NCBI GenBank assembly: GCA_040402835.1
Contig: JBBALW010000004.1
Length of the DNA stretch: 64,000 nt
Direction: 5' to 3' (one strand)
Source: Flavobacterium sp.
GTDB taxonomy: Bacteria; Bacteroidota; Bacteroidia; Flavobacteriales; Flavobacteriaceae
Made by a program: the position numbers and the translations under genes. Positions 1 through 64,000 of the stretch are shown piece by piece. The stretch's first letter is position 1, and every line of letters starts with the position of its first letter. The notes under the pieces are model-generated. The model made no database searches and was not told where the DNA came from. It worked only from the letters and a program-made list of their open reading frames with translations.

Positions 1-621
1 TTCTCGGTTGTACTTGTCTTTTTGAATGTATTTTACCCCTTTTACACCACGTAATGTGATTTCGTAACTTTGCTCGACCCCTTGTTTTCCAATAAAATCA
101 CCGCTATTATAGTACGGATTTTTTGCAACTTCTTTTTCGCTTACTTGTGTTATAGAGCCGAAAACATTGGCTCCAGCAGAAATTTGATAATCTCTTAAAG
201 AACGTTTTTGAATATAAAAACCTTCAAATTTTCGTATTTTTTCTTGAAAGGCAGCATATTCTAACTTATTCAATTGCGGCAAAAAAACTGACGGAAGTCT
301 TGGGCTGTAAATTTTTGCCTTTGCCATTTTTTCAGTGAAATAGTTCTTTGTAATATTTAATAATTGACAAAATTCAGTCGTGTCAATTTTTTTTAAGTCA
401 CGCGGAATGATCATTATATCATAAGATGGCTGATTGGCAACCAATAATTTTCCGTATCGGTCATAGATATACCCTCTTTCTGGATAATCGTATTTTATCT
501 TGATGGCATTATTATCCGATTTTAATTTGAAAGTATCATTGACAACTTGAAGATAAAAAATACGTATCAAAAGCATGGACGTTGCAATGATTATAATTAA
601 GGGCAGTAATGCTTTTCTCAT
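1..621 (-). CDS. mrdA: penicillin-binding protein 2 (peptidoglycan D,D-transpeptidase), N-terminal part; 3' end runs off the window
   Basis: Not in the ORF track because it is open to the window edge. My translation of the minus strand from the ATG at 621 gives MRKALLPLIIIIATSMLLIRIFYLQVVNDTFKLKSDNNAIKIKYDYPERGYIYDRYGKLLVANQPSYD..., a TM anchor plus PBP2-type N-terminus. ATGA overlap with the mreD stop; classical mreB-mreC-mreD-mrdA order. Confidence 0.75.
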   Translation of the reverse strand, partial: MRKALLPLIIIIATSMLLIRIFYLQVVNDTFKLKSDNNAIKIKYDYPERGYIYDRYGKLLVANQPSYDIMIIPRDLKKIDTTEFCQLLNITKNYFTEKMAKAKIYSPRLPSVFLPQLNKLEYAAFQEKIRKFEGFYIQKRSLRDYQISAGANVFGSITQVSEKEVAKNPYYNSGDFIGKQGVEQSYEITLRGVKGVKYIQKDKYNRE

Positions 622-1124
622 CTTCGACTTGGCTTAAAAACATAAATTAAGACGATGCACATTAGCAATGTAAATAGGGTTCCAAGAATGGTTCTAAGTA
701 GAATATCCCAAAGGGAACTCAATTGAAAAACTTCTAAAATAAATAGTGAGAAATGATGCACAATTACAGCAAGTAACAAAAACGAAAATCGTTCTGGCGT
801 CAACACATCATTGATTCTAACGGTTTGATATTCATAACTTAATCCGAATGCAAATTTAAAAAGATACGGTCTGGAATACGCCAATATCAAACAAGAAGCT
901 GCGTGGACTCCGCCAGAATTACTGAATAAATCCATTGTGATTCCCAACAAAAAACTTGAAATAATCAGCATTGGTTTATTTCCGTTTACGGGATATAAAA
1001 TTATGAAAAGGATATATGGAAATGGGTTTATATAGCCAAATAAATCAATGTTATTGAAGATAACGATCTGTGCGGTAAGCAACAAGAAAAACCGAACGAA
1101 ATTCATAATTACCGCGCTATTCAT
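618..1124 (-). CDS. mreD: rod shape-determining protein MreD
   Basis: 168-aa polytopic membrane protein directly after mreC, with overlapping stop/start on both sides. Confidence 0.8.
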   Translation of the reverse strand: MNSAVIMNFVRFFLLLTAQIVIFNNIDLFGYINPFPYILFIILYPVNGNKPMLIISSFLLGITMDLFSNSGGVHAASCLILAYSRPYLFKFAFGLSYEYQTVRINDVLTPERFSFLLLAVIVHHFSLFILEVFQLSSLWDILLRTILGTLFTLLMCIVLIYVFKPSRR

Positions 1125-1941
1125 TTTTTGTTTTATTTTCTAGATTGATAATTTCTTCCCGATTTTTACTTTTTATGATATAAACATGCCCTAAATTAGT
1201 CATATCATTAAATAATTTCACATTAAGAGTATAATAATTGGTTTGGTTGTCAATAAAAATTTTGTCGATTGTACCAATATTTATGTTTTCTGGAAAAATA
1301 ACCGATTGACCACCAGTTACAATGGTATCTCCTTTTCTAATAGCTGCCAATCTGGGAACATCAATTAACTGAACAAATCCAGTACTTTTTCCATCCCAAA
1401 TTAGAGAACCAAAATGATTTGTTTTCTTGATTTTAGCGTTGATTTGTGATTTGCGATTTAAAATACTTACAATTGTAGCGTAATTTTCAGAAGTATAATC
1501 TACAATTCCTATAATTCCTAAGCTATTTATAACGCCCATATCTGGTTTTATACCCGCTTTTTCACCACTGTTTATGGTGATGTAATTTTCATAGACATTG
1601 TAAGAATTATGAATCACTTTTGAAACAATAATATTTACTTTATCCACACCTTTTATACTGTCGATTTTAGGAACCAAAGTGGAATCTTTGATGTTGAATA
1701 ATAAGATTTTCAAACGCGCATTTTCTGTTGCAAGAATTTCATTTTGAGTTTGCAAATTTAAGTATTCACTTACACGATTTATTCTTTCGTACACACCACC
1801 ACTAAGGAAATTTGCAGATGAAATGACCTTGCTTCTGTGAAAAGAATGCGATTGAATTGTTAAGATTAATGAAACTAACAAAAGCAGCAAAAACAGCAAG
1901 CGATTACTGTTTTTAAATATAAAATTGAATATTTGCTGCAT
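1117..1941 (-). CDS. mreC: rod shape-determining protein MreC
   Basis: 274 aa with an N-terminal TM segment, a coiled-coil region and beta-rich C-terminal domains (GIIGIV.., VTGG..FP motif). Positioned between mreB and mreD. Confidence 0.85.
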   Translation of the reverse strand: MQQIFNFIFKNSNRLLFLLLLLVSLILTIQSHSFHRSKVISSANFLSGGVYERINRVSEYLNLQTQNEILATENARLKILLFNIKDSTLVPKIDSIKGVDKVNIIVSKVIHNSYNVYENYITINSGEKAGIKPDMGVINSLGIIGIVDYTSENYATIVSILNRKSQINAKIKKTNHFGSLIWDGKSTGFVQLIDVPRLAAIRKGDTIVTGGQSVIFPENINIGTIDKIFIDNQTNYYTLNVKLFNDMTNLGHVYIIKSKNREEIINLENKTKNE

Positions 1942-1952
1942 CTATATGCGTA

Positions 1953-2981
1953 TTATTTTATTAAAATACTTCTAAATCTTGGAATGTCTTTCAACGCCAT
2001 TCCAGTTCCTCGAACAACGGCTCTTAAAGGATCTTCAGCAATATAAACTGGTAAATCTGTTTTTTGAGAAATTCTTTTATCCAATCCACGCAACATAGAA
2101 CCGCCACCTGCAAGATAAATACCTGTATTGTAAATATCGGCTGCTAATTCTGGAGGTGTTTGAGATAATGTTTCCATTACCGCATCTTCAATTCTTTGAA
2201 TTGATTTGTCTAATGCTTTTGCAATTTCTCTATAAGAAACAACAACTTGTTTTGGTTTTCCTGTCAATAAATCACGCCCTTGAACAGAATAATCATCTGG
2301 CGGAGCTTCTAAATCTTCTATTGCCGCACCAATTTCAATTTTTATTTTTTCAGCTGTACTTTCTCCAACAAATAAGTTGTGTTGCGTACGCATATAATAT
2401 ACAATATCATTTGTGAAAACATCACCTGCAATTTTCACCGATTTGTCGCAAACAATTCCTCCAAGTGCAATTACTGCAATTTCAGTTGTTCCTCCACCGA
2501 TGTCAACAATCATATTTCCTTTTGGTTGCATAATATCAATCCCAATACCGATAGCGGCTGCCATTGGTTCGTGAATTAAATATACTTCTTTTCCGTTTAC
2601 TCTCTCGCAAGATTCTTTAACAGCGCGCATTTCCACTTCTGTAATTCCAGATGGAATACAAACTACCATTCGAAGAGCAGGCGTAAACATTCTTTTTTTC
2701 AACGCAGGAATACTTTTGATAAACATACTTATCATTTTTTCCGATGCATCAAAATCTGCAATAACGCCATCTTTTAAGGGACGAATGGTTTTTATATTTT
2801 CATGGGTTTTACCTTGCATCAAATTGGCCTCTTTTCCAACAGCAATAATTTTGCCTGAAATTCTATCACGAGCAACAATGGAAGGGGAATCAATGACAAC
2901 TTTACCGTTGTGAATGATTAATGTGTTTGCGGTACCAAGGTCTATCGCGATATCCTCAGTCATGAAATCAAAAAATCCCAT
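1953..2981 (-). CDS. mreB: rod shape-determining actin-like protein MreB
   Basis: 342 aa. DIAIDLGTANTLI, VVCIPSGITEVEMRAV and DIGGGTTEIAVI are canonical MreB/actin-fold phosphate and adenosine motifs. Confidence 0.97.
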   Translation of the reverse strand: MGFFDFMTEDIAIDLGTANTLIIHNGKVVIDSPSIVARDRISGKIIAVGKEANLMQGKTHENIKTIRPLKDGVIADFDASEKMISMFIKSIPALKKRMFTPALRMVVCIPSGITEVEMRAVKESCERVNGKEVYLIHEPMAAAIGIGIDIMQPKGNMIVDIGGGTTEIAVIALGGIVCDKSVKIAGDVFTNDIVYYMRTQHNLFVGESTAEKIKIEIGAAIEDLEAPPDDYSVQGRDLLTGKPKQVVVSYREIAKALDKSIQRIEDAVMETLSQTPPELAADIYNTGIYLAGGGSMLRGLDKRISQKTDLPVYIAEDPLRAVVRGTGMALKDIPRFRSILIK

Positions 2982-3037
2982 AAGTCTTTTAAGGGTTTAG
3001 TTAGTTTAAAAAAAAATTGTTTACAAAGTTAAACAAA

Positions 3038-4591
3038 TTAATGTTTAAAATGACGCGTTCCTGTAAATACCATTGCAACTTTATTTTCATTGCAATAATT
3101 GACACTTAATTCGTCTTTTATAGAACCTCCGGGCTGAATAACGGCTGTAATTCCAGCATGTTTTGCAATTTCCACACAATCAGGAAAAGGAAAAAAAGCA
3201 TCGCTTGCCATTACGGCGCCATTCAAATCAAAACCAAATGTATTTGCTTTCTCAATTGCTTGTTTCAATGCGTCAACTCTTGAGGTTTGACCTGTTCCCG
3301 AAGCGATTAATGTTTTGTTTTTTGCGAAAACAATTGTATTAGATTTTGTGTTTTTACAAATTTTAGAAGCAAATATCAAATCTTCAATTTCTTGAGAAGT
3401 TGGTGCTGTAATTGTAACCGTTTTTAAATCAGATTTAGTATCCGTAATGTAATTTTTATCTTGTACCAAAAGTCCATTCAAGCAAGTTCTAACTTGTTTT
3501 TTAGGTAATTCAACTTCATTTTGGACTAATATAATTCTGTTTTTCTTTTGTTCCAAAATAGTGATTGCTTCCTCATCAAAACTTGGCGCAATAACCACTT
3601 CGCAAAATAAGGCATTAATTTCATTTGCAGTAGCAACATCTATTTTTCCGTTTGCAATTAAAACACCACCAAAAGCGGAAGTTGGGTCGCAAGCCAATGC
3701 TGCTAAATAAGCTTCTGTCATTGTATTTTTCGTAGCCAATCCACAAGCGTTATTGTGTTTTAATATTGCAAATGTTGGATTTTCATCCTTAAATTCTAAT
3801 ATCAAATTTACCGCGGCATCAACATCTAATAAATTATTATAGGACAATTCTTTTCCGTGTAATTTGGTAAACATGGCATCAAAATCTCCAAAGAAATACC
3901 CTTTTTGATGTGGATTTTCACCATATCTCAACACTTGTCCGTTGGCAATACTTTCTTTATAATAGGTTTGCTTCGCCTGTTCGCTATCGCTCGAGTCATC
4001 TGTATTGAAATAATTAAAAATTGCGGTATCATAATGAGAGGAAATGTGGAATGCTTTTGTAGCAAATAATTTTCTATCTTCTAATGTAGTTGCGCCATTT
4101 TGATTGGTAATTAAATCTAAAAGTTGGCTGTATTCATTTACAGATGCAACAATTACGGTGTCTTTGAAATTTTTTGCGGCAGCACGAATTAACGAAATTC
4201 CACCAATATCAATTTTCTCAATACTATCTGCTTCAGAAGCACCCGAGGCAACCGTTTTTTCAAAAGGATATAAGTCAACAATTACCAAATCAATCTGTGG
4301 AATGTTAAATTCTTCCATTTGTTGCACATCGCTTTCAATGTCTTGACGGTTTAAAATTCCACCGAAAATTTTTGGGTGCAATGTTTTTACACGGCCACCA
4401 AGAATGGATGGATAAGAAGTAACATCTTCAACAGGAACTACTGGAATCCCTAAGTTTTTTATGAAATCTTCGGTTCCTCCAGTGGAATAAAGTGTTACAT
4501 TTTGTTGGTGTAATTTTCTTACGATTGGCTCTAATCCGTCTTTTGAGAAAACTGAAATTAAGGCAGATTGAATTTTTTTTGTAGTGTTCAT
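3038..4591 (-). CDS. purH: bifunctional AICAR formyltransferase / IMP cyclohydrolase PurH
   Basis: 517 aa. MGS-like N-terminal domain (ALISVFSKDGL...STGGT) and AICARFT domain (GGRVKTLHPKIFGGIL, ...IQPGGSIKD). Confidence 0.95.
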   Translation of the reverse strand: MNTTKKIQSALISVFSKDGLEPIVRKLHQQNVTLYSTGGTEDFIKNLGIPVVPVEDVTSYPSILGGRVKTLHPKIFGGILNRQDIESDVQQMEEFNIPQIDLVIVDLYPFEKTVASGASEADSIEKIDIGGISLIRAAAKNFKDTVIVASVNEYSQLLDLITNQNGATTLEDRKLFATKAFHISSHYDTAIFNYFNTDDSSDSEQAKQTYYKESIANGQVLRYGENPHQKGYFFGDFDAMFTKLHGKELSYNNLLDVDAAVNLILEFKDENPTFAILKHNNACGLATKNTMTEAYLAALACDPTSAFGGVLIANGKIDVATANEINALFCEVVIAPSFDEEAITILEQKKNRIILVQNEVELPKKQVRTCLNGLLVQDKNYITDTKSDLKTVTITAPTSQEIEDLIFASKICKNTKSNTIVFAKNKTLIASGTGQTSRVDALKQAIEKANTFGFDLNGAVMASDAFFPFPDCVEIAKHAGITAVIQPGGSIKDELSVNYCNENKVAMVFTGTRHFKH

Positions 4592-4796
4592 TGTGTAGTT
4601 AGATTTAAAAGTGCAAAAATAGTTTTTTTATTAGATTTATTGGTAATTTAACGATTAGAAAACAACAACTTATTTCTAAATTTACGACTCAAATTTTTTA
4701 TGATTTATATGAATTCATAATTTATAACTTATAATTAGTTCCATTAGGTTATTGAGAAAAAAATATGGAATTTTACACTATTAAAACACACACAAT

Positions 4797-6047
4797 ATGA
4801 TTGTTTATCTGCGGTTGCTGAAAGAGAGTTTTAGTTTTGCTATGAATGCGTTGCGAAACAACAAATTGCGAACGTTACTTTCATTATTAGGAGTTACAAT
4901 TGGTATTTTTTCTATCATTGCGGTGCTTGCTGCGGTGGATTCATTAGATAGAAAAATCAAAAAAGATTTAAGTAGTTTGGACAAAAACACGATATATTTA
5001 ATGCGTTTTTCTTTCGGTCCTTCTGAAATTCCACAGTGGAAAAGAGAGCAATTCCCGAATGTGAAATACGACGAATACGAATATTTGAAAGGTTCAGTAA
5101 ACCACACAAACCAAATGTGTTATCAAATGTTCACGGGAAGTCAATCGATAAAATTTGATGCAAATGTGGTCAGCGATGTCAATGTTGTGCCCGTTTCTCA
5201 TGAATTTATAGACATCCAAGGATTAGAATTTAATGAAGGTCGATTTTTCAACGAATCCGAATCCAATTCAGGAGCTGCTTTAGCCGTTTTAGGATACGAA
5301 GTTGCCCAAGGACTTTTTGAAGGCAGTGATCCAATTGGTAAAAAAGTTCGTTTATACGGGCAAAAATTTACGGTTGTTGGGGTTTTGAAAAAACAAGGTG
5401 CTGGAATGTTTGGTGATAATAATGATACTTCGGTTTATTTGCCAGTCAATTTTATCCGAAGATTATATGGTGATAATAATGCTACTATGACTCCCGTAAT
5501 TCTAATCAAGCCAGAAAAAGGCATAGATATGGAAGCTTATAAAGCAGAACTTACCCAAAAACTTAGAAATTATCGAGGAATGAAAACGGGAGACATTGAT
5601 AATTTTTTCATTAATGTTTTATCAGGATTTACCGATTTGATTGACGGGATTATTTCTAAAATGAATCTCGTAGGTTGGATAATAAGTGGATTCTCATTGT
5701 TGGTTGGTGGTTTTGGAATTGCCAACATTATGTTTGTTTCCGTAAAAGAGCGTACGAATTTAATAGGAATTCAAAAATCTTTGGGAGCCAAAAACCGATT
5801 TATATTATTCCAATTTCTATTTGAAGCCGTTATTTTATCTGTAATAGGTGGATTAATTGGATTGTTTTTGGTTTGGATAATCTCTATTATTTTAACCAAT
5901 GTCTTGGATTTTGAATTTGTATTAGGTTTTGGGAATGTCCTTTTAGGAACTGGATTAGCCGCATTAATAGGATTAATTTCAGGAATTTTACCCGCTATTT
6001 CGGCATCTAAATTAGATCCTGTGGAAGCGATTAGAACGGGAATGTAG
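4797..6047 (+). CDS. ABC transporter permease, FtsX/MacB type
   Basis: 416 aa. N-terminal TM, large periplasmic MacB-PCD-like domain and C-terminal FtsX-type TM bundle (ERTNLIGIQKSLGAKNRFILFQFLFEA). Confidence 0.85.
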   Translation: MIVYLRLLKESFSFAMNALRNNKLRTLLSLLGVTIGIFSIIAVLAAVDSLDRKIKKDLSSLDKNTIYLMRFSFGPSEIPQWKREQFPNVKYDEYEYLKGSVNHTNQMCYQMFTGSQSIKFDANVVSDVNVVPVSHEFIDIQGLEFNEGRFFNESESNSGAALAVLGYEVAQGLFEGSDPIGKKVRLYGQKFTVVGVLKKQGAGMFGDNNDTSVYLPVNFIRRLYGDNNATMTPVILIKPEKGIDMEAYKAELTQKLRNYRGMKTGDIDNFFINVLSGFTDLIDGIISKMNLVGWIISGFSLLVGGFGIANIMFVSVKERTNLIGIQKSLGAKNRFILFQFLFEAVILSVIGGLIGLFLVWIISIILTNVLDFEFVLGFGNVLLGTGLAALIGLISGILPAISASKLDPVEAIRTGM

Positions 6048-6060
6048 TTGGTCAAAACAC

Positions 6061-6146
6061 AAAAAAACACAAAGCATAACTTTGTGTTTTTTTGTGTCTT
6101 TACGATAAAAAAATCTACCTCACATTTATATTCTGAATCAAATCAA
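6061..6146. repeat. direct repeat copy 1: duplicated accD 3' tail plus terminator
   Basis: About 86 nt, roughly 93% identical to 10245..10330. The minus strand still reads ..DLIQNINVR*, the last codons of accD, with only synonymous changes. Confidence 0.9.
6067..6093. terminator. bidirectional rho-independent terminator (permease / kup)
   Basis: Hairpin ACACAAAG-cataa-CTTTGTGT flanked by an A-run and a T-run, between convergent genes. Confidence 0.75.
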
Positions 6147-6165
6147 ACTATGAATTCATCTTATT

Positions 6166-8136
6166 TCAATGTATTTTTCGATCTAATTTTATGTTTGTTA
6201 TGGGATGATAAACTAAAGGAATTTGCTCTATTTCAACATCGGATTTTTCCAAACCAAATGCTTTTTCGTCGCTTAATCCCATACGTTTTAAAAGAAAATA
6301 ACCTTTTAATAGCAATCCTTCGCGTAAAGCAAATTCGTTTTCGATGGATAAAAATTTCTCAATTACAACAAACTTAAAGTCAGGTTCATTGTTGTATTTA
6401 CTTGAGCCATCGGGACGAATATGTAAATTAAGCTCTTTATTTGCTACTAATTCTTTGACAATATTTTTGAAATAAAGCTCCGTTTTTGGTTGTATTCTAA
6501 AACCAACATTGATATTTATTTTTATTACCTTATCATCAACTAATTCTGAAACATCATACGATAACGTGAATGGGTCTTCTGTTCTATTAATGTGTAAAAA
6601 CCAATAAACATCTGCGCGTTTTGGTTTTTTCGCAAAAATAGATTTGATTATTTTTTCTTCAATTTCATGTCTTCGATTTGCTTTAGACAAATAGATTAAA
6701 TGCGTTGCAAATTTTGGAATAGCGTCATCTTCGCTCAACTCAGTTAATTGATTACTATATTTACCTAATTCTATAAATTTAATAAAATTATTATTGATTT
6801 TTCTGGCATAATACCAAATGTACATCACAGAAAATATAAATAACTCAAAAAACAAGAACATCCAACGTTCTTTAATCTTGGCTACATTGGCAATAAAAAA
6901 AGCGATTTCTATAGTTCCAAAAACGGTCAGAAATAGGAAAACCTTAATTCTATTCCATTTCAATCTGTACTTGATAAAATAACTTAAAAGTAACGTAGTC
7001 ATAAGCATCGTTATAGTGATTGAAAACCCATAAGCGGCTTCCATGTGAGCACTTTCTTTGAAGTAAACCATCATTAACAAACAACCAAACCAAAGAATAC
7101 TATTTACACTAGGAATATAAACTTGTCCTTTACTATCACTAGGTTGCTTAACTGTAACTCTAGGCCAAAAATTAAGGTTCATTCCTTCACTGATTAAGGT
7201 AAAACTACCGCTAATTAATGCTTGTGACGCGATTACTGTTGCGAAAGTTGCAATGATAATACTTGGCAGTAAAAACCAACTTGGTACAATTTCAAAAAAC
7301 GGGTTTCTGCCATTCAATAAAGTAGCTCCTTGGTGCATCAACCAAGCAGCTTGCCCCAAATAACAAACAACTAAACTTATTTTGACATAAATCCAAGTGA
7401 TACGAATGTTTTTAATGCCACAATGTCCTAGGTCGGAATACAATGCCTCTGCTCCCGTAGTACATAGGAAAACTGCTCCTAAAAGCCAAAAACCATTTGG
7501 ATAGTTTACCAAGAGATTATAGCCATAATACGGGTTTAATGCTTTGATAATATCAGGATGGATTGCAATTTCGTGTATTCCAATAATTAGAAGCATTGAA
7601 AACCAAATTGCCATAATCGGACCAAAAAACTTGCCTATTACCTGTGTTCCAAATCGTTGAAAAAAGAACAATAATGACAAGATGGCTACAACAATACCAA
7701 TAGTTAAAGCATTTCCTGCGACGATTGTGTTTTCAAATCCATGAACCATTCCTAGACCTTCTATTGCAGAAGAAACGGAGATTGGAGGAGTAATAATTCC
7801 ATCGGCAAGTAGTGTAGTTGCACCCAATATTGTTGGTATTACTAATTTTTTCCCATAACGTCTAACTAATGCATATAGTGAAAAAATACCACCTTCTCCA
7901 TGATTATCCGCTCGAAGTGTGAGCCACACATATTTTATAGTAGTTTGAAAAACAAGTGTCCAAAAAATACAAGAAACACCACCATATACGAGCGTGAGGT
8001 CTATTGGTCTATTGCCTATAACAGCTCTTAATGCATATAAAGGGCTTGTTCCAATATCGCCATAAATAATCCCAAGAGCTACTAAAAGGGAGGCAGCAGT
8101 AACTTTGTTAACCACACTATTTTTTGTTGTATTCAT
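6166..8136 (-). CDS. kup: KUP/HAK/KT family potassium uptake transporter
   Basis: 656 aa. YGDIGTSPLYAL signature near the N-terminus, 12-TM core and a cytosolic C-terminal domain. Confidence 0.92.
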   Translation of the reverse strand: MNTTKNSVVNKVTAASLLVALGIIYGDIGTSPLYALRAVIGNRPIDLTLVYGGVSCIFWTLVFQTTIKYVWLTLRADNHGEGGIFSLYALVRRYGKKLVIPTILGATTLLADGIITPPISVSSAIEGLGMVHGFENTIVAGNALTIGIVVAILSLLFFFQRFGTQVIGKFFGPIMAIWFSMLLIIGIHEIAIHPDIIKALNPYYGYNLLVNYPNGFWLLGAVFLCTTGAEALYSDLGHCGIKNIRITWIYVKISLVVCYLGQAAWLMHQGATLLNGRNPFFEIVPSWFLLPSIIIATFATVIASQALISGSFTLISEGMNLNFWPRVTVKQPSDSKGQVYIPSVNSILWFGCLLMMVYFKESAHMEAAYGFSITITMLMTTLLLSYFIKYRLKWNRIKVFLFLTVFGTIEIAFFIANVAKIKERWMFLFFELFIFSVMYIWYYARKINNNFIKFIELGKYSNQLTELSEDDAIPKFATHLIYLSKANRRHEIEEKIIKSIFAKKPKRADVYWFLHINRTEDPFTLSYDVSELVDDKVIKININVGFRIQPKTELYFKNIVKELVANKELNLHIRPDGSSKYNNEPDFKFVVIEKFLSIENEFALREGLLLKGYFLLKRMGLSDEKAFGLEKSDVEIEQIPLVYHPITNIKLDRKIH

Positions 8137-8234
8137 TATGTAAATTGTTAAAAATTTTAATGATACAAAGTTCTATAAAAGGATATTTGTAGAATATAAA
8201 AATGTGGGGACTTGCTATAAAGATTTTATAAAGA

Positions 8235-8912
8235 TTAACTAAAACGATATCCAACACCGCTTTCCGTAATAATATATTTGGGCTGGTTTGGGTTTTCTTC
8301 TATTTTTTTGCGCAATGTACCGACAAAAACCCTCAAATATTGTGTTTCTGTTTGATAGCCAGTTCCCCAAATTTCTTTTAGGATGTATTGATGTGTCAAA
8401 ACCCGACCTTCATTTTTCATAAACAGCGCTAATAAATTATATTCGGTTGCGGTAAGTTTTAGCATTTCGTCTTTTTGTTTTATGATTCTTGCTCCAAAAT
8501 CTATTTGTAAATCTCGGCAAGTAAATATACTGCAATCATCATTGGTTTGATTTCTGCGAATTACCGAGCGAATTCGTGCTAAAAGTTCGGCACTTCTAAA
8601 AGGTTTTGTTAAATAATCAGTTGCGCCATTATCAAGTGCCTTCACAATATCCTCTTCACTATTTTGGACAGATAGAATTATTATTGCTTTATTGTACCAA
8701 GTTCGAAGTTCCTTCAGTATTTCATGCCCACTTTTATCAGGCAAACCTATATCTAACAATATTAATTCTGGTGGATGATTTACAGCCATTAGTATTCCTT
8801 CTTTTCCCGTTTCGGCAAGCCAAACTTTATAGTCGTTACTTTCTAATGTTATTTCTAATAACTTTCGGATTGGCGCTTCGTCATCAATAACTAATATTTC
8901 AGCTTTATTCAT
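8235..8912 (-). CDS. kdpE: OmpR-family response regulator, KdpE-like
   Basis: 225 aa. REC domain (VIDDE...LLDIGLPDKSG...ILSVQNSEEDIVKALDNGATDYLTKPF) closely parallels E. coli KdpE as I recall it. Winged-helix C-terminus (..VGYRF). 8-nt overlap with the upstream kinase gene. Confidence 0.7.
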   Translation of the reverse strand: MNKAEILVIDDEAPIRKLLEITLESNDYKVWLAETGKEGILMAVNHPPELILLDIGLPDKSGHEILKELRTWYNKAIIILSVQNSEEDIVKALDNGATDYLTKPFRSAELLARIRSVIRRNQTNDDCSIFTCRDLQIDFGARIIKQKDEMLKLTATEYNLLALFMKNEGRVLTHQYILKEIWGTGYQTETQYLRVFVGTLRKKIEENPNQPKYIITESGVGYRFS

Positions 8913-10014
8913 TTTTAAGATTGTTTAAATAAGTCGTTTCGGTTGGAATTTTTATAGTGAAACATGCACCTGAATTTATATTAGAGTCTAATTTTATGGT
9001 TCCATTAAGGGCTTCAATAAATCCTTTTACAATTGACAATCCAAGTCCACTTCCGCCAGTTTTTGTATTTGGTAATCTATAAAATTTATCAAAAGCAAAT
9101 TGAATTTCGTTTTCTGGAAACCCATTTCCGTTATCCGAAACAGAAATAATACAAGTATCAGATTCATAAGTTGCATCAATATTTATAATTGTATTTTTTG
9201 GAGTATATTGAATTGCATTAGTTACTAAATTTTGAATTACTTCTTCTATCAATCCAGAATCTAACTTTAATAACGGCAATTTTTCATTTGGAATGAAACT
9301 AATGATATGATGATTTTTTACCGGCGTTATTTTTTGAATTACCGTAAATATGAGTTCATTTATATCACACCAATCTTGTTTTGGTTTTAACATTCCCGTT
9401 TCTAATCGACTCATATTTAACAAATTTTCGACTTGTCTGTTCAGTCGAATACTTGCTTTGTCAATTTCTTCAAGAAGTTCATTTTCATTTGTTTCTGAAA
9501 GTTTGGTTTTATTTTCTTTAAGGGTGTCAATCGCTCCAATTATTGTAGATATTGGTGTTCGCAACTCATGAGATAATGAATTGAGTAATGTATTGTAGAG
9601 TTTTATTGTTTTTTCTTTTTCGTCTTTATCTCGTGCTTTACTTTCTGCTTCTCGTATTTTGAATGTTAAAACTGCATTTACTAAAGCTATAATGAAATAC
9701 ATTAGAAACAATAAAATGTCCTCAGTATTTGTAATATGAAATGTAAATAGAGGTTGAATAAAAAAGAAATTTAAAATCAAACCACTTAAAACAGCAGTTA
9801 ACAAGACTGGTAAAATATCAAAAACCATCGCAACAAGAGAAACTGTCATTAGAAGAATTAATGCCGTTATTCGATAATCAATATATTTTGAAGTAATAAA
9901 ACAGATAATTGACACTATAAATACCATTACAATACTAATAAAGTATTGCATTGGCATTGAATATTTTTTTGTTTTAAATTTTCTCAAAATCGAATTTGTT
10001 GCTTGATACAGCAA
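8905..10014 (-). CDS. sensor histidine kinase matching only the C-terminal half of KdpD (TM bundle + HisKA + HATPase)
   Basis: 369 aa. TM helices, H-box LSHELRTPIS, N-box VTNAIQYT, G-boxes DNGNGF / GGSGLGLSIV. The track start is TTG; an ATG at 9957 (MPMQYF..) is an alternative. No KdpD N-terminal or Usp sensor part is present. Confidence 0.8.
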   Translation of the reverse strand: MLYQATNSILRKFKTKKYSMPMQYFISIVMVFIVSIICFITSKYIDYRITALILLMTVSLVAMVFDILPVLLTAVLSGLILNFFFIQPLFTFHITNTEDILLFLMYFIIALVNAVLTFKIREAESKARDKDEKEKTIKLYNTLLNSLSHELRTPISTIIGAIDTLKENKTKLSETNENELLEEIDKASIRLNRQVENLLNMSRLETGMLKPKQDWCDINELIFTVIQKITPVKNHHIISFIPNEKLPLLKLDSGLIEEVIQNLVTNAIQYTPKNTIINIDATYESDTCIISVSDNGNGFPENEIQFAFDKFYRLPNTKTGGSGLGLSIVKGFIEALNGTIKLDSNINSGACFTIKIPTETTYLNNLKNE

Positions 10015-10244
10015 AAGTAATTGAATTCTTCAAATATTTCTAAAACAGCATCTTTAATCTCTTTAGGTTTAACTCCTCGAAGCGCTGCTTCATTTTTTTC
10101 CACAGATTCACGGATTAAAAAGATTTTTGAAAATCTGCGGCTGTTATTTCGTTAATACTTCTGGGGCTATGCCGCGAGGGAGTTTATGGATTAAAAAAGT
10201 AAGCAGCCTTGATATAAAATTTCCAATTCGGTATTATTTTCCAT

Positions 10245-10330
10245 AAAAAAAACACAAAGCATAACTTTGTGTTTTTTGTGTCTTTATGATAAAAAAACCT
10301 ATCTCACATTTATATTTTGAATCAAATCAA
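10245..10330. repeat. direct repeat copy 2: the genuine accD 3' end plus terminator
   Basis: Matches 6061..6146 with about 4 substitutions and a T-run length difference. Confidence 0.9.
10252..10277. terminator. rho-independent terminator of accD (second copy of the same hairpin)
   Basis: ACACAAAG-cataa-CTTTGTGT flanked by an A-run on one side and a T-run on the other, so either strand reads hairpin plus U-run; about 25 nt downstream of the accD stop. Confidence 0.75.
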
Positions 10331-11153
10331 TATATAAATTAATTTTATCTTTCAATTCTTTTCTTGGAGTAATAAAATCTAGAAAACCGTGTTCCAAAAC
10401 AAATTCGGCAGTTTGAAATCCTTCTGGCAAATCTTTTCCAGTGGTATCTCGCACCACTCTTGGTCCTGCAAATCCAATCAAAGCGCCTGGTTCAGAAATA
10501 TTAATATCACCTAACATCGCATAAGAGGCAGTAGTTCCACCTGTAGTTGGATCAGTACATAAAGAAATATAAGGAATTCCAGCATCGGCTAATTGCGCTA
10601 ATTTTGCTGATGTTTTTGCCAATTGCATTAAAGAATAAGCAGCTTCCATCATCCTTGCACCACCTGATTTTGAAATCATTACAAATGGTGTTTTGTTTTT
10701 TATAGCGTAATCAATTCCACGAGCAATTTTTTCTCCCACAACAGCTCCCATAGAACCTCCAATAAAGGCAAAATCCATACAGCAAACTACCAAGTCTTTT
10801 CCTTTTGATTTTCCAACACCTGTCCGAACCGCATCTTTCAATTTGGTTTTTTCCATAGCATCTTTTAATCGATCGGCATATTTCTTGGTATCTACAAAAT
10901 GCAAAGGATCTTTGGAAGTCATTTTTGCATCTAATTCTTTGAATTCGTTGTTGTCGAATAAAATTTCGAAATATTCTTTACTTCCAATTCTAACGTGAAA
11001 ACCATCTTCAGGGCTTACCCAAAGGTTTCTAGCTAATTCTTCGGCATCGATAATTTTCCCTGTTGGGGATTTATACCACAATCCTTTCGGAACATCTTTT
11101 TTGTCCTCTGTTGCTGTAGTAATTCCTTTTTCTGTTCTTTTAAACCAAGCCAT
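10299..11153 (-). CDS. accD: acetyl-CoA carboxylase carboxyltransferase beta subunit
   Basis: 284 aa. MAWFKR.., carboxyltransferase core ([14 protein letters not shown].., SGGARMMEA). Confidence 0.93.
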
Positions 11154-11217
11154 ATTTTTAATGGATAATGGATAATTGACAATGGATAATTATTAATTGT
11201 CAATTATCATTTGTTAA

Positions 11218-12285
11218 TTACAAAGTGTTCACGTTATTCAAATCTGCGAAAGCTTGTTCTAATCTCGCATTGAATGTCATTTCTCCTTCACGAACCCATC
11301 TTCTTGGGTCGTAATATTTTTTATTTGGTTGATCTGATCCTGCTGGATTTCCGATTTGAGTTTTCAAATAATCAATATTTTTAACCATATAATCACGAAT
11401 TCCTTCTGTGTATGCAAATTGTAAATCGGTATCGATGTTCATTTTTATAACACCATAACCAATTGCTTCTCTAATTTCTTCAACCGTAGATCCTGAACCT
11501 CCGTGAAATACAAAATCAACTGGGTTTTTCCCTGTTTTGAATTTTTCTTGCACATAGTCTTGTGAATTTTTCAAGATTTTTGGTGTCAATTTCACGTTTC
11601 CGGGTTTGTAAACTCCGTGTACATTTCCAAAAGACGCTGCAATTGTAAAACGAGGGCTTACTTTCAACAATTCTTCATAAGCATACGATACTTCTGAAGG
11701 TTGTGTGTATAATTTTGAACTATCAACATCTGAATTGTCAACGCCATCTTCTTCGCCACCTGTAATTCCAAGTTCGATTTCCAATGTCATTCCCATTTTG
11801 CTCATTCTTGCCAAGTACGTTTTACAAATTTCAATGTTTTCTTCAATTGGTTCTTCGGATAAATCAATCATGTGAGAACTATAAAGTGGTTTTCCTGTTT
11901 CAGCAAAATGAATTTCACTTGCGTCCAATAAACCATCAATCCAAGGTAATAATTTTTTCGCACAATGATCAGTATGAAGAATCACGGTTGCGCCATAAGC
12001 TTCAGCTAAAGTATGAACGTGTTTTGCCCCTGCAATTCCACCCAAAATAGCTGCTTTTTCATTTGCATTTGACAATCCTTTTCCAGCATTAAAAACACAA
12101 CCTCCATTAGAAAATTGAATAATTACAGGTGCATTTAGTTTTGCAGCGGTTTCCAAAACTCCATTTATTGTGCTTGAACCCGTTACATTTATTGCAGGAA
12201 GTGCAAATCCTTTTTCTTTGGCGTAGCTAAAAATTGCTTGTACTGAATCTCCAGTTGCAACTCCAGCTTTAATGTTGTGTGACAT
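11218..12285 (-). CDS. fbaA: class II fructose-1,6-bisphosphate aldolase
   Basis: 355 aa. ..PAINVTGSSTINGVLE.., HTDHCAKK, FHGGSGS metal/substrate motifs. Confidence 0.93.
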   Translation of the reverse strand: MSHNIKAGVATGDSVQAIFSYAKEKGFALPAINVTGSSTINGVLETAAKLNAPVIIQFSNGGCVFNAGKGLSNANEKAAILGGIAGAKHVHTLAEAYGATVILHTDHCAKKLLPWIDGLLDASEIHFAETGKPLYSSHMIDLSEEPIEENIEICKTYLARMSKMGMTLEIELGITGGEEDGVDNSDVDSSKLYTQPSEVSYAYEELLKVSPRFTIAASFGNVHGVYKPGNVKLTPKILKNSQDYVQEKFKTGKNPVDFVFHGGSGSTVEEIREAIGYGVIKMNIDTDLQFAYTEGIRDYMVKNIDYLKTQIGNPAGSDQPNKKYYDPRRWVREGEMTFNARLEQAFADLNNVNTL

Positions 12286-12333
12286 TTTGTGTTGTTTAAA
12301 AGTTTAAGCAGGCAAAATTAATAATTTATAAGC

Positions 12334-14895
12334 TTAGAACGGGTAATTAATTCCAATATTTACTACAGAATTCGCAAAATTGTAATCTCTGAACCATCTC
12401 TTGCTTTCTTCTTCGGCTGGATTGTAGGTTTTAAAACCAAAATCCAAACGAATTACGAAAAAATTAAAATCATATCGAAGTCCAAATCCCGAACCAACAG
12501 CACTATTTTTCAGAGAATTCAAATTTTTAAACACCGATTTTTCATCGTCAACATTGTCCAAAACATTCCAAATATTTCCTGCATCTACAAATAAAGCGCC
12601 GTTTAACTGCCCTATCATATTGAATCGAAGTTCCGCGCTAAATGCTAATTTTAGATTGGCTTCGTTGAAATCATTCATTCCGCCACTCGCTCCTGGACCT
12701 AATCCGTAGGACTGCCAAGCTCTATTGTCATTGGTTCCGCCAGCAAAATAACTTCTTGAAAAAGGAATAGTATTAGAATTTCCATAAGGAATTGCTATTC
12801 CTGCAAAACTTCTAATAGCAAGAATTCTTTTGCGATGTAAATCCCATAATTTTATAAATTCGCCTTCTGCTTTTAAATATTGAGAATATTGAACTTCAAA
12901 AAATTTATTGTTTTCACCTTGATTTTTCAGTTGTTTTGAAGTGTTCGCAAGCAATGATAATAAGTTTCCAGCCGATTCTATTTTTCCTCTAAAAATCATA
13001 AAATCATTGTCGTTTTGATCTTTTTTTGTGGTTTCAGAATAGCTATAACTTGACGAAACAATCAAATCATTTTCCGTTAAACGACTACGACGTTCTTCAA
13101 TACTTCGGATGGTTTTGTAATCGGCAGCACTTGGAATTACAGTAGGATTTGCTCCTAAAATATCATTTAAAAATCCATTGGTTCCGCTTTCAATAATTAA
13201 ATTATGTACGCTATTAAAATAACTTGGATTTACACTGTAAGTTGAATTTTGCGCCAATGAATTTAATACATTATAGGAAGATTTATAGATATTGAAGTAA
13301 TTGCTTGTATTTACATTTTTTACAAATTGCACATTCAATAATTCAAAACGGGCTTTGATATTTTGCCTCGGATTCCAATTATAATTCATAGAACTCGTAA
13401 AATTTTGCTTGTCTAAACCAATGTTTTCTTGCTTGGCATATCCAATAGCAAAACTCGTAAAGGGCAACATACTTTTCGGAATAATTCTGTCGGTTTTTAA
13501 TGGAAAGAACAAACTAGGAAAATGCAATTTCATATCCACACCATACTCAGAAACATTGAAAAAGTTGTTTTTTATGTTGGCAACTTCTTTGGATGAACCA
13601 ATATTTCCTCTCGCAGCAATTTCTAATGTTTCGGCACCACGGAAAATATTTCTAATGGAAACCGAAGTGCTTGCCGTAATTCCGATATCCTGAATGGCAG
13701 AATGTGTTAAATCAAAATTATATCCAAAGCTCAATTTCTTCCTTGGCGATAAATAAATGTTGGCAATTAGCGAATTTGCAGTTGCGTCTTTCGGGTCAAC
13801 AGTATATTGAATTGACGGATAATTAAAAACCCGTAAATTCCCCAAAGCCCTTGATGTCAAAGTTGTTTTTGTATCGGAAAAAATACTTCCTTTAGTAATA
13901 AAAACAGCGTCTGTAATTGCTTTTGGTCTGAATTTTAATTTTGATTTGCTAAATAAATTGAAGTTATTATACGTAATACTATCTGTGATTTTTGACTTGT
14001 CTTTTGAAGTTAAATTATCTGTATAAATATTAATGTCGCTAATTTTATACAATTTAAATGGCGAAATTTTTGTAGAATCACCTTCTCTGACAGATTGATT
14101 TTCAATATTTATGTCAATGTTCGCTTTGTTATTCGAATTCAGAGTGTCAATTGCATAATTTACATAATTTTGTTGAAAATAATAGGCGCCATTGTTTCTG
14201 AAATCTGCAGTAATTCGATTTCTTTCAGCATCAAAATCCAGTTTTTTATATTGTTTTCCCGATTTAAGAAATGTCAATCCTTTATTTATTTTATATAAAG
14301 AATCCAATAAAGGCGTGTTTATTTTTACTAAAATGGTATCTAAAAGAAATGGTTTCCCAGTTGAAATGGTATAGTTTACGCTGGCTTTCTTTTTGCTTAC
14401 GGAATCAATTTTAAATTCCCCTTTTATATTGAAATACCCTTTGTCAAAATAATAAGATTTTAATCTTAGCAAAGAACGATTCGTACTTTTATCGTCTAAA
14501 ATTACAGGTGCTTCACCAGTTTTTTTAAGAAAGGTATGAATTCCAGAATAGTAGAACGAATTTCCTAATCGATCGACTTGTTTTTTGGAAAGCCATTTTG
14601 ATAATTGGGTATATTTCTCAGGATTTTTAATGTATTTCGACTTATAAATAGAATCGGGATTGGGAGTCGCCAAATTAAAAATATTCAACCGCAGTCGATA
14701 ACCAAGTAACGAACTATTTGGTTTTTGATACAACTGATTAGTTATGTCCTCATTACTTTCCTTTTTGCTGTTTACTAAAATTTCATTCTTTGTAAGTAGC
14801 ATTTTTCCGTTTGGAACCCTTTTCAAAGTGTTACAAGCAGATATAATTAACGCAATTAAAATAAATAATGATATTTTTGTAGTCTGGTTTCTCAA
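12334..14895 (-). CDS. Omp85-family outer-membrane protein, TamL/TamA-like lipoprotein
   Basis: 853 aa. TTG start, signal peptide with lipobox-like ..IISAC, POTRA-like N-terminal part, C-terminal beta-barrel ending ..GINYPF. Confidence 0.7.
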   Translation of the reverse strand: MRNQTTKISLFILIALIISACNTLKRVPNGKMLLTKNEILVNSKKESNEDITNQLYQKPNSSLLGYRLRLNIFNLATPNPDSIYKSKYIKNPEKYTQLSKWLSKKQVDRLGNSFYYSGIHTFLKKTGEAPVILDDKSTNRSLLRLKSYYFDKGYFNIKGEFKIDSVSKKKASVNYTISTGKPFLLDTILVKINTPLLDSLYKINKGLTFLKSGKQYKKLDFDAERNRITADFRNNGAYYFQQNYVNYAIDTLNSNNKANIDINIENQSVREGDSTKISPFKLYKISDINIYTDNLTSKDKSKITDSITYNNFNLFSKSKLKFRPKAITDAVFITKGSIFSDTKTTLTSRALGNLRVFNYPSIQYTVDPKDATANSLIANIYLSPRKKLSFGYNFDLTHSAIQDIGITASTSVSIRNIFRGAETLEIAARGNIGSSKEVANIKNNFFNVSEYGVDMKLHFPSLFFPLKTDRIIPKSMLPFTSFAIGYAKQENIGLDKQNFTSSMNYNWNPRQNIKARFELLNVQFVKNVNTSNYFNIYKSSYNVLNSLAQNSTYSVNPSYFNSVHNLIIESGTNGFLNDILGANPTVIPSAADYKTIRSIEERRSRLTENDLIVSSSYSYSETTKKDQNDNDFMIFRGKIESAGNLLSLLANTSKQLKNQGENNKFFEVQYSQYLKAEGEFIKLWDLHRKRILAIRSFAGIAIPYGNSNTIPFSRSYFAGGTNDNRAWQSYGLGPGASGGMNDFNEANLKLAFSAELRFNMIGQLNGALFVDAGNIWNVLDNVDDEKSVFKNLNSLKNSAVGSGFGLRYDFNFFVIRLDFGFKTYNPAEEESKRWFRDYNFANSVVNIGINYPF

Positions 14896-14933
14896 AGGTT
14901 GTGAAATATTTAATTCAAAAGTACATTATTTCT

Positions 14934-15668
14934 ATGGTTAGTAAAAACCAAATAAAGTTAATCTCGAGTTTGCAACAAAAAAAGTTCCGTTTTGCAAACC
15001 AATTATTCTTTGCTGAAGGCGTAAAAGTAATTCAGGAATTGTTGAAATCCAACTTTATATTGGAACATTTATACACAACCGAACCCCTTTTTGATGCCGT
15101 TAATGCCGATTTTAAAACCCTAATTTCAGAAAGTGATTTAAAGAAAATAAGTGCGCTTTCAACTCCAAATAATTGTTTAGCAGTTTTTAAAATCCCTTTG
15201 GTCAAGCCAATAATTGAGCAGGGATTAATCATTGCTTTAGACGACATTCGAGATCCGGGAAATTTAGGCACCATTTTGAGATTATGCGATTGGTTTGGAA
15301 TTTCACAAGTAATTTGTTCAGAACAAACGGTTGATATTTACAATCCAAAAGTCGTGCAAGCCACTATGGGTTCTATTGCGAGAGTAAATGTAAGCTATGT
15401 AGATTTGAATTTATTTCTCCAAAAAACAACACTCCCAGTTTTTGGAACTTTTATGGATGGCTCCACTATTTATCAAGAAACCCTACCAAAAGAAGCGGTA
15501 ATTGTGATGGGAAATGAAGCAAATGGAATTTCTGAAAGCATCGAAAAAACTATAAAAAACAGATTGACAATTCCTCGTTTTGGCGATTTGCAACAAACGG
15601 AAAGTTTGAATGTAGCAACTGCAACTGCAATTATTTTGAGCGAATTTAGAAGGTTGACTGTGTCGTAA
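14934..15668 (+). CDS. TrmH/SpoU-family RNA 2'-O-methyltransferase
   Basis: SPOUT motifs (LDDIRDPGNLGTILR, VMGNEANGIS, SLNVATATAIIL). I prefer the ATG at 14934 over the track's GTG at 14901. Confidence 0.85.
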   Translation: MVSKNQIKLISSLQQKKFRFANQLFFAEGVKVIQELLKSNFILEHLYTTEPLFDAVNADFKTLISESDLKKISALSTPNNCLAVFKIPLVKPIIEQGLIIALDDIRDPGNLGTILRLCDWFGISQVICSEQTVDIYNPKVVQATMGSIARVNVSYVDLNLFLQKTTLPVFGTFMDGSTIYQETLPKEAVIVMGNEANGISESIEKTIKNRLTIPRFGDLQQTESLNVATATAIILSEFRRLTVS

Positions 15669-15730
15669 AGCCATTCAAAACACAATAGAAAATTAAACAC
15701 AATAAAATAAAATAGTTATCTTTAATTAAT
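15385..15730 (+). repeat. direct repeat copy 1: last ~92 codons of the TrmH-family gene plus ~60 nt downstream
   Basis: About 330 nt are near-identical to 19377..19726. By eye I counted 3 substitutions and 1 single-base indel before the ends diverge. Confidence 0.95.
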
Positions 15731-15811
15731 ATTTTAGAAAAAGTATTCAGAACCGCCATGATTTAATTCAAATGTTCGGGTTTAAAAAAATATTAACTCA
15801 ATAAATAAATC

Positions 15812-18688
15812 ATGAGAATTAAAAATTTATTAAAAAGCATTTTAATTTTATGCTTTACAATTATTACAAATGCACAAGAAAATTCAAAAACATTTCAAAA
15901 TCAGCAATATGAAAAAATAGACAATCAATGGAAAGTTTTGAACACTTCAGATTTAACATATTATCCTATTCAAAATAATTTGGTATCTATTAAATTTGTT
16001 CTAAACACCAGCCAAGAAACAATTTATAGTTTTGCTTCTCAAAATAATTTAACTTTTATAAGAAAAGCAATTACCGGTTGGTGTGATTTTCAAATAAATG
16101 ACGTTTCTAATGACGTTTTCTACAAATGCACAACCATGAAAACAGTAAATTCAAATATCATTGATAAACTTGAAATTCCAACTCAAGGTTTATATAACAC
16201 TTCTCCAAATGACCCAAGCTATTCAGCTCAATGGCATTTAAACAGAATTAACGCAAGTGATGCTTGGAACATAACAACAGGAAACCCAACGGTGAAAGTT
16301 GCAGTAATCGACTCAGGAACAGACTGGACACACAACGATTTAGGTCAAGGAAATGATACTTTTCAAAACATTTACTTAAACAGTGGAGAGGATGCTTGGT
16401 CAAACCCTTATAATCCCTCAACTGGTAACGGTATTGACGATGACGGAAATGGATTAATTGATGATTGGAAAGGCTACAATTTTGACTTAAATAATAATAA
16501 TTCAAGAGGAATAATCCCACATGGAACGCACGTTGCAGGAATAATTGGCGCGAAAACAAATAATAATCTTGGGGTAGCTGGTGTTGCAGGAGGATTTAAT
16601 AATGAAGGTGTGAAAATTTTACCAGTTGGTGTGGGTCAAAACGCGCCAAATTCTATAGCAATTGATGATGCTATTTTATACGCTGGCGCCACGGGTTGTA
16701 AGATAATCAACTTAAGTTTAAGTATTGGATATAGCCAAGCAGTAAATGAAGCTATTGATTATGCTTACAATGTTTATGGCTCAATTATTGTTGCTTCGTC
16801 TGGTAATTATGGATTACAAGTATTGCAGTTTCCATCTTCCAACCCATCCGTAATTTCTGTTGGTGCCACAACACAAAACGATACTAGATTGTTAGGTTCA
16901 AATTATAGTGAAAATCTATTCATTACAGCACCAGGAATTAATATTCTTACTACCACATTAAATAATAATTATACAAACTTTGGGCTCACTTCAGCTTCAG
17001 CCCCTATAATTAGTGGAGTCATTGCATTGATGTATTCAGTGAATCCTTGTTTAACACAAGAACAGGTAAAAAATATTTTAAAAGAAACTGCAGAAAAAGT
17101 GGGTGGATATAACTATCAATGGAATCCAAATAATTTAGGACATTCATTAGAATTAGGTTATGGTCGTGTAAATGCTTTTCTAGCAGTACATGCAGCACAA
17201 GGTTTAAATCCATATATTTTAGATTTAATGATCAGAGATGAAATCGATGATATTGGAATTGAGCCAAACACAATTACTAACTACTTTTGGGCAAGTCCAG
17301 ACATTTGGATTAGGAAGAATGATGATAATGGTTTGGAACATCAAAATCCAGAATATCATCCTACTATCCCAAATTATGCTTACATTAGTGTAAAAAACAA
17401 AAGTTGTATTCCATCTAATGGAGATGAAATTATTACCTTAAACTGGGCAAAAGCAGGAAGCTCATTATCATGGCCAACTTCTTGGAATGGTCAAAATTTT
17501 TTTCAACCACCAAATGATACCGTAAAACTTGGTGACTTAGCCGGATCAGTTGAAATTCCTGTTTTACAACCTGGGCAGGAAACCATTGTAAAAATTCCAT
17601 TTTATGTTCCAAATACACAAAATTATAGTTGGTTTCAAGGCTGGGAGCAATGGCATTTTTGTTTGTTGGCAAGAATTGAAGCAATAAATGATCCATTAAC
17701 AGAAACTACAGATTTAGTTGAGAATGTTATAAATAATAATGGTATAGCTTGGAAAAATATTACAATTGTAGACGTTGAATCTAACTCAACTAGTGGAACA
17801 ATAGCTGTAGGTAATCCTTCTGAAGCATCTCGAACCTTCTTTTTAGAATTTATAGTTGAGAATTTAGAAACTGGCAAGCCTATTTTTGAAGAAGCTGAAG
17901 TAGGCATAAAAATGGACGATATTTTATATGAAGCTTGGGTAAGAGGTGGTAATATATCAGAGCATTTAGATTCCACTTCAGATGTAAAACGAAAAATTAT
18001 AAAAGGGAATAATGTAATTCTGGATAATATTGCTTTCAATGCAAATGAAATTGGATCACTTACTATTAACTTTAATTTTTTAACTCAAGAGTTAACCGAA
18101 AAATCTAATTTCCGATATCATGTTATTCAAAAAGATGCTTTAACAGGTAAAATTATTGGAGGGGAAACTTTTGAAATAAAGAAAAAATCAAGAAGTTTAT
18201 TTGTAGCTAATGCTCCTGATTTAGAAGTAGATTTACATGAACCAATAACTATAAGCGCTCAAGATATAAATGAACCAGCCATATACAATTGGTATGATAA
18301 TCAAGGTGTGTTAATTTTTCAAGGCAAAGATTTGCAAATTGCAAGTGCTATTGCAGAAAATTATAAATTGGAAGTAATTTCAACCACGGACGGATTTAAG
18401 GATTATAAAGAGGTTGAAGTAAGTTTAAAACCGAGTATTTTAGAAAGTATAACTCCAAACCCAAGTAATAACAATGCAAATATAAATTATAAAATAAATG
18501 GAGCAAATTCGGCTTATTTAATGGTAATTGGCTTATTAGGAAACAGCGGAACGTCAAACAATTATATTTTAGATTTAAATTCAACCGAAACCAACCTTAA
18601 CATCAGCACTTATCCGATTGGATTTTACACCGTAGCACTTATTGTAGATGGTGTAATAACCGATGCAAAAACATTATTTAAACATTAA
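15812..18688 (+). CDS. secreted S8 (subtilisin-family) serine peptidase with T9SS C-terminal sorting domain
   Basis: 958 aa. Signal peptide; catalytic D (VAVIDSGTD), H (HGTHVAGIIGA), S (LTSASAPIISG); C-terminal ..ITPNPSNNNANINYKI...GFYTVALIVDG...KTLFKH resembles a type A Por sorting domain. Confidence 0.9.
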   Translation: MRIKNLLKSILILCFTIITNAQENSKTFQNQQYEKIDNQWKVLNTSDLTYYPIQNNLVSIKFVLNTSQETIYSFASQNNLTFIRKAITGWCDFQINDVSNDVFYKCTTMKTVNSNIIDKLEIPTQGLYNTSPNDPSYSAQWHLNRINASDAWNITTGNPTVKVAVIDSGTDWTHNDLGQGNDTFQNIYLNSGEDAWSNPYNPSTGNGIDDDGNGLIDDWKGYNFDLNNNNSRGIIPHGTHVAGIIGAKTNNNLGVAGVAGGFNNEGVKILPVGVGQNAPNSIAIDDAILYAGATGCKIINLSLSIGYSQAVNEAIDYAYNVYGSIIVASSGNYGLQVLQFPSSNPSVISVGATTQNDTRLLGSNYSENLFITAPGINILTTTLNNNYTNFGLTSASAPIISGVIALMYSVNPCLTQEQVKNILKETAEKVGGYNYQWNPNNLGHSLELGYGRVNAFLAVHAAQGLNPYILDLMIRDEIDDIGIEPNTITNYFWASPDIWIRKNDDNGLEHQNPEYHPTIPNYAYISVKNKSCIPSNGDEIITLNWAKAGSSLSWPTSWNGQNFFQPPNDTVKLGDLAGSVEIPVLQPGQETIVKIPFYVPNTQNYSWFQGWEQWHFCLLARIEAINDPLTETTDLVENVINNNGIAWKNITIVDVESNSTSGTIAVGNPSEASRTFFLEFIVENLETGKPIFEEAEVGIKMDDILYEAWVRGGNISEHLDSTSDVKRKIIKGNNVILDNIAFNANEIGSLTINFNFLTQELTEKSNFRYHVIQKDALTGKIIGGETFEIKKKSRSLFVANAPDLEVDLHEPITISAQDINEPAIYNWYDNQGVLIFQGKDLQIASAIAENYKLEVISTTDGFKDYKEVEVSLKPSILESITPNPSNNNANINYKINGANSAYLMVIGLLGNSGTSNNYILDLNSTETNLNISTYPIGFYTVALIVDGVITDAKTLFKH

Positions 18689-18745
18689 AAAAAGTAACAC
18701 CACAACTTTGGCGTGGTTATTTTATTAACTTTAATAATAAAAACT

Positions 18746-19252
18746 ATGAAATTAACAACGTTCAAAAACAAAAGTAACAATTTTTTACTATTTCGTAAAT
18801 CATCCATTTTATCATTTATTTTATTTTTTATGTTACTATCTTGTAGTAATAATAATGAAGAACCAATCCCAAGTTTTACCCCACAAAACATTCCTTTTAC
18901 TTTGATTGGAAAAAATCACATGTATAGTCAAACAAATATTCCACAGCAGAATACTATAATTACTAATCAAACACAGTGGACTAATTTACTTAATCAAATG
19001 AATCCGTTGATTTGGGATCCATTTACAACAACTACTATTGACTTTACTACTGATATTTTAATTGTAGTAGTTGACATGGATTTAAGACCAAATACTAGTT
19101 ACGCAATTACTATTAATTCAATTGCTGAAAATCAAAATAATATTGTCGTTAATGTTTCTACTAGCGGCTCTATGTTTGGTTATAATGCAGGAATTCAGCC
19201 GTATCACATTGTAAAAATTCCTATACAATCTAAACCATTTGTTTTCCGATAA
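18746..19252 (+). CDS. lipoprotein, PrcB-like (protease-complex accessory, PrcB_C-type C-terminus)
   Basis: Lipobox FMLLSC. C-terminus ..YAITINSIAENQNNIVVNV...IQPYHIVKIP resembles the PrcB_C pattern as I remember it. Sits directly after the S8 protease. Start chosen at the ATG (MKLTTF..). Confidence 0.5.
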   Translation: MKLTTFKNKSNNFLLFRKSSILSFILFFMLLSCSNNNEEPIPSFTPQNIPFTLIGKNHMYSQTNIPQQNTIITNQTQWTNLLNQMNPLIWDPFTTTTIDFTTDILIVVVDMDLRPNTSYAITINSIAENQNNIVVNVSTSGSMFGYNAGIQPYHIVKIPIQSKPFVFR

Positions 19253-19376
19253 ATACTTTTATTGAGCCCAAGCTGGTGAGCTATTACCTTGTTGTTTTCC
19301 GGTTAAAATGAAATTGAAAAGTAAAATAATTCAAAACGTTAAAATAGAATTAGTTGCAACTAAACTGTTACAAGGT

Positions 19377-19660
19377 TAAATGTGAGCTATGTAGATTTGA
19401 ATGTATTTCTCCAAAAAACAACACTCCCAGTTTTTGGAACTTTTATGGATGGCTCCACTATTTATCAAGAAACCCTACCAAAAGAAGCGGTAATTGTGAT
19501 GGGAAATGAAGCAAATGGAATTTCTGAAAGCATCGAAAAAACTATAAAAAACAGATTGACAATTCCTCGTTTTGGCGATTTGCAACAAACGGAAAGTTTG
19601 AATGTAGCAACTGCAACTGCAATTATTTTGAGCGAATTTAGAAGGTTGACTGTGTCATAA
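19377..19660 (+). pseudogene. 3' fragment of the TrmH/SpoU methyltransferase gene (non-functional duplicate)
   Basis: Track ORF 19382..19660 reproduces residues ~164-255 of the 14934..15668 product and lacks the N-terminal two-thirds of the SPOUT domain. Confidence 0.88.
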
Positions 19661-19726
19661 AGCCATTCAAAACACAATAGAAAATTAAACACAATAAAAA
19701 TAAAATAGTTACGTTTATCAATTAAT
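19377..19726 (+). repeat. direct repeat copy 2 (displaced 3' end of the TrmH-family gene)
   Basis: See 15385..15730. Over 98% identity in the core. Confidence 0.95.
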
Positions 19727-20129
19727 GAAAAACATTTTTATCATATTTATTGCTTTTTATTCGATGGGAACGATAGTATTGCCTTCGAGTGATTTTTCTA
19801 TTATTGGAAATTTGCCAAAAATCTATGAACATTGCAAAACTACCGAAGATAAAGACATGACACCAATGGACTTTATTACGGATCATTTAATGAATATTGA
19901 CGGGATTTTTGATAAACACCAAAACGGAGACGAACAAAAACCGCATAAATCATTAGAGTATAATATTCACCATTCAACTTTTGTATTTATTCAAGAATTT
20001 AAGTATTTTGAATTCAAAAACAGTAATGAATTTGTGTCGCCCGACCAAATAAAAATTTCAAATTATAAAAACACATTGTATTCCTATAATGCTGTTTTTT
20101 CAATCTTTCGACCTCCAATAGTTGCTTAA
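19725..20129 (+). CDS. hypothetical protein with N-terminal signal/anchor
   Basis: 134 aa, hydrophobic N-terminus (IFIIFIAFYSMGTIVL). No domain recognised. Confidence 0.5.
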   Translation: MKNIFIIFIAFYSMGTIVLPSSDFSIIGNLPKIYEHCKTTEDKDMTPMDFITDHLMNIDGIFDKHQNGDEQKPHKSLEYNIHHSTFVFIQEFKYFEFKNSNEFVSPDQIKISNYKNTLYSYNAVFSIFRPPIVA

Positions 20130-20322
20130 GTAAGTCGAAAGTTTTTAATGTCGTAAAGTCAAAAGTCTCAAAATAGTAAGAAAATAGATAAAATCAGTCT
20201 ATCACAATAAATAACCTATTTTAAAATTCGACACTTAATTATACTTACTACTCAATAGATAATAAAACGTATCTCATAACAGAGAAAAAAAGAAATTATT
20301 TTTAAAATTTAATTAAGCAAAA

Positions 20323-20769
20323 ATGAAAAATTTATTTTTGGCAATCGCAATTGCCTTCAGTGTAACTATGGTTGCACAATCAGAAAAAAAATCAAAAAAA
20401 GTAACAGTTCCAGCAACAGTTACTGAAATGTTCAAAAAGGAATTTCCCAACAAAAAGGCAAAATGGGGAATGGAAGATGGAGATTATGAAGCCGAGTTTA
20501 AGATAAATGGTTCAGATGCTTCTGCTGTATATAATGGCGAGGGTCATCGAAAAGCACTTGAAATAGACATTAAAATATCGGAACTTCCTGCAGCGGCATT
20601 GGAATATTTAAAAAAGAATTATCCAACAAATAAAATAACCGAATCAGCCAAAATAACTGACGACAAAAATGTTGTAACCTATGAAGCTGAAATAAACAAA
20701 GATGGTAAATCGTATGATGTATTATTGGATGCCAACGGTAAATTTATAAAAATTGTTGAGGGGGATTAA
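20323..20769 (+). CDS. PepSY-like (beta-lactamase-inhibitor-like, DUF2874-type) periplasmic protein
   Basis: 148 aa with a signal peptide. Repeated ..FKKEFPN.K..W..ED..YEAEF / ..YLKKNYP..KI......D....TYEAEI modules are typical of this family. Confidence 0.7.
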   Translation: MKNLFLAIAIAFSVTMVAQSEKKSKKVTVPATVTEMFKKEFPNKKAKWGMEDGDYEAEFKINGSDASAVYNGEGHRKALEIDIKISELPAAALEYLKKNYPTNKITESAKITDDKNVVTYEAEINKDGKSYDVLLDANGKFIKIVEGD

Positions 20770-20787
20770 TTATTTGGATTAGTTACA

Positions 20788-20817
20788 GGGCAATCAAAAA
20801 TTGATTGCCCTTTTTTT
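20788..20817 (+). terminator. rho-independent terminator
   Basis: GGGCAATCA-aaaat-TGATTGCCC followed by T7. Confidence 0.8.
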
Positions 20818-20897
20818 GAATACAAATAACCATAATTTTTTTTGATACAGCTTATTTCATCTAAATAGTTGAAATAAAAAGACTTGACAAAGTAATC

Positions 20898-21602
20898 CTA
20901 ATGAAAAGTAAAGTTGACAAGAATGGCTCTTGTTTTTAGCGATTCTATATTCGATGTCCAAGGACTATTTGGGTCATTATCTCGAACTAATTCATCTTTC
21001 AAACCAAAAACTCCTCGAATGGAAGGTGAAAATTTGAAATATTCAAAATATAAATCAATACCAAAGCCAATTTCATAATTTGTTGACCATTCTTTCATTC
21101 TAAAACGCTGTTGCAAATTGTCATCAGTAGATTTTGAATTACTGCCTAAATTTAAAGTTGCAGAAAGCCCACCTTCAAGATAAGGACGCACATTTCCGGT
21201 TCTTAAAGCCGAGAATTTCAGCAATAATGGAAAATGAATATACGTTGATTTCACGTCTCTGAAATAATCTAATTCTCGCGTGAAATTCGGAAAAGTTAGA
21301 TTTCTTTGTGTGTAATACAATCCGGGTTCAAAACGCAAATTGATGTATTCCTGAATTCTCACATCCCCAACCAAACCCACATTAAAACCCGAGGTATTCT
21401 CAACTTCTATATCTTTTTGTTGAAAATTTTTATAATCAATCTTAAATCCATAAGAATTAAATCCTAAAAAATAACCCCAATAAACGTTGCTTTTGTCAAA
21501 ATTTTCTAAATTCACAAGCGGGTCATAACTGAACATTCCTTTGGTTTGGGAATGTCCAACGCCTGCAAATGCTAATAAAAGTAAAACAACTATTTTTTTC
21601 AT
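20898..21602 (-). CDS. PorT-family outer-membrane beta-barrel protein
   Basis: About 234 aa from the ATG (MKKIVVLLLLAFAG..). Alternating beta-strand pattern, C-terminal aromatic residue, and position just downstream of ubiE as in many Flavobacteriia. Confidence 0.6.
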   Translation of the reverse strand: MKKIVVLLLLAFAGVGHSQTKGMFSYDPLVNLENFDKSNVYWGYFLGFNSYGFKIDYKNFQQKDIEVENTSGFNVGLVGDVRIQEYINLRFEPGLYYTQRNLTFPNFTRELDYFRDVKSTYIHFPLLLKFSALRTGNVRPYLEGGLSATLNLGSNSKSTDDNLQQRFRMKEWSTNYEIGFGIDLYFEYFKFSPSIRGVFGLKDELVRDNDPNSPWTSNIESLKTRAILVNFTFH

Positions 21603-21625
21603 ATTGATGCTGAACAACCTCAGTA

Positions 21626-22357
21626 TTATTTTTTTGAAGCAGAATAAATTGTGGCAACACCAAATGTTTGTGGCATCGATACAACATCTATAAACCCAAT
21701 TTTTCTCAAAATATTGTTTAAAGCTTCTCCATAAGGAAAAACAGACGCTGATTCTGATAAATATTGATACGCAGAATCGTCTTTTGAGAATAATTTTCCA
21801 ATTAATGGAAGTATGTTTTTTGAGTAAAAAGTATAACCTTGTTTGTAAGGTGTTTTTTCTGGAACCGAGGTTTCTAAAATCACAAAAACTCCGTTAGGCT
21901 TTAGAACACGAAGGATTTCAGCCAATCCTTTTTCTAATGTTTCAAAATTCCGAACTCCAAAAGCAACGGTAATGGCATCAAATGTATCGTTTTCAAAAGG
22001 CATATTTTCTGAATCAGCCAAGATCATTTCTATTTTATCAGAAAGTTTTTTTGCTTCAATTTTTTTCCTTCCCACATCAAGCATTCCTGCAGAAATATCC
22101 AATCCCACAATTCTCTCAGCACTTGTTGCCGTCATTAATATAGCTAAATCGCCAGTTCCTGTAGCAATATCTAAAACGGTTTTTGGATTTTTATCAGAAA
22201 CCAATTGCAGTACTTTTTTACGCCATTTTATGTCAATTCCAAAAGAAATTACTCGGTTTAACCCGTCATAATTGCCAGAAATAGTGTCAAACATTTGTGC
22301 TACTTGCTCTTTCTTTCCTAATTCTGAATCTTTATAAGGAGTAATATTTTTTGACAT
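21626..22357 (-). CDS. ubiE: demethylmenaquinone/ubiquinone C-methyltransferase UbiE/MenG
   Basis: 243 aa. ..VAQMFDTISGNYDGLNRVISFGID..WRK and SAM motif LDIATGTGD. Confidence 0.9.
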   Translation of the reverse strand: MSKNITPYKDSELGKKEQVAQMFDTISGNYDGLNRVISFGIDIKWRKKVLQLVSDKNPKTVLDIATGTGDLAILMTATSAERIVGLDISAGMLDVGRKKIEAKKLSDKIEMILADSENMPFENDTFDAITVAFGVRNFETLEKGLAEILRVLKPNGVFVILETSVPEKTPYKQGYTFYSKNILPLIGKLFSKDDSAYQYLSESASVFPYGEALNNILRKIGFIDVVSMPQTFGVATIYSASKK

Positions 22358-22428
22358 TATTTTTTAATTTTGGCAAAGGTAACGATTATTTTAATTTTTG
22401 AAATTTCTTTCCAAACCAAAGCTTCTAT

Positions 22429-22914
22429 TTATTGTAATCTTACATAAGTCTGAAAACTGAAATCGTGCCCGTGTTTTTCGTCTTTTGAATGAAATTCTTC
22501 ATTGGTAAGTTTCCATTCAGAAAAATCAATTTCCGGAAAGAAGGCGTCCGCTTCAAAAGTGTCGTTTATAAAAGTGAGTTCAATTTTATCTACAAATGGA
22601 AGTCCCAATTTATAGATTTCTGCACCGCCAATTAAAAAAACATCTTCATTTTTAGGGCAAATTTCAAATGCTTCTTCGATACTATTAACGACAATACAGC
22701 CTTCGGGATTGTAGTTTTTTTGTCGTGTAATTACAACATGGGTTCTGTTTGGAAGTGGTTTTGGAAAACTTTCAAATGTTTTTCTTCCCATTATAATATG
22801 GTGTCCCGAAGTTAATTCTTTGAAACGTTTGAAATCATCAGGCAAATGCCAAATGATTTTATTGTCTTTTCCAAGGGCATTGTTTTGGGAAGTAGCGGCA
22901 ATTAATATTCTCAT
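22429..22914 (-). CDS. folA: dihydrofolate reductase
   Basis: 161 aa. ..NNALGKDNKIIWHLPDDFKRFKELTSGHHIIMGRKTFES. Confidence 0.92.
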   Translation of the reverse strand: MRILIAATSQNNALGKDNKIIWHLPDDFKRFKELTSGHHIIMGRKTFESFPKPLPNRTHVVITRQKNYNPEGCIVVNSIEEAFEICPKNEDVFLIGGAEIYKLGLPFVDKIELTFINDTFEADAFFPEIDFSEWKLTNEEFHSKDEKHGHDFSFQTYVRLQ

Positions 22915-23258
22915 TATATAGTTGTATTTTTTGAAAAATCACTTTCAACTTTGGATTGAAATTCATCGATTTTTTTTTCTTGTTGGGCAATCAATCGTTC
23001 AATTTGAGTTCTTTCCCAGTCTTTATTCATAAAACGTTTGGTTATAAAAACATTTATAAAATGAAGAATAAAAAGAAAAAACCAAGTGGAAGAAACCCAT
23101 AAAAACCAATTATTAGGCTCGCCAATTTTAAATATTTTATTGACCACAAGCATGAATAAACTGCTTATTAAAAACAATACAAAGTGAAAATACAATCTTT
23201 TCTTTTGTTTGATTCTAAGACGGGCATATTCATAAAGTTCATGAGGTGTTGTTCCCAT
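22914..23258 (-). CDS. 2TM-domain membrane protein
   Basis: 114 aa with two hydrophobic helices followed by a charged coiled tail. Stop overlaps the folA start (TAATG). Confidence 0.55.
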   Translation of the reverse strand: MGTTPHELYEYARLRIKQKKRLYFHFVLFLISSLFMLVVNKIFKIGEPNNWFLWVSSTWFFLFILHFINVFITKRFMNKDWERTQIERLIAQQEKKIDEFQSKVESDFSKNTTI

Positions 23259-23336
23259 AATAAATATAATTAGTCAAATTGATTTTTATTAAGAAATACA
23301 AAGTTACGATTTAGCTTTGCAGAAATAGTATTTGTT

Positions 23337-24362
23337 TTAAATTTTTATACTCGATTCTCTAGCAATAATATTCGTTTGTAATTCTATGATTTTGGGTTTA
23401 AATGGCAATTCTTCTTTTCGACATTTCATTTCCTCTAACAATAAATTAAAAGATACAACCCCCATTTCATAACTTGGCTGATCAACGCTGCTCAATTTTG
23501 GAGTAATTACTTTGGACATAAACCAATTACTAAATCCAATTACTGCAATGTCTTTTGGAATATTTATTTTTTTTTCATTGAAATAAGTTAGCACCCCAAC
23601 AGCAACTAAATCGGTAATTACAAAAATTCCATCGACATCAGGATGTTCTTCAACTATTTTTTTAGCAAAGAACAAACCTTCTTCAAAGGTTACATTTTCG
23701 CAGGTATAAACCAAACTTGAGTCAAATGGAATTGCATTTTTTTCTAACGCTTTTTTATACCCAATGAATCTATCAATTGCATTTTGTGGATTTATAGGGC
23801 CGCGTATGTGCGCAATCCGTTTGCAACCGTTATCAATAAGATGTTGAACTGCTTCCATTGCAGCTTTTCGGTCATTTATTATAACTTTTGAGCTTGGAAT
23901 TAATTTTGAAATTTTATCAAATTGAACGAACGGAATTCCCCGACGGATAATTTCCTTTAAATGTTCATCATCATTTGATTCGTTAGAAAGCGACATCACA
24001 ATTCCATCAACTCGTTTGTTTATTAAAAGTTCGACTTGCTTTTTTTCTAACTCTAAAGATTCATTAGATTGCAAAATAATCACGAGATAACCATTTTTTT
24101 CTGCTTCGGCAATAATACCATTTATAACATTAGAAAAAAAGTGATGAACGACTTCAGGGACAATTAATCCTATTGTTTTTGACTCTTTTGTCCTTAAATT
24201 TACAGCAAAACTATTTGGAGTATAATGAAGTTGTCCTGCTAATTCAAGAACCTTTTCTTTGGTTTTCGAACTAACATCAGGATAGTTTTTTAATGCTTTG
24301 GAAACGGTAGTAATCGAAATTCCTAAAGTCTCAGCTATCTGTTTTAAGGTTATTTCTTTCAT
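23337..24362 (-). CDS. LacI-family transcriptional repressor
   Basis: 341 aa. HTH MKEITLKQIAETLGISITTVSKALKN plus a periplasmic-binding-fold sugar sensor domain. Confidence 0.9.
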   Translation of the reverse strand: MKEITLKQIAETLGISITTVSKALKNYPDVSSKTKEKVLELAGQLHYTPNSFAVNLRTKESKTIGLIVPEVVHHFFSNVINGIIAEAEKNGYLVIILQSNESLELEKKQVELLINKRVDGIVMSLSNESNDDEHLKEIIRRGIPFVQFDKISKLIPSSKVIINDRKAAMEAVQHLIDNGCKRIAHIRGPINPQNAIDRFIGYKKALEKNAIPFDSSLVYTCENVTFEEGLFFAKKIVEEHPDVDGIFVITDLVAVGVLTYFNEKKINIPKDIAVIGFSNWFMSKVITPKLSSVDQPSYEMGVVSFNLLLEEMKCRKEELPFKPKIIELQTNIIARESSIKI

Positions 24363-24395
24363 ACTACAAATATCATAAAAAATTAAATATAAAAT

Positions 24396-24430
24396 CGAAA
24401 ACGTTTTCGGTATTATCGAAAACGTTTTCG
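24396..24430. promoter_or_regulatory. two tandem LacI-type palindromic operators
   Basis: CGAAAACGTTTTCG at 24396..24409 and again at 24417..24430, each within the repeated unit ATCGAAAACGTTTTCGGTA. Centres are 21 bp apart. Located in the divergent lacI / TonB-receptor intergenic region. Confidence 0.75.
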
Positions 24431-24515
24431 GTACTATTTCGTAAAAAAAAGTTGGAATTAAAACTAATTTCGTAAAACTATTAACAACAAATTATTAATC
24501 ATTCAATTTTAAACT

Positions 24516-26942
24516 ATGAAAAGAATTACTTTACTGAAAAAGTTTGGATTATTGATGGCGCTATTGTTTGCCAATTCAATGTTTTCACAAAATGAAACAA
24601 AAATGGTCACAGATACTACTAAAACAAACACTCTTGAAGAGGTTTTTGTTACTGGTGTCGTGAATCCAAAAACTAAAATTAAATCGAGTGTATCGATTAC
24701 GACTTTAGGAATCAAACAAATTGAACAATCGGCTCCAAGATCTACTGCCGAAATTTTCAGAACAATTCCTGGAATCCGTTCAGAATCTACTGGTGGCGAA
24801 GGAAATGCTAACATTGCAGTTCGTGGTGTGCCAATTTCTTCAGGTGGTTCAAAATATTTGCAATTACAAGAAGATGGCCTTCCAGTTCTTTTATTTGGAG
24901 ATATAGCATTTGCAACAGCAGATATTTTTACAAGATTTGATGGAAATGTAGCTAAAATTGAAGCTATTCGTGGAGGTTCAGCATCAATTTTATCTTCCAA
25001 TTCTCCTGGCGGAATCATTAACTTTATTAGCAAAACGGGTAAAGTTGAAGGCGGAACAATGAGCACCAGTTTTGGACTAGATTATAACAATTTTAGAACC
25101 GATTTAGATTATGGTGCGAAAATTGGAAATGGATTATATTTTCACGCAGGTGGATTCTATAGAGCTGGTGAAGGAGTAAGAAATACTGGATATACAGCAA
25201 ATAATGGGGGTCAAGTTAAATTTAATGTCACTAAAGAATTTGAAAAAGGAAGTGTAACTATTTATGCAAAATTCTTAAACGATAGAGCGGCAGCTTATAT
25301 GCCGATGCCAGTTCAAGTTTCTGGAACAAATTCTAATCCTATTTGGGGAAATGTACCTGGATTTGATGCAACAAAAGGAGCTTTACAATCTGTTTTTTTA
25401 TCTCAAAATGTAGGTTTAGGTCCTGATGGACAATTGCGTAGAGGTAATGTTGCTGATGGAATGCATCCAGTTTCAAAATCATTAGGTATTAATGCGGCTT
25501 TTGACCTAGAAGATGGATGGAAAATTACTGAAAATGGAAGATTTACTGCCAATTCGGGTGGATTTATTTCTCCATTTCCTTCCGAAGTTGGAACGGCTTC
25601 AACTATTGCAAATTCCTTTGGTGCAGGTTCGACTTTGTCGTATGCAAATACAGGAACTCCTTTTAATACGGCGAATGGCTTAGTTGCAAGAATTCACATG
25701 TTTGATACCCAACTAAATGACTTCAATAATTTTATGAATGACTTAAAGTTAACTAAAAAATTCGACAAAGTTGGGGTTACCGCCGGTTATTTTAAATCAA
25801 TTCAAAATATATCAATGTCCTGGATGTGGAACTCCTATTTACAAGAAGTTTCAGATTCAAACCCTCGTTTGCTAAACGTAACAAATGCGTCAGGAAGTTC
25901 ATTGTCTGACAATGGTTTGTATGCTTACGGAGTTCCAGCTTGGGGCAACTGTTGTACCAGAAACTACGATACACAATATAATGTTTCTGCACCTTACTTA
26001 AATGTTTCGCTTGAAGCAAATGATAAACTTTCTTTAGAAGGTGGAATTCGTTACGATATGGGTAAAGTTACAGGATCGTTTGCAGGGAGTTCCCAATCTT
26101 CATTTGATATAAATCATGACGGAATTATCAGTGCACCTGAAAGTAGCGTTTCAGGAATTAATCCAGCTAAAACCACAACAGTTCATTATGATTATAATTA
26201 TGTTTCTTATTCATTAGGTGCAAACTACGCATTAAGTAATAGTCAGTCATTTTTTGTGAGATATAGCAAAGGAGCTTCTGCAAAAGCAGACCGTATTTTA
26301 TTTGAAAGACCTAAAGCATCTTATTTAAATGGGGATTTGATTAATTCATTAGATTATCTTGCTCAAGGAGAATTAGGATACAAACAAAAATTCTCAAAAG
26401 GATATGTCTATGGAACTTTTTTTTATGCTAAAACAGATGAACAATCAGGATTTGAAGCAACGAATCCAACAATTTTAACCGAAAATAATTACAAATCTTT
26501 AGGATTAGAGTTGGAAGCATCATATAAAGTTAGCAAAGATTTTGATTTACGAGGAGGTTTAACATACACTAAAGCAGAAATTACTTCAGGAGCAAATGCA
26601 GGAAATGCACCAAGACGACAACCTAAATTAATGTATAGTTTCATTCCTACTTATAAATTCTCTAAATCAAATTCTCTTGGATTAAGCTTTTTAGGACAAT
26701 CAAAAGCATTTGCTCAAGACAGCAACCAATTGGTTATGAATGGCTTCGTTTTAATTAATGGTTTTGTTGAATTTGGAATTACTAAAGGATTATCGTTAAA
26801 TGTTTCTGGAAATAATCTTTTGAATACTTTAGCAATTACTGAAGTTGAAGAAGGAAGTATTACTGAAAACACAGTGAATTATGTAAGAGCAAGACCTTTC
26901 GCAGGAAGATCACTTTCTATGGCATTGTCTTATAGATTCTAA
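24516..26942 (+). CDS. TonB-dependent outer-membrane receptor (not SusC-type; no SusD partner)
   Basis: 808 aa. Signal peptide, plug domain (..EEVFVTGV.., ..IRGGSASILS..), 22-strand barrel ending ..ALSYRF. Confidence 0.9.
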   Translation: MKRITLLKKFGLLMALLFANSMFSQNETKMVTDTTKTNTLEEVFVTGVVNPKTKIKSSVSITTLGIKQIEQSAPRSTAEIFRTIPGIRSESTGGEGNANIAVRGVPISSGGSKYLQLQEDGLPVLLFGDIAFATADIFTRFDGNVAKIEAIRGGSASILSSNSPGGIINFISKTGKVEGGTMSTSFGLDYNNFRTDLDYGAKIGNGLYFHAGGFYRAGEGVRNTGYTANNGGQVKFNVTKEFEKGSVTIYAKFLNDRAAAYMPMPVQVSGTNSNPIWGNVPGFDATKGALQSVFLSQNVGLGPDGQLRRGNVADGMHPVSKSLGINAAFDLEDGWKITENGRFTANSGGFISPFPSEVGTASTIANSFGAGSTLSYANTGTPFNTANGLVARIHMFDTQLNDFNNFMNDLKLTKKFDKVGVTAGYFKSIQNISMSWMWNSYLQEVSDSNPRLLNVTNASGSSLSDNGLYAYGVPAWGNCCTRNYDTQYNVSAPYLNVSLEANDKLSLEGGIRYDMGKVTGSFAGSSQSSFDINHDGIISAPESSVSGINPAKTTTVHYDYNYVSYSLGANYALSNSQSFFVRYSKGASAKADRILFERPKASYLNGDLINSLDYLAQGELGYKQKFSKGYVYGTFFYAKTDEQSGFEATNPTILTENNYKSLGLELEASYKVSKDFDLRGGLTYTKAEITSGANAGNAPRRQPKLMYSFIPTYKFSKSNSLGLSFLGQSKAFAQDSNQLVMNGFVLINGFVEFGITKGLSLNVSGNNLLNTLAITEVEEGSITENTVNYVRARPFAGRSLSMALSYRF

Positions 26943-27026
26943 TAAAATTTCATTTTTGTTTTTGTTAGAGCAATTCCTGTACTTTTATAGTATGGGAATT
27001 GTTTTTAATATTATTTCTATTTGAAT

Positions 27027-27386
27027 ATGAAAAAATTAACTTTCTTATTTTTGTTTTTTCTAATAATGTCTCAATTCAATTTGAACGCTCAAGCAATTGT
27101 AAAATCTGAAAAAAGTATCGAAAAAACAAAAAAAACAATCTTTATTTATGGAAGTTCAGATTGCCATTTTTGCATCGCTACAAAACAAAAATTAATTGAA
27201 AATAAAATAGATTTTGTTTTTTACGATATTGACACCGATAAAGTGGCACTTAGTGAAATGCTTTCTAAGTTAAAAAATGCAAATATTAGCACTAATAATT
27301 TAGGAATCCCAGTTATTGATAAATATGGAGAAATATTTACTAATAATGCCGACTTTAATGACTTCTTAATTAAAATAGTAAAATGA
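27027..27386 (+). CDS. secreted thioredoxin-fold / glutaredoxin-like protein (CxxC)
   Basis: About 119 aa from the ATG (MKKLTF..). Signal peptide, then IFIYGSSDCHFCIATKQKL, a Grx-like CxxC. ATGA overlap with the following MFS gene. Confidence 0.6.
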   Translation: MKKLTFLFLFFLIMSQFNLNAQAIVKSEKSIEKTKKTIFIYGSSDCHFCIATKQKLIENKIDFVFYDIDTDKVALSEMLSKLKNANISTNNLGIPVIDKYGEIFTNNADFNDFLIKIVK

Positions 27387-28768
27387 CAAATTTAAATAAA
27401 GTAAAACTCAATTTTTGGCAAATCTGGAATATGAATTTCGGGTTTTTTGGAATCCAATTTAGCTTTGGTTTGCAACAAAGTAATATGAGTGCTATTTATA
27501 AATATTTGGGTGCTGACGAAGCAAGTTTACCAATGCTTTGGCTTGCTGGTCCAATAACTGGTTTGTTTTTACAACCTATTATTGGAGCAATAAGTGACGG
27601 AACATGGTCGCCAAAATTCGGACGCAGAAAACCCTTCTTTTTAATAGGCGCTTTAATTTCAAGTGTTGCATTAATTGCAATGCCATTCTCAAGTTCAATT
27701 TTTATGGCAGCCAGTTTACTTTGGATTTTAGACGCTGCAAATAACATCGCAATGGAACCCTATCGCGCCTTTGTAGCCGATAAATTACCGAGTAAGCAAT
27801 TCTCAATTGGGTTTTTAATGCAAAGTTTTTTTACAGGATTAGGAAGTACTTTATCCAATTTCACACCTGCAATTTTAGTTTCTTTCGGATTTCTTGCTAT
27901 TACAGATAAAATGAATAACGGAATTCCAACCTACACCTATTGGGCATTTTTCATAGGTTCTTTTGCGGCAATAATTTCCATTTTGGTTACTGTTTTATCC
28001 ACAAAAGAATTTCCGCCAACAGCTGAGGAATTGGGGGAAATGGAAATCGAAAAAAGTAAAGGAACTATTTTATATCGTATTTATAAAGACATAAAAAATG
28101 CCTTTTTAGAAATGCCGTTAACAATGAAGCAACTCATTCCAGTAAAGTTTTTTACTTGGTATGCCATGTTTTGTTACTGGCAATATATTACTGGAGCATT
28201 ATCAATTTCACTTTTCAATACTTCCGATGCAACTACTTCCGGCTATGCAAAAGCGCAAATGTTGACAGGAAATTTGAACGGAACGTACAATATTATTTGT
28301 TTTATGATTGCTTTTGCATTAATTCCATGGGCACACAAAATTGGTGCAAAAGGAGTTCATTTTGTTGCATTAACATTGGGCGGTATAGGCTTACTCGCTA
28401 TTCCATATTTGAATAATGAAACGACCCTTTTTATGATGTGGAACCCTTTCGGAAATGCAATTAAAACAAGCACCATATATTTGTATTCATTTGGTTTAGG
28501 AACTGCTTGGGCTTCAATGTTAGCAATGCCGTACCAACTTTTAGCAGGCTCAATTCCAAAAGGTAAAATCGGAATTTATATGGGTATTTTTAATATGTTT
28601 ATTGTGATTCCAATGATTATACAAATTGTCACAATGCAATATTTTGTCTTTGATTTATTGGGTAAAAACCCTATAAATGTAATTCGATTGGGAGGATTGT
28701 TCCTCATTCTTGGTGGAGTTTTCACGCTTTTTATTACAGTAAATAAGCAAAAAGAAAGTATTGACTAA
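27383..28768 (+). CDS. MFS transporter, GPH/SLC45-like (sucrose/oligosaccharide:H+ symporter type)
   Basis: 461 aa, 12 TM. GRRKPFFLIGA.. loop motif typical of the GPH/sucrose-transporter clade. Confidence 0.8.
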   Translation: MTNLNKVKLNFWQIWNMNFGFFGIQFSFGLQQSNMSAIYKYLGADEASLPMLWLAGPITGLFLQPIIGAISDGTWSPKFGRRKPFFLIGALISSVALIAMPFSSSIFMAASLLWILDAANNIAMEPYRAFVADKLPSKQFSIGFLMQSFFTGLGSTLSNFTPAILVSFGFLAITDKMNNGIPTYTYWAFFIGSFAAIISILVTVLSTKEFPPTAEELGEMEIEKSKGTILYRIYKDIKNAFLEMPLTMKQLIPVKFFTWYAMFCYWQYITGALSISLFNTSDATTSGYAKAQMLTGNLNGTYNIICFMIAFALIPWAHKIGAKGVHFVALTLGGIGLLAIPYLNNETTLFMMWNPFGNAIKTSTIYLYSFGLGTAWASMLAMPYQLLAGSIPKGKIGIYMGIFNMFIVIPMIIQIVTMQYFVFDLLGKNPINVIRLGGLFLILGGVFTLFITVNKQKESID

Positions 28769-29943
28769 TGGAGAATATAAGTTATAACAAAGCGATAGAA
28801 TTGCTTCAAAGATGTTCGTCTTCTGATGGATTTCTTGCAAGCGCAGAAAATACGTCAAATTACAAAAGAGTTTGGGCTCGTGACGGTGTGATTTGTGGTT
28901 TGGCTGCTTTGGCATCAGGCGATGAAAAATTAATACATACTTTCGAAAAAACATTGGAAACATTAGCCAATAATCAACACAAAAACGGCACAATTCCTTC
29001 TAATGTTTTGGTTACTGAAAACGAAACACAAGTAAGTTATGGCGGTTTAGCAGGTCGTGTTGACGCTGTTACTTGGTTTGTAATTGGAATTTGTCAATTT
29101 GCATATTACAAAAAAGACAGTTCTTTTGTTTCAAAATATGATTCCAATATTCAAAAATGTTTACGCCTTTTAGAAGCTTGGGAATTTAACAACCAGCATT
29201 TGGTTTATGTGCCACTTTCTGGAAATTGGGCTGACGAATATATTACGGATGGATATGTTTTATACGATCAATTATTGAGGGTTTGGGCTTTGAGAAGTTA
29301 TAATTACTTCAAAAAAAGCGATGAAATTACTTCTAAAATTCAAAAGACAGAACATCAAATTGTAGTCAATTTCACTCCAAATGAAACTTTTCCTAAATAT
29401 CACGAAAGAGCCTATAAAGAAGTAGAATTTAAAGGTTTTATGCCGTGTTCCTTTTCGCCAGCTGGATATAAAACGCAGTTCGATGCTTTCGCAAATGCTT
29501 TAGTTCTACTACTAAATATTGGTTCTGATGGCTTTCAAAATAAAATTTTAAAGTCTTTTGAAACTATTAAAAATAAAACCAGCTTAAAGCTAATTCCTGC
29601 TTTTTGGCCGCCAATTCAAGAATCCGATTTAGATTGGAATTTGTTGAAAAACAACTGCAAATATGAGTTTCGTAATTATCCTTATGAATTTCATAATGGC
29701 GGAAGTTGGGCAATGGTGAATGGTTTTTATGGCTTGGCTTTGCTATCGAAAAATCAAAGAGAAAATGCAACGCAAGTTTTATATTCAATTAATAGTGCGA
29801 ACGAAAAAGAGAATTTTAGTTTTTTTGAAAATTTCAATACTAAAACTTCAAAGCCTAACGGAGTTGCCTTTTGCGCTTGGAGTGCAGCCGCAGCCGTTTT
29901 CTTGCATCAAAATATACATACTAATTTTAAATTTTTATCTTAA
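28768..29943 (+). CDS. (alpha/alpha)6-barrel glycoside hydrolase, GH100 (neutral/alkaline invertase) / GDE_C-like
   Basis: 391 aa. ..GFLAS....NYKRVWARDGV.., ..NWADEYITDGYVLYDQ.., ..FHNGGSWAMVNGFYGLAL.. resemble neutral-invertase-type motifs. Sits between a sucrose-type MFS and a fructokinase. Confidence 0.55.
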   Translation: MENISYNKAIELLQRCSSSDGFLASAENTSNYKRVWARDGVICGLAALASGDEKLIHTFEKTLETLANNQHKNGTIPSNVLVTENETQVSYGGLAGRVDAVTWFVIGICQFAYYKKDSSFVSKYDSNIQKCLRLLEAWEFNNQHLVYVPLSGNWADEYITDGYVLYDQLLRVWALRSYNYFKKSDEITSKIQKTEHQIVVNFTPNETFPKYHERAYKEVEFKGFMPCSFSPAGYKTQFDAFANALVLLLNIGSDGFQNKILKSFETIKNKTSLKLIPAFWPPIQESDLDWNLLKNNCKYEFRNYPYEFHNGGSWAMVNGFYGLALLSKNQRENATQVLYSINSANEKENFSFFENFNTKTSKPNGVAFCAWSAAAAVFLHQNIHTNFKFLS

Positions 29944-30870
29944 TTGAAAACTTTAATAGACATAATTTGTGTTGGCGAAGTTATTATCGACTTCATAGGT
30001 CACGAACTCAGTACAATTGAAAATACTAAAAACTTTCAACGTTTTTTAGGCGGTTCTCCTACAAATGTAGCAGTTAATGCTACCCGTCTTGGATTGAATG
30101 TGGCACTTGTAGCAACAGGTGGGAATGACGGTTTAGGGGATTTTATAGTAGATAATTTAGAATCTAATAAAGTGAATACCACTCATTTTAGAAAATCAAT
30201 CACACAACCATCTTCCGTAATATTTATTTCTAAATCAAAAGAAACGCCAGAATTTATCCCTTTCCGACATGCAGACTGCGAAATTTTAGAAGAGCAGCTG
30301 CCACTTGAATTGTTAGAAAATGCAAAAATTTTCCACACTACTTGTTTTGCTTTGAGCAAAGAACCAGCACGAACTACTATTTTAAATAGCGCTAAAATAG
30401 CTAAAGAATTAGGGCTTCAATTGAGCATTGACATTAATTTTTCTGAAAAAATTTGGGATAGTCGAACAGAAGCATATGCGACTTTAGTTGAATATTTGGC
30501 TTTAGATCCATTAGTTAAACTTAGTGATGATGATTGTTTTAGATTATTTGAAGAAACTAAATCCGATGAATTTATTTTTGATTATTTCCATAATCTAGGA
30601 GTTTCGACCGTTTGTTTAACAAAGGGAAAAGATGGTGTAAAATTATCAGATAAAAAGCAAGGGATTTTTTTTCAAAAAGCACTTCAATTGGAAGAAATTA
30701 AAGACGTAACCGGTGCGGGGGATGCGTTTTGGGCAGGATTTTTATTTGCAATATTAAAAAGCAAGCGTTTTGAAGAATGCATTACGATTGCTCAAAAATT
30801 GGCAAGCATCAAGCTTCAAAACATTGGTTCTTTGCCTGATAATAGAGACATTGTTTCAGAATTAATGTAG
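29944..30870 (+). CDS. PfkB-family sugar kinase (fructokinase-like)
   Basis: 308 aa, TTG start. ..GGSPTNVA.. and ..DVTGAGDAFWAGF.. are PfkB signatures. Confidence 0.8.
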   Translation: MKTLIDIICVGEVIIDFIGHELSTIENTKNFQRFLGGSPTNVAVNATRLGLNVALVATGGNDGLGDFIVDNLESNKVNTTHFRKSITQPSSVIFISKSKETPEFIPFRHADCEILEEQLPLELLENAKIFHTTCFALSKEPARTTILNSAKIAKELGLQLSIDINFSEKIWDSRTEAYATLVEYLALDPLVKLSDDDCFRLFEETKSDEFIFDYFHNLGVSTVCLTKGKDGVKLSDKKQGIFFQKALQLEEIKDVTGAGDAFWAGFLFAILKSKRFEECITIAQKLASIKLQNIGSLPDNRDIVSELM

Positions 30871-30872
30871 AT

Positions 30873-31697
30873 TTAAACCGCTACAGTTCCGCGAATTAAT
30901 GGATGAGGATCGTATCCTTCTAGAGTAAAATCTTCAAATTTGAAATCAAAAATATTTTTTATTTCAGGATTTAATATCATTTTGGGCAATTCTTTTACGT
31001 CTCTCGAAAGTTGTAATTCGATTTGTTCAAAATGATTATTATAAATATGAGCATCTCCAAAAGTATGGATGAATTCGCCAACTTCTAAATCACAAACTTG
31101 TGCAATCATCATTGTAAATAAAGCGTAGGAAGCAATGTTAAAAGGAACTCCCAAAAATATATCGGCGCTTCTTTGATACAATTGACATGATAATTTACCT
31201 TCAGAAACATAAAATTGAAAAAAGGCGTGGCACGGTGGCAAAGCTACTTTTCCATTGGCTACATTCTCTGCAAAAGATTTTGTAGTATCTGGCAAAACAC
31301 TCGGATTCCAGGCCGAAACTAACATTCTACGACTGTTTGGATTGGTTTTTAAAGTGCCTATTAATTCTGTAATTTGGTCAATTTCTTCACTGTTCCAATT
31401 GCGCCATTGGTGTCCATAAACTGGACCTAAATCGCCTGATTCATTTGCCCATTCATCCCAAATTTTAACGCCGTTTTCTTGAAGATATTCAATATTTGTT
31501 TCGCCTTTTAAAAACCAAAGCAACTCATAAACAATAGATTTTAGATGTAATTTTTTGGTAGTTACCATCGGAAAACCTTGACTTAAATCGAAACGCATTT
31601 GATACCCAAAAACGCTTTTTGTTCCTGTTCCTGTGCGGTCTCCTTTTTGTGTTCCGTTATCTAAAACGTGTTGTACTAAGTCTAAATATTGCTTCAT
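30873..31697 (-). CDS. thyA: thymidylate synthase
   Basis: 274 aa. [20 protein letters not shown], ..[12 protein letters not shown].., ..DAHIYNNH. Confidence 0.96.
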
Positions 31698-31750
31698 CAG
31701 CGGATTATTTTAATATGTTTGAATTCGATTTTATGACAAAGTGTTATGAT

Positions 31751-33034
31751 TTATTTTTTGTAAATCACTCCGTCTTTCATAACAAAAATTACATTTTCTA
31801 ATGTACTTATAGTGACTAATGGATTTTCATTAACTGCAATTATATCGGCTAAAAATCCCTCTTTTATCTGACCTACTTCATTATCAATTCCTAGGAGAAA
31901 AGCATTAGTTGTTGTAGCTGCCTGAATGGCTTCAATAGGCGACATGCCGCCATTAACCATATAAGTAAATTCTTTAGCATTGATTCCGTGGGCGAAAACT
32001 CCTGCATCGGTCCCAAAAGCAATTTTAACACCTTTTTTATATGCTTTAGAAAAAGTAGCTTGAATTTTAGGGCCTATTTCTCTTGCTTTTGGCACCACTA
32101 TTTCAGGATAGAAACCACTTATTTCTGCATTTTTTTCAACCTCTTTCCCAGCGGTTAAAGTTGGAACCAAGTAGGCATCGTATTTTATCATTAGATCCAT
32201 AGATTCTTCACTCATGTAAGTACCGTGTTCGATGGTTTTAATGCCCCCTAATATAGCTCTTTGGATACCTTCGTCACCATGTGCATGAGCTGCTGTGAGC
32301 ATATTATAATCTTTTGCAGTAGTTGTGATGGCTTTTATTTCATCTATTGTAAACTGTGGATTTTTGCTATTTTTTGCTACACTAAGAACTCCGCCAGTAG
32401 CTGTTATTTTTATAACATCAGCTCCTTCTTTGTAGCGTTCCCGAACAGCTTTTACAGCATCTTCAGGAGAGTTTATCACCCCTTCAAGAGGTCCTGGATC
32501 GCCAGCAAACTTTCTATTACTGCCATTTGTAGGGTCGGCATGGCCTCCTGTTGTGGCAATTGATTTACCGGCCGTATAAATTCTGGGTCCTTTAATGATT
32601 CCTTTGTTAATTGCATTTCGTAAAGAAATATTAACACCAGTTCCCCCTAAATCACGTACGGTTGTAAATCCTGAAAGTAGTGTTATTTCTGCTGAATGAA
32701 CTGATCGGAAAGCAATATCTGCTTCATTATCGACATATTTTGAGATGTAACTGTGGCTGTCGTATTCGCCTTCAATGTGAACATGGAGGTCAATTAGTCC
32801 CGGGAGGATATATTTATTTTTAAGATTAATTTCAATATCTTCATCTTTAGCTTTGGAAATGAAACCGTTTTCAATTTTTATAATTTTGTTTTTTGAAATA
32901 ACTAGTGTTTTATTTTTCAATTCCGCACCATTTTTAGTATCAACGATGGTACCACAATGCAAATAATAATCTTGAGAAAATGAAATTTGACAAACAAATA
33001 CAATTAGTAGATTAAGGAGGTGTTTTGTTTTCAT
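31751..33034 (-). CDS. amidohydrolase-family metallo-hydrolase (secreted)
   Basis: 427 aa. Signal peptide, GLIDLHVHIEG (HxH), ..AHAHG.., ..FGTDAG... Confidence 0.85.
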   Translation of the reverse strand: MKTKHLLNLLIVFVCQISFSQDYYLHCGTIVDTKNGAELKNKTLVISKNKIIKIENGFISKAKDEDIEINLKNKYILPGLIDLHVHIEGEYDSHSYISKYVDNEADIAFRSVHSAEITLLSGFTTVRDLGGTGVNISLRNAINKGIIKGPRIYTAGKSIATTGGHADPTNGSNRKFAGDPGPLEGVINSPEDAVKAVRERYKEGADVIKITATGGVLSVAKNSKNPQFTIDEIKAITTTAKDYNMLTAAHAHGDEGIQRAILGGIKTIEHGTYMSEESMDLMIKYDAYLVPTLTAGKEVEKNAEISGFYPEIVVPKAREIGPKIQATFSKAYKKGVKIAFGTDAGVFAHGINAKEFTYMVNGGMSPIEAIQAATTTNAFLLGIDNEVGQIKEGFLADIIAVNENPLVTISTLENVIFVMKDGVIYKK

Positions 33035-33075
33035 AATTGGTAATTAATATATTAAATTTTTTGAAAAGGGGTTGT

Positions 33076-33699
33076 TTATTCTCTTTTTGAAATTTCGTCT
33101 CTAATTTTTGCTGCTTCACGATAATCTTCTTTTTCTACAGCGGCATCTAACAAATCTGTTAATTCCGTCATGCTATTTTTGGAATAAATGCTTCCGGAAG
33201 CCGCTTTATCTTCAATTCCAAAAGTATCTGGATTTGACAAAACATCATCAATTTCTTGAGAACTTCTGTCGTTGTCTAATAAATTGTTTTTTAAATAAAT
33301 TCCCGCTTTATCTAGTATGTTTTTATAGGTAAATATTGGTGCGTTGAAACGCAAAGCCAAAGCAATTGCATCGGAAGTTCGGGCATCAATAATTTCTTCA
33401 ATTTTGTCTCTTTCGCAAATAATACTCGAATAAAAAACACCGTCAACTAATTTATGAATGATAATTTGTTTGACAACAATATCAAAACGCTCCGCGAAAT
33501 TTTTAAATAAATCGTGCGTGAGTGGGCGAGGGGGTTTGATTTCTTTTTCTAAAGCAATGGCAATAGATTGTGCTTCGAAAGCCCCAATTACAATTGGAAG
33601 TTTTCGATCGCCATCTACTTCGTTCAAAATCAAGGCGTAAGCGCCATTTTGAGTTTGACTATATGAAATTCCTTTTATTGATAGTTTTACTAAGCTCAT
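33076..33699 (-). CDS. bifunctional nuclease (BFN/DUF151) with C-terminal UVR motif
   Basis: 207 aa. ..LPIVIGAFEAQSIAIALE...RPLTHDL.., C-terminal ..EKEDYREAAKIRDEISK (UvrB/C-like). Confidence 0.75.
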   Translation of the reverse strand: MSLVKLSIKGISYSQTQNGAYALILNEVDGDRKLPIVIGAFEAQSIAIALEKEIKPPRPLTHDLFKNFAERFDIVVKQIIIHKLVDGVFYSSIICERDKIEEIIDARTSDAIALALRFNAPIFTYKNILDKAGIYLKNNLLDNDRSSQEIDDVLSNPDTFGIEDKAASGSIYSKNSMTELTDLLDAAVEKEDYREAAKIRDEISKRE

Positions 33700-33821
33700 A
33701 GTTGCAAAAGTACAATGTATTGTATAAAGTTACAAAGAAAATGCGGTTATAAAACCAAAAAAGGTTGTCTAAATAAATAATTTATTCAGACAACCTTGTA
33801 TTTTTTAGTGTTTTAAACGAT

Positions 33822-34787
33822 TTAATTATTGGCTTTGAAAGCTTTTAATTTTTCGATTAATTTAGGTACGATTTCAAATGCATCACCTACAACGCCATAA
33901 TCTGCAACTTTGAAAAAAGGTGCTTCGGCATCTGTATTTATTACTACTTTCACTTTTGAAGAATTAATCCCAGCAATGTGTTGTATGGCTCCAGAAATTC
34001 CAATAGCAATATATAAATTTGCCGCAACGGGTTTTCCTGTTTGCCCAACGTGTTCTCCGTGAGATCTCCAACCCAAATCGGAAACTGGTTTTGAACAAGC
34101 AGTTGCAGCTCCTAAAACCGAGGCTAATTCTTCAATCATTCCCCAATTTTCAGGACCTTTTAATCCTCGACCAGCAGAAACTACAATATCTGCGTCGGCA
34201 ATGGTAACTTTTCCCGATGCTTTTTCAACTGAAACTACTTTCACTCCAAAATCAGCATCGTCAATTGTTGGATTGAAATCTTCTTGTGTTAATGAGGAAG
34301 CATTTTCGAAAATTCCATACGAATTTTTTGAAATACTCAATACTTTTATAGCGGTTGCTATTTCAGTTGTATTGAAAGCTTTGTTTGAAAATGCAGCTCT
34401 TTTTACTTGAAATGGCGAAATGCTCACCGGAAGCCCAACAACATTGGAAGCGAAACCAGCTTCTAACGCCACAGAAACTAAAGGCGCCAAATACAAACTA
34501 TCAGTTGTTGATGACAATACTATAATTTGTGCATTTTCTTTTTGTGCCGCTTGTTTGATGACATCTGCATAAGCTTTTGCTGTAAACCCTGATAATTTAT
34601 CGTTGTTTACTTTCAAAACTTTATCGACTCCATAATTTGATAATTCAGAAACATCACCAGCATTTATAGTAATTGCCGTTACAGTTGTCCCTAATGATTC
34701 CGCTACTTTTTTAGCATAAGAAGCCAATTCGAATGCTACTTTTTTAAATTTTCCTTCTGCAGATTCTGCGTAAATTAATATTGACAT
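33822..34787 (-). CDS. etfA: electron transfer flavoprotein alpha subunit
   Basis: 321 aa. FAD-binding C-terminus ..VGQTGK.V...LYIAIGISGAIQH..G... Confidence 0.92.
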   Translation of the reverse strand: MSILIYAESAEGKFKKVAFELASYAKKVAESLGTTVTAITINAGDVSELSNYGVDKVLKVNNDKLSGFTAKAYADVIKQAAQKENAQIIVLSSTTDSLYLAPLVSVALEAGFASNVVGLPVSISPFQVKRAAFSNKAFNTTEIATAIKVLSISKNSYGIFENASSLTQEDFNPTIDDADFGVKVVSVEKASGKVTIADADIVVSAGRGLKGPENWGMIEELASVLGAATACSKPVSDLGWRSHGEHVGQTGKPVAANLYIAIGISGAIQHIAGINSSKVKVVINTDAEAPFFKVADYGVVGDAFEIVPKLIEKLKAFKANN

Positions 34788-34804
34788 AATAATTTTAGAT
34801 TTTT

Positions 34805-34904
34805 CCTCTCCCCAGCCCTCTCCAAAGGAGAGGGTGCCAGAACGAGAATGTTACTTTGTTTTTATTTGTTTCTAGTTCCCCTCCTTCGGAGGGGTTAGGG
34901 GAGG
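34805..34904. mobile_element. MITE-like GC-rich hairpin element between etfB and etfA
   Basis: Imperfect inverted termini CCTCTCCCCAGCCCTCTCCAAAGGAGAGGG (34805..34834) and CCCCTCCTTCGGAGGGGTTAGGGGAGG (34878..34904). Each terminus is itself a hairpin. Same design as 62324..62494. Confidence 0.7.
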
Positions 34905-34910
34905 CTTTTT

Positions 34911-35657
34911 TTAGATAACTTTAGCCTCGTTGTGTAATAAATTTATTAATTCGTCCAAATTATCGGCACTTACTAATTTCACCGCTGATCTTGGTGCTGG
35001 TTTTTCAAATTTTATTGCTTTTGTTTCTGATGAAGCTGCAACAGGTTCTAAAATACTAAGTACTTTAGTTCTTGCTGTCATAATGCCTCTCATATTTGGA
35101 ATACGCAAATCTTTTTCTTCAACCAATCCTTTTTGTCCTCCTATAATTAAAGGTAAAGAAGTGGAAACAGTTTCTTTTCCACCATCGATTTCTCTTGATG
35201 CTGTCGCAGAATTTCCTTCAAAGGTAAGGCTCACGCAAGAATTTAGGAAGTTATATCCCAATAATCCTGCTACCATTCCCGGAACCATTCCTCCATTATA
35301 ATCTAAGGATTCTTTTCCTGCAATAATCAAATCGTAACCGCCATTTTTAATGACTTCGGCTAATTGTTTTGCAACAAAAAATCCGTCGGTTGGATTGGCA
35401 TTAATACGAATTGCTTCGTTAGCTCCAATCGCTAATGCCTTTCTTAAAGTTGGCTCGGTTTCTGGGCCGCCAACATTTACAACTGTAACCGTTGCTCCTT
35501 GTTGTTCTTGAAACCAAATGGCACGCGTTAAACCAAATTCATCATTTGGATTAATTACAAATTGAACGCCATTGGTGTCAAATTCAGAATCGCCATTTGT
35601 AAAATTAATTTTTGAAGTAGTATCAGGAACGTGGCTGATGCAAACTAATATTTTCAT
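34911..35657 (-). CDS. etfB: electron transfer flavoprotein beta subunit
   Basis: 248 aa. MKILVCISHVPDTTSKI.., ..DLIIAGKESLDYN... Confidence 0.92.
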   Translation of the reverse strand: MKILVCISHVPDTTSKINFTNGDSEFDTNGVQFVINPNDEFGLTRAIWFQEQQGATVTVVNVGGPETEPTLRKALAIGANEAIRINANPTDGFFVAKQLAEVIKNGGYDLIIAGKESLDYNGGMVPGMVAGLLGYNFLNSCVSLTFEGNSATASREIDGGKETVSTSLPLIIGGQKGLVEEKDLRIPNMRGIMTARTKVLSILEPVAASSETKAIKFEKPAPRSAVKLVSADNLDELINLLHNEAKVI

Positions 35658-35773
35658 TTTTTGTATGTTTTAAACAGTGTTTTTTCAGGGCACTAAATTA
35701 CTAATTAATTTTCATTTATTTTACTATGCACGCATAATATTTTTAATAAAAATTTCAATACTATATCGATTTC

Positions 35774-35840
35774 GTAGCCCTGATTGCAACGGCATCCCCC
35801 GCCCTTTGCGGGGATAAAGTGGAAAGCAGGAAATAGCTCC
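35774..35840 (+). repeat. intergenic repeat family member (TAGCCCTGAT...GCAGGAAATAGCTCC)
   Basis: Shares termini with 55391..55474 and, in reverse orientation, with 39515..39655 and 58019..58081. Contains the internal hairpin CCCCGCCCTTTGCGGGG. Confidence 0.6.
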
Positions 35841-35925
35841 AAATAATTTAAAAGAAATTTATGCAAATAAGTGGTATTAAATTTTTATTTTTGCATTAGA
35901 AAATTAAAAAAAAATATATAAATAG

Positions 35926-36906
35926 ATGAGAACTATACAATTTAGAGAAGCCATTTGTGAAGCGATGAGTGAGGAAATGCGTCGTGATGAATCAGTATAT
36001 TTAATGGGTGAAGAGGTTGCCGAATACAACGGTGCCTACAAAGCTTCGAAAGGAATGTTAGCTGAATTTGGCGAAAAACGTGTTATTGATACGCCAATTG
36101 CCGAACTTGGCTTTGCTGGAATTGCTGTTGGTTCTGCAATGAATGGTTGTCGTCCAATTGTAGAATATATGACGTTCAATTTCTCTTTAGTAGGAATTGA
36201 CCAAATAATAAACAACGCAGCAAAAATGCGTCAAATGTCGGCGGGACAATTTCCAATGGCAATGGTTTTTAGAGGTCCTACAGCCTCTGCGGGTCAACTT
36301 GGAGCAACACATTCACAGGCTTTTGAAAGTTGGTTCGCCAATACACCAGGATTAAAAGTGGTAGTTCCATCAACGGTTTATGATGCAAAAGGATTATTGA
36401 AAGCTGCAATTCGTGATAATGATCCTGTAATTTTCATGGAATCGGAGCAAATGTATGGCGACAAAGGAGAAGTTCCAGATGGCGATTATATCATTCCTCT
36501 TGGAGTTGCCGATATTAAAAGAGAAGGTTCTGATGTAACAATTGTTTCTTTTGGAAAAATTATCAAAGAGGCTCATATCGCTGCTGACGAATTAGCAAAA
36601 GAAGGAATTTCTTGCGAAATTATAGATTTGAGAACGGTGCGTCCCTTAGATTATGAAACGATATTAACGTCCGTTAAAAAAACAAATAGATTAGTAGTTC
36701 TTGAAGAAGCGTGGCCTTTTGCAAGTGTTGCTTCAGAAATTACATATATTGTTCAAGAACGTGCATTTGATTTCTTAGATGCTCCAGTTCAAAGAATTAC
36801 AACTGCCGATACACCAGCGCCTTATTCTCCAACATTGTTGAAAGAATGGTTGCCAAATGCAGGCGACGTAGTAAAAGCGGTGAAAAAAGTGATGTACAAA
36901 AAATAA
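35926..36906 (+). CDS. pdhB: pyruvate/2-oxoacid dehydrogenase E1 component beta subunit
   Basis: 326 aa. ..REAI.EAM.EEMRRD..V.LMGEEV..Y.GAYK.., transketolase-like pyrimidine-binding and C-terminal domains. Confidence 0.88.
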   Translation: MRTIQFREAICEAMSEEMRRDESVYLMGEEVAEYNGAYKASKGMLAEFGEKRVIDTPIAELGFAGIAVGSAMNGCRPIVEYMTFNFSLVGIDQIINNAAKMRQMSAGQFPMAMVFRGPTASAGQLGATHSQAFESWFANTPGLKVVVPSTVYDAKGLLKAAIRDNDPVIFMESEQMYGDKGEVPDGDYIIPLGVADIKREGSDVTIVSFGKIIKEAHIAADELAKEGISCEIIDLRTVRPLDYETILTSVKKTNRLVVLEEAWPFASVASEITYIVQERAFDFLDAPVQRITTADTPAPYSPTLLKEWLPNAGDVVKAVKKVMYKK

Positions 36907-37021
36907 ATTATAAACATAAATTCTTGAAAATTTATGCAATTGTAAATTTAACAGTCCGTAAAACTAAAAATTACAAAATTTGAAATTCATCAATATTATT
37001 TGATGAAGTTTTTTTTGACTT

Positions 37022-39514
37022 ATGAAACACACATTATTTACAATCATATTAACTTTATTAACAGGATTTACTTTTGCTCAAACTAAAGTAAGTGGCATGG
37101 TTGTTGACAATGAAAATCACCCAGTCCCGTATGCAAATGTTGTTTTCAAAGGAACAATCGAAGGGGTTGTGACCAATGAAGACGGACGTTTTTACTTAGA
37201 ATCGCAACGTACATATAAAGTTATTGTAGTTTCTTTTGCAGGCTTTGAAACCAAAGAAGTTACCTTGCCTAAAGCGGTCAATTTTGATTTTAAAATAAAA
37301 ATTAGTGATGGAGTAAAATTGAATGCAGTGGTAATTTATTCCGGAAAAACCTCAAAAAAAAACAATCCCGCAATAGATATTCTTAGAAAAATTTGGGAAC
37401 ACAGACGTAAAAATGGTTTGCGTCAGTTCAATCAATACCAAATGGAAAAATACGAAAAATTGGAATTTGATATGAATACCATTGACAGTGCTTTTATGAA
37501 AAGTAAAATTTTCAAGGGAATGGAATTTATTTTCAAACAGGTTGATACCTCCAATGTTACAGGAAAAACCTATTTGCCAATTTTTATTAACGAGGCTCTT
37601 TCTAATGTATACGGCGATAATGTGCGTGGGAAAGTCAAAGAAATACTGAAAGCCAACAAAAATTCAGGATTTAATACGAATCAGCAAATCATTGAATTTA
37701 TCAAAGACCTATATAATGAGAATGATATCTATAATAATTATCTTAATTTCTTCGATAAGAGTTTTACAAGCCCGCTATCAAGAACAGGAATCGATGTTTA
37801 CAATTATGTATTAAGAGACAGTTCATTTATTGACAAAAAATGGTGTTATAATATTGTATTCTATCCAAGACGAAAAAACGAATTGACGTTTAAAGGGGAT
37901 TTTTGGGTTAACGACTCTACCTATTCCGTCAAAAACATCAATATGGCATCTACAAAAAGTGCTAATATCAACTGGGTAAAGGATATTTATATAGAACAAG
38001 AATTTGAGGTTTTGAACGATTCGATTTTCTTATTAACTAGAGATTACATGATGACCGATTTTGCTTTAAGCAAAAAAGAAACTTCTAGAGGTATGTATGG
38101 CAAACGTACTAGCCTTTATAGAAATCATCAATTTAACATAAATAAACCAGCTGATTTTTACAAAGAAGAAACTTTTGATAAAGAGGAATCTATATTTACT
38201 AAACCAGATGAATTTTGGGAAGAAAATCGTTTTGAAAACTTAAATAAAGATGAAAAAGGTATATATAAAATGCTTGATACTTTACAAACTAATCGAAAAT
38301 TTAAGCAATTATATAATGTTATTACAATATTAGGAAGTGGCTATTATAATTATGGAATTATTGATTATGGACCTGTTTTATCTACTGTAGGTTATAATAA
38401 TGTGGAAGGATTTCGATTGCGTGTGGGTGGGCGAACTTATTTTGGACGCAATGACCCTTGGAGAATTCAAGCGTACACAGCCTATGGGTTTAAAGATAAT
38501 AAATTCAAATATGGAGTTTCTGGAAAATGGCTTTTAAATCGAAACAACCGATTTATTATTGAAGGTGGAACAAGACGTGATGTGGAACAAATTGGCGCAA
38601 GCCTTACCACTTCTAATGATGTTTTAGGACGTAGTTTTGCTTCGTCATCATTATTCGCAGGTGGCAATAATGGTAAATTAACTAATGTAAATTTTAGTTC
38701 ATTTGCCGTTGAACTAGAACCAATTAAAAATGTGACTTTATTAGCTGGATTTTCTTACAGAACTTTAGTTTCCGCTTCGCCAGAATTCAAATTGGACTAT
38801 TACACCACTTTGCCAGATGCTTTTGGAAATGGTGGAATTACAAGAGCCGACTTAAAACAATCGGAAGTTAATTTCCAAATTGATTATACTCCTGGAAGAA
38901 AAACAGTAGGATATGCCGTTGAACGACAAATAGTGAGCAGTCCTTATCCTAGATTTTATGTCAACTTTAGCCAAGGAATAAAAGGGTTTTTAGGCAGTGA
39001 TTTTGATTATAAAAAAGTACAACTGTATTATAAACAACCTGTTATTATTGGCCCACTGGGAGTGTTAAACTCAACTATTGAGTTAGGAAAAACCTTTGGC
39101 GCCGTGCCCTTGGGACTGATGAGTATTATTCCTGGAAACCAAACTTATTTCTCCATTAGAAATACCTTCAACCTTTTAAATTTCTACGAATTTGAAGCCG
39201 ATCAATATGCAACACTTCAGCTGGAGCACAATTTTGGGGGTCGAATTTTTGCTAGAATACCTTATTTTAGAAAATTAAATTGGAGAGAAACAATAGGCTT
39301 TAGAGGGGCATACGGAACAATTTCTGAGGATAGTAGAGCTTTAAACGCCTCAGGAATAATCTATAGAGCTCCAGAAAATGTGTATTGGGAATACAATGCA
39401 GGAATTGGAAATATCTATAAAGTTTTCAAAATTGAATTCAGTTGGAGAGGTTCATATATAACTCCTCAAACCAATAATTTTGGAATAAAAGGCTCGTTTG
39501 GAATCTATTTTTAG
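37022..39514 (+). CDS. CarboxypepD_reg-like domain + DUF5686-type outer-membrane protein
   Basis: 830 aa. Signal peptide, VSGMVVDNENHPVPYANVVFKGT..GVVTNEDGRFYLES (carboxypeptidase regulatory-like fold), large beta-rich C-terminus ending ..GSFGIYF. Confidence 0.65.
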   Translation: MKHTLFTIILTLLTGFTFAQTKVSGMVVDNENHPVPYANVVFKGTIEGVVTNEDGRFYLESQRTYKVIVVSFAGFETKEVTLPKAVNFDFKIKISDGVKLNAVVIYSGKTSKKNNPAIDILRKIWEHRRKNGLRQFNQYQMEKYEKLEFDMNTIDSAFMKSKIFKGMEFIFKQVDTSNVTGKTYLPIFINEALSNVYGDNVRGKVKEILKANKNSGFNTNQQIIEFIKDLYNENDIYNNYLNFFDKSFTSPLSRTGIDVYNYVLRDSSFIDKKWCYNIVFYPRRKNELTFKGDFWVNDSTYSVKNINMASTKSANINWVKDIYIEQEFEVLNDSIFLLTRDYMMTDFALSKKETSRGMYGKRTSLYRNHQFNINKPADFYKEETFDKEESIFTKPDEFWEENRFENLNKDEKGIYKMLDTLQTNRKFKQLYNVITILGSGYYNYGIIDYGPVLSTVGYNNVEGFRLRVGGRTYFGRNDPWRIQAYTAYGFKDNKFKYGVSGKWLLNRNNRFIIEGGTRRDVEQIGASLTTSNDVLGRSFASSSLFAGGNNGKLTNVNFSSFAVELEPIKNVTLLAGFSYRTLVSASPEFKLDYYTTLPDAFGNGGITRADLKQSEVNFQIDYTPGRKTVGYAVERQIVSSPYPRFYVNFSQGIKGFLGSDFDYKKVQLYYKQPVIIGPLGVLNSTIELGKTFGAVPLGLMSIIPGNQTYFSIRNTFNLLNFYEFEADQYATLQLEHNFGGRIFARIPYFRKLNWRETIGFRGAYGTISEDSRALNASGIIYRAPENVYWEYNAGIGNIYKVFKIEFSWRGSYITPQTNNFGIKGSFGIYF

Positions 39515-39655
39515 AAGCTATTCCAGCTATTCATTACAAGTCCTCATTCAAAAAGTTGTTTTTTTAAGCCTAAAAATGAGCTTCCTTCCGTCGCTCTTTT
39601 TCGGCAAGAAAAACTAACTTTTTTCATTCCGGGCTTTCCATTTCTATCTGGGCTA
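39515..39655 (-). repeat. intergenic repeat family member (GAAGCTATTCC...GGGCTTTCCATTTCTATCTGGGCTA)
   Basis: Termini are the reverse complement of the 35774/55391 type. Begins immediately after the stop of the preceding gene. Confidence 0.55.
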
Positions 39656-40023
39656 AAAACGTTTTTAGTATTCATTTACATTTAAGTGTAAGATAAATCG
39701 GTGGTTTAAAACTATAATTTGTCAAGCCCCTTGTATTGTTATAAAGTATCAAAGTGACTTTTTTTCCCAAAACCAAAAGGTTATTTGACCGTTAACGAAT
39801 TAGAACCAAAAATTCTAAATTTTTTTAATGGCTTCAAAAACGTGAATTTTTGCTAAAACCAGAGTGTTTATTTAGATATTGAATGGAGTAAAACGTAAAT
39901 GAGTTAGTCGAATAAATAGCAACGAAATCAAAAAATTTAATTTCACACAGCAAGAATATTAAATCAATCTTAAGAATAAAATTGTTTTCATAATATTTAA
40001 ACGTCATACTTTTAAACAAAAAT

Positions 40024-41682
40024 ATGAAGTCATTTAAATTACTTGTTTTTGCAATGCTTTTTGTTACACCAACCTATATTTTTAGTCAGGAAATTACTAA
40101 AGAAAATGATTTTACAGTTCATTATTATCCTTCTAAAATAGAATTGGAATTTGACAAAACAAATATTCCGTCGTACATTAAAGTAATTAATTTAATTACA
40201 AATAATGAAAAAATGGTAGTAAAAAAAACCGATTACCCATTAATTCTCTCACTTGATGAAGTTCATCCATCCGATTTATACAAAATAGAATATATCTTAA
40301 ATAACAACAAATCTTCAACTCTTTTAACTACTTATATTGCCGCTAAATCAGCTTCTACAGGAACTATAACGGTATATTTCAACCATCCTGTAGACATCTC
40401 TTTTGCACAAACCCAGCAAGCAATAAATTTGTCAAATACTATTGTAAACATGCTTATTACATATATAAATAATTGTGTAGCGACAATGGATATAGCAATA
40501 TATGATTCCTATTCTCCTTCTTCCACAACCGGTATCGCAGGAGCAATTAATGCAGCTTATGCCAGAGGGGTACAAGTAAGAGTTATCTACAACGGAAGTA
40601 CCAGCAATACAATGATTGCTTTACTAAACAGTGCAATTCCAAGACTTACTAGTCCAACCTCTTCTTCATATGGAATCATGCACAATAAATTTGTTATTTT
40701 TGATGCTAACAATACCGATGCTAATCTTCCATACGTTTGGACTGGATCTACAAATTGGACTTCTGCTCAAATTAATGGTCCAGATAAAAATAATGTCATT
40801 ATACTTCAAGACCAATCGTTAGCTCTTGCATATAAAATTGAGTTTGAGGAAATGTGGGGCAGTTCTACTTTAACACCAAATAGCACTAATTCAAAATTTG
40901 GACCATACAAAACAGACAATACACCTCATAATTTCATTATTGGAGGTAAAACAGTTCAAAACTATTTTAGTCCATCAGATGGGACTACTGCAAAAATAAT
41001 TTCTGCTATTAATTCAGCAAATACAGATATAGAAGTCGCTGTAATGGATTTGACTCGCACAGATTGTAGTAGTGCAATTATTTCAAAATATAATGGGGGT
41101 GTTAACAGTAATGTTTTAGTTGATATTAATAATCCAACTGGAAATCAGTTAGTGACATTACAATCTGCCTTACCAGCAAATCATGCTAAGGTATACAATG
41201 GTACTGGTATTATGCACCATAAATTTATGGTGGTAGATAATTATAATTCTGCTTCAGACCCATTAGTGCTAGTGGGATCACACAATTGGAGTACTTCTGC
41301 AGAAACTAAAAATGACGAAAACACCTTAATAGTTCATGATGCCAATATTACCAATCAATACTATCAGGCTTTTGCATACCTTTTTCAGCTTGCCGGAGGG
41401 ATAATTACCCCTTCTCTATCAACAACTACCTCAACCTATCACGATGGTTTATTAAAAATATATCCAAATCCAAATCATGGATTGCTATACCTTTTTGCAA
41501 ATCAAACTATCGATCATTTAGAAGTTATTATGTATAATATTTTAGGAGAAAAAATTATAACTACAAGGTATGACTCATTTGCTCAAAACACAATAGATAT
41601 TAGTAACCAACCAAGAGGAATATATTTTATTGAAGCAAATATCGCAGGAAGTGTACAACATTTTAAAATTATAAAAGATTAG
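40024..41682 (+). CDS. secreted phospholipase D-superfamily (dual HKD, Nuc-like) protein with T9SS sorting domain
   Basis: 552 aa. Signal peptide; HKD motifs IMHNKFVIFD...GSTNWT and IMHHKFMVVD...GSHNWS; C-terminus ..LKIYPNPNHGLLYL....GIYFIEANIAG..HFKIIKD. Confidence 0.8.
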   Translation: MKSFKLLVFAMLFVTPTYIFSQEITKENDFTVHYYPSKIELEFDKTNIPSYIKVINLITNNEKMVVKKTDYPLILSLDEVHPSDLYKIEYILNNNKSSTLLTTYIAAKSASTGTITVYFNHPVDISFAQTQQAINLSNTIVNMLITYINNCVATMDIAIYDSYSPSSTTGIAGAINAAYARGVQVRVIYNGSTSNTMIALLNSAIPRLTSPTSSSYGIMHNKFVIFDANNTDANLPYVWTGSTNWTSAQINGPDKNNVIILQDQSLALAYKIEFEEMWGSSTLTPNSTNSKFGPYKTDNTPHNFIIGGKTVQNYFSPSDGTTAKIISAINSANTDIEVAVMDLTRTDCSSAIISKYNGGVNSNVLVDINNPTGNQLVTLQSALPANHAKVYNGTGIMHHKFMVVDNYNSASDPLVLVGSHNWSTSAETKNDENTLIVHDANITNQYYQAFAYLFQLAGGIITPSLSTTTSTYHDGLLKIYPNPNHGLLYLFANQTIDHLEVIMYNILGEKIITTRYDSFAQNTIDISNQPRGIYFIEANIAGSVQHFKIIKD

Positions 41683-42271
41683 TTTGTCTATAGCATTTTA
41701 AGGAGATAACAAAAAGATAGTTAGGTAGTTCTCCAAGATTTGAATCCTATTAAAAGAAATTTTGAAAAGCAAGCTAAGCCATATTTGAATTCACTTACTT
41801 CTCTTTTGTCATTTAGTTTTATTATCTGGATATTTTATCTAAATAGATGCCAATTTTATAGCACTAAACTAAAGCTAGCATAATTGAGTTAGAATAATTT
41901 TTCTGATCTTCCTAAGCCATTTACAAGAGTATCTTCTTTATTAAATCAACTGCTTCTTAATTCCCCAAAACGACTTTGAATTTACTTAAGTTTATACTTA
42001 AATTCCATATTTTCATCTCTATCAATTTTTAACTACTATAGGAATAACATTAGTCCGTTTAGCTCTATTATTTTCGAATAGCGATAAAATTTTTGACTTT
42101 ACTTATAGTATTTCACAAGGGTTTAATACTATTACAAAAAATACGCATTAAAAAAACCAAATCCCTGTTTTTTCTATCGAATTAATATCAAATACACAAC
42201 CGTTTTTTGTGACAAAACTTATTTTTCTTTCTTTAATTTTACAATCTGAATAAAAGTTAAAATAAAATACA

Positions 42272-42796
42272 ATGGCAAATCCAAAAACATTCGATGTTTT
42301 AATCGAAATTCCCAAAGGAAGCAGAAATAAATACGAATATGATTTCGATTTAAAGAAAATCAGGTACGACAGAATGTTGTTTTCTTCGATGATGTATCCT
42401 TCCGATTACGGATTTATACCTGAAACCCTTGCATTGGACGGAGATCCATTAGACGTTTTGGTTTTAGTAACCGAACCTACTTTTCCGGGTTGCGTAATGG
42501 AAGTGAAGCCAATTGGTGTTTTCTTTATGGCAGACGACAAAGGGTCCGATGACAAAATTCTTTGCGTTCCCATTTCAGATCCAAATTGGAATAAACTAGA
42601 AGATTTATCAGATATGAATCCGCATTTACTAAAAGAAATTGAACATTTCTTCCAAGTATATAAAGATTTGGAAAATAAAAAAGTAGATGTTGGCGGTTGG
42701 GGCGACGTTCATAGAGCCAATCAAATTATAGAGGAATGCATTGAGAGATTCGAAAAAATAGAGAATAAAACCGACGGACTCTTCAGTATAAAGTAA
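42272..42796 (+). CDS. ppa: soluble inorganic pyrophosphatase (family I)
   Basis: 174 aa. ..IEIPKGSRNKYEYD.., ..DGDPLDVLVL.., ..DDKI... Confidence 0.93.
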   Translation: MANPKTFDVLIEIPKGSRNKYEYDFDLKKIRYDRMLFSSMMYPSDYGFIPETLALDGDPLDVLVLVTEPTFPGCVMEVKPIGVFFMADDKGSDDKILCVPISDPNWNKLEDLSDMNPHLLKEIEHFFQVYKDLENKKVDVGGWGDVHRANQIIEECIERFEKIENKTDGLFSIK

Positions 42797-42820
42797 TAAA
42801 AATATCAAATATTCAAAAAA

Positions 42821-42850
42821 GCACTATTCTAAACGGAATAGTGCTTTTTT
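42821..42850 (+). terminator. rho-independent terminator of ppa
   Basis: GCACTATTC-taaacg-GAATAGTGC followed by T6. Confidence 0.8.
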
Positions 42851-42907
42851 ATTTGTTAAGGTTTTGTTACATTTGCAACCAATTATTTAGTAACCAATAA
42901 GTAGAAT

Positions 42908-45457
42908 ATGGAATCATTGATGATTTATGTGCCAATAGTGATGGCGTTAATCGGATTAACGTTTATGTTAATCAAAAGAAGCTGGGTTTTAAAACAAGAT
43001 GCTGGAGATGGTAAAATGAAAGAAATTTCAGATTATATATATGAAGGAGCATTAGCTTTTCTTAAAGCAGAATACAGATTATTAGCAATATTTGTTGTTA
43101 TAGCAAGTATTGTTTTGGCTGGAATGTCATTTGTATTCCAAACAACTAATATATTAATAGTAGTAGCTTTTGTTTTTGGTGCCTTCTTCTCTGCTTTCGC
43201 TGGAAATATGGGAATGAAAATTGCAACAAAAACCAATGTAAGAACAACTCAAGCGGCTCGTACAAGTTTGCCACAAGCCTTAAAAGTTTCTTTTGGTGGT
43301 GGAACAGTAATGGGATTGGGAGTTGCTGGTTTAGCCGTTTTAGGTTTAACAGGTTTCTTCATTATCTTATATAATTTATTTATGGGTGGCGTTTGGACTT
43401 CTACAGAAGATATGACCAAGGTCTTGGAAACATTAGCTGGTTTCTCTCTTGGAGCAGAATCTATCGCATTGTTTGCTCGTGTTGGTGGGGGTATTTATAC
43501 TAAAGCTGCCGATGTTGGAGCTGATTTAGTGGGTAAAGTGGAAGCGGGTATTCCAGAAGATGATCCAAGAAATCCTGCTACAATTGCAGATAATGTTGGT
43601 GACAACGTAGGTGATGTTGCTGGAATGGGTGCCGATTTATTTGGTTCATACGTAGCAACTGTTCTTGCTGCAATGGTTCTTGGAAACTATGTGATTAAAG
43701 ATATGGGTGGAAACATTCAAGACGCTTTCGGTGGAATTGGACCAATTTTATTACCAATGGCAATTGCTGGTTTCGGAATTTTATTCTCTATCATCGGAAC
43801 TATGGTTGTAAAAATATCGGATGACAATGCTAAAGAAGCACAAGTTCAAAAAGCATTAAACATTGGAAACTGGATTTCTATTGCATTAACAGCAATTGCT
43901 TGTTATGTTTTAGTAAAATATATGTTGCCTGAAACAATGAAAATGAGTTTCTTCGGAGAAGGAATTAAAGATATTTCTTCAATGAGGGTTTTCTATGCTA
44001 CAATCGTAGGATTAGTTGTTGGAGCTACCATTTCATCTGTAACAGAATATTACACCGGATTAGGCACAAAACCAGTTATGGCAATTGTTCAAAAATCTTC
44101 AACAGGAGCAGGAACCAATGTCATTGCAGGTTTGGCAACAGGAATGATTTCTACGTTCCCAACCGTACTTTTATTTGCAGCAGCAATTTGGTCTTCTTAT
44201 GCATTTGCAGGATTTTATGGTGTGGCTTTAGCAGCTTCAGCAATGATGGCTACAACAGCGATGCAATTAGCAATCGATGCTTTCGGACCAATATCCGACA
44301 ATGCTGGTGGAATTGCTGAAATGAGTGAATTGCCTAAAGAAGTTCGTACCCGTACAGATATTTTAGATTCAGTTGGAAATACAACTGCCGCCACAGGAAA
44401 AGGTTTTGCAATCGCTTCGGCGGCATTAACTTCATTGGCTTTATTTGCGGCCTATGTAACGTTTACAGGAATCGACGGAATCAATATTTTCAAAGCACCC
44501 GTTTTAGCAATGCTATTCGTGGGCGGAATGATACCAGTAGTTTTCTCTGCATTAGCAATGAATTCTGTGGGAAAAGCTGCAATGGATATGGTGTATGAAG
44601 TACGTCGTCAGTTTAGAGAAATTCCAGGAATTATGGAAGGTACAGGGAAACCTGAATATGCGAAATGTGTTGATATTTCTACAAAAGCCGCTTTACGCGA
44701 AATGATGTTACCTGGAGTTTTGACTATTGGTTTTCCAATCGCAATCGTACTTTTAGGCAAATTAATTTATTCTGATAACAACCAATTAATTGCTGAAATG
44801 TTAGGGGGTTATATGGCTGGAGTTACCGTTTCTGGTGTGCTTTGGGCTGTTTTCCAAAACAATGCTGGTGGAGCTTGGGACAATGCTAAAAAATCTTTTG
44901 AAGCAGGAGTTCTAATTAATGGTGAAATGACATACAAAGGTTCAGACGCGCACAAAGCAGCTGTAACTGGAGATACTGTTGGAGATCCATTCAAGGATAC
45001 TTCAGGACCTTCAATGAACATTTTAATTAAATTGACTTGTTTGATAGGATTGGTAATTGCACCAATTTTAGGAAATGGAACGCACGAAACTTCAATTGTG
45101 TCGGTACAAAAAATGGAATGTGCAGAAGGAGCTATGATGGGCAAATGCGATATGAGCAAATGTGCTGAAATGACGGCAGCCGAATGTGCTTCAATGTGCG
45201 ACAGTTTAAAATGTTCTCCTGAGCAAAAAGAAATGTGTCTTTCGCATTATGATGCCGCTGGAAAATTCATAGCTTCTCAGGAAAAAATGGAATGTTGTGC
45301 TAAAAAAGGTAATTCCAAAATAGTAAAAGTTGAAGTAACGAATACCAACGGAAAAGCAAAAGCAACCGTTATAACCTCCGATAAAGGAAATACGAATGTT
45401 CAAGTATTTGAAGGTTCATTAGAAGAAGTTAAAGCGAAAGTTGAAGCTTTGAAATAG
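42908..45457 (+). CDS. hppA: membrane-integral cation-translocating pyrophosphatase (K+-dependent type) with Cys/Met-rich C-terminal extension
   Basis: 849 aa. ..GGGIYTKAADVGADLVGKVE.., DNVGDNVGD, GNTTAATGKGFAI (Ala at the K+-dependence position), ..GDTVGDPFKDTSGPS... The last 127 aa (45074..45454) lie outside the PPase core. Confidence 0.93.
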   Translation: MESLMIYVPIVMALIGLTFMLIKRSWVLKQDAGDGKMKEISDYIYEGALAFLKAEYRLLAIFVVIASIVLAGMSFVFQTTNILIVVAFVFGAFFSAFAGNMGMKIATKTNVRTTQAARTSLPQALKVSFGGGTVMGLGVAGLAVLGLTGFFIILYNLFMGGVWTSTEDMTKVLETLAGFSLGAESIALFARVGGGIYTKAADVGADLVGKVEAGIPEDDPRNPATIADNVGDNVGDVAGMGADLFGSYVATVLAAMVLGNYVIKDMGGNIQDAFGGIGPILLPMAIAGFGILFSIIGTMVVKISDDNAKEAQVQKALNIGNWISIALTAIACYVLVKYMLPETMKMSFFGEGIKDISSMRVFYATIVGLVVGATISSVTEYYTGLGTKPVMAIVQKSSTGAGTNVIAGLATGMISTFPTVLLFAAAIWSSYAFAGFYGVALAASAMMATTAMQLAIDAFGPISDNAGGIAEMSELPKEVRTRTDILDSVGNTTAATGKGFAIASAALTSLALFAAYVTFTGIDGINIFKAPVLAMLFVGGMIPVVFSALAMNSVGKAAMDMVYEVRRQFREIPGIMEGTGKPEYAKCVDISTKAALREMMLPGVLTIGFPIAIVLLGKLIYSDNNQLIAEMLGGYMAGVTVSGVLWAVFQNNAGGAWDNAKKSFEAGVLINGEMTYKGSDAHKAAVTGDTVGDPFKDTSGPSMNILIKLTCLIGLVIAPILGNGTHETSIVSVQKMECAEGAMMGKCDMSKCAEMTAAECASMCDSLKCSPEQKEMCLSHYDAAGKFIASQEKMECCAKKGNSKIVKVEVTNTNGKAKATVITSDKGNTNVQVFEGSLEEVKAKVEALK

Positions 45458-45509
45458 ATTTTAAATATCCTTTTCAAAGTTTAGAACTTTGACAAAGGTT
45501 GCTATTAAA

Positions 45510-45541
45510 AATGCCTCGCAAGTTTTTGCGAGGCATTTTTG
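45510..45541 (+). terminator. rho-independent terminator of hppA
   Basis: AATGCCTCGCAA-gttt-TTGCGAGGCATT followed by a T-run. Confidence 0.85.
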
Positions 45542-45723
45542 TTACAAATAATTTTTTTTACACGCGGGAGTTAAATGTGTTTTGTTGATAACTTCTCTGT
45601 ATTTCTACTTCAAAAAAACTTAAATTTGAAGTTCAATTAATTTCCAACTACAAATAATATTTTATAGTTTTTAGACTTCAAAAGTTTGAAAACGTCGAAA
45701 ATTTATTTGAATTTTTATAAAAT

Positions 45724-48700
45724 ATGTACTTAATATTCGATACTGAAACCACTGGATTGCCAAAACGCTGGGATGCACCAATTACCGATACTGGAAACTG
45801 GCCTCGTTGCGTTCAAATTGCATGGCAATTGCACGATGGAATGGGAAAACTTATCGAACATCAGGATTATTTAGTCCAGCCTGACGGATATAATATTCCT
45901 TATGATGCCGAAAGAATTCACGGAATATCAACCGAATTGGCTCAAGCCGATGGAATATCATTATCTGAAGTTTTAGAAAAATTCAATGTTGCTTTAAGCA
46001 AATCAAAATTTATTGTAGGTCAGAATTTGAAATTTGACATCAATATTATGGGTTGCGAATTCCACCGTTTGGGAATTGAAAGCCAAATGAGTTCTATGCC
46101 AGTTTTAGATACTTGTACGGAAGTAATCGCATCTTTATTGAAATTGCCAGGAGGACGAGGGGGAAAATTCAAATTACCAACGCTTACAGAATTACACAGT
46201 TATTTATTCAACAAACCATTTGCAGAAGCGCATAATGCCACTGCCGATGTAGAAGCAACCACGCGATGTTTTTTTGAATTGATTCGTACAGAAATCTTTA
46301 CTTATAAAGAACTTCAAGTCGAACAAGATTATTTTCAAGAATTCCAAAATTACAATTCGGTGCCAATTCAGCTTTTAGGATTGCAACACATCAATCTTAA
46401 AGAAGCTTCTGAGAAAATCAAACAGCAATTTGGTGAGCTAAATGTTGTGCCAGTTTCAAAAGTGACGCTTTCTGAAAACAAGCAAGTCCTAATTGATACT
46501 GATTTTGTGCATTTGCATAACCACACTCAGTTTTCTGTTTTGCAATCCACAATTAGCGTTGCGGCTTTAGTGAAAGCAGCATCTCAGAATAAAATGCCCG
46601 CGGTTGCAATTACAGATCATGCCAATTTAATGGGTGCTTTTCATTTTGTACGTGATATTTTATACCATAATAAAGCGGCAGAATATAAAAATGCTGCGGC
46701 TGTTGCCAATGGTGAAGAAACAACAGAAGTGGCTATGAAACCGATTGTTGGATGTGAGTTTTTTGTTTGTGAAAACCACAAAGATAAAACTCGAAAAGAC
46801 AACGGGTACCAAATTGTATTTCTCGCAAAAAATAAAAAAGGGTATCATAATTTAGCGAAATTATCATCACTTGCGCATACTGAAGGATTTTATTATGTTC
46901 CCAGAATTGACCGATCTTTAATAGAAATTTATAAGGAAGACCTTATCGTTTTGTCGGGAAATTTATACGGTGAAATCCCAAATAAAATTTTAAATCTAGG
47001 TGAAAACCAAGCCGAAGAAGCTTTGATTTGGTGGAAACAACATTTTGGCTCTGATTTATATATTGAGGTAATGCGTCACAATCAAGAGGACGAAAACCGA
47101 GTAAATACGGCGTTAATTTCATTGGCAAGAAAAAATGATGTCAAAATTGTGGCGACCAATAATACTTTTTACATAGAAAAAGACAATGCCAATGCGCACG
47201 ATATTTTGCTTTGTGTACGCGATGGTGAAAAGCAATCTACGCCAATAGGACGTGGTCGTGGGTACCGATACGGAATGCCAAATCAGGAATATTATTTCAA
47301 GTCGGGTGAAGAGATGAAAAAACTTTTTACAGATTTGCCTGAGGCGATTGCGAACGTATCAGAAATTGTAGCTAAGATTGAAATCTATGATTTGGCGCGT
47401 GAAGTTTTATTGCCAAAATTTGAAATTCCACAAGAATTCGTAGTTTCTGAAGATGATAATGATGGGGGAAAACGAGGTGAAAATGCTTTTTTGAAACACC
47501 TAACTTTCATAGGTGCTAATAAAAGGTATGCTGAAATTACAACTGAAATTCAAGAACGCATCGACTTTGAATTATTGACCATACAAAATTCGGGATATCC
47601 GGGTTACTTTTTAATTGTACAAGATTTCATCGCCGAAGCCCGAAAAATGGATGTTTCTGTTGGGCCAGGGCGTGGTTCTGCTGCGGGTTCTGTTGTGGCA
47701 TATTGTCTTGGAATTACCAATATTGATCCTTTATTATACAACCTGCTTTTTGAGCGTTTCCTTAATCCAGACCGTGTGTCGTTACCCGATATCGATATCG
47801 ATTTTGATGATGAAGGTCGAAGTCGCGTGATGGATTATGTAATTAAAAAATACGGTTCAAAACAAGTTGCGCAAATTATCACGTACGGTACAATGGCTGC
47901 AAAATCGGCAATTCGTGATACAGCACGTGTATTGGATTTACCGCTTTTTGAAGCGGATAAAATAGCCAAATTAATTCCGGCTTTAATTCCTGCGAAATGG
48001 AGTTTGGCACGATTTCTAAAAGAGTCAGAAGCCGACATTAAAAAAGTGCTTAAACCTGAGGATTTTGAAAAAATTAAAGATTTAATTGCGATTTCGAAGG
48101 ACGATGATTTACTTGGCGAAACTATTCAGCAAGCTCAAATATTAGAAGGAAACCTCAGAAATACAGGGATTCACGCTTGCGGTGTAATTATTACGCCAAG
48201 CGATATTACCAACTTTGTACCAGTTGCAACTGCAAAAGATTCTGATTTGTATGTTACGCAATTCGACAACTCTGTAGTTGAAAGTGCGGGTTTGTTAAAG
48301 ATGGATTTCTTGGGATTGAAAACCCTAACCTTGATAAAAGATACGGTGAAATTGGTAAAATACAGATCAGGAATTGTGCTGGATCCGGATACTTTTCCAA
48401 TTGATGATTTGAAAACGTATGAACTTTTTCAACGTGGGGAAACAGTTGGGATTTTTCAATATGAATCTGCGGGAATGCAGAAATATATGAAGGAATTGAA
48501 GCCCACAGTTTTCGGAGATTTAATTGCAATGAATGCCTTATATCGTCCAGGACCAATTGCTTATATTCCGAGTTTTATCAAACGAAAAAACGGAGAAGAA
48601 ACCATTGTTTATGATATTGATGCCTGCGAAGAATTATTGAAAGAAACCTATGGAATTACCGTTTACCAAGAACAGGTAATGCTTTTGTCACAAAAATTGG

Positions 48701-50253
48701 CTGACTTTTCAAAAGGTGACGCCGATGTTTTGCGTAAAGCAATGGGAAAAAAGCAAAAAGATGTCTTGGACAAAATGAAACCCAAATTCATCAGTCAAGC
48801 AGTAGCAAAAGGTCACACAGAAGATAAATTAGAGAAAATTTGGAAAGATTGGGAAGCGTTTGCCGAATATGCGTTTAACAAATCACATTCTACTTGTTAT
48901 GCTTGGATTGCTTATCAAACCGCCTATTTGAAAGCAAATTACCCTGCGGAATATATGGCAGCAGTTTTATCTAATAATATGAGTGATATCAAGCAAGTCT
49001 CCTTTTTTATGGAAGAATGTAAACGAATGGGATTACAAGTTTTAGGCCCTGATGTGAATGAGTCATTTTATAAATTCACCGTTAATGAAAACTATGCCGT
49101 TCGGTTTGGAATTGGTGCTGTAAAAGGCGTTGGAATGGCAGCCGTTCAAACCATTGTAGATAATAGGAAAGATGGAAAATACAAATCAATATTTGATTTA
49201 ACAAAGCGAATTGATTTGCGTTCTGCAAATAAAAAAGCGTTAGAAAACTTAATTCTTGCGGGTGGTTTTGATTCGTTTCAAGGAGTTATAAGAGCACAAT
49301 ATTTCCACGATGATGGCGATGGAATTACATTTTACGAAAAAGCAATTCGCTATGGCGTAAAATTTCAGGAGAATGAAAATTCATCGCAAGTAAGTTTGTT
49401 TGGCGAATCGAGTGATGTTCAAATTGCAGAACCCGTTGTTCCGCCTTGTGAAGATTGGTCAACAATGGAAAAATTAGCCAAAGAAAAAGAAGTCGTTGGG
49501 ATTTATCTTTCAGGACATCCGCTTGATGATTTTAAAAATGAAATGAAATATTTTTGTAATTCGAGATTAGAAACTCTAAGAGATTTGGTTTCACATGTGA
49601 ATAAAAACTTATGTTTTGGAGGGATAATTACGAATGTTCAGCATCGAGTTGCTAAGAATGGAAAAGGTTGGGCGACTTTTGTTTTAGAAGGATATGACGA
49701 AAGTTATGAGTTTAAAATCTTTGGTGAAGAATACATGAAAAGCCGACATTACCTAATTCCGAATAGTTTTACTTATATTAAAGTGTTGGTAAAAGAAGGA
49801 TGGCCAGATAAAGAAACAGGGAAAAAAGGGGAGCCAAGATTGCAATTTATGGACTTTAAAATACTTCAAGATGTTTTGGGAATATTTGCAAAAAAATTGA
49901 TTATTCATATAAATATTAACGATTTGCACTCCGATTTTATTCATCGGTTGAGCACAGTTTTTCAAGAAAATAAAGGGGACAATACGGTTGTTTTTGAAGT
50001 AATGGAATTGGAAAAGATAAATCATCAAGTTGAGGTTGTTCCTCAAATTGTTGCTGTTTCGGATGAGGTTGTTGAAGACGTAGTTTTTGACGAAGAAAAT
50101 CCTCAAGATCCTGAAATTGAATTGATAACAGAAATTGAGGAAACAAAAGTGATCACGAAATTGGAAATGCCAAGTCGGAAATTAAAAATTAAAATCTCTA
50201 ACGAATTGTTATTCGAGTTGGAAAAAATGCAAGTTGATTTTAGATTGAATTAA
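45724..50253 (+). CDS. dnaE: DNA polymerase III alpha subunit with fused N-terminal DnaQ-like 3'-5' exonuclease domain
   Basis: 1509 aa. N-terminal DEDDh exonuclease motifs (IFDTETTGLP..., ..HNATADVEAT), then PHP (FVHLHNHTQFS), polymerase core (..GPGRGSAAGS.., PDIDIDF) and OB fold. Confidence 0.95.
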   Translation: MYLIFDTETTGLPKRWDAPITDTGNWPRCVQIAWQLHDGMGKLIEHQDYLVQPDGYNIPYDAERIHGISTELAQADGISLSEVLEKFNVALSKSKFIVGQNLKFDINIMGCEFHRLGIESQMSSMPVLDTCTEVIASLLKLPGGRGGKFKLPTLTELHSYLFNKPFAEAHNATADVEATTRCFFELIRTEIFTYKELQVEQDYFQEFQNYNSVPIQLLGLQHINLKEASEKIKQQFGELNVVPVSKVTLSENKQVLIDTDFVHLHNHTQFSVLQSTISVAALVKAASQNKMPAVAITDHANLMGAFHFVRDILYHNKAAEYKNAAAVANGEETTEVAMKPIVGCEFFVCENHKDKTRKDNGYQIVFLAKNKKGYHNLAKLSSLAHTEGFYYVPRIDRSLIEIYKEDLIVLSGNLYGEIPNKILNLGENQAEEALIWWKQHFGSDLYIEVMRHNQEDENRVNTALISLARKNDVKIVATNNTFYIEKDNANAHDILLCVRDGEKQSTPIGRGRGYRYGMPNQEYYFKSGEEMKKLFTDLPEAIANVSEIVAKIEIYDLAREVLLPKFEIPQEFVVSEDDNDGGKRGENAFLKHLTFIGANKRYAEITTEIQERIDFELLTIQNSGYPGYFLIVQDFIAEARKMDVSVGPGRGSAAGSVVAYCLGITNIDPLLYNLLFERFLNPDRVSLPDIDIDFDDEGRSRVMDYVIKKYGSKQVAQIITYGTMAAKSAIRDTARVLDLPLFEADKIAKLIPALIPAKWSLARFLKESEADIKKVLKPEDFEKIKDLIAISKDDDLLGETIQQAQILEGNLRNTGIHACGVIITPSDITNFVPVATAKDSDLYVTQFDNSVVESAGLLKMDFLGLKTLTLIKDTVKLVKYRSGIVLDPDTFPIDDLKTYELFQRGETVGIFQYESAGMQKYMKELKPTVFGDLIAMNALYRPGPIAYIPSFIKRKNGEETIVYDIDACEELLKETYGITVYQEQVMLLSQKLADFSKGDADVLRKAMGKKQKDVLDKMKPKFISQAVAKGHTEDKLEKIWKDWEAFAEYAFNKSHSTCYAWIAYQTAYLKANYPAEYMAAVLSNNMSDIKQVSFFMEECKRMGLQVLGPDVNESFYKFTVNENYAVRFGIGAVKGVGMAAVQTIVDNRKDGKYKSIFDLTKRIDLRSANKKALENLILAGGFDSFQGVIRAQYFHDDGDGITFYEKAIRYGVKFQENENSSQVSLFGESSDVQIAEPVVPPCEDWSTMEKLAKEKEVVGIYLSGHPLDDFKNEMKYFCNSRLETLRDLVSHVNKNLCFGGIITNVQHRVAKNGKGWATFVLEGYDESYEFKIFGEEYMKSRHYLIPNSFTYIKVLVKEGWPDKETGKKGEPRLQFMDFKILQDVLGIFAKKLIIHININDLHSDFIHRLSTVFQENKGDNTVVFEVMELEKINHQVEVVPQIVAVSDEVVEDVVFDEENPQDPEIELITEIEETKVITKLEMPSRKLKIKISNELLFELEKMQVDFRLN

Positions 50254-50268
50254 TAACTACACATATAA

Positions 50269-51084
50269 ATGAAATTACTAAAAATAAAGCCTTCCAAAAG
50301 TTTAAACAAAGCGTATTACAAGCAATCACTAACGCGTGAACAAATTGAACTTTTCAAAAAAGAACTGCAAAACACGTTTCATCATATTGATGAAAAGCAA
50401 GACGAAGAATACCATAAAAATGTTATTGCCGACTTGTTTAAAAACGTGTATTGCAAAGACAAATACCTTGTAAACGTTAATAAAAAAGAAGATTTAGTAA
50501 TACGTTTAGGAAACAATACAACTGATGATGTTGGTGTTTTATTAGAGTTTAAAAAACCAAAAGAAACTAGAGATATGGTTTCGGCAGAAAATGCCAATGT
50601 AAAAGCATTGCAAGAAACGGTTTTATATTATTTGCGCCAAACCGTTGATAATGATAATCATAAAATAACCAATCTTGTGGTTACCAATATCTATGAGTGG
50701 TTTGTTTTTGATGGCGTTTGGTTTGAAAAAAACATTTTTAGAAACGCTAAACTCAAAAAAGACTATTTAGCTTTCAAAACTTCGGGACACGATACTAAAT
50801 ATTTTTATGATACTATTGCGGCTAAATACCTAGCAGAATTTACAGAAGAAGTCCCTTGCACTTATTTTAATCTATTAGATTATAAAGATAAAATCACCAA
50901 CGACAATCCAAATGACGATGACGATTTAATTGACTTATACAAAATTCTTTCGCCAGAACATTTGTTAAGCAAAAAGTTTGTAAACGACAGCAATTCCTTA
51001 AATACCGATTTTTATAACGAATTACTTTATATTATTGGTCTTGAAGAAAGCAAAGACACCGCCAAAAAACCATTCGTAGAATAA
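50269..51084 (+). CDS. type IIG restriction-modification enzyme, fragment 1/3 (N-terminal PD-(D/E)xK-like nuclease region); frameshifted
   Basis: 271 aa. Candidate nuclease motif ..KEDLVIRL...VLLEFKKP. Ends in the A6 run at 51064..51069; the next frame continues ..IRRINEAERNEGSLIEN.. without a break. Confidence 0.7.
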   Translation: MKLLKIKPSKSLNKAYYKQSLTREQIELFKKELQNTFHHIDEKQDEEYHKNVIADLFKNVYCKDKYLVNVNKKEDLVIRLGNNTTDDVGVLLEFKKPKETRDMVSAENANVKALQETVLYYLRQTVDNDNHKITNLVVTNIYEWFVFDGVWFEKNIFRNAKLKKDYLAFKTSGHDTKYFYDTIAAKYLAEFTEEVPCTYFNLLDYKDKITNDNPNDDDDLIDLYKILSPEHLLSKKFVNDSNSLNTDFYNELLYIIGLEESKDTAKKPFVE

Positions 51085-51197
51085 ATGAAGCCGAACGCAA
51101 CGAAGGTTCGCTTATTGAAAACACGATTTCGAAACTTAAAACAAAAAAATATTTTGGGTATGAAAACAATGAGGCAACCGAAAATCAATATTACGAA

Positions 51198-52211
51198 GTG
51201 GCACTGGAACTGTGCATTACTTGGTTAAATAGAATTTTATTTCTTAAACTTTTAGAATCTCAATTAATAAAATACCATCGTGGCGACAAGGAAAATTATT
51301 CTTTTTTAACGAGTTCAAAAATTAAAGAATTTGATGATCTCGAAGAATTATTTTTTGAAGTCTTGGCAGAAAAAATTGCCGACAGAAAATCTTCCGTTGC
51401 AACTAAATACGCAGCCATTCCTTATCTAAACAGTTCGTTGTTTGAAATGACCGATTTGGAAAAAAACGCTTTGTCTTTGAGTAATTTAAAAGACCGATTA
51501 GAGTTTCCGGTTTATAAAAAATCAGTTTTAAAGAAAGGTACAAAAGACGCAATCAAACCTAAAACCAGTTTAAACTATCTTTTAGATTTTCTTGATGCCT
51601 ATAATTTTGCCAGCGAAAGCAATGCCAAAATTCAAGAAGAAAACAAATCTATCATTAACGCATCGGTTCTTGGATTGATATTCGAAAAAATTAACGGTTA
51701 TAAAGACGGTTCGTTTTTTACACCAGGTTTTATTACGATGTACATGTGTCGCGAAACCATTCGCAAAGCGGTTGTGGAAAAGTTCAAAACCAATTTTCCG
51801 TATTGTCAAGATATTACAGACTATGAAGAATTAAAAGACAAAATAGATTACACCAATAAAGCTCAACGACTTGAAGCTAACAAGCTCATAAACGACATAA
51901 AAATTGTAGATCCAGCCTTAGGTTCGGGACACTTTTTGGTTTCGGCACTTAATGAAATGATTGCTATTAAAAGCGATTTGCAAATTCTTTCTTATACCAA
52001 TGGCAATCGTGTTTTGGGTTACACCATAACGCTTGATAACGACGAATTGATAATTCAAAATCAGGAAACCGACAAGCTTTTTGAATACACATTAAATCAA
52101 AACAATAAAATCATACCCGACTTGCAAGATTTGCAAGAATGTTTGTTTACAGAAAAGCAAACCATTATAGAAAACTGCCTTTTTGGTGTGGATATTAACA
52201 AAAATTCGTAA
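51198..52211 (+). CDS. type IIG restriction-modification enzyme, fragment 2/3 (helical linker + start of N6-adenine methyltransferase domain)
   Basis: The frame is already open from about 51060. SAM-binding motif I-like ..IVDPALGSGHFLV.., ..LFGVDINKNS then a stop. The track start is GTG. Confidence 0.7.
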   Translation: MALELCITWLNRILFLKLLESQLIKYHRGDKENYSFLTSSKIKEFDDLEELFFEVLAEKIADRKSSVATKYAAIPYLNSSLFEMTDLEKNALSLSNLKDRLEFPVYKKSVLKKGTKDAIKPKTSLNYLLDFLDAYNFASESNAKIQEENKSIINASVLGLIFEKINGYKDGSFFTPGFITMYMCRETIRKAVVEKFKTNFPYCQDITDYEELKDKIDYTNKAQRLEANKLINDIKIVDPALGSGHFLVSALNEMIAIKSDLQILSYTNGNRVLGYTITLDNDELIIQNQETDKLFEYTLNQNNKIIPDLQDLQECLFTEKQTIIENCLFGVDINKNS

Positions 52212-53971
52212 TGATTTGCCAATTGCGTTTGTGGATTGAATTATTAAAAAATGCTTACTACGTCACTGCGAGGAACGAAGCAGTCTCAACGAAAGATTGC
52301 GTCGTTCCTCGCAATGACGGTCTTCAACTTCAAACCTTACCTAATATTGACATCAATATTAAAACTGGAAACTCATTAATCTCAAAATTTGCTATCAAAG
52401 ACAATGTTTTTGAGCGCATTACTGGTTTTCAGAAGAAATTACAAGAATACAAAAATTGGGTACATATTTATAAAAACACGAACGACAAGAAAGCCAAAAA
52501 CGTTTTAAAAAATAATTTAAAACTCTTTAAAGACGAATTTAAATTGGCCGATTTGCGGGTAACCAAGTTGCAAAACGACCTGCGAAAATTGAACGGTGAA
52601 TTTTACGATAAATACCAAACGCACCAGTTTTTTACTAGTGAATTAACTGATAAAGAACAGAAAGCCAAAGAAAAACTAGAAGCAGCAATTAACGACAAAC
52701 AAGTAGAACTACAAACCGTAAAAGACAACCCCATTTATGAAAATGCGTTTGAATGGCGGTTTGAATTTCCAGAAGTTTTAGACGATAAAGGAGGTTTTGT
52801 TGGTTTTGATGTAGTGATTGGAAATCCGCCGTATGGAGTTGCTTTAAGCAATTCTGAAAGAACAGAAATCGGTAAAGTTTTGGGTAAAGTTCCAGATTTT
52901 GAGATTTATTATTTTTTCATAAATCTATCTAAAAATTTATTGTGCAAAAACGGTTTAAAATCGTATATCATACCAAACACAATCTTATTTAATGTGTTTG
53001 CAAAAACTTTTAGAGAAACATTATTTGATAAATGGCAAATTAATTCAATTTTAGATTGTACAAATTTCCCAATTTTTGATGGCGCAACGGTGCGATGTAT
53101 TTTAACTCAATTCCAAAATAAAGCATCTTTAGATATAATAAATTATAAGCCAACTGCTGATGCTAAAACTTTTGAAGAATTAATAGAAAGAAAAACAGAA
53201 AACGTTTCTAAAAAACAATTATTAGAAAACAATCAAAATTGGGGATTGGTTTTTAAATTATTTTCTGAAACTTTAAATATTATTTCAAAATTAAAAATTA
53301 AAAAAAATACTCTTTCGTATTATTTTCCTTATTTTACACAAGGTATAATAGCTTATGATAAATATAGAGGGCAAGACGAATTTACTATTAAAAATCGTAT
53401 TTATCATTCTAATGATTCTACTTTAGGATGGAAAAAATGGCTTTGGGGTGAAGATATTAATCCATATTCAGTAAAATGGAATGCAAAAGAATTTATAAAT
53501 TATGACGCAAATATAGCCAATCCTAGAGACCCAAAGTATTTCATCGGAGAACGTATATTAATAAGAGAAATCACTAATCCTAAAATTTTTGCTGGATTTA
53601 CAAATGAAGAAAGCTACAATGACCCTTCAATTATAAATATTTTAAAAAATGAAAAAGGTGAAATAAATATTAAATCTTTGCTAGCTATCATTAACTCAAA
53701 ACTAGCAACATTTTATCATTTTAATTCATCGCCAAAAGCAACAAAAGGAGCATTTCCAAAAATATTAATAGAAGATATTAAAAACTTTCCAATTCCAAAA
53801 ATTGACAAATCAAATCAAGACAAATTAACAAATCTCGTCGACCAAATTCTAACCTTAAAAAAAGAAAATCCCAAAGCTGATACAAGTGATTTAGAAAACG
53901 AGATAGACGAATTGGTTTATCAATTGTATGCGTTAACACCAGAGGATATTGAGGTGGTGAAGGGGAGTTAA
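52211..53971 (+). CDS. type IIG restriction-modification enzyme, fragment 3/3 (methyltransferase catalytic motif + target-recognition domain)
   Basis: 586 aa. ..ICQLRLWIELLKNAYY.., catalytic VVIGNPPYGV (NPPY), long C-terminal TRD-like region. Carries an in-frame palindromic insert at 52261..52319. Confidence 0.75.
   Translation: MICQLRLWIELLKNAYYVTARNEAVSTKDCVVPRNDGLQLQTLPNIDINIKTGNSLISKFAIKDNVFERITGFQKKLQEYKNWVHIYKNTNDKKAKNVLKNNLKLFKDEFKLADLRVTKLQNDLRKLNGEFYDKYQTHQFFTSELTDKEQKAKEKLEAAINDKQVELQTVKDNPIYENAFEWRFEFPEVLDDKGGFVGFDVVIGNPPYGVALSNSERTEIGKVLGKVPDFEIYYFFINLSKNLLCKNGLKSYIIPNTILFNVFAKTFRETLFDKWQINSILDCTNFPIFDGATVRCILTQFQNKASLDIINYKPTADAKTFEELIERKTENVSKKQLLENNQNWGLVFKLFSETLNIISKLKIKKNTLSYYFPYFTQGIIAYDKYRGQDEFTIKNRIYHSNDSTLGWKKWLWGEDINPYSVKWNAKEFINYDANIANPRDPKYFIGERILIREITNPKIFAGFTNEESYNDPSIINILKNEKGEINIKSLLAIINSKLATFYHFNSSPKATKGAFPKILIEDIKNFPIPKIDKSNQDKLTNLVDQILTLKKENPKADTSDLENEIDELVYQLYALTPEDIEVVKGS
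52261..52319. repeat. palindromic (hairpin) repeat element inserted in frame in the methyltransferase
   Basis: Arms CGTCACTGCGAGGAACGAAGCAGTCT and AGATTGCGTCGTTCCTCGCAATGACG (23/26 complementary) with loop CAACGAA. Translated as ..VTARNEAVSTKDCVVPRNDG... Confidence 0.8.
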
Positions 53972-53979
53972 AACAAAAA

Positions 53980-53999
53980 AAGCCACTCGAAAGTGGCTT
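53980..53999. terminator. bidirectional terminator between the RM gene and the STAS-like gene
   Basis: AAGCCACT-cgaa-AGTGGCTT flanked by an A-run and a T-rich stretch, between convergent genes. Confidence 0.75.
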
Positions 54000-54019
54000 T
54001 AAATTTTTATTTTTAGATA

Positions 54020-54289
54020 TTACATTGCAGAAATAATAACTCGTTGTACAAAATCGTTGGTGTTTAAGAAAGCAATTTTTGATTTAAAAACATCTAACGT
54101 TACGATGTCTTTTAGTTTGCTGAAACATTCGTTTGCAAATGAGTTCGTAACTACATCAACACCCTCAAAATCTAAATATACTTTATCGTTGGTATTGATT
54201 TTTTCAATAATATCCAAACGTATTTTAGCCCCTAAATCTCGAGTACCAAGACTTGGGTTTATTTCTCTAAATAGGATTGTGTGTGTCAT
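54020..54289 (-). CDS. small STAS-like domain protein (DUF4325-type)
   Basis: 89 aa from the ATG (MTHTILFREINPSLGTRDLG...). The track gives a TTG start at 54310. ..KVYLDFEGVDVVTNSFANECF.. matches the DUF4325/STAS-like pattern (xDFxGV..x.SF.dE.F). Confidence 0.65.
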   Translation of the reverse strand: MTHTILFREINPSLGTRDLGAKIRLDIIEKINTNDKVYLDFEGVDVVTNSFANECFSKLKDIVTLDVFKSKIAFLNTNDFVQRVIISAM

Positions 54290-54307
54290 TTCGTTTATAT
54301 TATAGTG

Positions 54308-54315
54308 CAAAGTTA
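54308..54315 (-). promoter_or_regulatory. candidate Bacteroidota -7 promoter box (TAACTTTG) for the STAS-like gene
   Basis: Fits TAnnTTTG and lies 18 nt upstream of the ATG at 54289. Confidence 0.35.
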
Positions 54316-54372
54316 TTATTAAATGGTTGATAAATAACGTAATATTTTGTTATTTATTTTTATTTTTTTAAA

Positions 54373-55272
54373 TCATTCAAATAAATTTTCAAAAACCTGC
54401 TTTTTGTAATCATAAAAAGGGCTTGTAAATTCAGTGTAATCAACAGAAACATTAGTGTTTATTCTTATATATACACAAGTGCCTTGCCATCCATCAATAT
54501 TTTTTACAATGGTGCCTTTTTCACTAACATTTAGTTTTTTGTTTCCCGAAAACAAACTCAGCCAACCTTTGTTTAATCTAACAAACGATGCTGTTGCAAA
54601 TAATCCATGACCTTGTCCTTTTCCATTGGTAACGCCGCTTTCAATACATTTTGAAATCGCTTCTTCTTCGGTAAAACTAAATTTTTGATTTAATGAAGCG
54701 TGAATTCCCATTCCAAAATCACAAACAATTAATCGAATTGAATTTATGTTTTCAAAATATTGTGCTACAACCCAACCAACTTTTTCATCTGTGTGATTTA
54801 ATACATTATCCAGAATTTCATTGAAACAATAATCTAAACTTGCATAAACATTATCATCTAAAGAACTTTTTTCTTTTAGCACTTTTAAAATGCTATTTAA
54901 TACCTCTGTCTGATTTTCGGATGTGTATTTTTGTATTTGTACAGAATTATGGGGGTTAATTTTCGGAATTGAAATAGGCAATTCTACATTTAGATTTTCA
55001 AAGAAATTCATTTTTGCCAAGTAGCTAACTATTTCTGTATTAGTATCTAATTTAATTGTGCCTTTCACCTCAATTCCTAAATTCTCAATATGTTTTATTG
55101 AGCAAAGTAATAAAATAGCATAATCTGGATATATAAAGTTACAATCAGAGAAATCAATAATTATTTGGGTGTTTGGTTCGGCTTTATATTGGTTAACCAA
55201 TGCTTTACAAACAGCAATTGTTTGCGTATGTGATTTAGAAATGTCCTTAATTAATAGTGTATATGTTTGCAT
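54373..55272 (-). CDS. GHKL/HATPase_c ATP-binding protein (SpoIIAB/RsbW-like kinase fold) with N-terminal STAS-like region
   Basis: 299 aa. N-box ..CFNEILDNVLNH.., G1 ..VCDFGMGI.., G2 ..NGKGQGHGLF... The first ~100 aa (..QIIIDFSDCNFIYPDYAILLLCSI..) look like a STAS/anti-sigma-antagonist-type fold. Confidence 0.65.
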   Translation of the reverse strand: MQTYTLLIKDISKSHTQTIAVCKALVNQYKAEPNTQIIIDFSDCNFIYPDYAILLLCSIKHIENLGIEVKGTIKLDTNTEIVSYLAKMNFFENLNVELPISIPKINPHNSVQIQKYTSENQTEVLNSILKVLKEKSSLDDNVYASLDYCFNEILDNVLNHTDEKVGWVVAQYFENINSIRLIVCDFGMGIHASLNQKFSFTEEEAISKCIESGVTNGKGQGHGLFATASFVRLNKGWLSLFSGNKKLNVSEKGTIVKNIDGWQGTCVYIRINTNVSVDYTEFTSPFYDYKKQVFENLFE

Positions 55273-55289
55273 GGCATTTATTTGTTAAT

Positions 55290-55297
55290 CAAAAATA
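55290..55297 (-). promoter_or_regulatory. candidate -7 promoter box (TATTTTTG) for the GHKL-ATPase/STAS operon
   Basis: Fits TAnnTTTG and lies 17 nt upstream of the ATG at 55272. Confidence 0.35.
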
Positions 55298-55330
55298 GAC
55301 AATTAATTTAAACAATAATTTATTTGATGA

Positions 55331-55378
55331 ATTTCTTTTGAATTGGAGAAAATGCAAGTGAATTGCAAACTGAATTAA
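55331..55378 (+). pseudogene. displaced remnant of the dnaE 3' end (last ~14 codons plus stop)
   Basis: 55337..55378 reads FELEKMQVNCKLN*; the dnaE C-terminus at 50212..50253 reads FELEKMQVDFRLN*. 33/42 nt are identical and 5 of the 9 differences are synonymous. Confidence 0.8.
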
Positions 55379-55390
55379 TTCCATAAATCC

Positions 55391-55474
55391 CTAGCCCTGA
55401 TGGAAGGGAAAATCCTTTTTTATTGTGAGGCACGAACAATAACAAAGATTGGAATGACTGCAGGATAAAGCTCC
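55391..55474 (+). repeat. intergenic repeat family member (CTAGCCCTGATGGAAGGG...GCAGGATAAAGCTCC)
   Basis: Same termini as 35774..35840. Internal palindrome TTATTGT-GAGGCACGA-ACAATAA. Confidence 0.6.
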
Positions 55475-55543
55475 AAAAGAAATAAATACCGGTTAATAAA
55501 TTATCACAATACCTTTATAATCAAAACTAATTTCGGAATTGTG

Positions 55544-55571
55544 TTGGAATGGTTTTTAATTGTTAAATTTG
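55544..55571 (+). promoter_or_regulatory. candidate trxA promoter (TTG ... TAAATTTG)
   Basis: TTG at 55544..55546 and TAAATTTG at 55564..55571 (TAnnTTTG), about 33 nt upstream of the ATG. Confidence 0.4.
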
Positions 55572-55604
55572 CCGTACATAAAACTAAATTAATAAATATA
55601 AAAT

Positions 55605-55922
55605 ATGGCATTAGCAATAACAGACGCTACCTTTGATGAGGTAGTTTTGAAGTCAGACAAGCCAGTAATGGTAGATTTTTGGGCGGCATGGTGCGGACCT
55701 TGTAGAATGGTGGGGCCAATCATTGACGAAATTGGATTAGAATTTGCTGGAAAAGCAGTAGTTGGAAAAGTAGATGTTGATGCAAATCAAGAATTTGCTG
55801 CTAAATACGGCGTTAGAAATATCCCAACGGTTTTAGTATTTCACAACGGAGAAGTTGTAGGACGTCAAGTGGGTGTTGCTCCAAAGCAAACGTACGCAGA
55901 CAGTTTGAACGCTTTATTGTAA
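55605..55922 (+). CDS. trxA: thioredoxin
   Basis: 105 aa with the WCGPC active site in the canonical context (VDFWAAWCGPCRM). Confidence 0.95.
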   Translation: MALAITDATFDEVVLKSDKPVMVDFWAAWCGPCRMVGPIIDEIGLEFAGKAVVGKVDVDANQEFAAKYGVRNIPTVLVFHNGEVVGRQVGVAPKQTYADSLNALL

Positions 55923-55951
55923 CAAGTACAATTCAAATAGTATTAGATTTA

Positions 55952-55978
55952 AGGTTTGGCGAAAGTCAAGCCTTTTTA
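55952..55978 (+). terminator. rho-independent terminator of trxA
   Basis: AGGTTTGGC-gaaa-GTCAAGCCT (with G-U pairs) followed by a T-run. Confidence 0.65.
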
Positions 55979-56059
55979 TTTAAAATGAATTTTATTTCAG
56001 TTGCTATATTTCCAATCTTTTAATTTTTAAATCGTTAAATCTTTTAATACATTTGAAAG

Positions 56060-56986
56060 ATGAAAATTGATTCACAAATAGAGAAAATTTCGAGCTTTCA
56101 GCATCTGGAATTGTTGGCAAATCAGATTGTGGAAGGATTTATTTCTGGAATGCATAAAAGTCCGTTTCATGGATTTTCTGCTGAATTTGCAGAGCATAAA
56201 GTTTATAATCCTGGGGAAAGCACGAAACACATTGACTGGAAATTGTTTGCCAAAACTGACCGACTCTACACCAAAAGATACGAAGAAGAAACAAATTTAC
56301 GATGCCATTTAATTATCGATAATTCGTCGTCGATGCATTATCCAAAGTTGAAAGACGGGCAGTTGTTTTATGAAAATAAGATTGGTTTTTCAGTATTGGC
56401 GTCAGCGGTTTTGATGAATTTACTTAAGAAACAACGAGATGCCGTTGGGTTGAGCGTGTATTCTGATGAGTATGAATATTATGCGCCCGAGAAAGGAAGC
56501 GATCGCCACCACCGAATGATTTTGAATAAATTGGAATCCTTATTAGAAAAGCAAAAGAGCACGAAAAATACGGATACTGTCGCATTTTTACATCAAATTG
56601 CGGAAAAAATTCACCGTCGCTCGATGCTAGTTTTATTTACAGATATGTTTCAATCTGGAAACGAAGAAGCTTTGTTTACGGCTTTGCAGCATTTAAAACA
56701 CAACAAGCACAAAGTAGTTTTATTTCATGTATTTGATAAAAAAACAGAATTAAATTTTGATTTTGATACTGCACCCAGAAAATTCATAGATTTAGAATCG
56801 GGCGATGAGATTAATATTTTTGCCGATTCTGTAAAAGAGGTTTATGAAGCACAAGTTTCAAATTATTTTAAAAAAATAGCATTGACTTGTGCTCAGAACA
56901 AAATTAAGTATGTTCCTGTGTCTGCTGGTGCCGATTTCGAGAAAATTCTCATGACATACCTTGTTGAAAAACAAACCTTTGGATAA
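56060..56986 (+). CDS. DUF58 (vWA-like) domain protein
   Basis: 308 aa. ..GFISGMHKSPFHGFSAEFAEHKVYNPGESTKHIDWKLFAKTDRLYTKRYEEETN.. is the characteristic DUF58 core. Confidence 0.85.
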   Translation: MKIDSQIEKISSFQHLELLANQIVEGFISGMHKSPFHGFSAEFAEHKVYNPGESTKHIDWKLFAKTDRLYTKRYEEETNLRCHLIIDNSSSMHYPKLKDGQLFYENKIGFSVLASAVLMNLLKKQRDAVGLSVYSDEYEYYAPEKGSDRHHRMILNKLESLLEKQKSTKNTDTVAFLHQIAEKIHRRSMLVLFTDMFQSGNEEALFTALQHLKHNKHKVVLFHVFDKKTELNFDFDTAPRKFIDLESGDEINIFADSVKEVYEAQVSNYFKKIALTCAQNKIKYVPVSAGADFEKILMTYLVEKQTFG

Positions 56987-57024
56987 TACAGTTTTAGTTT
57001 ATTGAAATTTTTATCAAAAAACAC

Positions 57025-57054
57025 TTGCGAGAGTCGAAATAGATTGTATATTTG
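57025..57054 (+). promoter_or_regulatory. candidate tRNA-Asp promoter (TTG-N19-TATATTTG)
   Basis: TTG at 57025..57027 and TATATTTG at 57047..57054, about 60 nt upstream of the tRNA. Confidence 0.4.
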
Positions 57055-57116
57055 CACTCGCTAATAAAGTTTTCTAGTACTCTAGAAAATCAACTTTAGC
57101 GAAACAATAAAGCGCT

Positions 57117-57190
57117 GGTTTGGTAGTTCAGTTGGTTAGAATACATGCCTGTCACGCATGGGGTCGCGGGTTCGAGTCCCGTCCAGACCG
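57117..57190 (+). tRNA. tRNA-Asp (anticodon GTC)
   Basis: Acceptor stem GGTTTGG/CCAGACC, anticodon stem-loop CATGC-CTGTCAC-GCATG, T-arm GCGGGTTCGAGTCCCGT. No encoded CCA. Confidence 0.93.
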
Positions 57191-57217
57191 CTTGTTCCGA
57201 TAGCTATCGGAAGGGAG

Positions 57218-57245
57218 AAGCACTTCAGAAATGAAGTGCTTTTTT
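57218..57245 (+). terminator. rho-independent terminator after tRNA-Asp
   Basis: AAGCACTTCA-gaaa-TGAAGTGCTT followed by a T-run. Confidence 0.8.
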
Positions 57246-57303
57246 GCCCCAAAAAAGGTTTTTAAGACTGTTGTGTTGTTTTGCTACGACTTTGTAACTC
57301 GTA

Positions 57304-57370
57304 GCCGGTTTAGTAGTTAGACCAATGAAAAGCTTTCTCGTTTTATAACGAGATGGCTTTTTTGATTTAT
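57304..57370 (+). repeat. left flanking repeat of the GIY-YIG gene
   Basis: Blocks GCCGGTTTAGTAGT, ATGAAAAGCTTTC, a small hairpin, and GCTTTTTTGATTTATA. The same blocks recur at 57627..57724. Confidence 0.7.
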
Positions 57371-57381
57371 ACCTAAAAAAT

Positions 57382-57621
57382 ATGTTTTATATTTATATAT
57401 TATTCTCAAAATCTAGCAATATATATTATAAAGGGTTTACAGAGAATTTAAAAAAAAGAGTGGAAAATCATCTTGCGGGACGAAGTAAATATACTTCAAC
57501 CAAAAATGATTGGGTACTAGTTTATTCTAAAGAATTCGAAATTAAAAAAGAAGCTTTAATAGAAGAGAAAAGATTAAAAAAACTAAACAGAGCTTCCCTT
57601 GAGAAATTAATTTACAATTAA
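57382..57621 (+). CDS. small GIY-YIG nuclease-family protein
   Basis: 79 aa. FYIYILFS..SNIYYKGFTENLKKRVENH.. carries the GIY...YIG/R/E core. Confidence 0.85.
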   Translation: MFYIYILFSKSSNIYYKGFTENLKKRVENHLAGRSKYTSTKNDWVLVYSKEFEIKKEALIEEKRLKKLNRASLEKLIYN

Positions 57622-57626
57622 TTATT

Positions 57627-57724
57627 GCCGGTTTAGTAGTCTCGTCTTTTTGGACGAGATGAAAAGCTTTCCGTTTATTCTGAATTTATTTCAGAATTTA
57701 AGGATAGCTTTTTTGATTTTATAG
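57627..57724 (+). repeat. right flanking repeat of the GIY-YIG gene
   Basis: GCCGGTTTAGTAGT, hairpin CTCGTCTTTTTGGACGAG, ATGAAAAGCTTTC, ..., AGCTTTTTTGATTTTATA. Confidence 0.7.
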
Positions 57725-57840
57725 AGGTTTGCAGTATCACAAAACCTATTAATTATGTTATATAAAATATTTTATACCTGTATAACTTGCAATATCAAAC
57801 ACAATTCACTTACTTTGTACCGTTCTTAAACGTACTGATT

Positions 57841-57943
57841 GTTATCACGAAAGCCCGAGGGATTAGACCCGTTGAAAGCTTAGCAACCCTTTATGCGTAA
57901 AGAAGGTGCTACATTCTATTCCGATTTATCGGAAACAGATAAC
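57841..57943 (+). promoter_or_regulatory. SAM-I (S-box) riboswitch upstream of the metH/metF genes
   Basis: GTTATCACGAAAG..CGAGGGATTAGACCCGTTGAAAGCTTAGCAACC....AAGGTGCTACATTC....CAGATAAC matches the S-box core (P1 GTTATC/GATAAC; AGGGA, CCC.UGA, GCAACC and GGUGCUA blocks). Confidence 0.75.
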
Positions 57944-58018
57944 CCGAGATTTTCTCTCCCTTTCCACATAACATTTTTTATTTTTTTGAAGCAAATTTTT
58001 AGGCTTTCTAATACTTCG

Positions 58019-58081
58019 TATTCCCGTTTTCCGTTGCAATCTGCTCTAAAAAGAGCAGGATTTCCACTACAACCGGGGCTA
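58019..58081 (-). repeat. intergenic repeat family member between the riboswitch and the metH start
   Basis: ..TTCCCGTTTTCCGTTGCAATCTGCTCTAAAAAGAGCAGGATTTCCACTACAACCGGGGCTA. Same terminus type as 39515..39655. Internal hairpin CTGCTCT-aaaa-AGAGCAG. Confidence 0.55.
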
Positions 58082-58163
58082 AAAATGTATTCGTTTGAAC
58101 TTTTGGAACTATTAATCAAAAAAACAAATCACCATAAATAGCGTGATTTATAAGTAATAAAAT

Positions 58164-59195
58164 ATGTCAAATATTTCAAAACACTCAGAATCAACTCCCC
58201 CTTCGGGGGTTTGGGGGGCAATCAATAAACGAATTCTTATTCTCGACGGAGCAATGGGAACCATGTTGCAACGCTATAATTTCTCGGAAGAAGATTTCCG
58301 AGGTGAGCGTTTCGCAACTTTTCCCTATTCCCTAAAAGGAAACAACGATTTACTTTCGTTAACACAACCAAATGCAATTCGAGATATTCACGCACAATAT
58401 TTAGAAGCAGGTGCCGATATTGTAGAAACTAACACCTTCTCAGGAACAACAATAGGAATGGCAGATTATCATCTCGAAGACATTGTTTACGAACTTAACT
58501 TTGAATCTGCCAAAATTGCACGCGAAGTAGCCCATGAATTCACAGCAAAAAATCCTGAAAAACCCCGTTTTGTTGCGGGTTCAATAGGGCCAACAAACAG
58601 AACCGCAAGCATGTCGCCCGATGTAAACGACCCAGGCTTCAGAGCCGTATCATTCGACGATTTACGAATTGCTTATAAACAACAAGTCGAAGCCCTTATT
58701 GATGGTGGCGTAGATTTGCTTTTAGTGGAAACCATTTTCGATACTCTAAATGCCAAAGCAGCACTTTTCGCCATAGAAGAAGTCAAAGACGAACGCAAAA
58801 TCGACATTCCAATTATGGTTTCTGGAACCATTACCGATGCTTCTGGAAGAACACTTTCCGGGCAAACCGTAGAAGCTTTTTTAATTTCAATTTCACATAT
58901 TCCATTGTTGAGCGTAGGTTTCAATTGTGCTTTGGGAGCACACCAACTGAAACCGTATTTGAAACAATTGGCACACAATACATCTTTCAATATTTCGGCA
59001 CATCCTAATGCAGGATTGCCAAACGCTTTCGGGCAATACGACGAAACGCCCAAAGAAATGCAAGCGCAAATCAAAGAATATTTAGACGAAAATTTAATCA
59101 ATATTATTGGAGGATGTTGCGGAACAAATCCAGACCACATTCGATTAATTGCTGAAGTGGCGAAGGATTATAAACCAAGAAAAGTTGTCGGTTGA
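58164..59195 (+). CDS. homocysteine S-methyltransferase domain protein (N-terminal module of split methionine synthase)
   Basis: 343 aa. ..ILILDGAMGTMLQ.., ..VETNTF.., ..GFNCALG.., ..IGGCCGT (Zn/Hcy-binding cysteines). Confidence 0.9.
   Translation: MSNISKHSESTPPSGVWGAINKRILILDGAMGTMLQRYNFSEEDFRGERFATFPYSLKGNNDLLSLTQPNAIRDIHAQYLEAGADIVETNTFSGTTIGMADYHLEDIVYELNFESAKIAREVAHEFTAKNPEKPRFVAGSIGPTNRTASMSPDVNDPGFRAVSFDDLRIAYKQQVEALIDGGVDLLLVETIFDTLNAKAALFAIEEVKDERKIDIPIMVSGTITDASGRTLSGQTVEAFLISISHIPLLSVGFNCALGAHQLKPYLKQLAHNTSFNISAHPNAGLPNAFGQYDETPKEMQAQIKEYLDENLINIIGGCCGTNPDHIRLIAEVAKDYKPRKVVG
58196..58219. repeat. solo arm of the GC-rich hairpin element family, inside the annotated 5' end of the gene
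   Basis: TCCCCCTTCGGGGGTTTGGGGGGC, compared with the arm TTCCCCCTTCGGGGGTTAGGGGGCT at 62470..62494. Translated as ..PPSGVWGA... Confidence 0.7.
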
Positions 59196-59663
59196 TAGTT
59201 GATGGTTCTTGGGAAATCCATCCAATAAAAATTAATTTATCAATTTACAAAAATCAACAATAAATATGGAATACAATAAACTTGAAGTTTGGATTGAAGC
59301 AAGAAAATTGACAAATTTAATTTACGATTTATCTAAAGTTTTTCCAAAAGAAGAGATTTACGGATTGACAAATCAAATGAGAAGATGTTCGGTTTCAATT
59401 CCTTCCAATATTGCGGAAGGTTGCGGAAGACAAACTTCAAAAGATACAATTAATTTTTTGCACATATCAAGAGGCTCATTATATGAATTAGAAACACAAT
59501 GTTATGTAGCTCTTGACCAAAAATATATTGACGAGAATAATTTTAATATTGTTTTTAACCAGATGCAATCTTGTAAAAAACTATTAAATGGATTTATAAA
59601 TTATTATAAAAAGTTGTTATGATTATAGATACGGCCAACAACCAACAACCAACAACCAACAAC
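59190..59663 (+). mobile_element. four-helix-bundle ORF cassette bounded by heptad-type inverted repeats
   Basis: Left arm GGTTGATAGTTGATGGTT (59190..59207) can pair at 15/18 positions with AACCAACAACCAACAACC inside the right arm (59635..59663). It encloses the ORF at 59266..59622. Confidence 0.55.
59266..59622 (+). CDS. four-helix-bundle protein (23S rRNA intervening-sequence protein / Avd-like family)
   Basis: 118 aa. ..[71 protein letters not shown] is the classic family signature. Confidence 0.85.
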
Positions 59664-62324
59664 TATTTAAAGTTATCAGGACTTGAACCACTAATAGTGA
59701 CTCCAGAAACCAACTTCGTAAACGTTGGTGAACGAACTAATGTAACCGGTTCCCGAAAATTTTTGCGTCTTATAAAAGAGGAAAAATACGCCGAAGCACT
59801 TGCTGTGGCTCGTGACCAAGTAGAAGGTGGCGCACAAATCATCGATATTAATATGGATGAAGGAATGCTTGATGGCGTTTATGCAATGACCACTTTCCTA
59901 AATTTAATTGCTTCCGAACCGGATATTTCTCGTGTTCCTTTGATGATTGACAGTTCAAAATGGGAAATTATCGAAGCCGGTTTGAAAGTGGCTCAAGGAA
60001 AAAGTGTGGTGAATTCAATTTCTCTAAAAGAAGGGGAAGAACAATTTATTCATCATGCCAAATTAGTAAAACGATACGGAGCGGCTGTAATCATTATGGC
60101 ATTTGATGAAAAAGGACAAGCCGATAATTACGAACGACGAATCGAAATTTGCAAACGCTCGTACGATATTTTAGTTGACGTAGTTGGTTTTCCGGCTCAA
60201 GATATTATTTTCGATCCTAATATTTTCCCAGTTGCCACAGGAATGGACGAACATAAATTGAATGCTTTAGATTTCTTTCGAGCCACAAAATGGATTAAAG
60301 AAAATCTTCCACACGCCCATGTAAGCGGTGGCGTGAGTAACGTTTCGTTCTCTTTTAGAGGAAATGATACGGTGCGAGAAGCAATGCATTCCGCATTTTT
60401 GTATCACGCTATCCAAAACGGAATGACAATGGGAATTGTAAATCCCGAGATGTTATCTATATATGATGAAATCCCAAAAGATTTATTGGAACACGTTGAA
60501 GATGTTTTATTAAACAGAAGGGACGATGCAACCGAACGATTATTAGACTTCGCTGAAAATGTAAAAGGCGATTTTAAAGTAAATGAAAAGGCAATCCAAG
60601 AATGGCGTTCTGGTAAAATCCAAGAACGATTAACGCATTCTTTGGTAAGAGGAATTGATGAATTTATAGAATTAGACATAGAAGAAGCAAGACTTGCAGC
60701 TTCAAAACCAATCGAAGTTATCGAGATTAATTTGATGACAGGAATGAATGTTGTAGGTGATTTATTTGGGAGTGGAAAAATGTTTTTGCCACAAGTAGTT
60801 AAATCGGCACGAGTTATGAAAAAAGCCGTGGCTTATTTACTTCCATTTATTGAAGCGAGCAAACAGGTTGGTGACAAACAAGGGGCTGGCCGCATTTTGA
60901 TGGCAACCGTAAAAGGTGATGTCCATGATATTGGGAAAAATATTGTTTCCGTGGTTTTGGCTTGTAATAACTATGAAATCATTGATTTAGGTGTAATGGT
61001 TGCACCCGAAAAAATTATTGCAGCAGCTATTGAACATAATGTCGATGTTATTGGTTTAAGTGGATTAATCACGCCTTCATTAGATGAAATGGTTTATTTG
61101 GCTAAAGAATTAGAAAGGTTAAATATTAAAATTCCAATAATGATTGGTGGCGCAACCACTTCTCGTGCACATACCGCAGTGAAAATTGCGCCACAATATA
61201 ACAGCACTGTAGTTCACGTGAATGACGCTTCGAGAGCGGTAACAGTTGCGGGAAATTTATTGAATACCGAAACAAAATTAAAATACACAACTGATATTCG
61301 ATTAGAATATGACGAATTGCGTGAAGGATATTTGAACCGAAGTCGCGACAAAAATTTCTTGACAATTGAACAGGCTCGTGCCAATAAATTAAAATTAGAT
61401 TGGGATAATTTCACACCTGTAAAACCAAATTTTATTGGTTCAAAAACCATAGAAGTTGATTTGGATGTTTTAGTTCAGTATATCGATTGGACACCATTTT
61501 TTAGAACTTGGGAATTGTTTGGAAAATATCCAGCGATTTTAACAGATGAAGTGGTTGGCGAACAAGCAACTTCAGTTTTTGCTGATGCTCAAGAAATGTT
61601 GAAAGTAATTATCAAAGAAAAGAAATTAACTGCTAAAGGAATTTATGGAATATTTCCAGCGAATCAAGTTAACGATGATGATATTTTGGTTCAACCAACC
61701 AACAACCAACAACCAGCAACATTTTTAACTTTGCGTCAGCAATCTCAAAAAACGGCAGGCGCACCAAACATAGCTTTAGCCGATTTTATTGCACCTAAAG
61801 ACAGTGGGAAAACTGATTATATGGGTGCATTTTGTGTAACCACTGGTTTTGGTGTTGACGAATGGGCAACTGAATTTGAGAAGAATTTAGACGACTACAA
61901 TTCGATTATGGTGAAAGCTTTGGCAGACCGATTTGCGGAAGCATTCGCCGAATATTTACACGAAAAAGTACGTAAAGAAATTTGGGGTTATGCAACTGAT
62001 GAGGTTTTAACTACTGAAGAATTAATTGGCGAAAGCTACAAAGGAATTCGTCCAGCGCCAGGGTATCCAGCATGTCCAGACCATTTAGAAAAGCCAACGA
62101 TTTGGAAATTATTAAATGTAGAACAAGAAATTGGAGTAAAATTAACTGAAAGTATGGCAATGTGGCCTGCGTCATCGGTTTCAGGATATTATTTTGGAAA
62201 CCCAGAAAGTAAGTATTTTGGGCTTGGGAAAATAAAAGAAGACCAAGTAATTGATTACGCAAAACGCAGAAGCATACCAACGGAAGTTGCCAATAAATGG
62301 TTGAATCCAAACATAGCAGAGTAA
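59619..62324 (+). CDS. metH: methionine synthase (pterin-binding, B12-binding and AdoMet-activation modules)
   Basis: 901 aa. ..[11 protein letters not shown].., B12 motif ..[11 protein letters not shown].., ..[12 protein letters not shown]... ATGA overlap with the preceding ORF. Confidence 0.93.
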
Positions 62325-62494
62325 GCCCCCTAACCCCCGAAGGGGGAACTCCAATCTTTATAAATAAATTGGGGTTGGGCAAAATGTTAACTTAATTAAA
62401 CATAAAGAATTTTGAAAAATTATATAATTATTAACCAAGTTGTGTCTTCTGTATTAGGCGCAACTGCAATTCCCCCTTCGGGGGTTAGGGGGCT
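62324..62494. mobile_element. MITE-like element with perfect 25-bp terminal inverted repeats filling the metH-metF spacer
   Basis: AGCCCCCTAACCCCCGAAGGGGGAA (62324..62348) is the exact reverse complement of TTCCCCCTTCGGGGGTTAGGGGGCT (62470..62494). No ORF inside. Confidence 0.85.
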
Positions 62495-63451
62495 ATGAAA
62501 GTAACACAACATATCGAAGACGCAAAAGGAACTACATTATTTTCTTTTGAAATTATCCCGCCACAAAAGGGGAAAAGCATACAAGAATTATACGATAATA
62601 TTGACCCATTAATGGAGTTTAAACCACCATTTATTGATGTAACAACTTCTCGCGAAGAGTTTGTTTATATCGATAAAGGAAATGGATTATTGGATAAAAA
62701 ACTCACAAGAATGCGTCCCGGAACATTGGGAATATGCGCATCCATAAAACATAAATACAATGTGGATACCATTCCACACGTGCTTTGCGGTGGTTTTACT
62801 AAGGAAGAAACGGAGTATCTATTGGTAGATTGTCATTATTTAGGAATTGATAATGTGATGGCTTTGCGTGGCGATGCAATGAAAGATGAAAAATATTTTA
62901 TCCCAAAAAGTGGTGGAAATGACCATGCGATTGATTTGGTGAAACAAATTAAACTCTTAAATGATGGTAAATATTTACACGATTTATTAGACGTGGATAA
63001 TAAATCAGATTTTTGTATCGGAGTTGCAGGTTATCCTGAAAAACATTTGGAATCACCTTCATTGCAATCGGATTTAAGAAGACTTAAGGAAAAAGTAGAT
63101 GCTGGGGCAGATTATGTTGTTACTCAGATGTTTTTCGACAATTCAAAATACTTCGAGTTTGTTGATAAAGCAAGAGCAATGGGAATTACAATTCCTATTA
63201 TTCCTGGTATTAAACCAATTGCCGTAAAAAAACACATGCAACTTTTGCCACAAGTTTTCCGAGTAGATTTACCTGAAGATTTGATTAGTGCCATCGAAAA
63301 ATGCAAATCATCTGCCGAAGTTAAAATTGTTGGTGTTGAATGGGCAATTCAGCAATCTTTAGAATTAAAACAAGCGGGAGTTCCAGTTTTGCATTATTAT
63401 TCTATGGGTAAATCTGAAAATATTAAACAAATAGCGAGTAAGGTATTTTAA
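62495..63451 (+). CDS. metF: 5,10-methylenetetrahydrofolate reductase
   Basis: 318 aa. ..FSFEIIPP.., ..ALRGD.., ..GVAGYPEKH.., ..GADYVVTQMFFD... Confidence 0.93.
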   Translation: MKVTQHIEDAKGTTLFSFEIIPPQKGKSIQELYDNIDPLMEFKPPFIDVTTSREEFVYIDKGNGLLDKKLTRMRPGTLGICASIKHKYNVDTIPHVLCGGFTKEETEYLLVDCHYLGIDNVMALRGDAMKDEKYFIPKSGGNDHAIDLVKQIKLLNDGKYLHDLLDVDNKSDFCIGVAGYPEKHLESPSLQSDLRRLKEKVDAGADYVVTQMFFDNSKYFEFVDKARAMGITIPIIPGIKPIAVKKHMQLLPQVFRVDLPEDLISAIEKCKSSAEVKIVGVEWAIQQSLELKQAGVPVLHYYSMGKSENIKQIASKVF

Positions 63452-63461
63452 GTAATTCAGA

Positions 63462-63497
63462 CCTGACAGGTTTTTAAAACCTTTCAGGCATTTTTTT
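63462..63497. terminator. terminator between convergent metF and the ABC ATPase gene
   Basis: CCTGACAGGTTT-tta-AAACCTTTCAGG followed by T7. Confidence 0.7.
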
Positions 63498-63513
63498 CGT
63501 CACAACCACTCAA

Positions 63514-64000
63514 CTACTTCGTAATCTCCCTAAAAACAGCTTCCAGATTTTTATTTTTCTGATTGAGTTGTAAGGTTCTCAAACCATGGGCATTGGCAAA
63601 ATCAAAAACCGTTGGTCGCATATCGGTTTCGGACTCAAAGGTTAGTTCCCAAATCATATCATGGGTATTTTTATAGGATTTCAAATGAGGTATTTTTGCA
63701 ATTGCCTCTTCTTCAATTTTATAATCAAATTCTACTTCAATAACTTGTTCTTTATCGGCAGAAATTAATTTGTCTAATTTTTTATCAGTTACAATTTTAC
63801 CATTATTGATAATAATTACTCGATCACAAATGGCCTCAACCTCTTGCATAATATGCGTAGAAAGGAAAACAGTTTTGTCTTTTCCAACATTTTTAATCAC
63901 ATTTCTGATTTCTACCAATTGATTTGGATCCAATCCTGTGGTAGGTTCATCCAAAATTAAAACGTCTGGATTATGTAATAATGCATTCGCCAAACCCACA
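63514..64000 (-). CDS. ABC transporter ATP-binding protein, C-terminal part (GldA-like); 5' end outside the window
   Basis: Walker B/D-loop region ..PDVLILDEPTTGLDP.., H-loop ..LSTHIMQE... The reading frame is open to the window edge. Confidence 0.8.
   Translation of the reverse strand, partial: VGLANALLHNPDVLILDEPTTGLDPNQLVEIRNVIKNVGKDKTVFLSTHIMQEVEAICDRVIIINNGKIVTDKKLDKLISADKEQVIEVEFDYKIEEEAIAKIPHLKSYKNTHDMIWELTFESETDMRPTVFDFANAHGLRTLQLNQKNKNLEAVFREITK

Follow-up and report, generated by a model that had tools for sequence, protein, structure and literature searches.

The 64-kb stretch of Flavobacterium DNA analysed here, which we call the window, contains three blocks of accessory genes. 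Each block is inserted beside a core gene and ends, on its far side, in a second, displaced copy of that gene's 3' end. The core genes are accD, a SpoU/TrmH-family gene and dnaE. All three blocks are true insertions, because comparison of occupied and empty junctions revealed an empty site in relatives for each of them. This agrees with the original prediction of insertions carrying a displaced tail of the upstream gene, and the three direct-repeat pairs were found at or near the positions it had given. Using the last 40 nt of all 48 non-overlapping ORFs in the window as queries, we found a displaced 3'-end copy for exactly three of the 48 gene tails, those of accD, the TrmH-family gene and dnaE. 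The tails above background scored 39, 35 and 31 of 40 and the rest scored 27/40 or less. In the same scan, 5' ends and mid-gene segments gave nothing above background (at most 28/40). When the window was aligned with itself by BLAST, the accD repeat (pair 1; E = 1e-34) and the TrmH repeat (pair 2; E = 1e-167) were the sole strong dispersed direct repeats.

The first islet lies between accD (10299-11153, minus strand) and an FtsX gene. Its cargo (6166..10245, minus strand) is comprised of kup (6166-8136), a response regulator (8235-8912), a KdpD-like DUF4118 histidine kinase (8905-10014), all on the minus strand, and a 230-nt leader. The proximal copy of pair 1 (10246..10356, minus strand) is attached to the intact accD and contains its last ~57 nt, the stop codon and a bidirectional terminator hairpin. 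The distal copy (6061..6170, minus strand) contains the accD tail from about -57, the stop codon, the terminator and a 13-nt spacer directly followed by the FtsX stop, and it includes the stop codon of kup. In appearance, the distal copy resembles an empty-site junction pasted after kup. The existence of this repeat had been predicted correctly, but not its dimensions. Instead of 86 nt at about 93% identity, BLAST gave 112 nt at 89%, made up of a 32-nt perfect bidirectional terminator hairpin and 77 nt at 88% with a 1-nt indel.

Empty accD|FtsX sites with a spacing of 46-160 nt occur in L001, L002, L087, L090 and other relatives. Three other loci, L161-L163, have the order accD-HK-RR-kup-orf90-BBP2-FtsX with a left boundary identical to that of islet 1 in the window, and islet 1 is a truncated version of the HK-RR-kup-orf90-BBP2 islet at the same site. 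Homology between L161-L163 and the window ends 8-11 nt short of the kup stop. Beyond this breakpoint the window sequence is that of an empty-site junction beginning at accD -57, and the parents of the kup(-8)|accD(-57) joint share only AGAAAA. Since the near boundary is shared with L161 and the far one is not, the window allele is a composite of an occupied and an empty allele. The longer version of the islet in L161 has a 23-nt accD tail beyond BBP2.

Downstream of the TrmH-family gene (14901-15668, plus strand), which ends in a lineage-specific LTVS extension before the stop, is a nested insertion of 5.2 kb (15669-20897). One part of it is a module (15730..19379, plus strand; limits taken from homology to L166) containing an S8 protease (15812-18688, plus strand) and a 179-aa protein (18713-19252, plus strand) with a weak, sub-threshold match to PrcB_C (E = 0.007). 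This module is 82-90% homologous to L166, where the flanks are unrelated, and both of its joints show at most 3-4 nt of microhomology relative to L166. The proximal copy of pair 2 (~15383..15730, plus strand) spans the last ~283 nt of the TrmH-family gene and 62 nt downstream. The distal copy (~19377..19726, plus strand) is a TrmH tail fragment with the same 62 nt and is continuous with o19725; its left edge, where sequence downstream of the PrcB-like gene meets TrmH(-283), is an illegitimate joint with the microhomology TAA. This repeat also exists as predicted, at ~350 nt and 97.4% identity rather than ~330 nt at over 98%. The other part of the insertion (19727..20897, plus strand) contains o19725 (19725-20129, plus strand) and a PepSY-like protein (20323-20769, plus strand); this block lacks a tail copy and is found in none of the relatives. 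The o19725/PepSY block is the older of the two, and the S8/PrcB block was added later. In essentially all relatives junction 2 is empty, with the TrmH-family gene converging on an OMP gene across a gap of 8-100 nt. Pair 2 was absent from every relative sampled, and no donor allele in which TrmH is followed directly by S8 was found among relatives.

The third islet follows dnaE (45724-50253, plus strand). Its cargo (50255..55336, plus strand) consists of an MmeI-like type IIG RM gene broken into three ORFs (50269-51084, 51198-52211 and 52211-53971, plus strand), a STAS-like DUF4325 ORF (54020-54310, minus strand) and a GHKL ATPase (54373-55272, minus strand). The proximal copy of pair 3, or tail A (50212..50254, plus strand), comprises the last 13 dnaE codons and the stop and encodes FELEKMQVDFRLN. 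The distal copy, or tail B (55337..55379, plus strand), is a genus-consensus dnaE tail, FELEKMQVNCKLN followed by the stop, that is continuous with the native dnaE-trxA spacer. The two are identical at 34/43 positions (79%) up to and ending exactly at the dnaE stop codon, confirming the predicted dnaE tail repeat of 42 or more nt at about 79%. Tail B is the best match to the dnaE tail on either strand of the window (34/43; the next scored 30 and 26), with ~2e-6 such matches expected by chance.

At the empty site of L083, which is 97-98% identical to the window on both sides of islet 3, tail A runs directly into the spacer that follows tail B in the window. In L168, dnaE is followed by the same RM gene with the same left junction at 91% nucleotide identity, and the RM frame is intact. 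Tails A and B each match the L143 tail at 37-38/42 positions and each other at only 33/42. Their codon differences are mostly synonymous, with five of that kind and three non-synonymous; of the four changes that only tail B has, three are silent, and its N and K residues are of the genus-consensus, ancestral type. At each of the nine positions that distinguish A from B, tail A has the L083 nucleotide, so any crossover would be confined to the last 9 nt (TGAATTAAT). The state of L083 (tail A, empty site) suggests that tail B may have come in with the cargo. The state of L168 (tail A with the same RM cargo), together with the B-type dnaE tails of the nearest empty relatives, L095 and L143, suggests that tail B may be the old tail of the recipient. 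A search for donor alleles found none with the exact sequence of tail B.

We compared the differences between repeat copies with sites that are polymorphic in outgroups. Three of the four differences in pair 2 (p = 0.011) and two of four in pair 1 (p = 0.07) fall on such sites; for pair 3 the comparison does not discriminate. Because copy differences coincide with polymorphisms among relatives, the copies are two alleles, one from a donor and one from the recipient; for pair 3, the near-equal distance of tails A and B from the L143 tail agrees with this. Where the sequences of both parents are available (pairs 1 and 2), the far joint is illegitimate and its sides share 3-6 nt of microhomology. 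The near cargo boundaries match donor-type alleles for islet 1 (L161-L163) and islet 3 (L168). The claim that the spread of identities dates the events was not borne out, as the copies differ largely because donor and recipient alleles had diverged.

These observations bear on whether the repeats could have formed in place, by a tandem duplication or a staggered-break target-site duplication that captured foreign DNA. In this case the copies would initially have been identical and their identity would date the events. Such an origin is consistent with both S8/PrcB joints, which look illegitimate relative to L166 as for capture at a duplication joint, with pair identities ranging from 97% to 79%, and with the ancestral-type N and K of tail B, as a fossil of an older tail would show. 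However, the coincidence of copy differences with outgroup polymorphisms, the composite nature of the pair 1 allele and the predominance of synonymous changes among those unique to tail B argue against it. Islet 3, moreover, is present or absent between genomes that are 97-98% identical, yet its tails differ by 21%. We regard formation in place as unlikely.

Pfam and NCBIfam scans of all islet ORFs detected no integrase or transposase, as originally noted; for islet 3 the ORF list went down to 40 aa, and no recombinase remnant emerged. About 45 occupied relatives likewise showed no tyrosine or serine recombinase at these sites. Examination of the cargo of relatives (35 protein clusters from occupied accD|FtsX and dnaE-downstream gaps at about 33 loci, plus further loci) identified an IS3 DDE transposase pair in L003 as the sole mobility gene in the occupied gaps. 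The junctions have no motif or core in common, and the repeats, which involve four different genes, measure 22, 23, 43, 112 and 350 nt. At the cargo ends, terminal inverted repeats scored within the range of shuffled sequence, and the duplications are variable in length (22-350 nt) rather than short and fixed. No tRNA lies at an islet border, and the only tRNA in the window, tRNA-Asp (57117-57191), has no 3' copy. No plasmid or viral carrier of the islets was found.

Several known kinds of element were considered and rejected. A transposon or insertion sequence does not fit the lack of a transposase and of terminal inverted repeats and the variable duplication length. A tRNA- or tmRNA-targeting island does not fit because the tRNA-Asp is at no islet border. 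C-terminal displacement of the Rhs/CDI/T6SS kind does not fit tails that are orthologous accD, trmH and dnaE ends, or cargo that is a K+ uptake module, a protease and an RM system.

In E. coli, e14 and phage 21 integrate at icd. Streptococcal ICE, IME and CIME sit at the 3' ends of rpmG, rpsI, fda and rplL (PMC7563491), and the islets have the same topology, an island between direct repeats of a conserved gene 3' end with the gene left intact; CIMEs also lack a recombinase. The islets could be decayed or non-autonomous elements of this CIME-like type, with the repeats as attL and attR and the recombinase encoded elsewhere. The RM gene and STAS/GHKL pair of islet 3 and the toxin-antitoxin pair of L084 are typical of mobile islands. 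In two cases the cargo begins at most 1 nt from the stop codon, and L167, L168 and L083 show three distinct states with the switch falling precisely at the dnaE stop in each, but such a switch is equally expected as the border of sequence conservation. The repeats of ICE, IME and CIME are integrase-specific att sites; their boundaries are fixed, and cognate intact elements occupy the same target. We found none of these features here. By contrast, far joints with known parents are plain microhomology joints between unrelated sequences, and islet 1 is a truncated piece of a longer islet, cut inside the 3' end of kup, and not an att-bounded unit. The range of repeat lengths, the use of at least four anchor genes without a motif or core common to the junctions, and the lack of a recombinase both in the islets and in the occupied relatives are further arguments that integrative elements are an improbable source. 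The same evidence (microhomology joints, at least four anchor genes, no common core, repeats of 22-350 nt and no integrase-bearing element at the sites in relatives) leaves the predicted trans-acting, site-specific recombinase targeting gene 3' ends unsupported.

The findings favour ordinary host recombination over a new mobile element. We think it probable that the islets were left by integrase-independent recombination among related Flavobacterium genomes with different contents at the same intergenic hotspot. The displaced tail copies indicate that one side of the exchange was not homologous. Donor DNA containing the 3' end of the conserved gene and the accessory genes behind it in the donor allele would enter the cell, its free ends would be trimmed and closed into a circle by an illegitimate, microhomology-level joint, and the circle would integrate by a single homologous crossover within the gene tail (Campbell type). 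In the one-step equivalent, homology-facilitated illegitimate recombination (HFIR), one end would recombine homologously in the conserved gene and the other would be joined illegitimately slightly upstream of the stop. Either way the product would be an intact gene, the cargo, a partial gene tail and the native downstream DNA. Campbell-type integration through a short homology, as originally proposed, fits the illegitimate far joints, donor-type near boundaries and allelic copy differences, and HFIR fits this anatomy equally well; we infer the circle or HFIR intermediate, RecA dependence and the mode of DNA entry. Tails and not arbitrary segments would be duplicated because the hotspots sit just past gene 3' ends and because a fragment with the stop codon leaves an essential gene intact. 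The process seems to leave a tail scar only sometimes, since tail copies are missing from the o19725/PepSY insertion and from about 20 dnaE sites that are occupied in relatives. Counting against this explanation, pair 3 (43 nt, 79%, with a longest identical run of 11-12 nt) and the L084 repeat (22 nt) are, as they stand, poor RecA substrates. The narrow 9-nt interval left for a crossover in pair 3, the conflicting signs from L083 and L168 as to the native dnaE tail, the lack of donor alleles for pair 2 and for the exact tail B sequence, and the scarless insertions also count against it.

In E. coli, linear DNA consisting of a gene 3' end and foreign DNA was mostly recircularised and integrated by a RecA-dependent single crossover, giving a 3'-end duplication of 109-950 bp in 56 of 60 clones and true HFIR in four of 60 (PMC3240628). 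As in that system, the Flavobacterium islets combine an intact gene, inserted cargo and a partial 3'-end duplicate on the far side with an illegitimate closure joint, and no dedicated recombinase is needed. Unlike the laboratory construct, they are natural and would have had chromosomal alleles as donors. Two of the Flavobacterium repeats (22 and 43 nt) are shorter than any in the E. coli study, and the role of RecA is here a deduction. For T6SS and Rhs loci, HFIR has been put forward as the source of orphaned 3' fragments (PMC5361080). The islets resemble HFIR and C-terminal displacement (Rhs, CDI, T6SS) in having an anchor in a conserved gene, an illegitimate other end and orphaned 3' fragments downstream. 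However, the displaced 3' ends of Rhs/CDI/T6SS encode alternative toxins with immunity genes and their retention is selected, whereas the Flavobacterium tails are orthologous, short, apparently functionless and derived from housekeeping genes. Classical HFIR also usually deletes recipient DNA, whereas the islets show duplication.

Relatives show that the architecture recurs, as had been claimed, with two more cases at the same locus and three in 2.3 Mb of related DNA. L084 and L091 show the same topology with other cargo, a Gp49/HTH toxin-antitoxin block with a 22-nt FtsX tail on its far side, and the accD|FtsX site has at least three separate scars of different lengths within one species complex. 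Both accD|FtsX and dnaE|trxA behave as hotspots where cargo differs among relatives and content switches at the conserved-gene border. With their varied cargo and lack of mobile-element genes they are similar to integrase-free core-gene hotspots (PMC5635113); that model predicts clean replacement, whereas the islets carry the extra scar of a displaced tail. The prediction that the route is active in this lineage is faintly favoured by two BLAST-detectable cases in 64 kb versus three in 2.3 Mb, a comparison in which the window was selected for having them.

The architecture could instead be rare and old, and now be inherited or passed on by double crossover in the flanking core genes with no specially active route. 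The dnaE-RM junction of L168 is 91% identical, about as diverged as the dnaE beside it, L161-L163 have the left boundary of islet 1, related loci contain other tail scars at ~1.3 per Mb, and core-flanked HGT hotspots without mobile elements are common (PMC5635113). On the other side, pair 2 at 97-98% and its absence from every sampled relative argue for a recent event here, and the separate accD|FtsX scars also speak against this account. We consider this account quite unlikely, and it concerns tempo and is compatible with integrase-independent recombination as the origin of the scars.

It is very unlikely that this Flavobacterium lineage has a dedicated route that mobilises recombinase-less cassettes as circles, which home to sites just past the stop codons of conserved genes by means of the short gene-tail copy they carry. 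Such a route would possibly act in trans or be linked to DNA uptake, and if real it would be a tail-homing cassette system of a different kind from integrons, ICEs and Tn7/CAST elements. An assembly artefact, in which alleles of co-occurring strains were joined into a chimeric contig with false duplications, is less likely still: matching public contigs come from one sequencing run, contig L160 breaks precisely where the 32-nt perfect repeat ends and alternative alleles of these sites co-occur in nature, but a microhomology of only 3-6 nt at the far joints is too short for a k-mer overlap to have made them, the distal joint of pair 3 is covered at 100% identity by L082, a contig assembled independently, and scars of this kind also occur in relatives from other samples.

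Three direct-repeat pairs are present in the window, as the original prediction had stated, and in all three an intact core gene has one copy as its 3' end, with the other copy beyond a block of accessory genes. Pair 1 consists of accD tails (6061-6170 and 10246-10356, accD being on the minus strand; 112 nt, 89% identity) and includes a perfect 32-nt bidirectional terminator hairpin. Pair 2 consists of tails of a SpoU/TrmH-family methyltransferase gene (15385-15730 and 19377-19726; 350 nt, 97.4% identity), and pair 3 of dnaE tails (tail A on the intact gene, 50212-50254, and tail B, 55337-55379; 34 of 43 positions identical). Pair 3 was below significance in a blind self-BLAST of the window. 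The pair 3 copy was the top match to the dnaE tail across the window, which has a GC content of 33%, and about 2e-6 such matches are expected by chance. Scanning the last 40 nt of all 48 window ORFs gave exactly three outliers (39, 35, and 31 of 40, with a background of at most 27), and the 5' ends and internal segments of the ORFs gave none. A survey of direct repeats in 2.37 Mb of loci found 40 dispersed pairs, five of which paired a 3' end with an intergenic copy (two of them from the window, the others single cases in L113, L068, and L007; L-numbers denote genomic loci of relatives).

We compared the window with 80 genomic loci around fbaA, whose product is 95% identical to its counterpart in a Flavobacterium MAG, with ten close relatives that have an identical AccD protein, and with 66 metagenomic dnaE loci. 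This comparison of occupied and empty junctions, which had been proposed earlier, found unoccupied states in relatives for all three. Two loci (L160 and L082) are 100% identical to the window and come from the same strain; they are therefore not independent evidence. When looked up by exact match, the TrmH, S8, Kup, o19725, and UbiE-like proteins had no entry on record.

At the first junction, accD and a convergent gene for an FtsX-type permease are separated by 46-160 nt in about half of the species, among them the close relatives L087 and L090, and by 0.6-4.3 kb of unrelated genes in the remaining species. This site is a hotspot. Islet 1, which carries kup and a two-component pair, provides the best resolved of the joints. 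The gene order in L161-L163 is accD-HK-RR-kup-orf90-BBP2-FtsX, and the Kup encoded there is 96% identical to that of the window. The window and L161 have the left boundary of islet 1 in common, where the terminator is followed by ATG and, across the boundary, by GAAAATAAT..., and their homology stops 8-11 nt short of the kup stop codon. Beyond that point the window has the junction of an empty site from accD position -57 (tail, stop codon, terminator, short spacer, and FtsX stop codon), and AGAAAA is the sole sequence in common at this far joint. Based on the anatomy of boundary and joint, the window allele is the left part of an occupied site illegitimately joined to the right part of an empty one.

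Other occupied sites at this junction also carry displaced tails. In L161-L163 a 23-nt copy of the accD tail lies right behind BBP2 and encloses its stop codon. In L084 and L091 the cargo between accD and FtsX is a Gp49/HTH toxin-antitoxin pair together with two further genes, and on its far side lie 22 nt that duplicate the FtsX tail with its stop codon (20 of 22 identical). Displaced accD tails were looked for in other species with occupied gaps, and none were found. The stop codons of kup (window 6166-6171) and of the BBP2 porin gene (L161 13060-13082) fall within sequence derived from the accD tail, and the C-termini of these cargo genes have therefore been remodelled by the joint. Between the 23-nt accD scar and FtsX (13083-13375), L161 has a new hairpin (AATAATCCCGAAATAATCGGGATTATT) and an array of tandem repeats of about 28 nt (13197-13346). 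In L086 the accD terminator is followed by about 100 nt of the FtsX 3' end (10925-11025) and then by clpX-clpP-tig; here either a large stretch was inserted or FtsX was truncated by a rearrangement.

At the second junction, the TrmH-family gene is convergent with an outer-membrane beta-barrel (OMP) gene in essentially all relatives, with a gap of only 8-100 nt, and the insertion in the window is therefore 5.2 kb long (15669-20897). This insertion is nested. The TrmH C-terminus ends in EFRR in relatives and in EFRRLTVS in both window copies, and both copies carry an identical 62 nt downstream; thus, the S8/PrcB block (islet 2) is later than the o19725/PepSY block. The four-codon extension (LTVS and stop, 15654-15668), which sets the window apart from all relatives, arose as the older insertion overwrote the native TrmH stop codon. 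The o19725/PepSY block has no gene-tail copy of its own, and candidates for a decayed OMP or TrmH tail beside it had alignment scores within the range of shuffled sequences. The limits of the S8/PrcB module are those of its 82-90% homology to L166, where the flanks are unrelated. The module fills the gap between both TrmH copies exactly, with microhomology of at most 3-4 nt at its joints. The S8 gene's neighbor had been called PrcB-like, and its match is sub-threshold only. For islet 2, no donor allele turned up. A palindromic MITE-like insert of about 215 nt (GCCACAGATT...AATCTGTGGC; L084 5253-5478) is located between the OMP gene and the TrmH 3' end in L084, L085, L087, L088, and L091, and is missing from L086, L090, L092, and L093.

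At the third junction, trxA follows dnaE at 108-230 nt in most relatives. Islet 3 carries a restriction-modification (RM) gene and a STAS/GHKL pair. The STAS call held (DUF4325), and the three ORFs at 50269-53971 are pieces of one RM gene, an MmeI-like type IIG gene. Its orthologue in L168 (389-1516; 91% nucleotide identity) reads through the first break, and the window copy is therefore a recent pseudogene. The two tails show five synonymous and three non-synonymous codon differences. Tail B (FELEKMQVNCKLN and stop) agrees with the consensus tail of the genus in 12 of its 13 residues, with C in place of the consensus F, and tail A (ending in VDFRLN and stop) is a variant common to L083, L167, L168, and part of one 90%-identity cluster. 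In L083, whose flanks on either side have 97-98% identity to the window, tail A runs straight into the spacer found after tail B in the window. This suggests that the insert was cargo plus a foreign tail B. In L168 tail A is followed by the same RM gene (91% identity) with its frame intact, and the nearest empty relatives, L095 and L143, have B-type tails. This suggests that tail A and the RM gene moved as a block and that tail B is the recipient's old tail. A first reading took tail A as native and tail B as foreign, and this link of tail A to the same cargo in L168 weakened it. In either direction, RecA-mediated crossover is inefficient in pair 3 as it now stands (79% identity, identical runs of 11-12 nt), and L083 demands a switch within the last 9 nt.

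The last 21 nt of tail A (50233-50253) occur exactly in L105 (10784-10804; GTTGATTTTAGATTGAATTAA), a distant lineage with 64% amino acid identity in the DnaE C-terminus, and tail A departs from the tails of close relatives at five positions, four of which are clustered within 10 nt. Together these hint at a short conversion tract, not point mutations. A metagenome search for a tail B donor by exact codon usage gave no match. A search for displaced dnaE tails in 58 other dnaE loci, about 20 of them occupied, gave only noise-level matches of 11-15 nt. Reading tail B as about 25 codons with a frameshift was rejected because the upstream similarity does not fit KLKIKISNELL, a motif that genuine dnaE tails conserve strongly. 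Window-L095 identity falls about 800 nt from the dnaE 3' end; L095-L143 identity falls similarly, so a breakpoint reading was dropped as mostly a rate effect.

The best-supported explanation is that alternative alleles of a hotspot recombined without an integrase. A donor fragment containing a gene tail and adjacent cargo would be closed by an illegitimate joint and would then integrate through one homologous crossover within the tail, the Campbell-type route that had been proposed and that the evidence supports. Alternatively, integration may occur in one step by homology-facilitated illegitimate recombination (HFIR). In E. coli, linear DNA was supplied whose homology, to the lacZ 3' end, was one-sided. 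In 56 of 60 clones it had been trimmed and recircularised before a RecA-dependent single crossover integrated it and duplicated 109-950 bp of the gene end, and true HFIR occurred in 4 of 60 (PMC3240628). HFIR has been put forward to explain orphaned 3' fragments in T6SS and Rhs loci (PMC5361080), and hotspots without integrases between core genes are well described (PMC5635113). The window structures work as footprints of either route, and the same outcome was dominant in the E. coli experiments (PMC3240628). The apparent targeting of stop codons is the pattern expected where sequence conservation between diverged genomes ends, and survival of tail duplications alone is as expected from selection for intact essential genes.

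Duplication in place followed by decay is a rival explanation for the repeats. Most sites at which the copies of pair 1 or pair 2 differ are also polymorphic among outgroup relatives, with both states present there (three of four in pair 2, p = 0.011; two of four in pair 1, p = 0.07). Tails A and B each match the L143 tail at 37-38 of 42 positions and each other at only 33 of 42. These patterns argue against duplication in place and for copies that are two alleles brought together by recombination between genomes. Dating the events by repeat identity, as had been suggested, is thus unsafe.

The other proposed route, a site-specific recombinase acting in trans, is not supported. The islets have no integrase or transposase, as predicted, and no recombinase is among their ORFs. 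The junctions have no shared motif (repeats range from 22 to 350 nt), and no terminal inverted repeats or tRNA att sites were found at the islets. The only mobility gene among 35 protein clusters from the relatives' occupied gaps is an IS3 transposase pair (L003), and no plasmid or viral carriers matched islets 2 and 3. A dedicated tail-homing system is unlikely. Decayed non-autonomous integrative elements (CIMEs; PMC7563491) are alike in outline, but the window structures fail on each testable feature that defines CIMEs.

These loci are not a new class of mobile element but an unusually well-resolved natural example of a known process. Outside laboratory constructs and toxin loci, well-resolved natural footprints of one-sided homologous plus illegitimate recombination have seldom been documented. 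In the present case one locus offers occupied, truncated, and empty alleles for base-by-base alignment, and the line-up shows how integrase-free core-gene hotspots gain and trim cargo. A displaced gene tail can be used as a simple genomic marker for such events, and islands whose flanks repeat a gene 3' end should not all be annotated as site-specific integrative elements.

Further variation was seen around dnaE. L167 represents a third state of the downstream site, with an A-type tail, 28 nt, and then an unrelated gene (726-1121; MSKKITYDQELL...) instead of the RM gene or trxA; a Pfam search with this gene gave no match. A tRNA-Asp gene (57117-57191) is followed by about 1 kb with a small GIY-YIG ORF (57117-58163); about 57.2-57.6 kb, downstream of the tRNA, does not align to L143, and a search for a duplicated tRNA 3' end found none. 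Upstream of dnaE, an H+-pyrophosphatase gene (42908-45723) is not syntenic in L143 or L095, and identity collapses upstream of about 45500, which therefore marks another variable junction on the 5' side of dnaE.

Follow-up and report, generated by a model that had tools for sequence, protein, structure and literature searches.

The locus described here lies in a 64,000-nucleotide stretch of Flavobacterium sp. DNA (the window) and comprises two genes in the same orientation, one encoding a VapK-like protein (K) and one encoding a short STAS protein (S). Its flanks in the window hold dnaE, a type IIG RM gene, trxA, DUF58, GIY-YIG and metH (Table 1).

Table 1. Features of the K-S module and of the convergent RM gene outside it
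Feature	Position	Strand	Basis
K gene, VapK-like, 299 aa	54373..55272	-	ORF; Pfam HATPase_c; PADLOC DrmA N-terminal region; AlphaFold2; VapK profile alignment
K layout: STAS-like N-terminal domain, YLxxMNFF linker, RsbW/SpoIIAB-type GHKL domain	54373..55272	-	
K STAS-like N-terminal domain, ~aa 1-100	54973..55272	-	Secondary structure; VapK alignment; Foldseek; Pfam STAS of homologs
K GHKL/Bergerat ATP-binding domain, ~aa 120-272	54457..54915	-	Motif conservation; fold matches
K N-box EILDNVLNH	54793-54819	-	
K G1 DFGMG	54706-54720	-	
K G2 GKGQGHGL	54601-54624	-	
S gene, single-domain STAS/DUF4325, VapS homolog, 89 aa	54020..54289	-	Pfam; AlphaFold2; PDB 9z7o match
S Ser50, invariant candidate phospho-acceptor, T/S48 nearby	codon 54140-54142	-	Invariant columns
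TATTTTTG, putative Bacteroidota-type -7 box (TAnnTTTG), K	55290..55297	-	Sequence reading
TAACTTTG, putative TAnnTTTG box, S	54308..54315	-	Sequence reading
Bidirectional intrinsic terminator, 9-bp stem, T runs on both strands	53979..54000	.	Terminator scan
Type IIG RM gene, split over three reading frames, outside module	50269..53971	+	Pfam; PADLOC

An earlier, sequence-only reading of this DNA had assigned a TAnnTTTG box to each gene, and both boxes are retained here as putative promoter elements. The first precedes the K start codon by 18 nt, within a stretch that is common to another locus at the dnaE-trxA site (L014), and the second is in the spacer, ahead of the start codon of S; a scan with the sigma-70 consensus is uninformative for Bacteroidota. 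S starts at the ATG at 54289, and the resulting 89 residues match the length of its homologs, so that the K-S spacer measures 83 nt and not the 62 nt given earlier. An alternative TTG start at 54310 (96 aa) was rejected: it falls within the TAACTTTG box, and the homologs support the ATG. Upstream of K, positions 55389-55415 are richer in GC, and this stretch occurs nowhere else in the window.

The stop codons of S and of the convergent RM gene lie on either side of the terminator, which the two genes share. In each of four contexts homology ends at 53969-53972, and the terminator is the 3' limit of the mobile module. Homology between contexts is restricted to 53969-55323; the transferable unit is a segment of about 1.3 kb that comprises promoter, K, S and terminator. 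Nothing convincing was found in the way of terminal direct or inverted repeats flanking the 1.3-kb module.

The RM gene carries DUF7149, DUF7814, MmeI_Mtase/Eco57I and TaqI_C domains by Pfam, and its three pieces, separated by two frameshifts at A-runs near 51063 and 52200, are collinear on the PADLOC REase_MTase_IIG model PDLC03612. That K-S might regulate this enzyme, as had been suggested from the sequence, would make it a CapKS-like local regulator of an adjacent gene, an idea that draws on the RM gene adjoining K-S both here and in L014 and on the report that capKS adjoins an RM system in 88/443 cases (PMC13373217). However, the RM cassette is absent from L016, which shares the dnaE-trxA site, is replaced by a different RM in L014 and is missing from the other K-S contexts; moreover, the RM gene is convergent and twice frameshifted, S has no DNA-binding domain, and the 139 genes flanking K-S loci are heterogeneous. 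The RM gene is a cassette independent of K-S. Because it is separate, frameshifted and absent from a syntenic genome, we do not regard K-S as its regulator; L016 contradicts that reading, which is very improbable.

Architecture and conservation of K and S

The ATP-binding domain of K scores just short of the gathering threshold of Pfam HATPase_c (PF02518; E=1.8e-5, 25.6 bits against 26.4) and weakly matches HATPase_c_2, and PF02518 is precomputed for most K homologs. Across 37 homologs with 32-87% identity, E152, D155 and N156 of the N-box are invariant and H160 is present in at least 90%, as are, without exception, D185, G187 and G189 of G1 and G217, G219, G221, G223 and L224 of G2. The AlphaFold2 model (pLDDT 88, pTM 0.88) matches GHKL/Bergerat folds and bears out the GHKL assignment made from the sequence. 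Its top structural match is LvrC, a Rec plus anti-σ protein, and it aligns with SpoIIAB (1tid_C) at a TMt of 0.64. NCBIfam gave no match for K or S. Single-sequence PDB searches with either protein returned noise only, and the PDB matches reported here were obtained with profiles.

We propose that K carries a degenerate STAS domain fused N-terminally to an RsbW/SpoIIAB-like GHKL serine kinase. In the model, the N-terminal domain has a beta-alpha-beta-alpha-beta-alpha topology with its first strand beginning at residue 3, and Foldseek finds for it, over 112 columns, a match of viral origin that is a DUF4325 protein (prob 0.96); K homologs from Deinococcus and a Marinitoga phage score above the threshold of Pfam STAS. 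An hhalign comparison of this domain with S was in register but not significant (probability 7%, E=0.005), and the STAS assignment, which agrees with that of the sequence-only reading, therefore draws on the topology, on transitive homology and on the single match from Foldseek.

S is a DUF4325 protein (PF14213; E=2.9e-13, 49.8 bits, gathering cut-off 23), as had been recognized from its sequence. Its AlphaFold2 model (pLDDT 95) finds STAS domains for all top PDB matches (RsbS, stressosome, SLC26 STAS, YchM and SpoIIAA; TM 0.58-0.65, with weak E-values). In the family alignment the NSF..E motif is invariant, including S50, which occupies the customary phospho-acceptor site, and T/S48 is nearly so. 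Purifying selection on K and S is strong, with dN/dS values of 0.04-0.06 for K and 0.05-0.08 for S (about 0.04-0.08 for the two together, or roughly 0.05).

K-S compared with VapKSC, CapKS and partner-switching kinases

VapKSC and CapKS are ssDNA-activated switches made of a kinase and a STAS substrate (Chambers et al., EMBO J 2026, PMC13373217). VapKSC is a TA/defense system composed of VapK (a STAS-GHKL kinase), VapS (a STAS antitoxin) and VapC (a PIN toxin); CapK and CapS are transcriptional controllers of immune operons, encoded immediately upstream of the operon that they control, with an N-terminal HTH in CapK and a wHTH DNA-binding domain in CapS. The two systems showed a GHKL kinase with its STAS substrate to be capable of serving as a portable DNA-damage sensor, joined to a repressor domain or to a PIN toxin (PMC13373217).

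The only significant PDB match of the S profile is Escherichia VapS (9z7o; E=6.8e-7, 32 bits), and the K family profile aligns with VapK at 36.7 bits over K residues 26-271, across both domains. This homology of both partners backs the reading of the pair as a kinase with its STAS substrate, which on sequence comparison is the probable one. Like VapK, K combines STAS and GHKL domains in about 300 residues and has no HTH; the gene order is K then S, as in VapKSC, and STAS helix 2 of S, like that of VapS, begins with a conserved hydroxyl residue, although the exact register differs, with VapS S48 aligned to N49 of S, one residue from S50. The differences concern the output. The C-terminal helix of VapS (residues 94-116) enters the VapC active site and inhibits the toxin (PMC13373217), whereas the final residue of S, 89, directly follows the last STAS helix, and a C-terminal tail is absent throughout the family; since S has no VapC-inhibiting segment, the known output route is missing. 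A vapC/PIN gene is likewise absent, with the terminator and the convergent RM gene lying downstream of S instead, and phmmer searches with VapC and a Deinococcus PIN protein gave no match among 9193 ORFs from the window and 93 loci.

VapK/VapS homology without a VapC could also be what remains of a decaying vapKSC operon after loss of its PIN toxin. This is barely credible, however, given the strong purifying selection on K and S, the invariant catalytic motifs of K, the hundreds of bare pairs that occur across orders, together with fusions, and the family-wide lack of the VapC-inhibiting tail; both dN/dS and the wide distribution contradict it.

The K profile aligns with CapK at 28 bits over linker, N-box and G1, with the linker motif YLxRxxFF and the N-box E..N...H in common, and in both systems a GHKL kinase gene precedes a STAS substrate gene. 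The S50-F51..E54 motif of S is in register with CapS S54, for which phosphorylation has been demonstrated experimentally (PMC13373217), but S as a whole does not match CapS at a statistically significant level. Unlike CapK, K lacks an N-terminal HTH and has no HTH match in Pfam, and unlike CapS, S is a single 89-residue STAS domain without a wHTH, which rules it out as a repressor. Where CapKS would have its immune operon, S is followed by the terminator and a convergent gene.

In combining a Bergerat kinase of the RsbW type with a one-domain STAS partner that bears a Ser at helix 2, the pair also recalls SpoIIAB/SpoIIAA and RsbW/RsbV, a likeness supported by structural matches to chains C and B of 1tid. 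K might be read as a classical partner-switching kinase that sequesters a σ factor encoded elsewhere, with S as its antagonist, in a housekeeping stress response; the RsbW/SpoIIAB-like N-box (E..N...H), the structural proximity to SpoIIAB and LvrC, the IMG label of K homologs ("anti-sigma regulatory factor") and one Alicyclobacillus plasmid with a sigma-70 region-4 protein encoded directly upstream of K-S speak for it. We consider it improbable, because no σ factor or PP2C gene is present in the window neighborhood and none recurs in 80 loci or among 139 flanking genes, and because the pair is spread patchily, at differing insertion sites, and carried by phages, ICE and plasmids. Unlike SpoIIAB and RsbW, the K kinase bears its own STAS-like domain. 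The ORFs and Pfam domains of the neighborhood agree with the sequence-only reading that no σ factor, PP2C or effector domain lies near the pair.

Two further systems resemble K in part. LvrC from Leptospira (PDB 9qih) is the best whole-length match and, like K, places an alpha/beta regulatory domain before an RsbW-like domain; however, its N terminus is a receiver with a phospho-Asp where that of K is STAS-like, the TM is only 0.34, and LvrC, unlike K, is part of a two-component phosphorelay. The sole PADLOC model to match K is the DISARM DrmA variant PDLC02567, and the match covers the N-terminal region of the model (positions 57-278 of 1750 against K 65-279, E=1.4e-18); some DrmA proteins therefore bear a K-like N-terminal module. 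The helicase and the remaining domains of DrmA are missing from K, and no DISARM genes, such as the companions drmB, drmC and drmMI, lie nearby. PADLOC has no model for S.

Pairing, distribution and genomic contexts

K is followed by S in 77/77 informative Bacteroidota loci, a pairing far beyond chance that bears out the co-conservation on which the sequence-only reading depended. The association is obligate and at times physical: K and S are fused in 5/77 Bacteroidota loci, on one Nostoc plasmid and in 7/144 family representatives, and the two genes overlap in Bacteroidales. In a library clustered at 50% identity, the family accounts for 2417 clusters with E<=1e-10. All-against-all clustering of the flanking ORFs found no conserved third gene, and the genes downstream of S vary from locus to locus. 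A detectable relative, a vapKSC-type operon (STAS+HATPase, DUF4325, PIN), is carried by a Deinococcus plasmid.

The pair is mobile cargo, as the sequence-only reading had supposed: it is carried by an ICE, by prophages, where it sits in moron or lysogeny regions, and by plasmids of other phyla, some copies of which adjoin TA genes. Its distribution is patchy and its insertion sites vary even among close relatives. Many copies, the one in this window included, nevertheless belong to chromosomal islets that have no mobile-element genes, and the sampled immediate neighbors are mostly unrelated or housekeeping genes, with defense genes a minority. A scan of IMG/VR gave a single locus, and K-S is therefore not mainly phage-borne in that collection.

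Carriage by phage and ICE genomes in several phyla, combined with homology to components of immune switches, raises the thought that K-S is counter-defense cargo that mimics host CapKS or VapKSC signaling, for instance through a decoy substrate (S) or a competing kinase (K), and so blunts immune activation. The many chromosomal-islet copies, the single IMG/VR match and a strict K-S pairing that a simple decoy would not need make this quite improbable.

A candidate phospho-switch without its own effector

With moderate confidence, we favor the reading that K-S is a VapK/VapS (CapK/CapS)-type phospho-switch, a self-mobile kinase and substrate in 1.3 kb with no effector of its own. The suggestion that its architecture is undescribed holds for the bare two-gene form, which is not in the work of Chambers et al., but not for the kind of system, published in 2026 as CapKS and VapKSC. 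K would bind S and, upon a signal, would use ATP to phosphorylate it at the invariant Ser50 (or the neighboring Thr48) at the start of helix 2, a phosphotransfer suggested by sequence comparison. By analogy with CapK and VapK, this signal may be ssDNA bound between the STAS domain and the GHKL domain, in a groove where K F46 takes the place of VapK F54. Phosphorylation could then switch the binding options of S, or of the freed K. PIN, wHTH, σ factor and PP2C are all absent from the module; since it encodes no output partner, that partner would have to act in trans, as a host or invader protein, or be K itself. We infer a role for K-S in phage or MGE conflict.

The same evidence could be read as a self-contained TA or abortive-infection pair, in which K is an effector kinase acting on essential host or phage proteins and S a decoy substrate or inhibitor until a trigger arrives. 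Two genes without a third partner have moved as a unit into prophage moron and lysogeny regions, an ICE and plasmids beside TA genes, their fusions are reminiscent of fused TA sensors, and the related VapKSC is a TA-type defense system. Yet we know of no GHKL kinase toxin, and the kinase-first order and separate promoters are atypical of TA modules, so that we consider this reading unlikely. Against it stands also that K is the sensor and not the effector in VapKSC and CapKS (PMC13373217).

A bolder variant, which we judge rather unlikely, would make bare K-S a complete and widespread conflict system: the released GHKL kinase would phosphorylate host or phage targets, the STAS pseudo-substrate would be antitoxin-like, and the infection cue would be a nucleic acid or something else. 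If this were true, K-S would be the first GHKL-kinase toxin/STAS antitoxin system. On the phospho-switch reading that we favor, K-S is the CapKS/VapKSC sensor core with nothing joined to it, yet strictly paired, strongly conserved, repeatedly fused and mobile. Its output would reveal either a kinase-as-effector logic or a trans target common to many hosts, and would give a role to a large part of the uncharacterized DUF4325 proteins and the adjoining "ATP-binding protein" genes of prophages, ICEs and plasmids.

As regards the trigger, the ssDNA groove combines an aromatic STAS-domain residue (VapK F54, CapK W68) with basic residues of a GHKL hairpin (CapK K237/K239), whose basic loop contacts ssDNA in an AlphaFold 3 model of CapK; the VapK F54A mutation abolishes VapKSC defense (PMC13373217). 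CapK K237/K239 correspond by alignment to VapK K180/K181. In contrast to this basic loop, K has E174-N175-I176-N177, with a Lys at 175 in the family consensus. Many K relatives, unlike VapK, are without a STAS domain, and Bacteroidales K proteins lack the N-terminal domain entirely, which suggests that ssDNA sensing may not be general. F46 of K (codon 55135-55137) is at least 90% conserved and aligns with the ssDNA-stacking VapK F54, Y48 is nearly invariant, P49 is nearly to fully invariant and aligns with VapK P57, and the invariant D50 occupies the position equivalent to the phospho-Ser.

Fold and conserved residues of K and S

The GHKL ATP-binding set recognized in K, the STAS-like/GHKL protein of the pair, is complete. 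Across an alignment of 37 homologues (32-87% identity), the N-box residues E152, D155, and N156, the G1 motif D185-x-G187-x-G189, and the G2 residues G217/G219/G221/G223-L224 are invariant, and the N-box residue H160 is kept in at least 90%. The Pfam HATPase_c match (E=1.8e-5; 25.6 bits) falls slightly under the gathering score of 26.4, and the confident AlphaFold2 model (pLDDT 88.4, pTM 0.88) retrieved only GHKL/Bergerat proteins from the PDB with Foldseek; the top whole-length match was LvrC (a receiver domain plus an RsbW-like anti-σ domain), and SpoIIAB (1tid_C) matched at TMt 0.64. Separately, K residues 65-279 (window 54436-55080) match the PADLOC model of DrmA (DISARM) at E=1.4e-18, over N-terminal positions 57-278 of 1750, and this model outscores every Pfam GHKL model on that segment; apparently, a sensor module like K is part of some DrmA helicases.

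The suggestion that the first ~100 residues of K are STAS-like was borne out by their β-α-β-α-β-α topology in the model, by a match of the model to a viral DUF4325 protein (Foldseek probability 0.96), and, independently, by the K homologues of a Deinococcus plasmid and Marinitoga phage MPV1, whose N-termini score above the Pfam STAS cut-off. Aligned by hhalign, this domain and S are not significantly similar (probability 7%), and the register nonetheless matches, with DF..FIYPDY over DF..VVTNSF. In that register, itself not significant, the invariant D50 of K sits where S has the invariant S50, so the STAS domain of K would not be phosphorylatable there; judging from the alignment, D50 may mimic the phosphorylated state.

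S, the partner of K, matches Pfam DUF4325 ("STAS-like") with 49.8 bits, and the top PDB fold matches of its model (pLDDT 95) are STAS domains without exception, as its earlier assignment implied. Its mechanical start, a TTG at 54310, falls within the promoter-type box TAACTTTG. Counted to the ATG start, the K-S spacer measures 83 nt instead of the 62 nt of the sequence-only reading, the sole correction to its motifs, boxes, and folds; both of its promoter boxes are present.

Features of the window and fused K-S forms in related loci
Feature	Coordinates	Strand	Description
K	54373-55272	minus	299-aa ORF, coordinates as first read from the sequence
S	start ATG 54289	minus	89 aa, length of almost all homologues
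Promoter box TATTTTTG	55290-55297	minus	read from sequence
Promoter box TAACTTTG	54308-54315	minus	read from sequence
Bidirectional terminator	53979-54000		between convergent RM and K-S pair
Type IIG RM	50269-53971	+	DUF7149, DUF7814, MmeI_Mtase/Eco57I, TaqI_C
GIY-YIG nuclease-domain ORF	57382-57621	+	stand-alone, 79 aa, AT-rich intergenic stretch
metH, first half	58164-59195		homocysteine S-methyltransferase domain
23S rRNA-intervening-sequence protein gene	59266-59622	+	four-helix bundle, weakly bAvd-like
metH, second half	59619-62324		remainder
K-S fusions, Bacteroidales loci	L050:5764-6732, L065:640-1596, L066:10031-11002, L072:2792-3745, L082:9953-10903		~320 aa
K-S fusion, Nostoc plasmid	L097:1914-3158		414 aa

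Pairing and distribution of the module

Our scan for relatives, restricted to one genome per species, yielded 250 relatives, for which 80 loci were fetched. A DUF4325 gene directly follows K on the same strand in all 77 loci having sequence downstream of K (the other three are contig ends), which upholds the view of the two genes as one module. K has 300 aa in Flavobacteriia and ~217 aa in Bacteroidales, where it lacks the N-terminal domain and usually overlaps S by a few bases. Both proteins are encoded by a single ORF in five loci (~320 aa), fused forms account for 7 of 144 family representatives, and those among the metagenomic representatives span 316-425 aa. Compared with their close orthologues, K has a dN/dS of 0.04-0.06 and S one of 0.05-0.08. 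The family is a large one: a profile search across 1.84 billion representatives returned 5944 matches at E<=1e-3, 2417 of them at E<=1e-10, mostly of ~300 aa. That this pairing joins a toxin, K, to an antitoxin-like decoy, S, we consider unlikely.

Five Flavobacterium-type loci in differing contexts share DNA homology with the window over ~53969-55323 only, that is, terminator, S, K, and promoter. Clustering of flanking ORFs gave no third gene common to independent loci, and each Pfam family is seen in at most 4 of the 139 immediate neighbours; EF-G, thioredoxin, DNA polymerase III alpha, and permeases are among these neighbours. The pair lies within an integrative element in Flagellimonas (with TraG, a DUF5712 protein, RadC, SSB, and integrase) and, at 37% identity, antisense and moron-like among phage tail genes (L011:5843-7150, amid tape-measure-like PhageMin_Tail, DUF6046, and Gp58-like genes; also L012 and L013). 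By tblastn, it was found in the lysogeny module of Marinitoga phage MPV1, beside paratox at the end of Streptococcus agalactiae prophages, in Clostridioides, Coprococcus, and Ralstonia phages, and on Pseudomonas, Alicyclobacillus, Hymenobacter, Acinetobacter, and Nostoc plasmids. The K-S pair is thus an obligate mobile unit; counter-defence mimicry by such elements seems to us very unlikely.

The link to defence genes holds in part. Among nine large neighbours checked singly, four are of defence type (an intact type IIG/ISP RM, PDC-S46, a GmrSD/HEC-06 enzyme, and an HD-CE protein) and the other five have housekeeping or surface roles (PurL and a BspA LRR protein, for example), so that the association is real but partial.

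Two loci deserve separate mention. A contig binned as Pseudanabaena (L020, CALRVY020000163.1) carries a Flavobacterium-type pair (61% identity) with flanks as in L021-L023, and its assignment is probably a binning error, not transfer. On an Alicyclobacillus plasmid (L100:79-1748), a 92-aa σ70 region 4-only protein stands directly upstream of K-S, the only instance seen of a σ-like partner beside the pair.

Relation to known kinase/STAS switches

CapK is built as HTH-STAS-GHKL and CapS as STAS-wHTH; ssDNA activates CapK, whereupon it phosphorylates CapS at S54 and CapS leaves DNA (PMC13373217). VapK is STAS-GHKL, and its phosphorylation of VapS at S48 has been proposed to free the PIN toxin VapC, which VapS inhibits through residues 94-116; VapK F54A loses phage defence (PMC13373217). 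The sole significant PDB match of the S profile is Escherichia VapS (9z7o, E=6.8e-7). Compared with the published sequences, the K profile aligns to VapK over residues 26-271 (36.7 bits) and to CapK over the YLxRxxFF linker, N-box, and G1 (28 bits). F46 of K, kept in at least 90% of homologues, aligns to VapK F54, and P49 to VapK P57. In S, S50-F51..E54 lines up with CapS S54-F55..E58, a similarity not significant alone, and VapS S48 aligns to N49, one residue before S50. A kinase/substrate core common to the K-S pair and the known switches is well supported.

The pair nevertheless belongs to none of these systems, since their defining features are missing. Unlike VapS and CapS, S stops at residue 89, without a VapS-like tail or wHTH; K lacks the HTH of CapK; and no PIN/VapC-like ORF was found in the window or 93 related loci. 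A Deinococcus plasmid operon found with K has the complete STAS+HATPase, DUF4325, PIN architecture; that the pair is a decayed vapKSC operon is scarcely credible. As first reported, no σ factor or PP2C gene lies near the pair in the window, in contrast to classical partner-switching, and anti-σ partner-switching on a distant σ factor appears distinctly unlikely. The architecture, earlier taken to be undescribed, is not categorically new: its kind has been known since 2026, and the effector-less variant is new.

With moderate confidence, we read the pair as a portable phospho-switch. K would bind S and, on a signal, phosphorylate it at S50 or T48; phosphorylation would alter the partners of S or free K. 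The module itself encodes no output. ssDNA is uncertain as the trigger, because the basic hairpin of CapK that contacts DNA in an AlphaFold 3 model (PMC13373217) reads E-N-I-N in K (the aromatic residue is kept) and because Bacteroidales K lacks the STAS domain. The effector-less pair is widespread, and its output is a testable question.

The adjoining RM gene and other window features

The RM gene matches one PADLOC model collinearly, yet is spread over three reading frames, with frameshifts at homopolymer A-runs (~51063, A6; ~52200, A5); it could be a pseudogene, phase variable, or a sequencing error. The interval from dnaE to K-S (window 50254-53969) is an exchange slot whose contents differ among the window and two related loci. 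L016 has K-S in its dnaE-trxA interval and no RM, with 56 nt to dnaE (L016:11307-11363); L014 has a different, intact type IIG/ISP-like enzyme (L014:3198-6278, PDLC03621), sharing only the last 88 nt with the window RM (PDLC03612-type). The RM is accordingly a cassette in its own right, exchangeable and no partner of K-S, and local regulation of the RM by K-S, once suggested, is highly improbable, the RM being convergent across a terminator, lacking in L016, and swapped in L014.

Elsewhere, the 23S rRNA-intervening-sequence protein gene stands between the two pieces of a split metH, its end overlapping the second by 4 nt. The unrelated loci L015 and L017 carry repeats of 57104-57371, a stretch near the GIY-YIG ORF. 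The spacer from the K promoter to trxA (55324-55579) exceeds that of syntenic L016 by ~160 nt and contains a GC-richer segment (55389-55415) that occurs once in the window.
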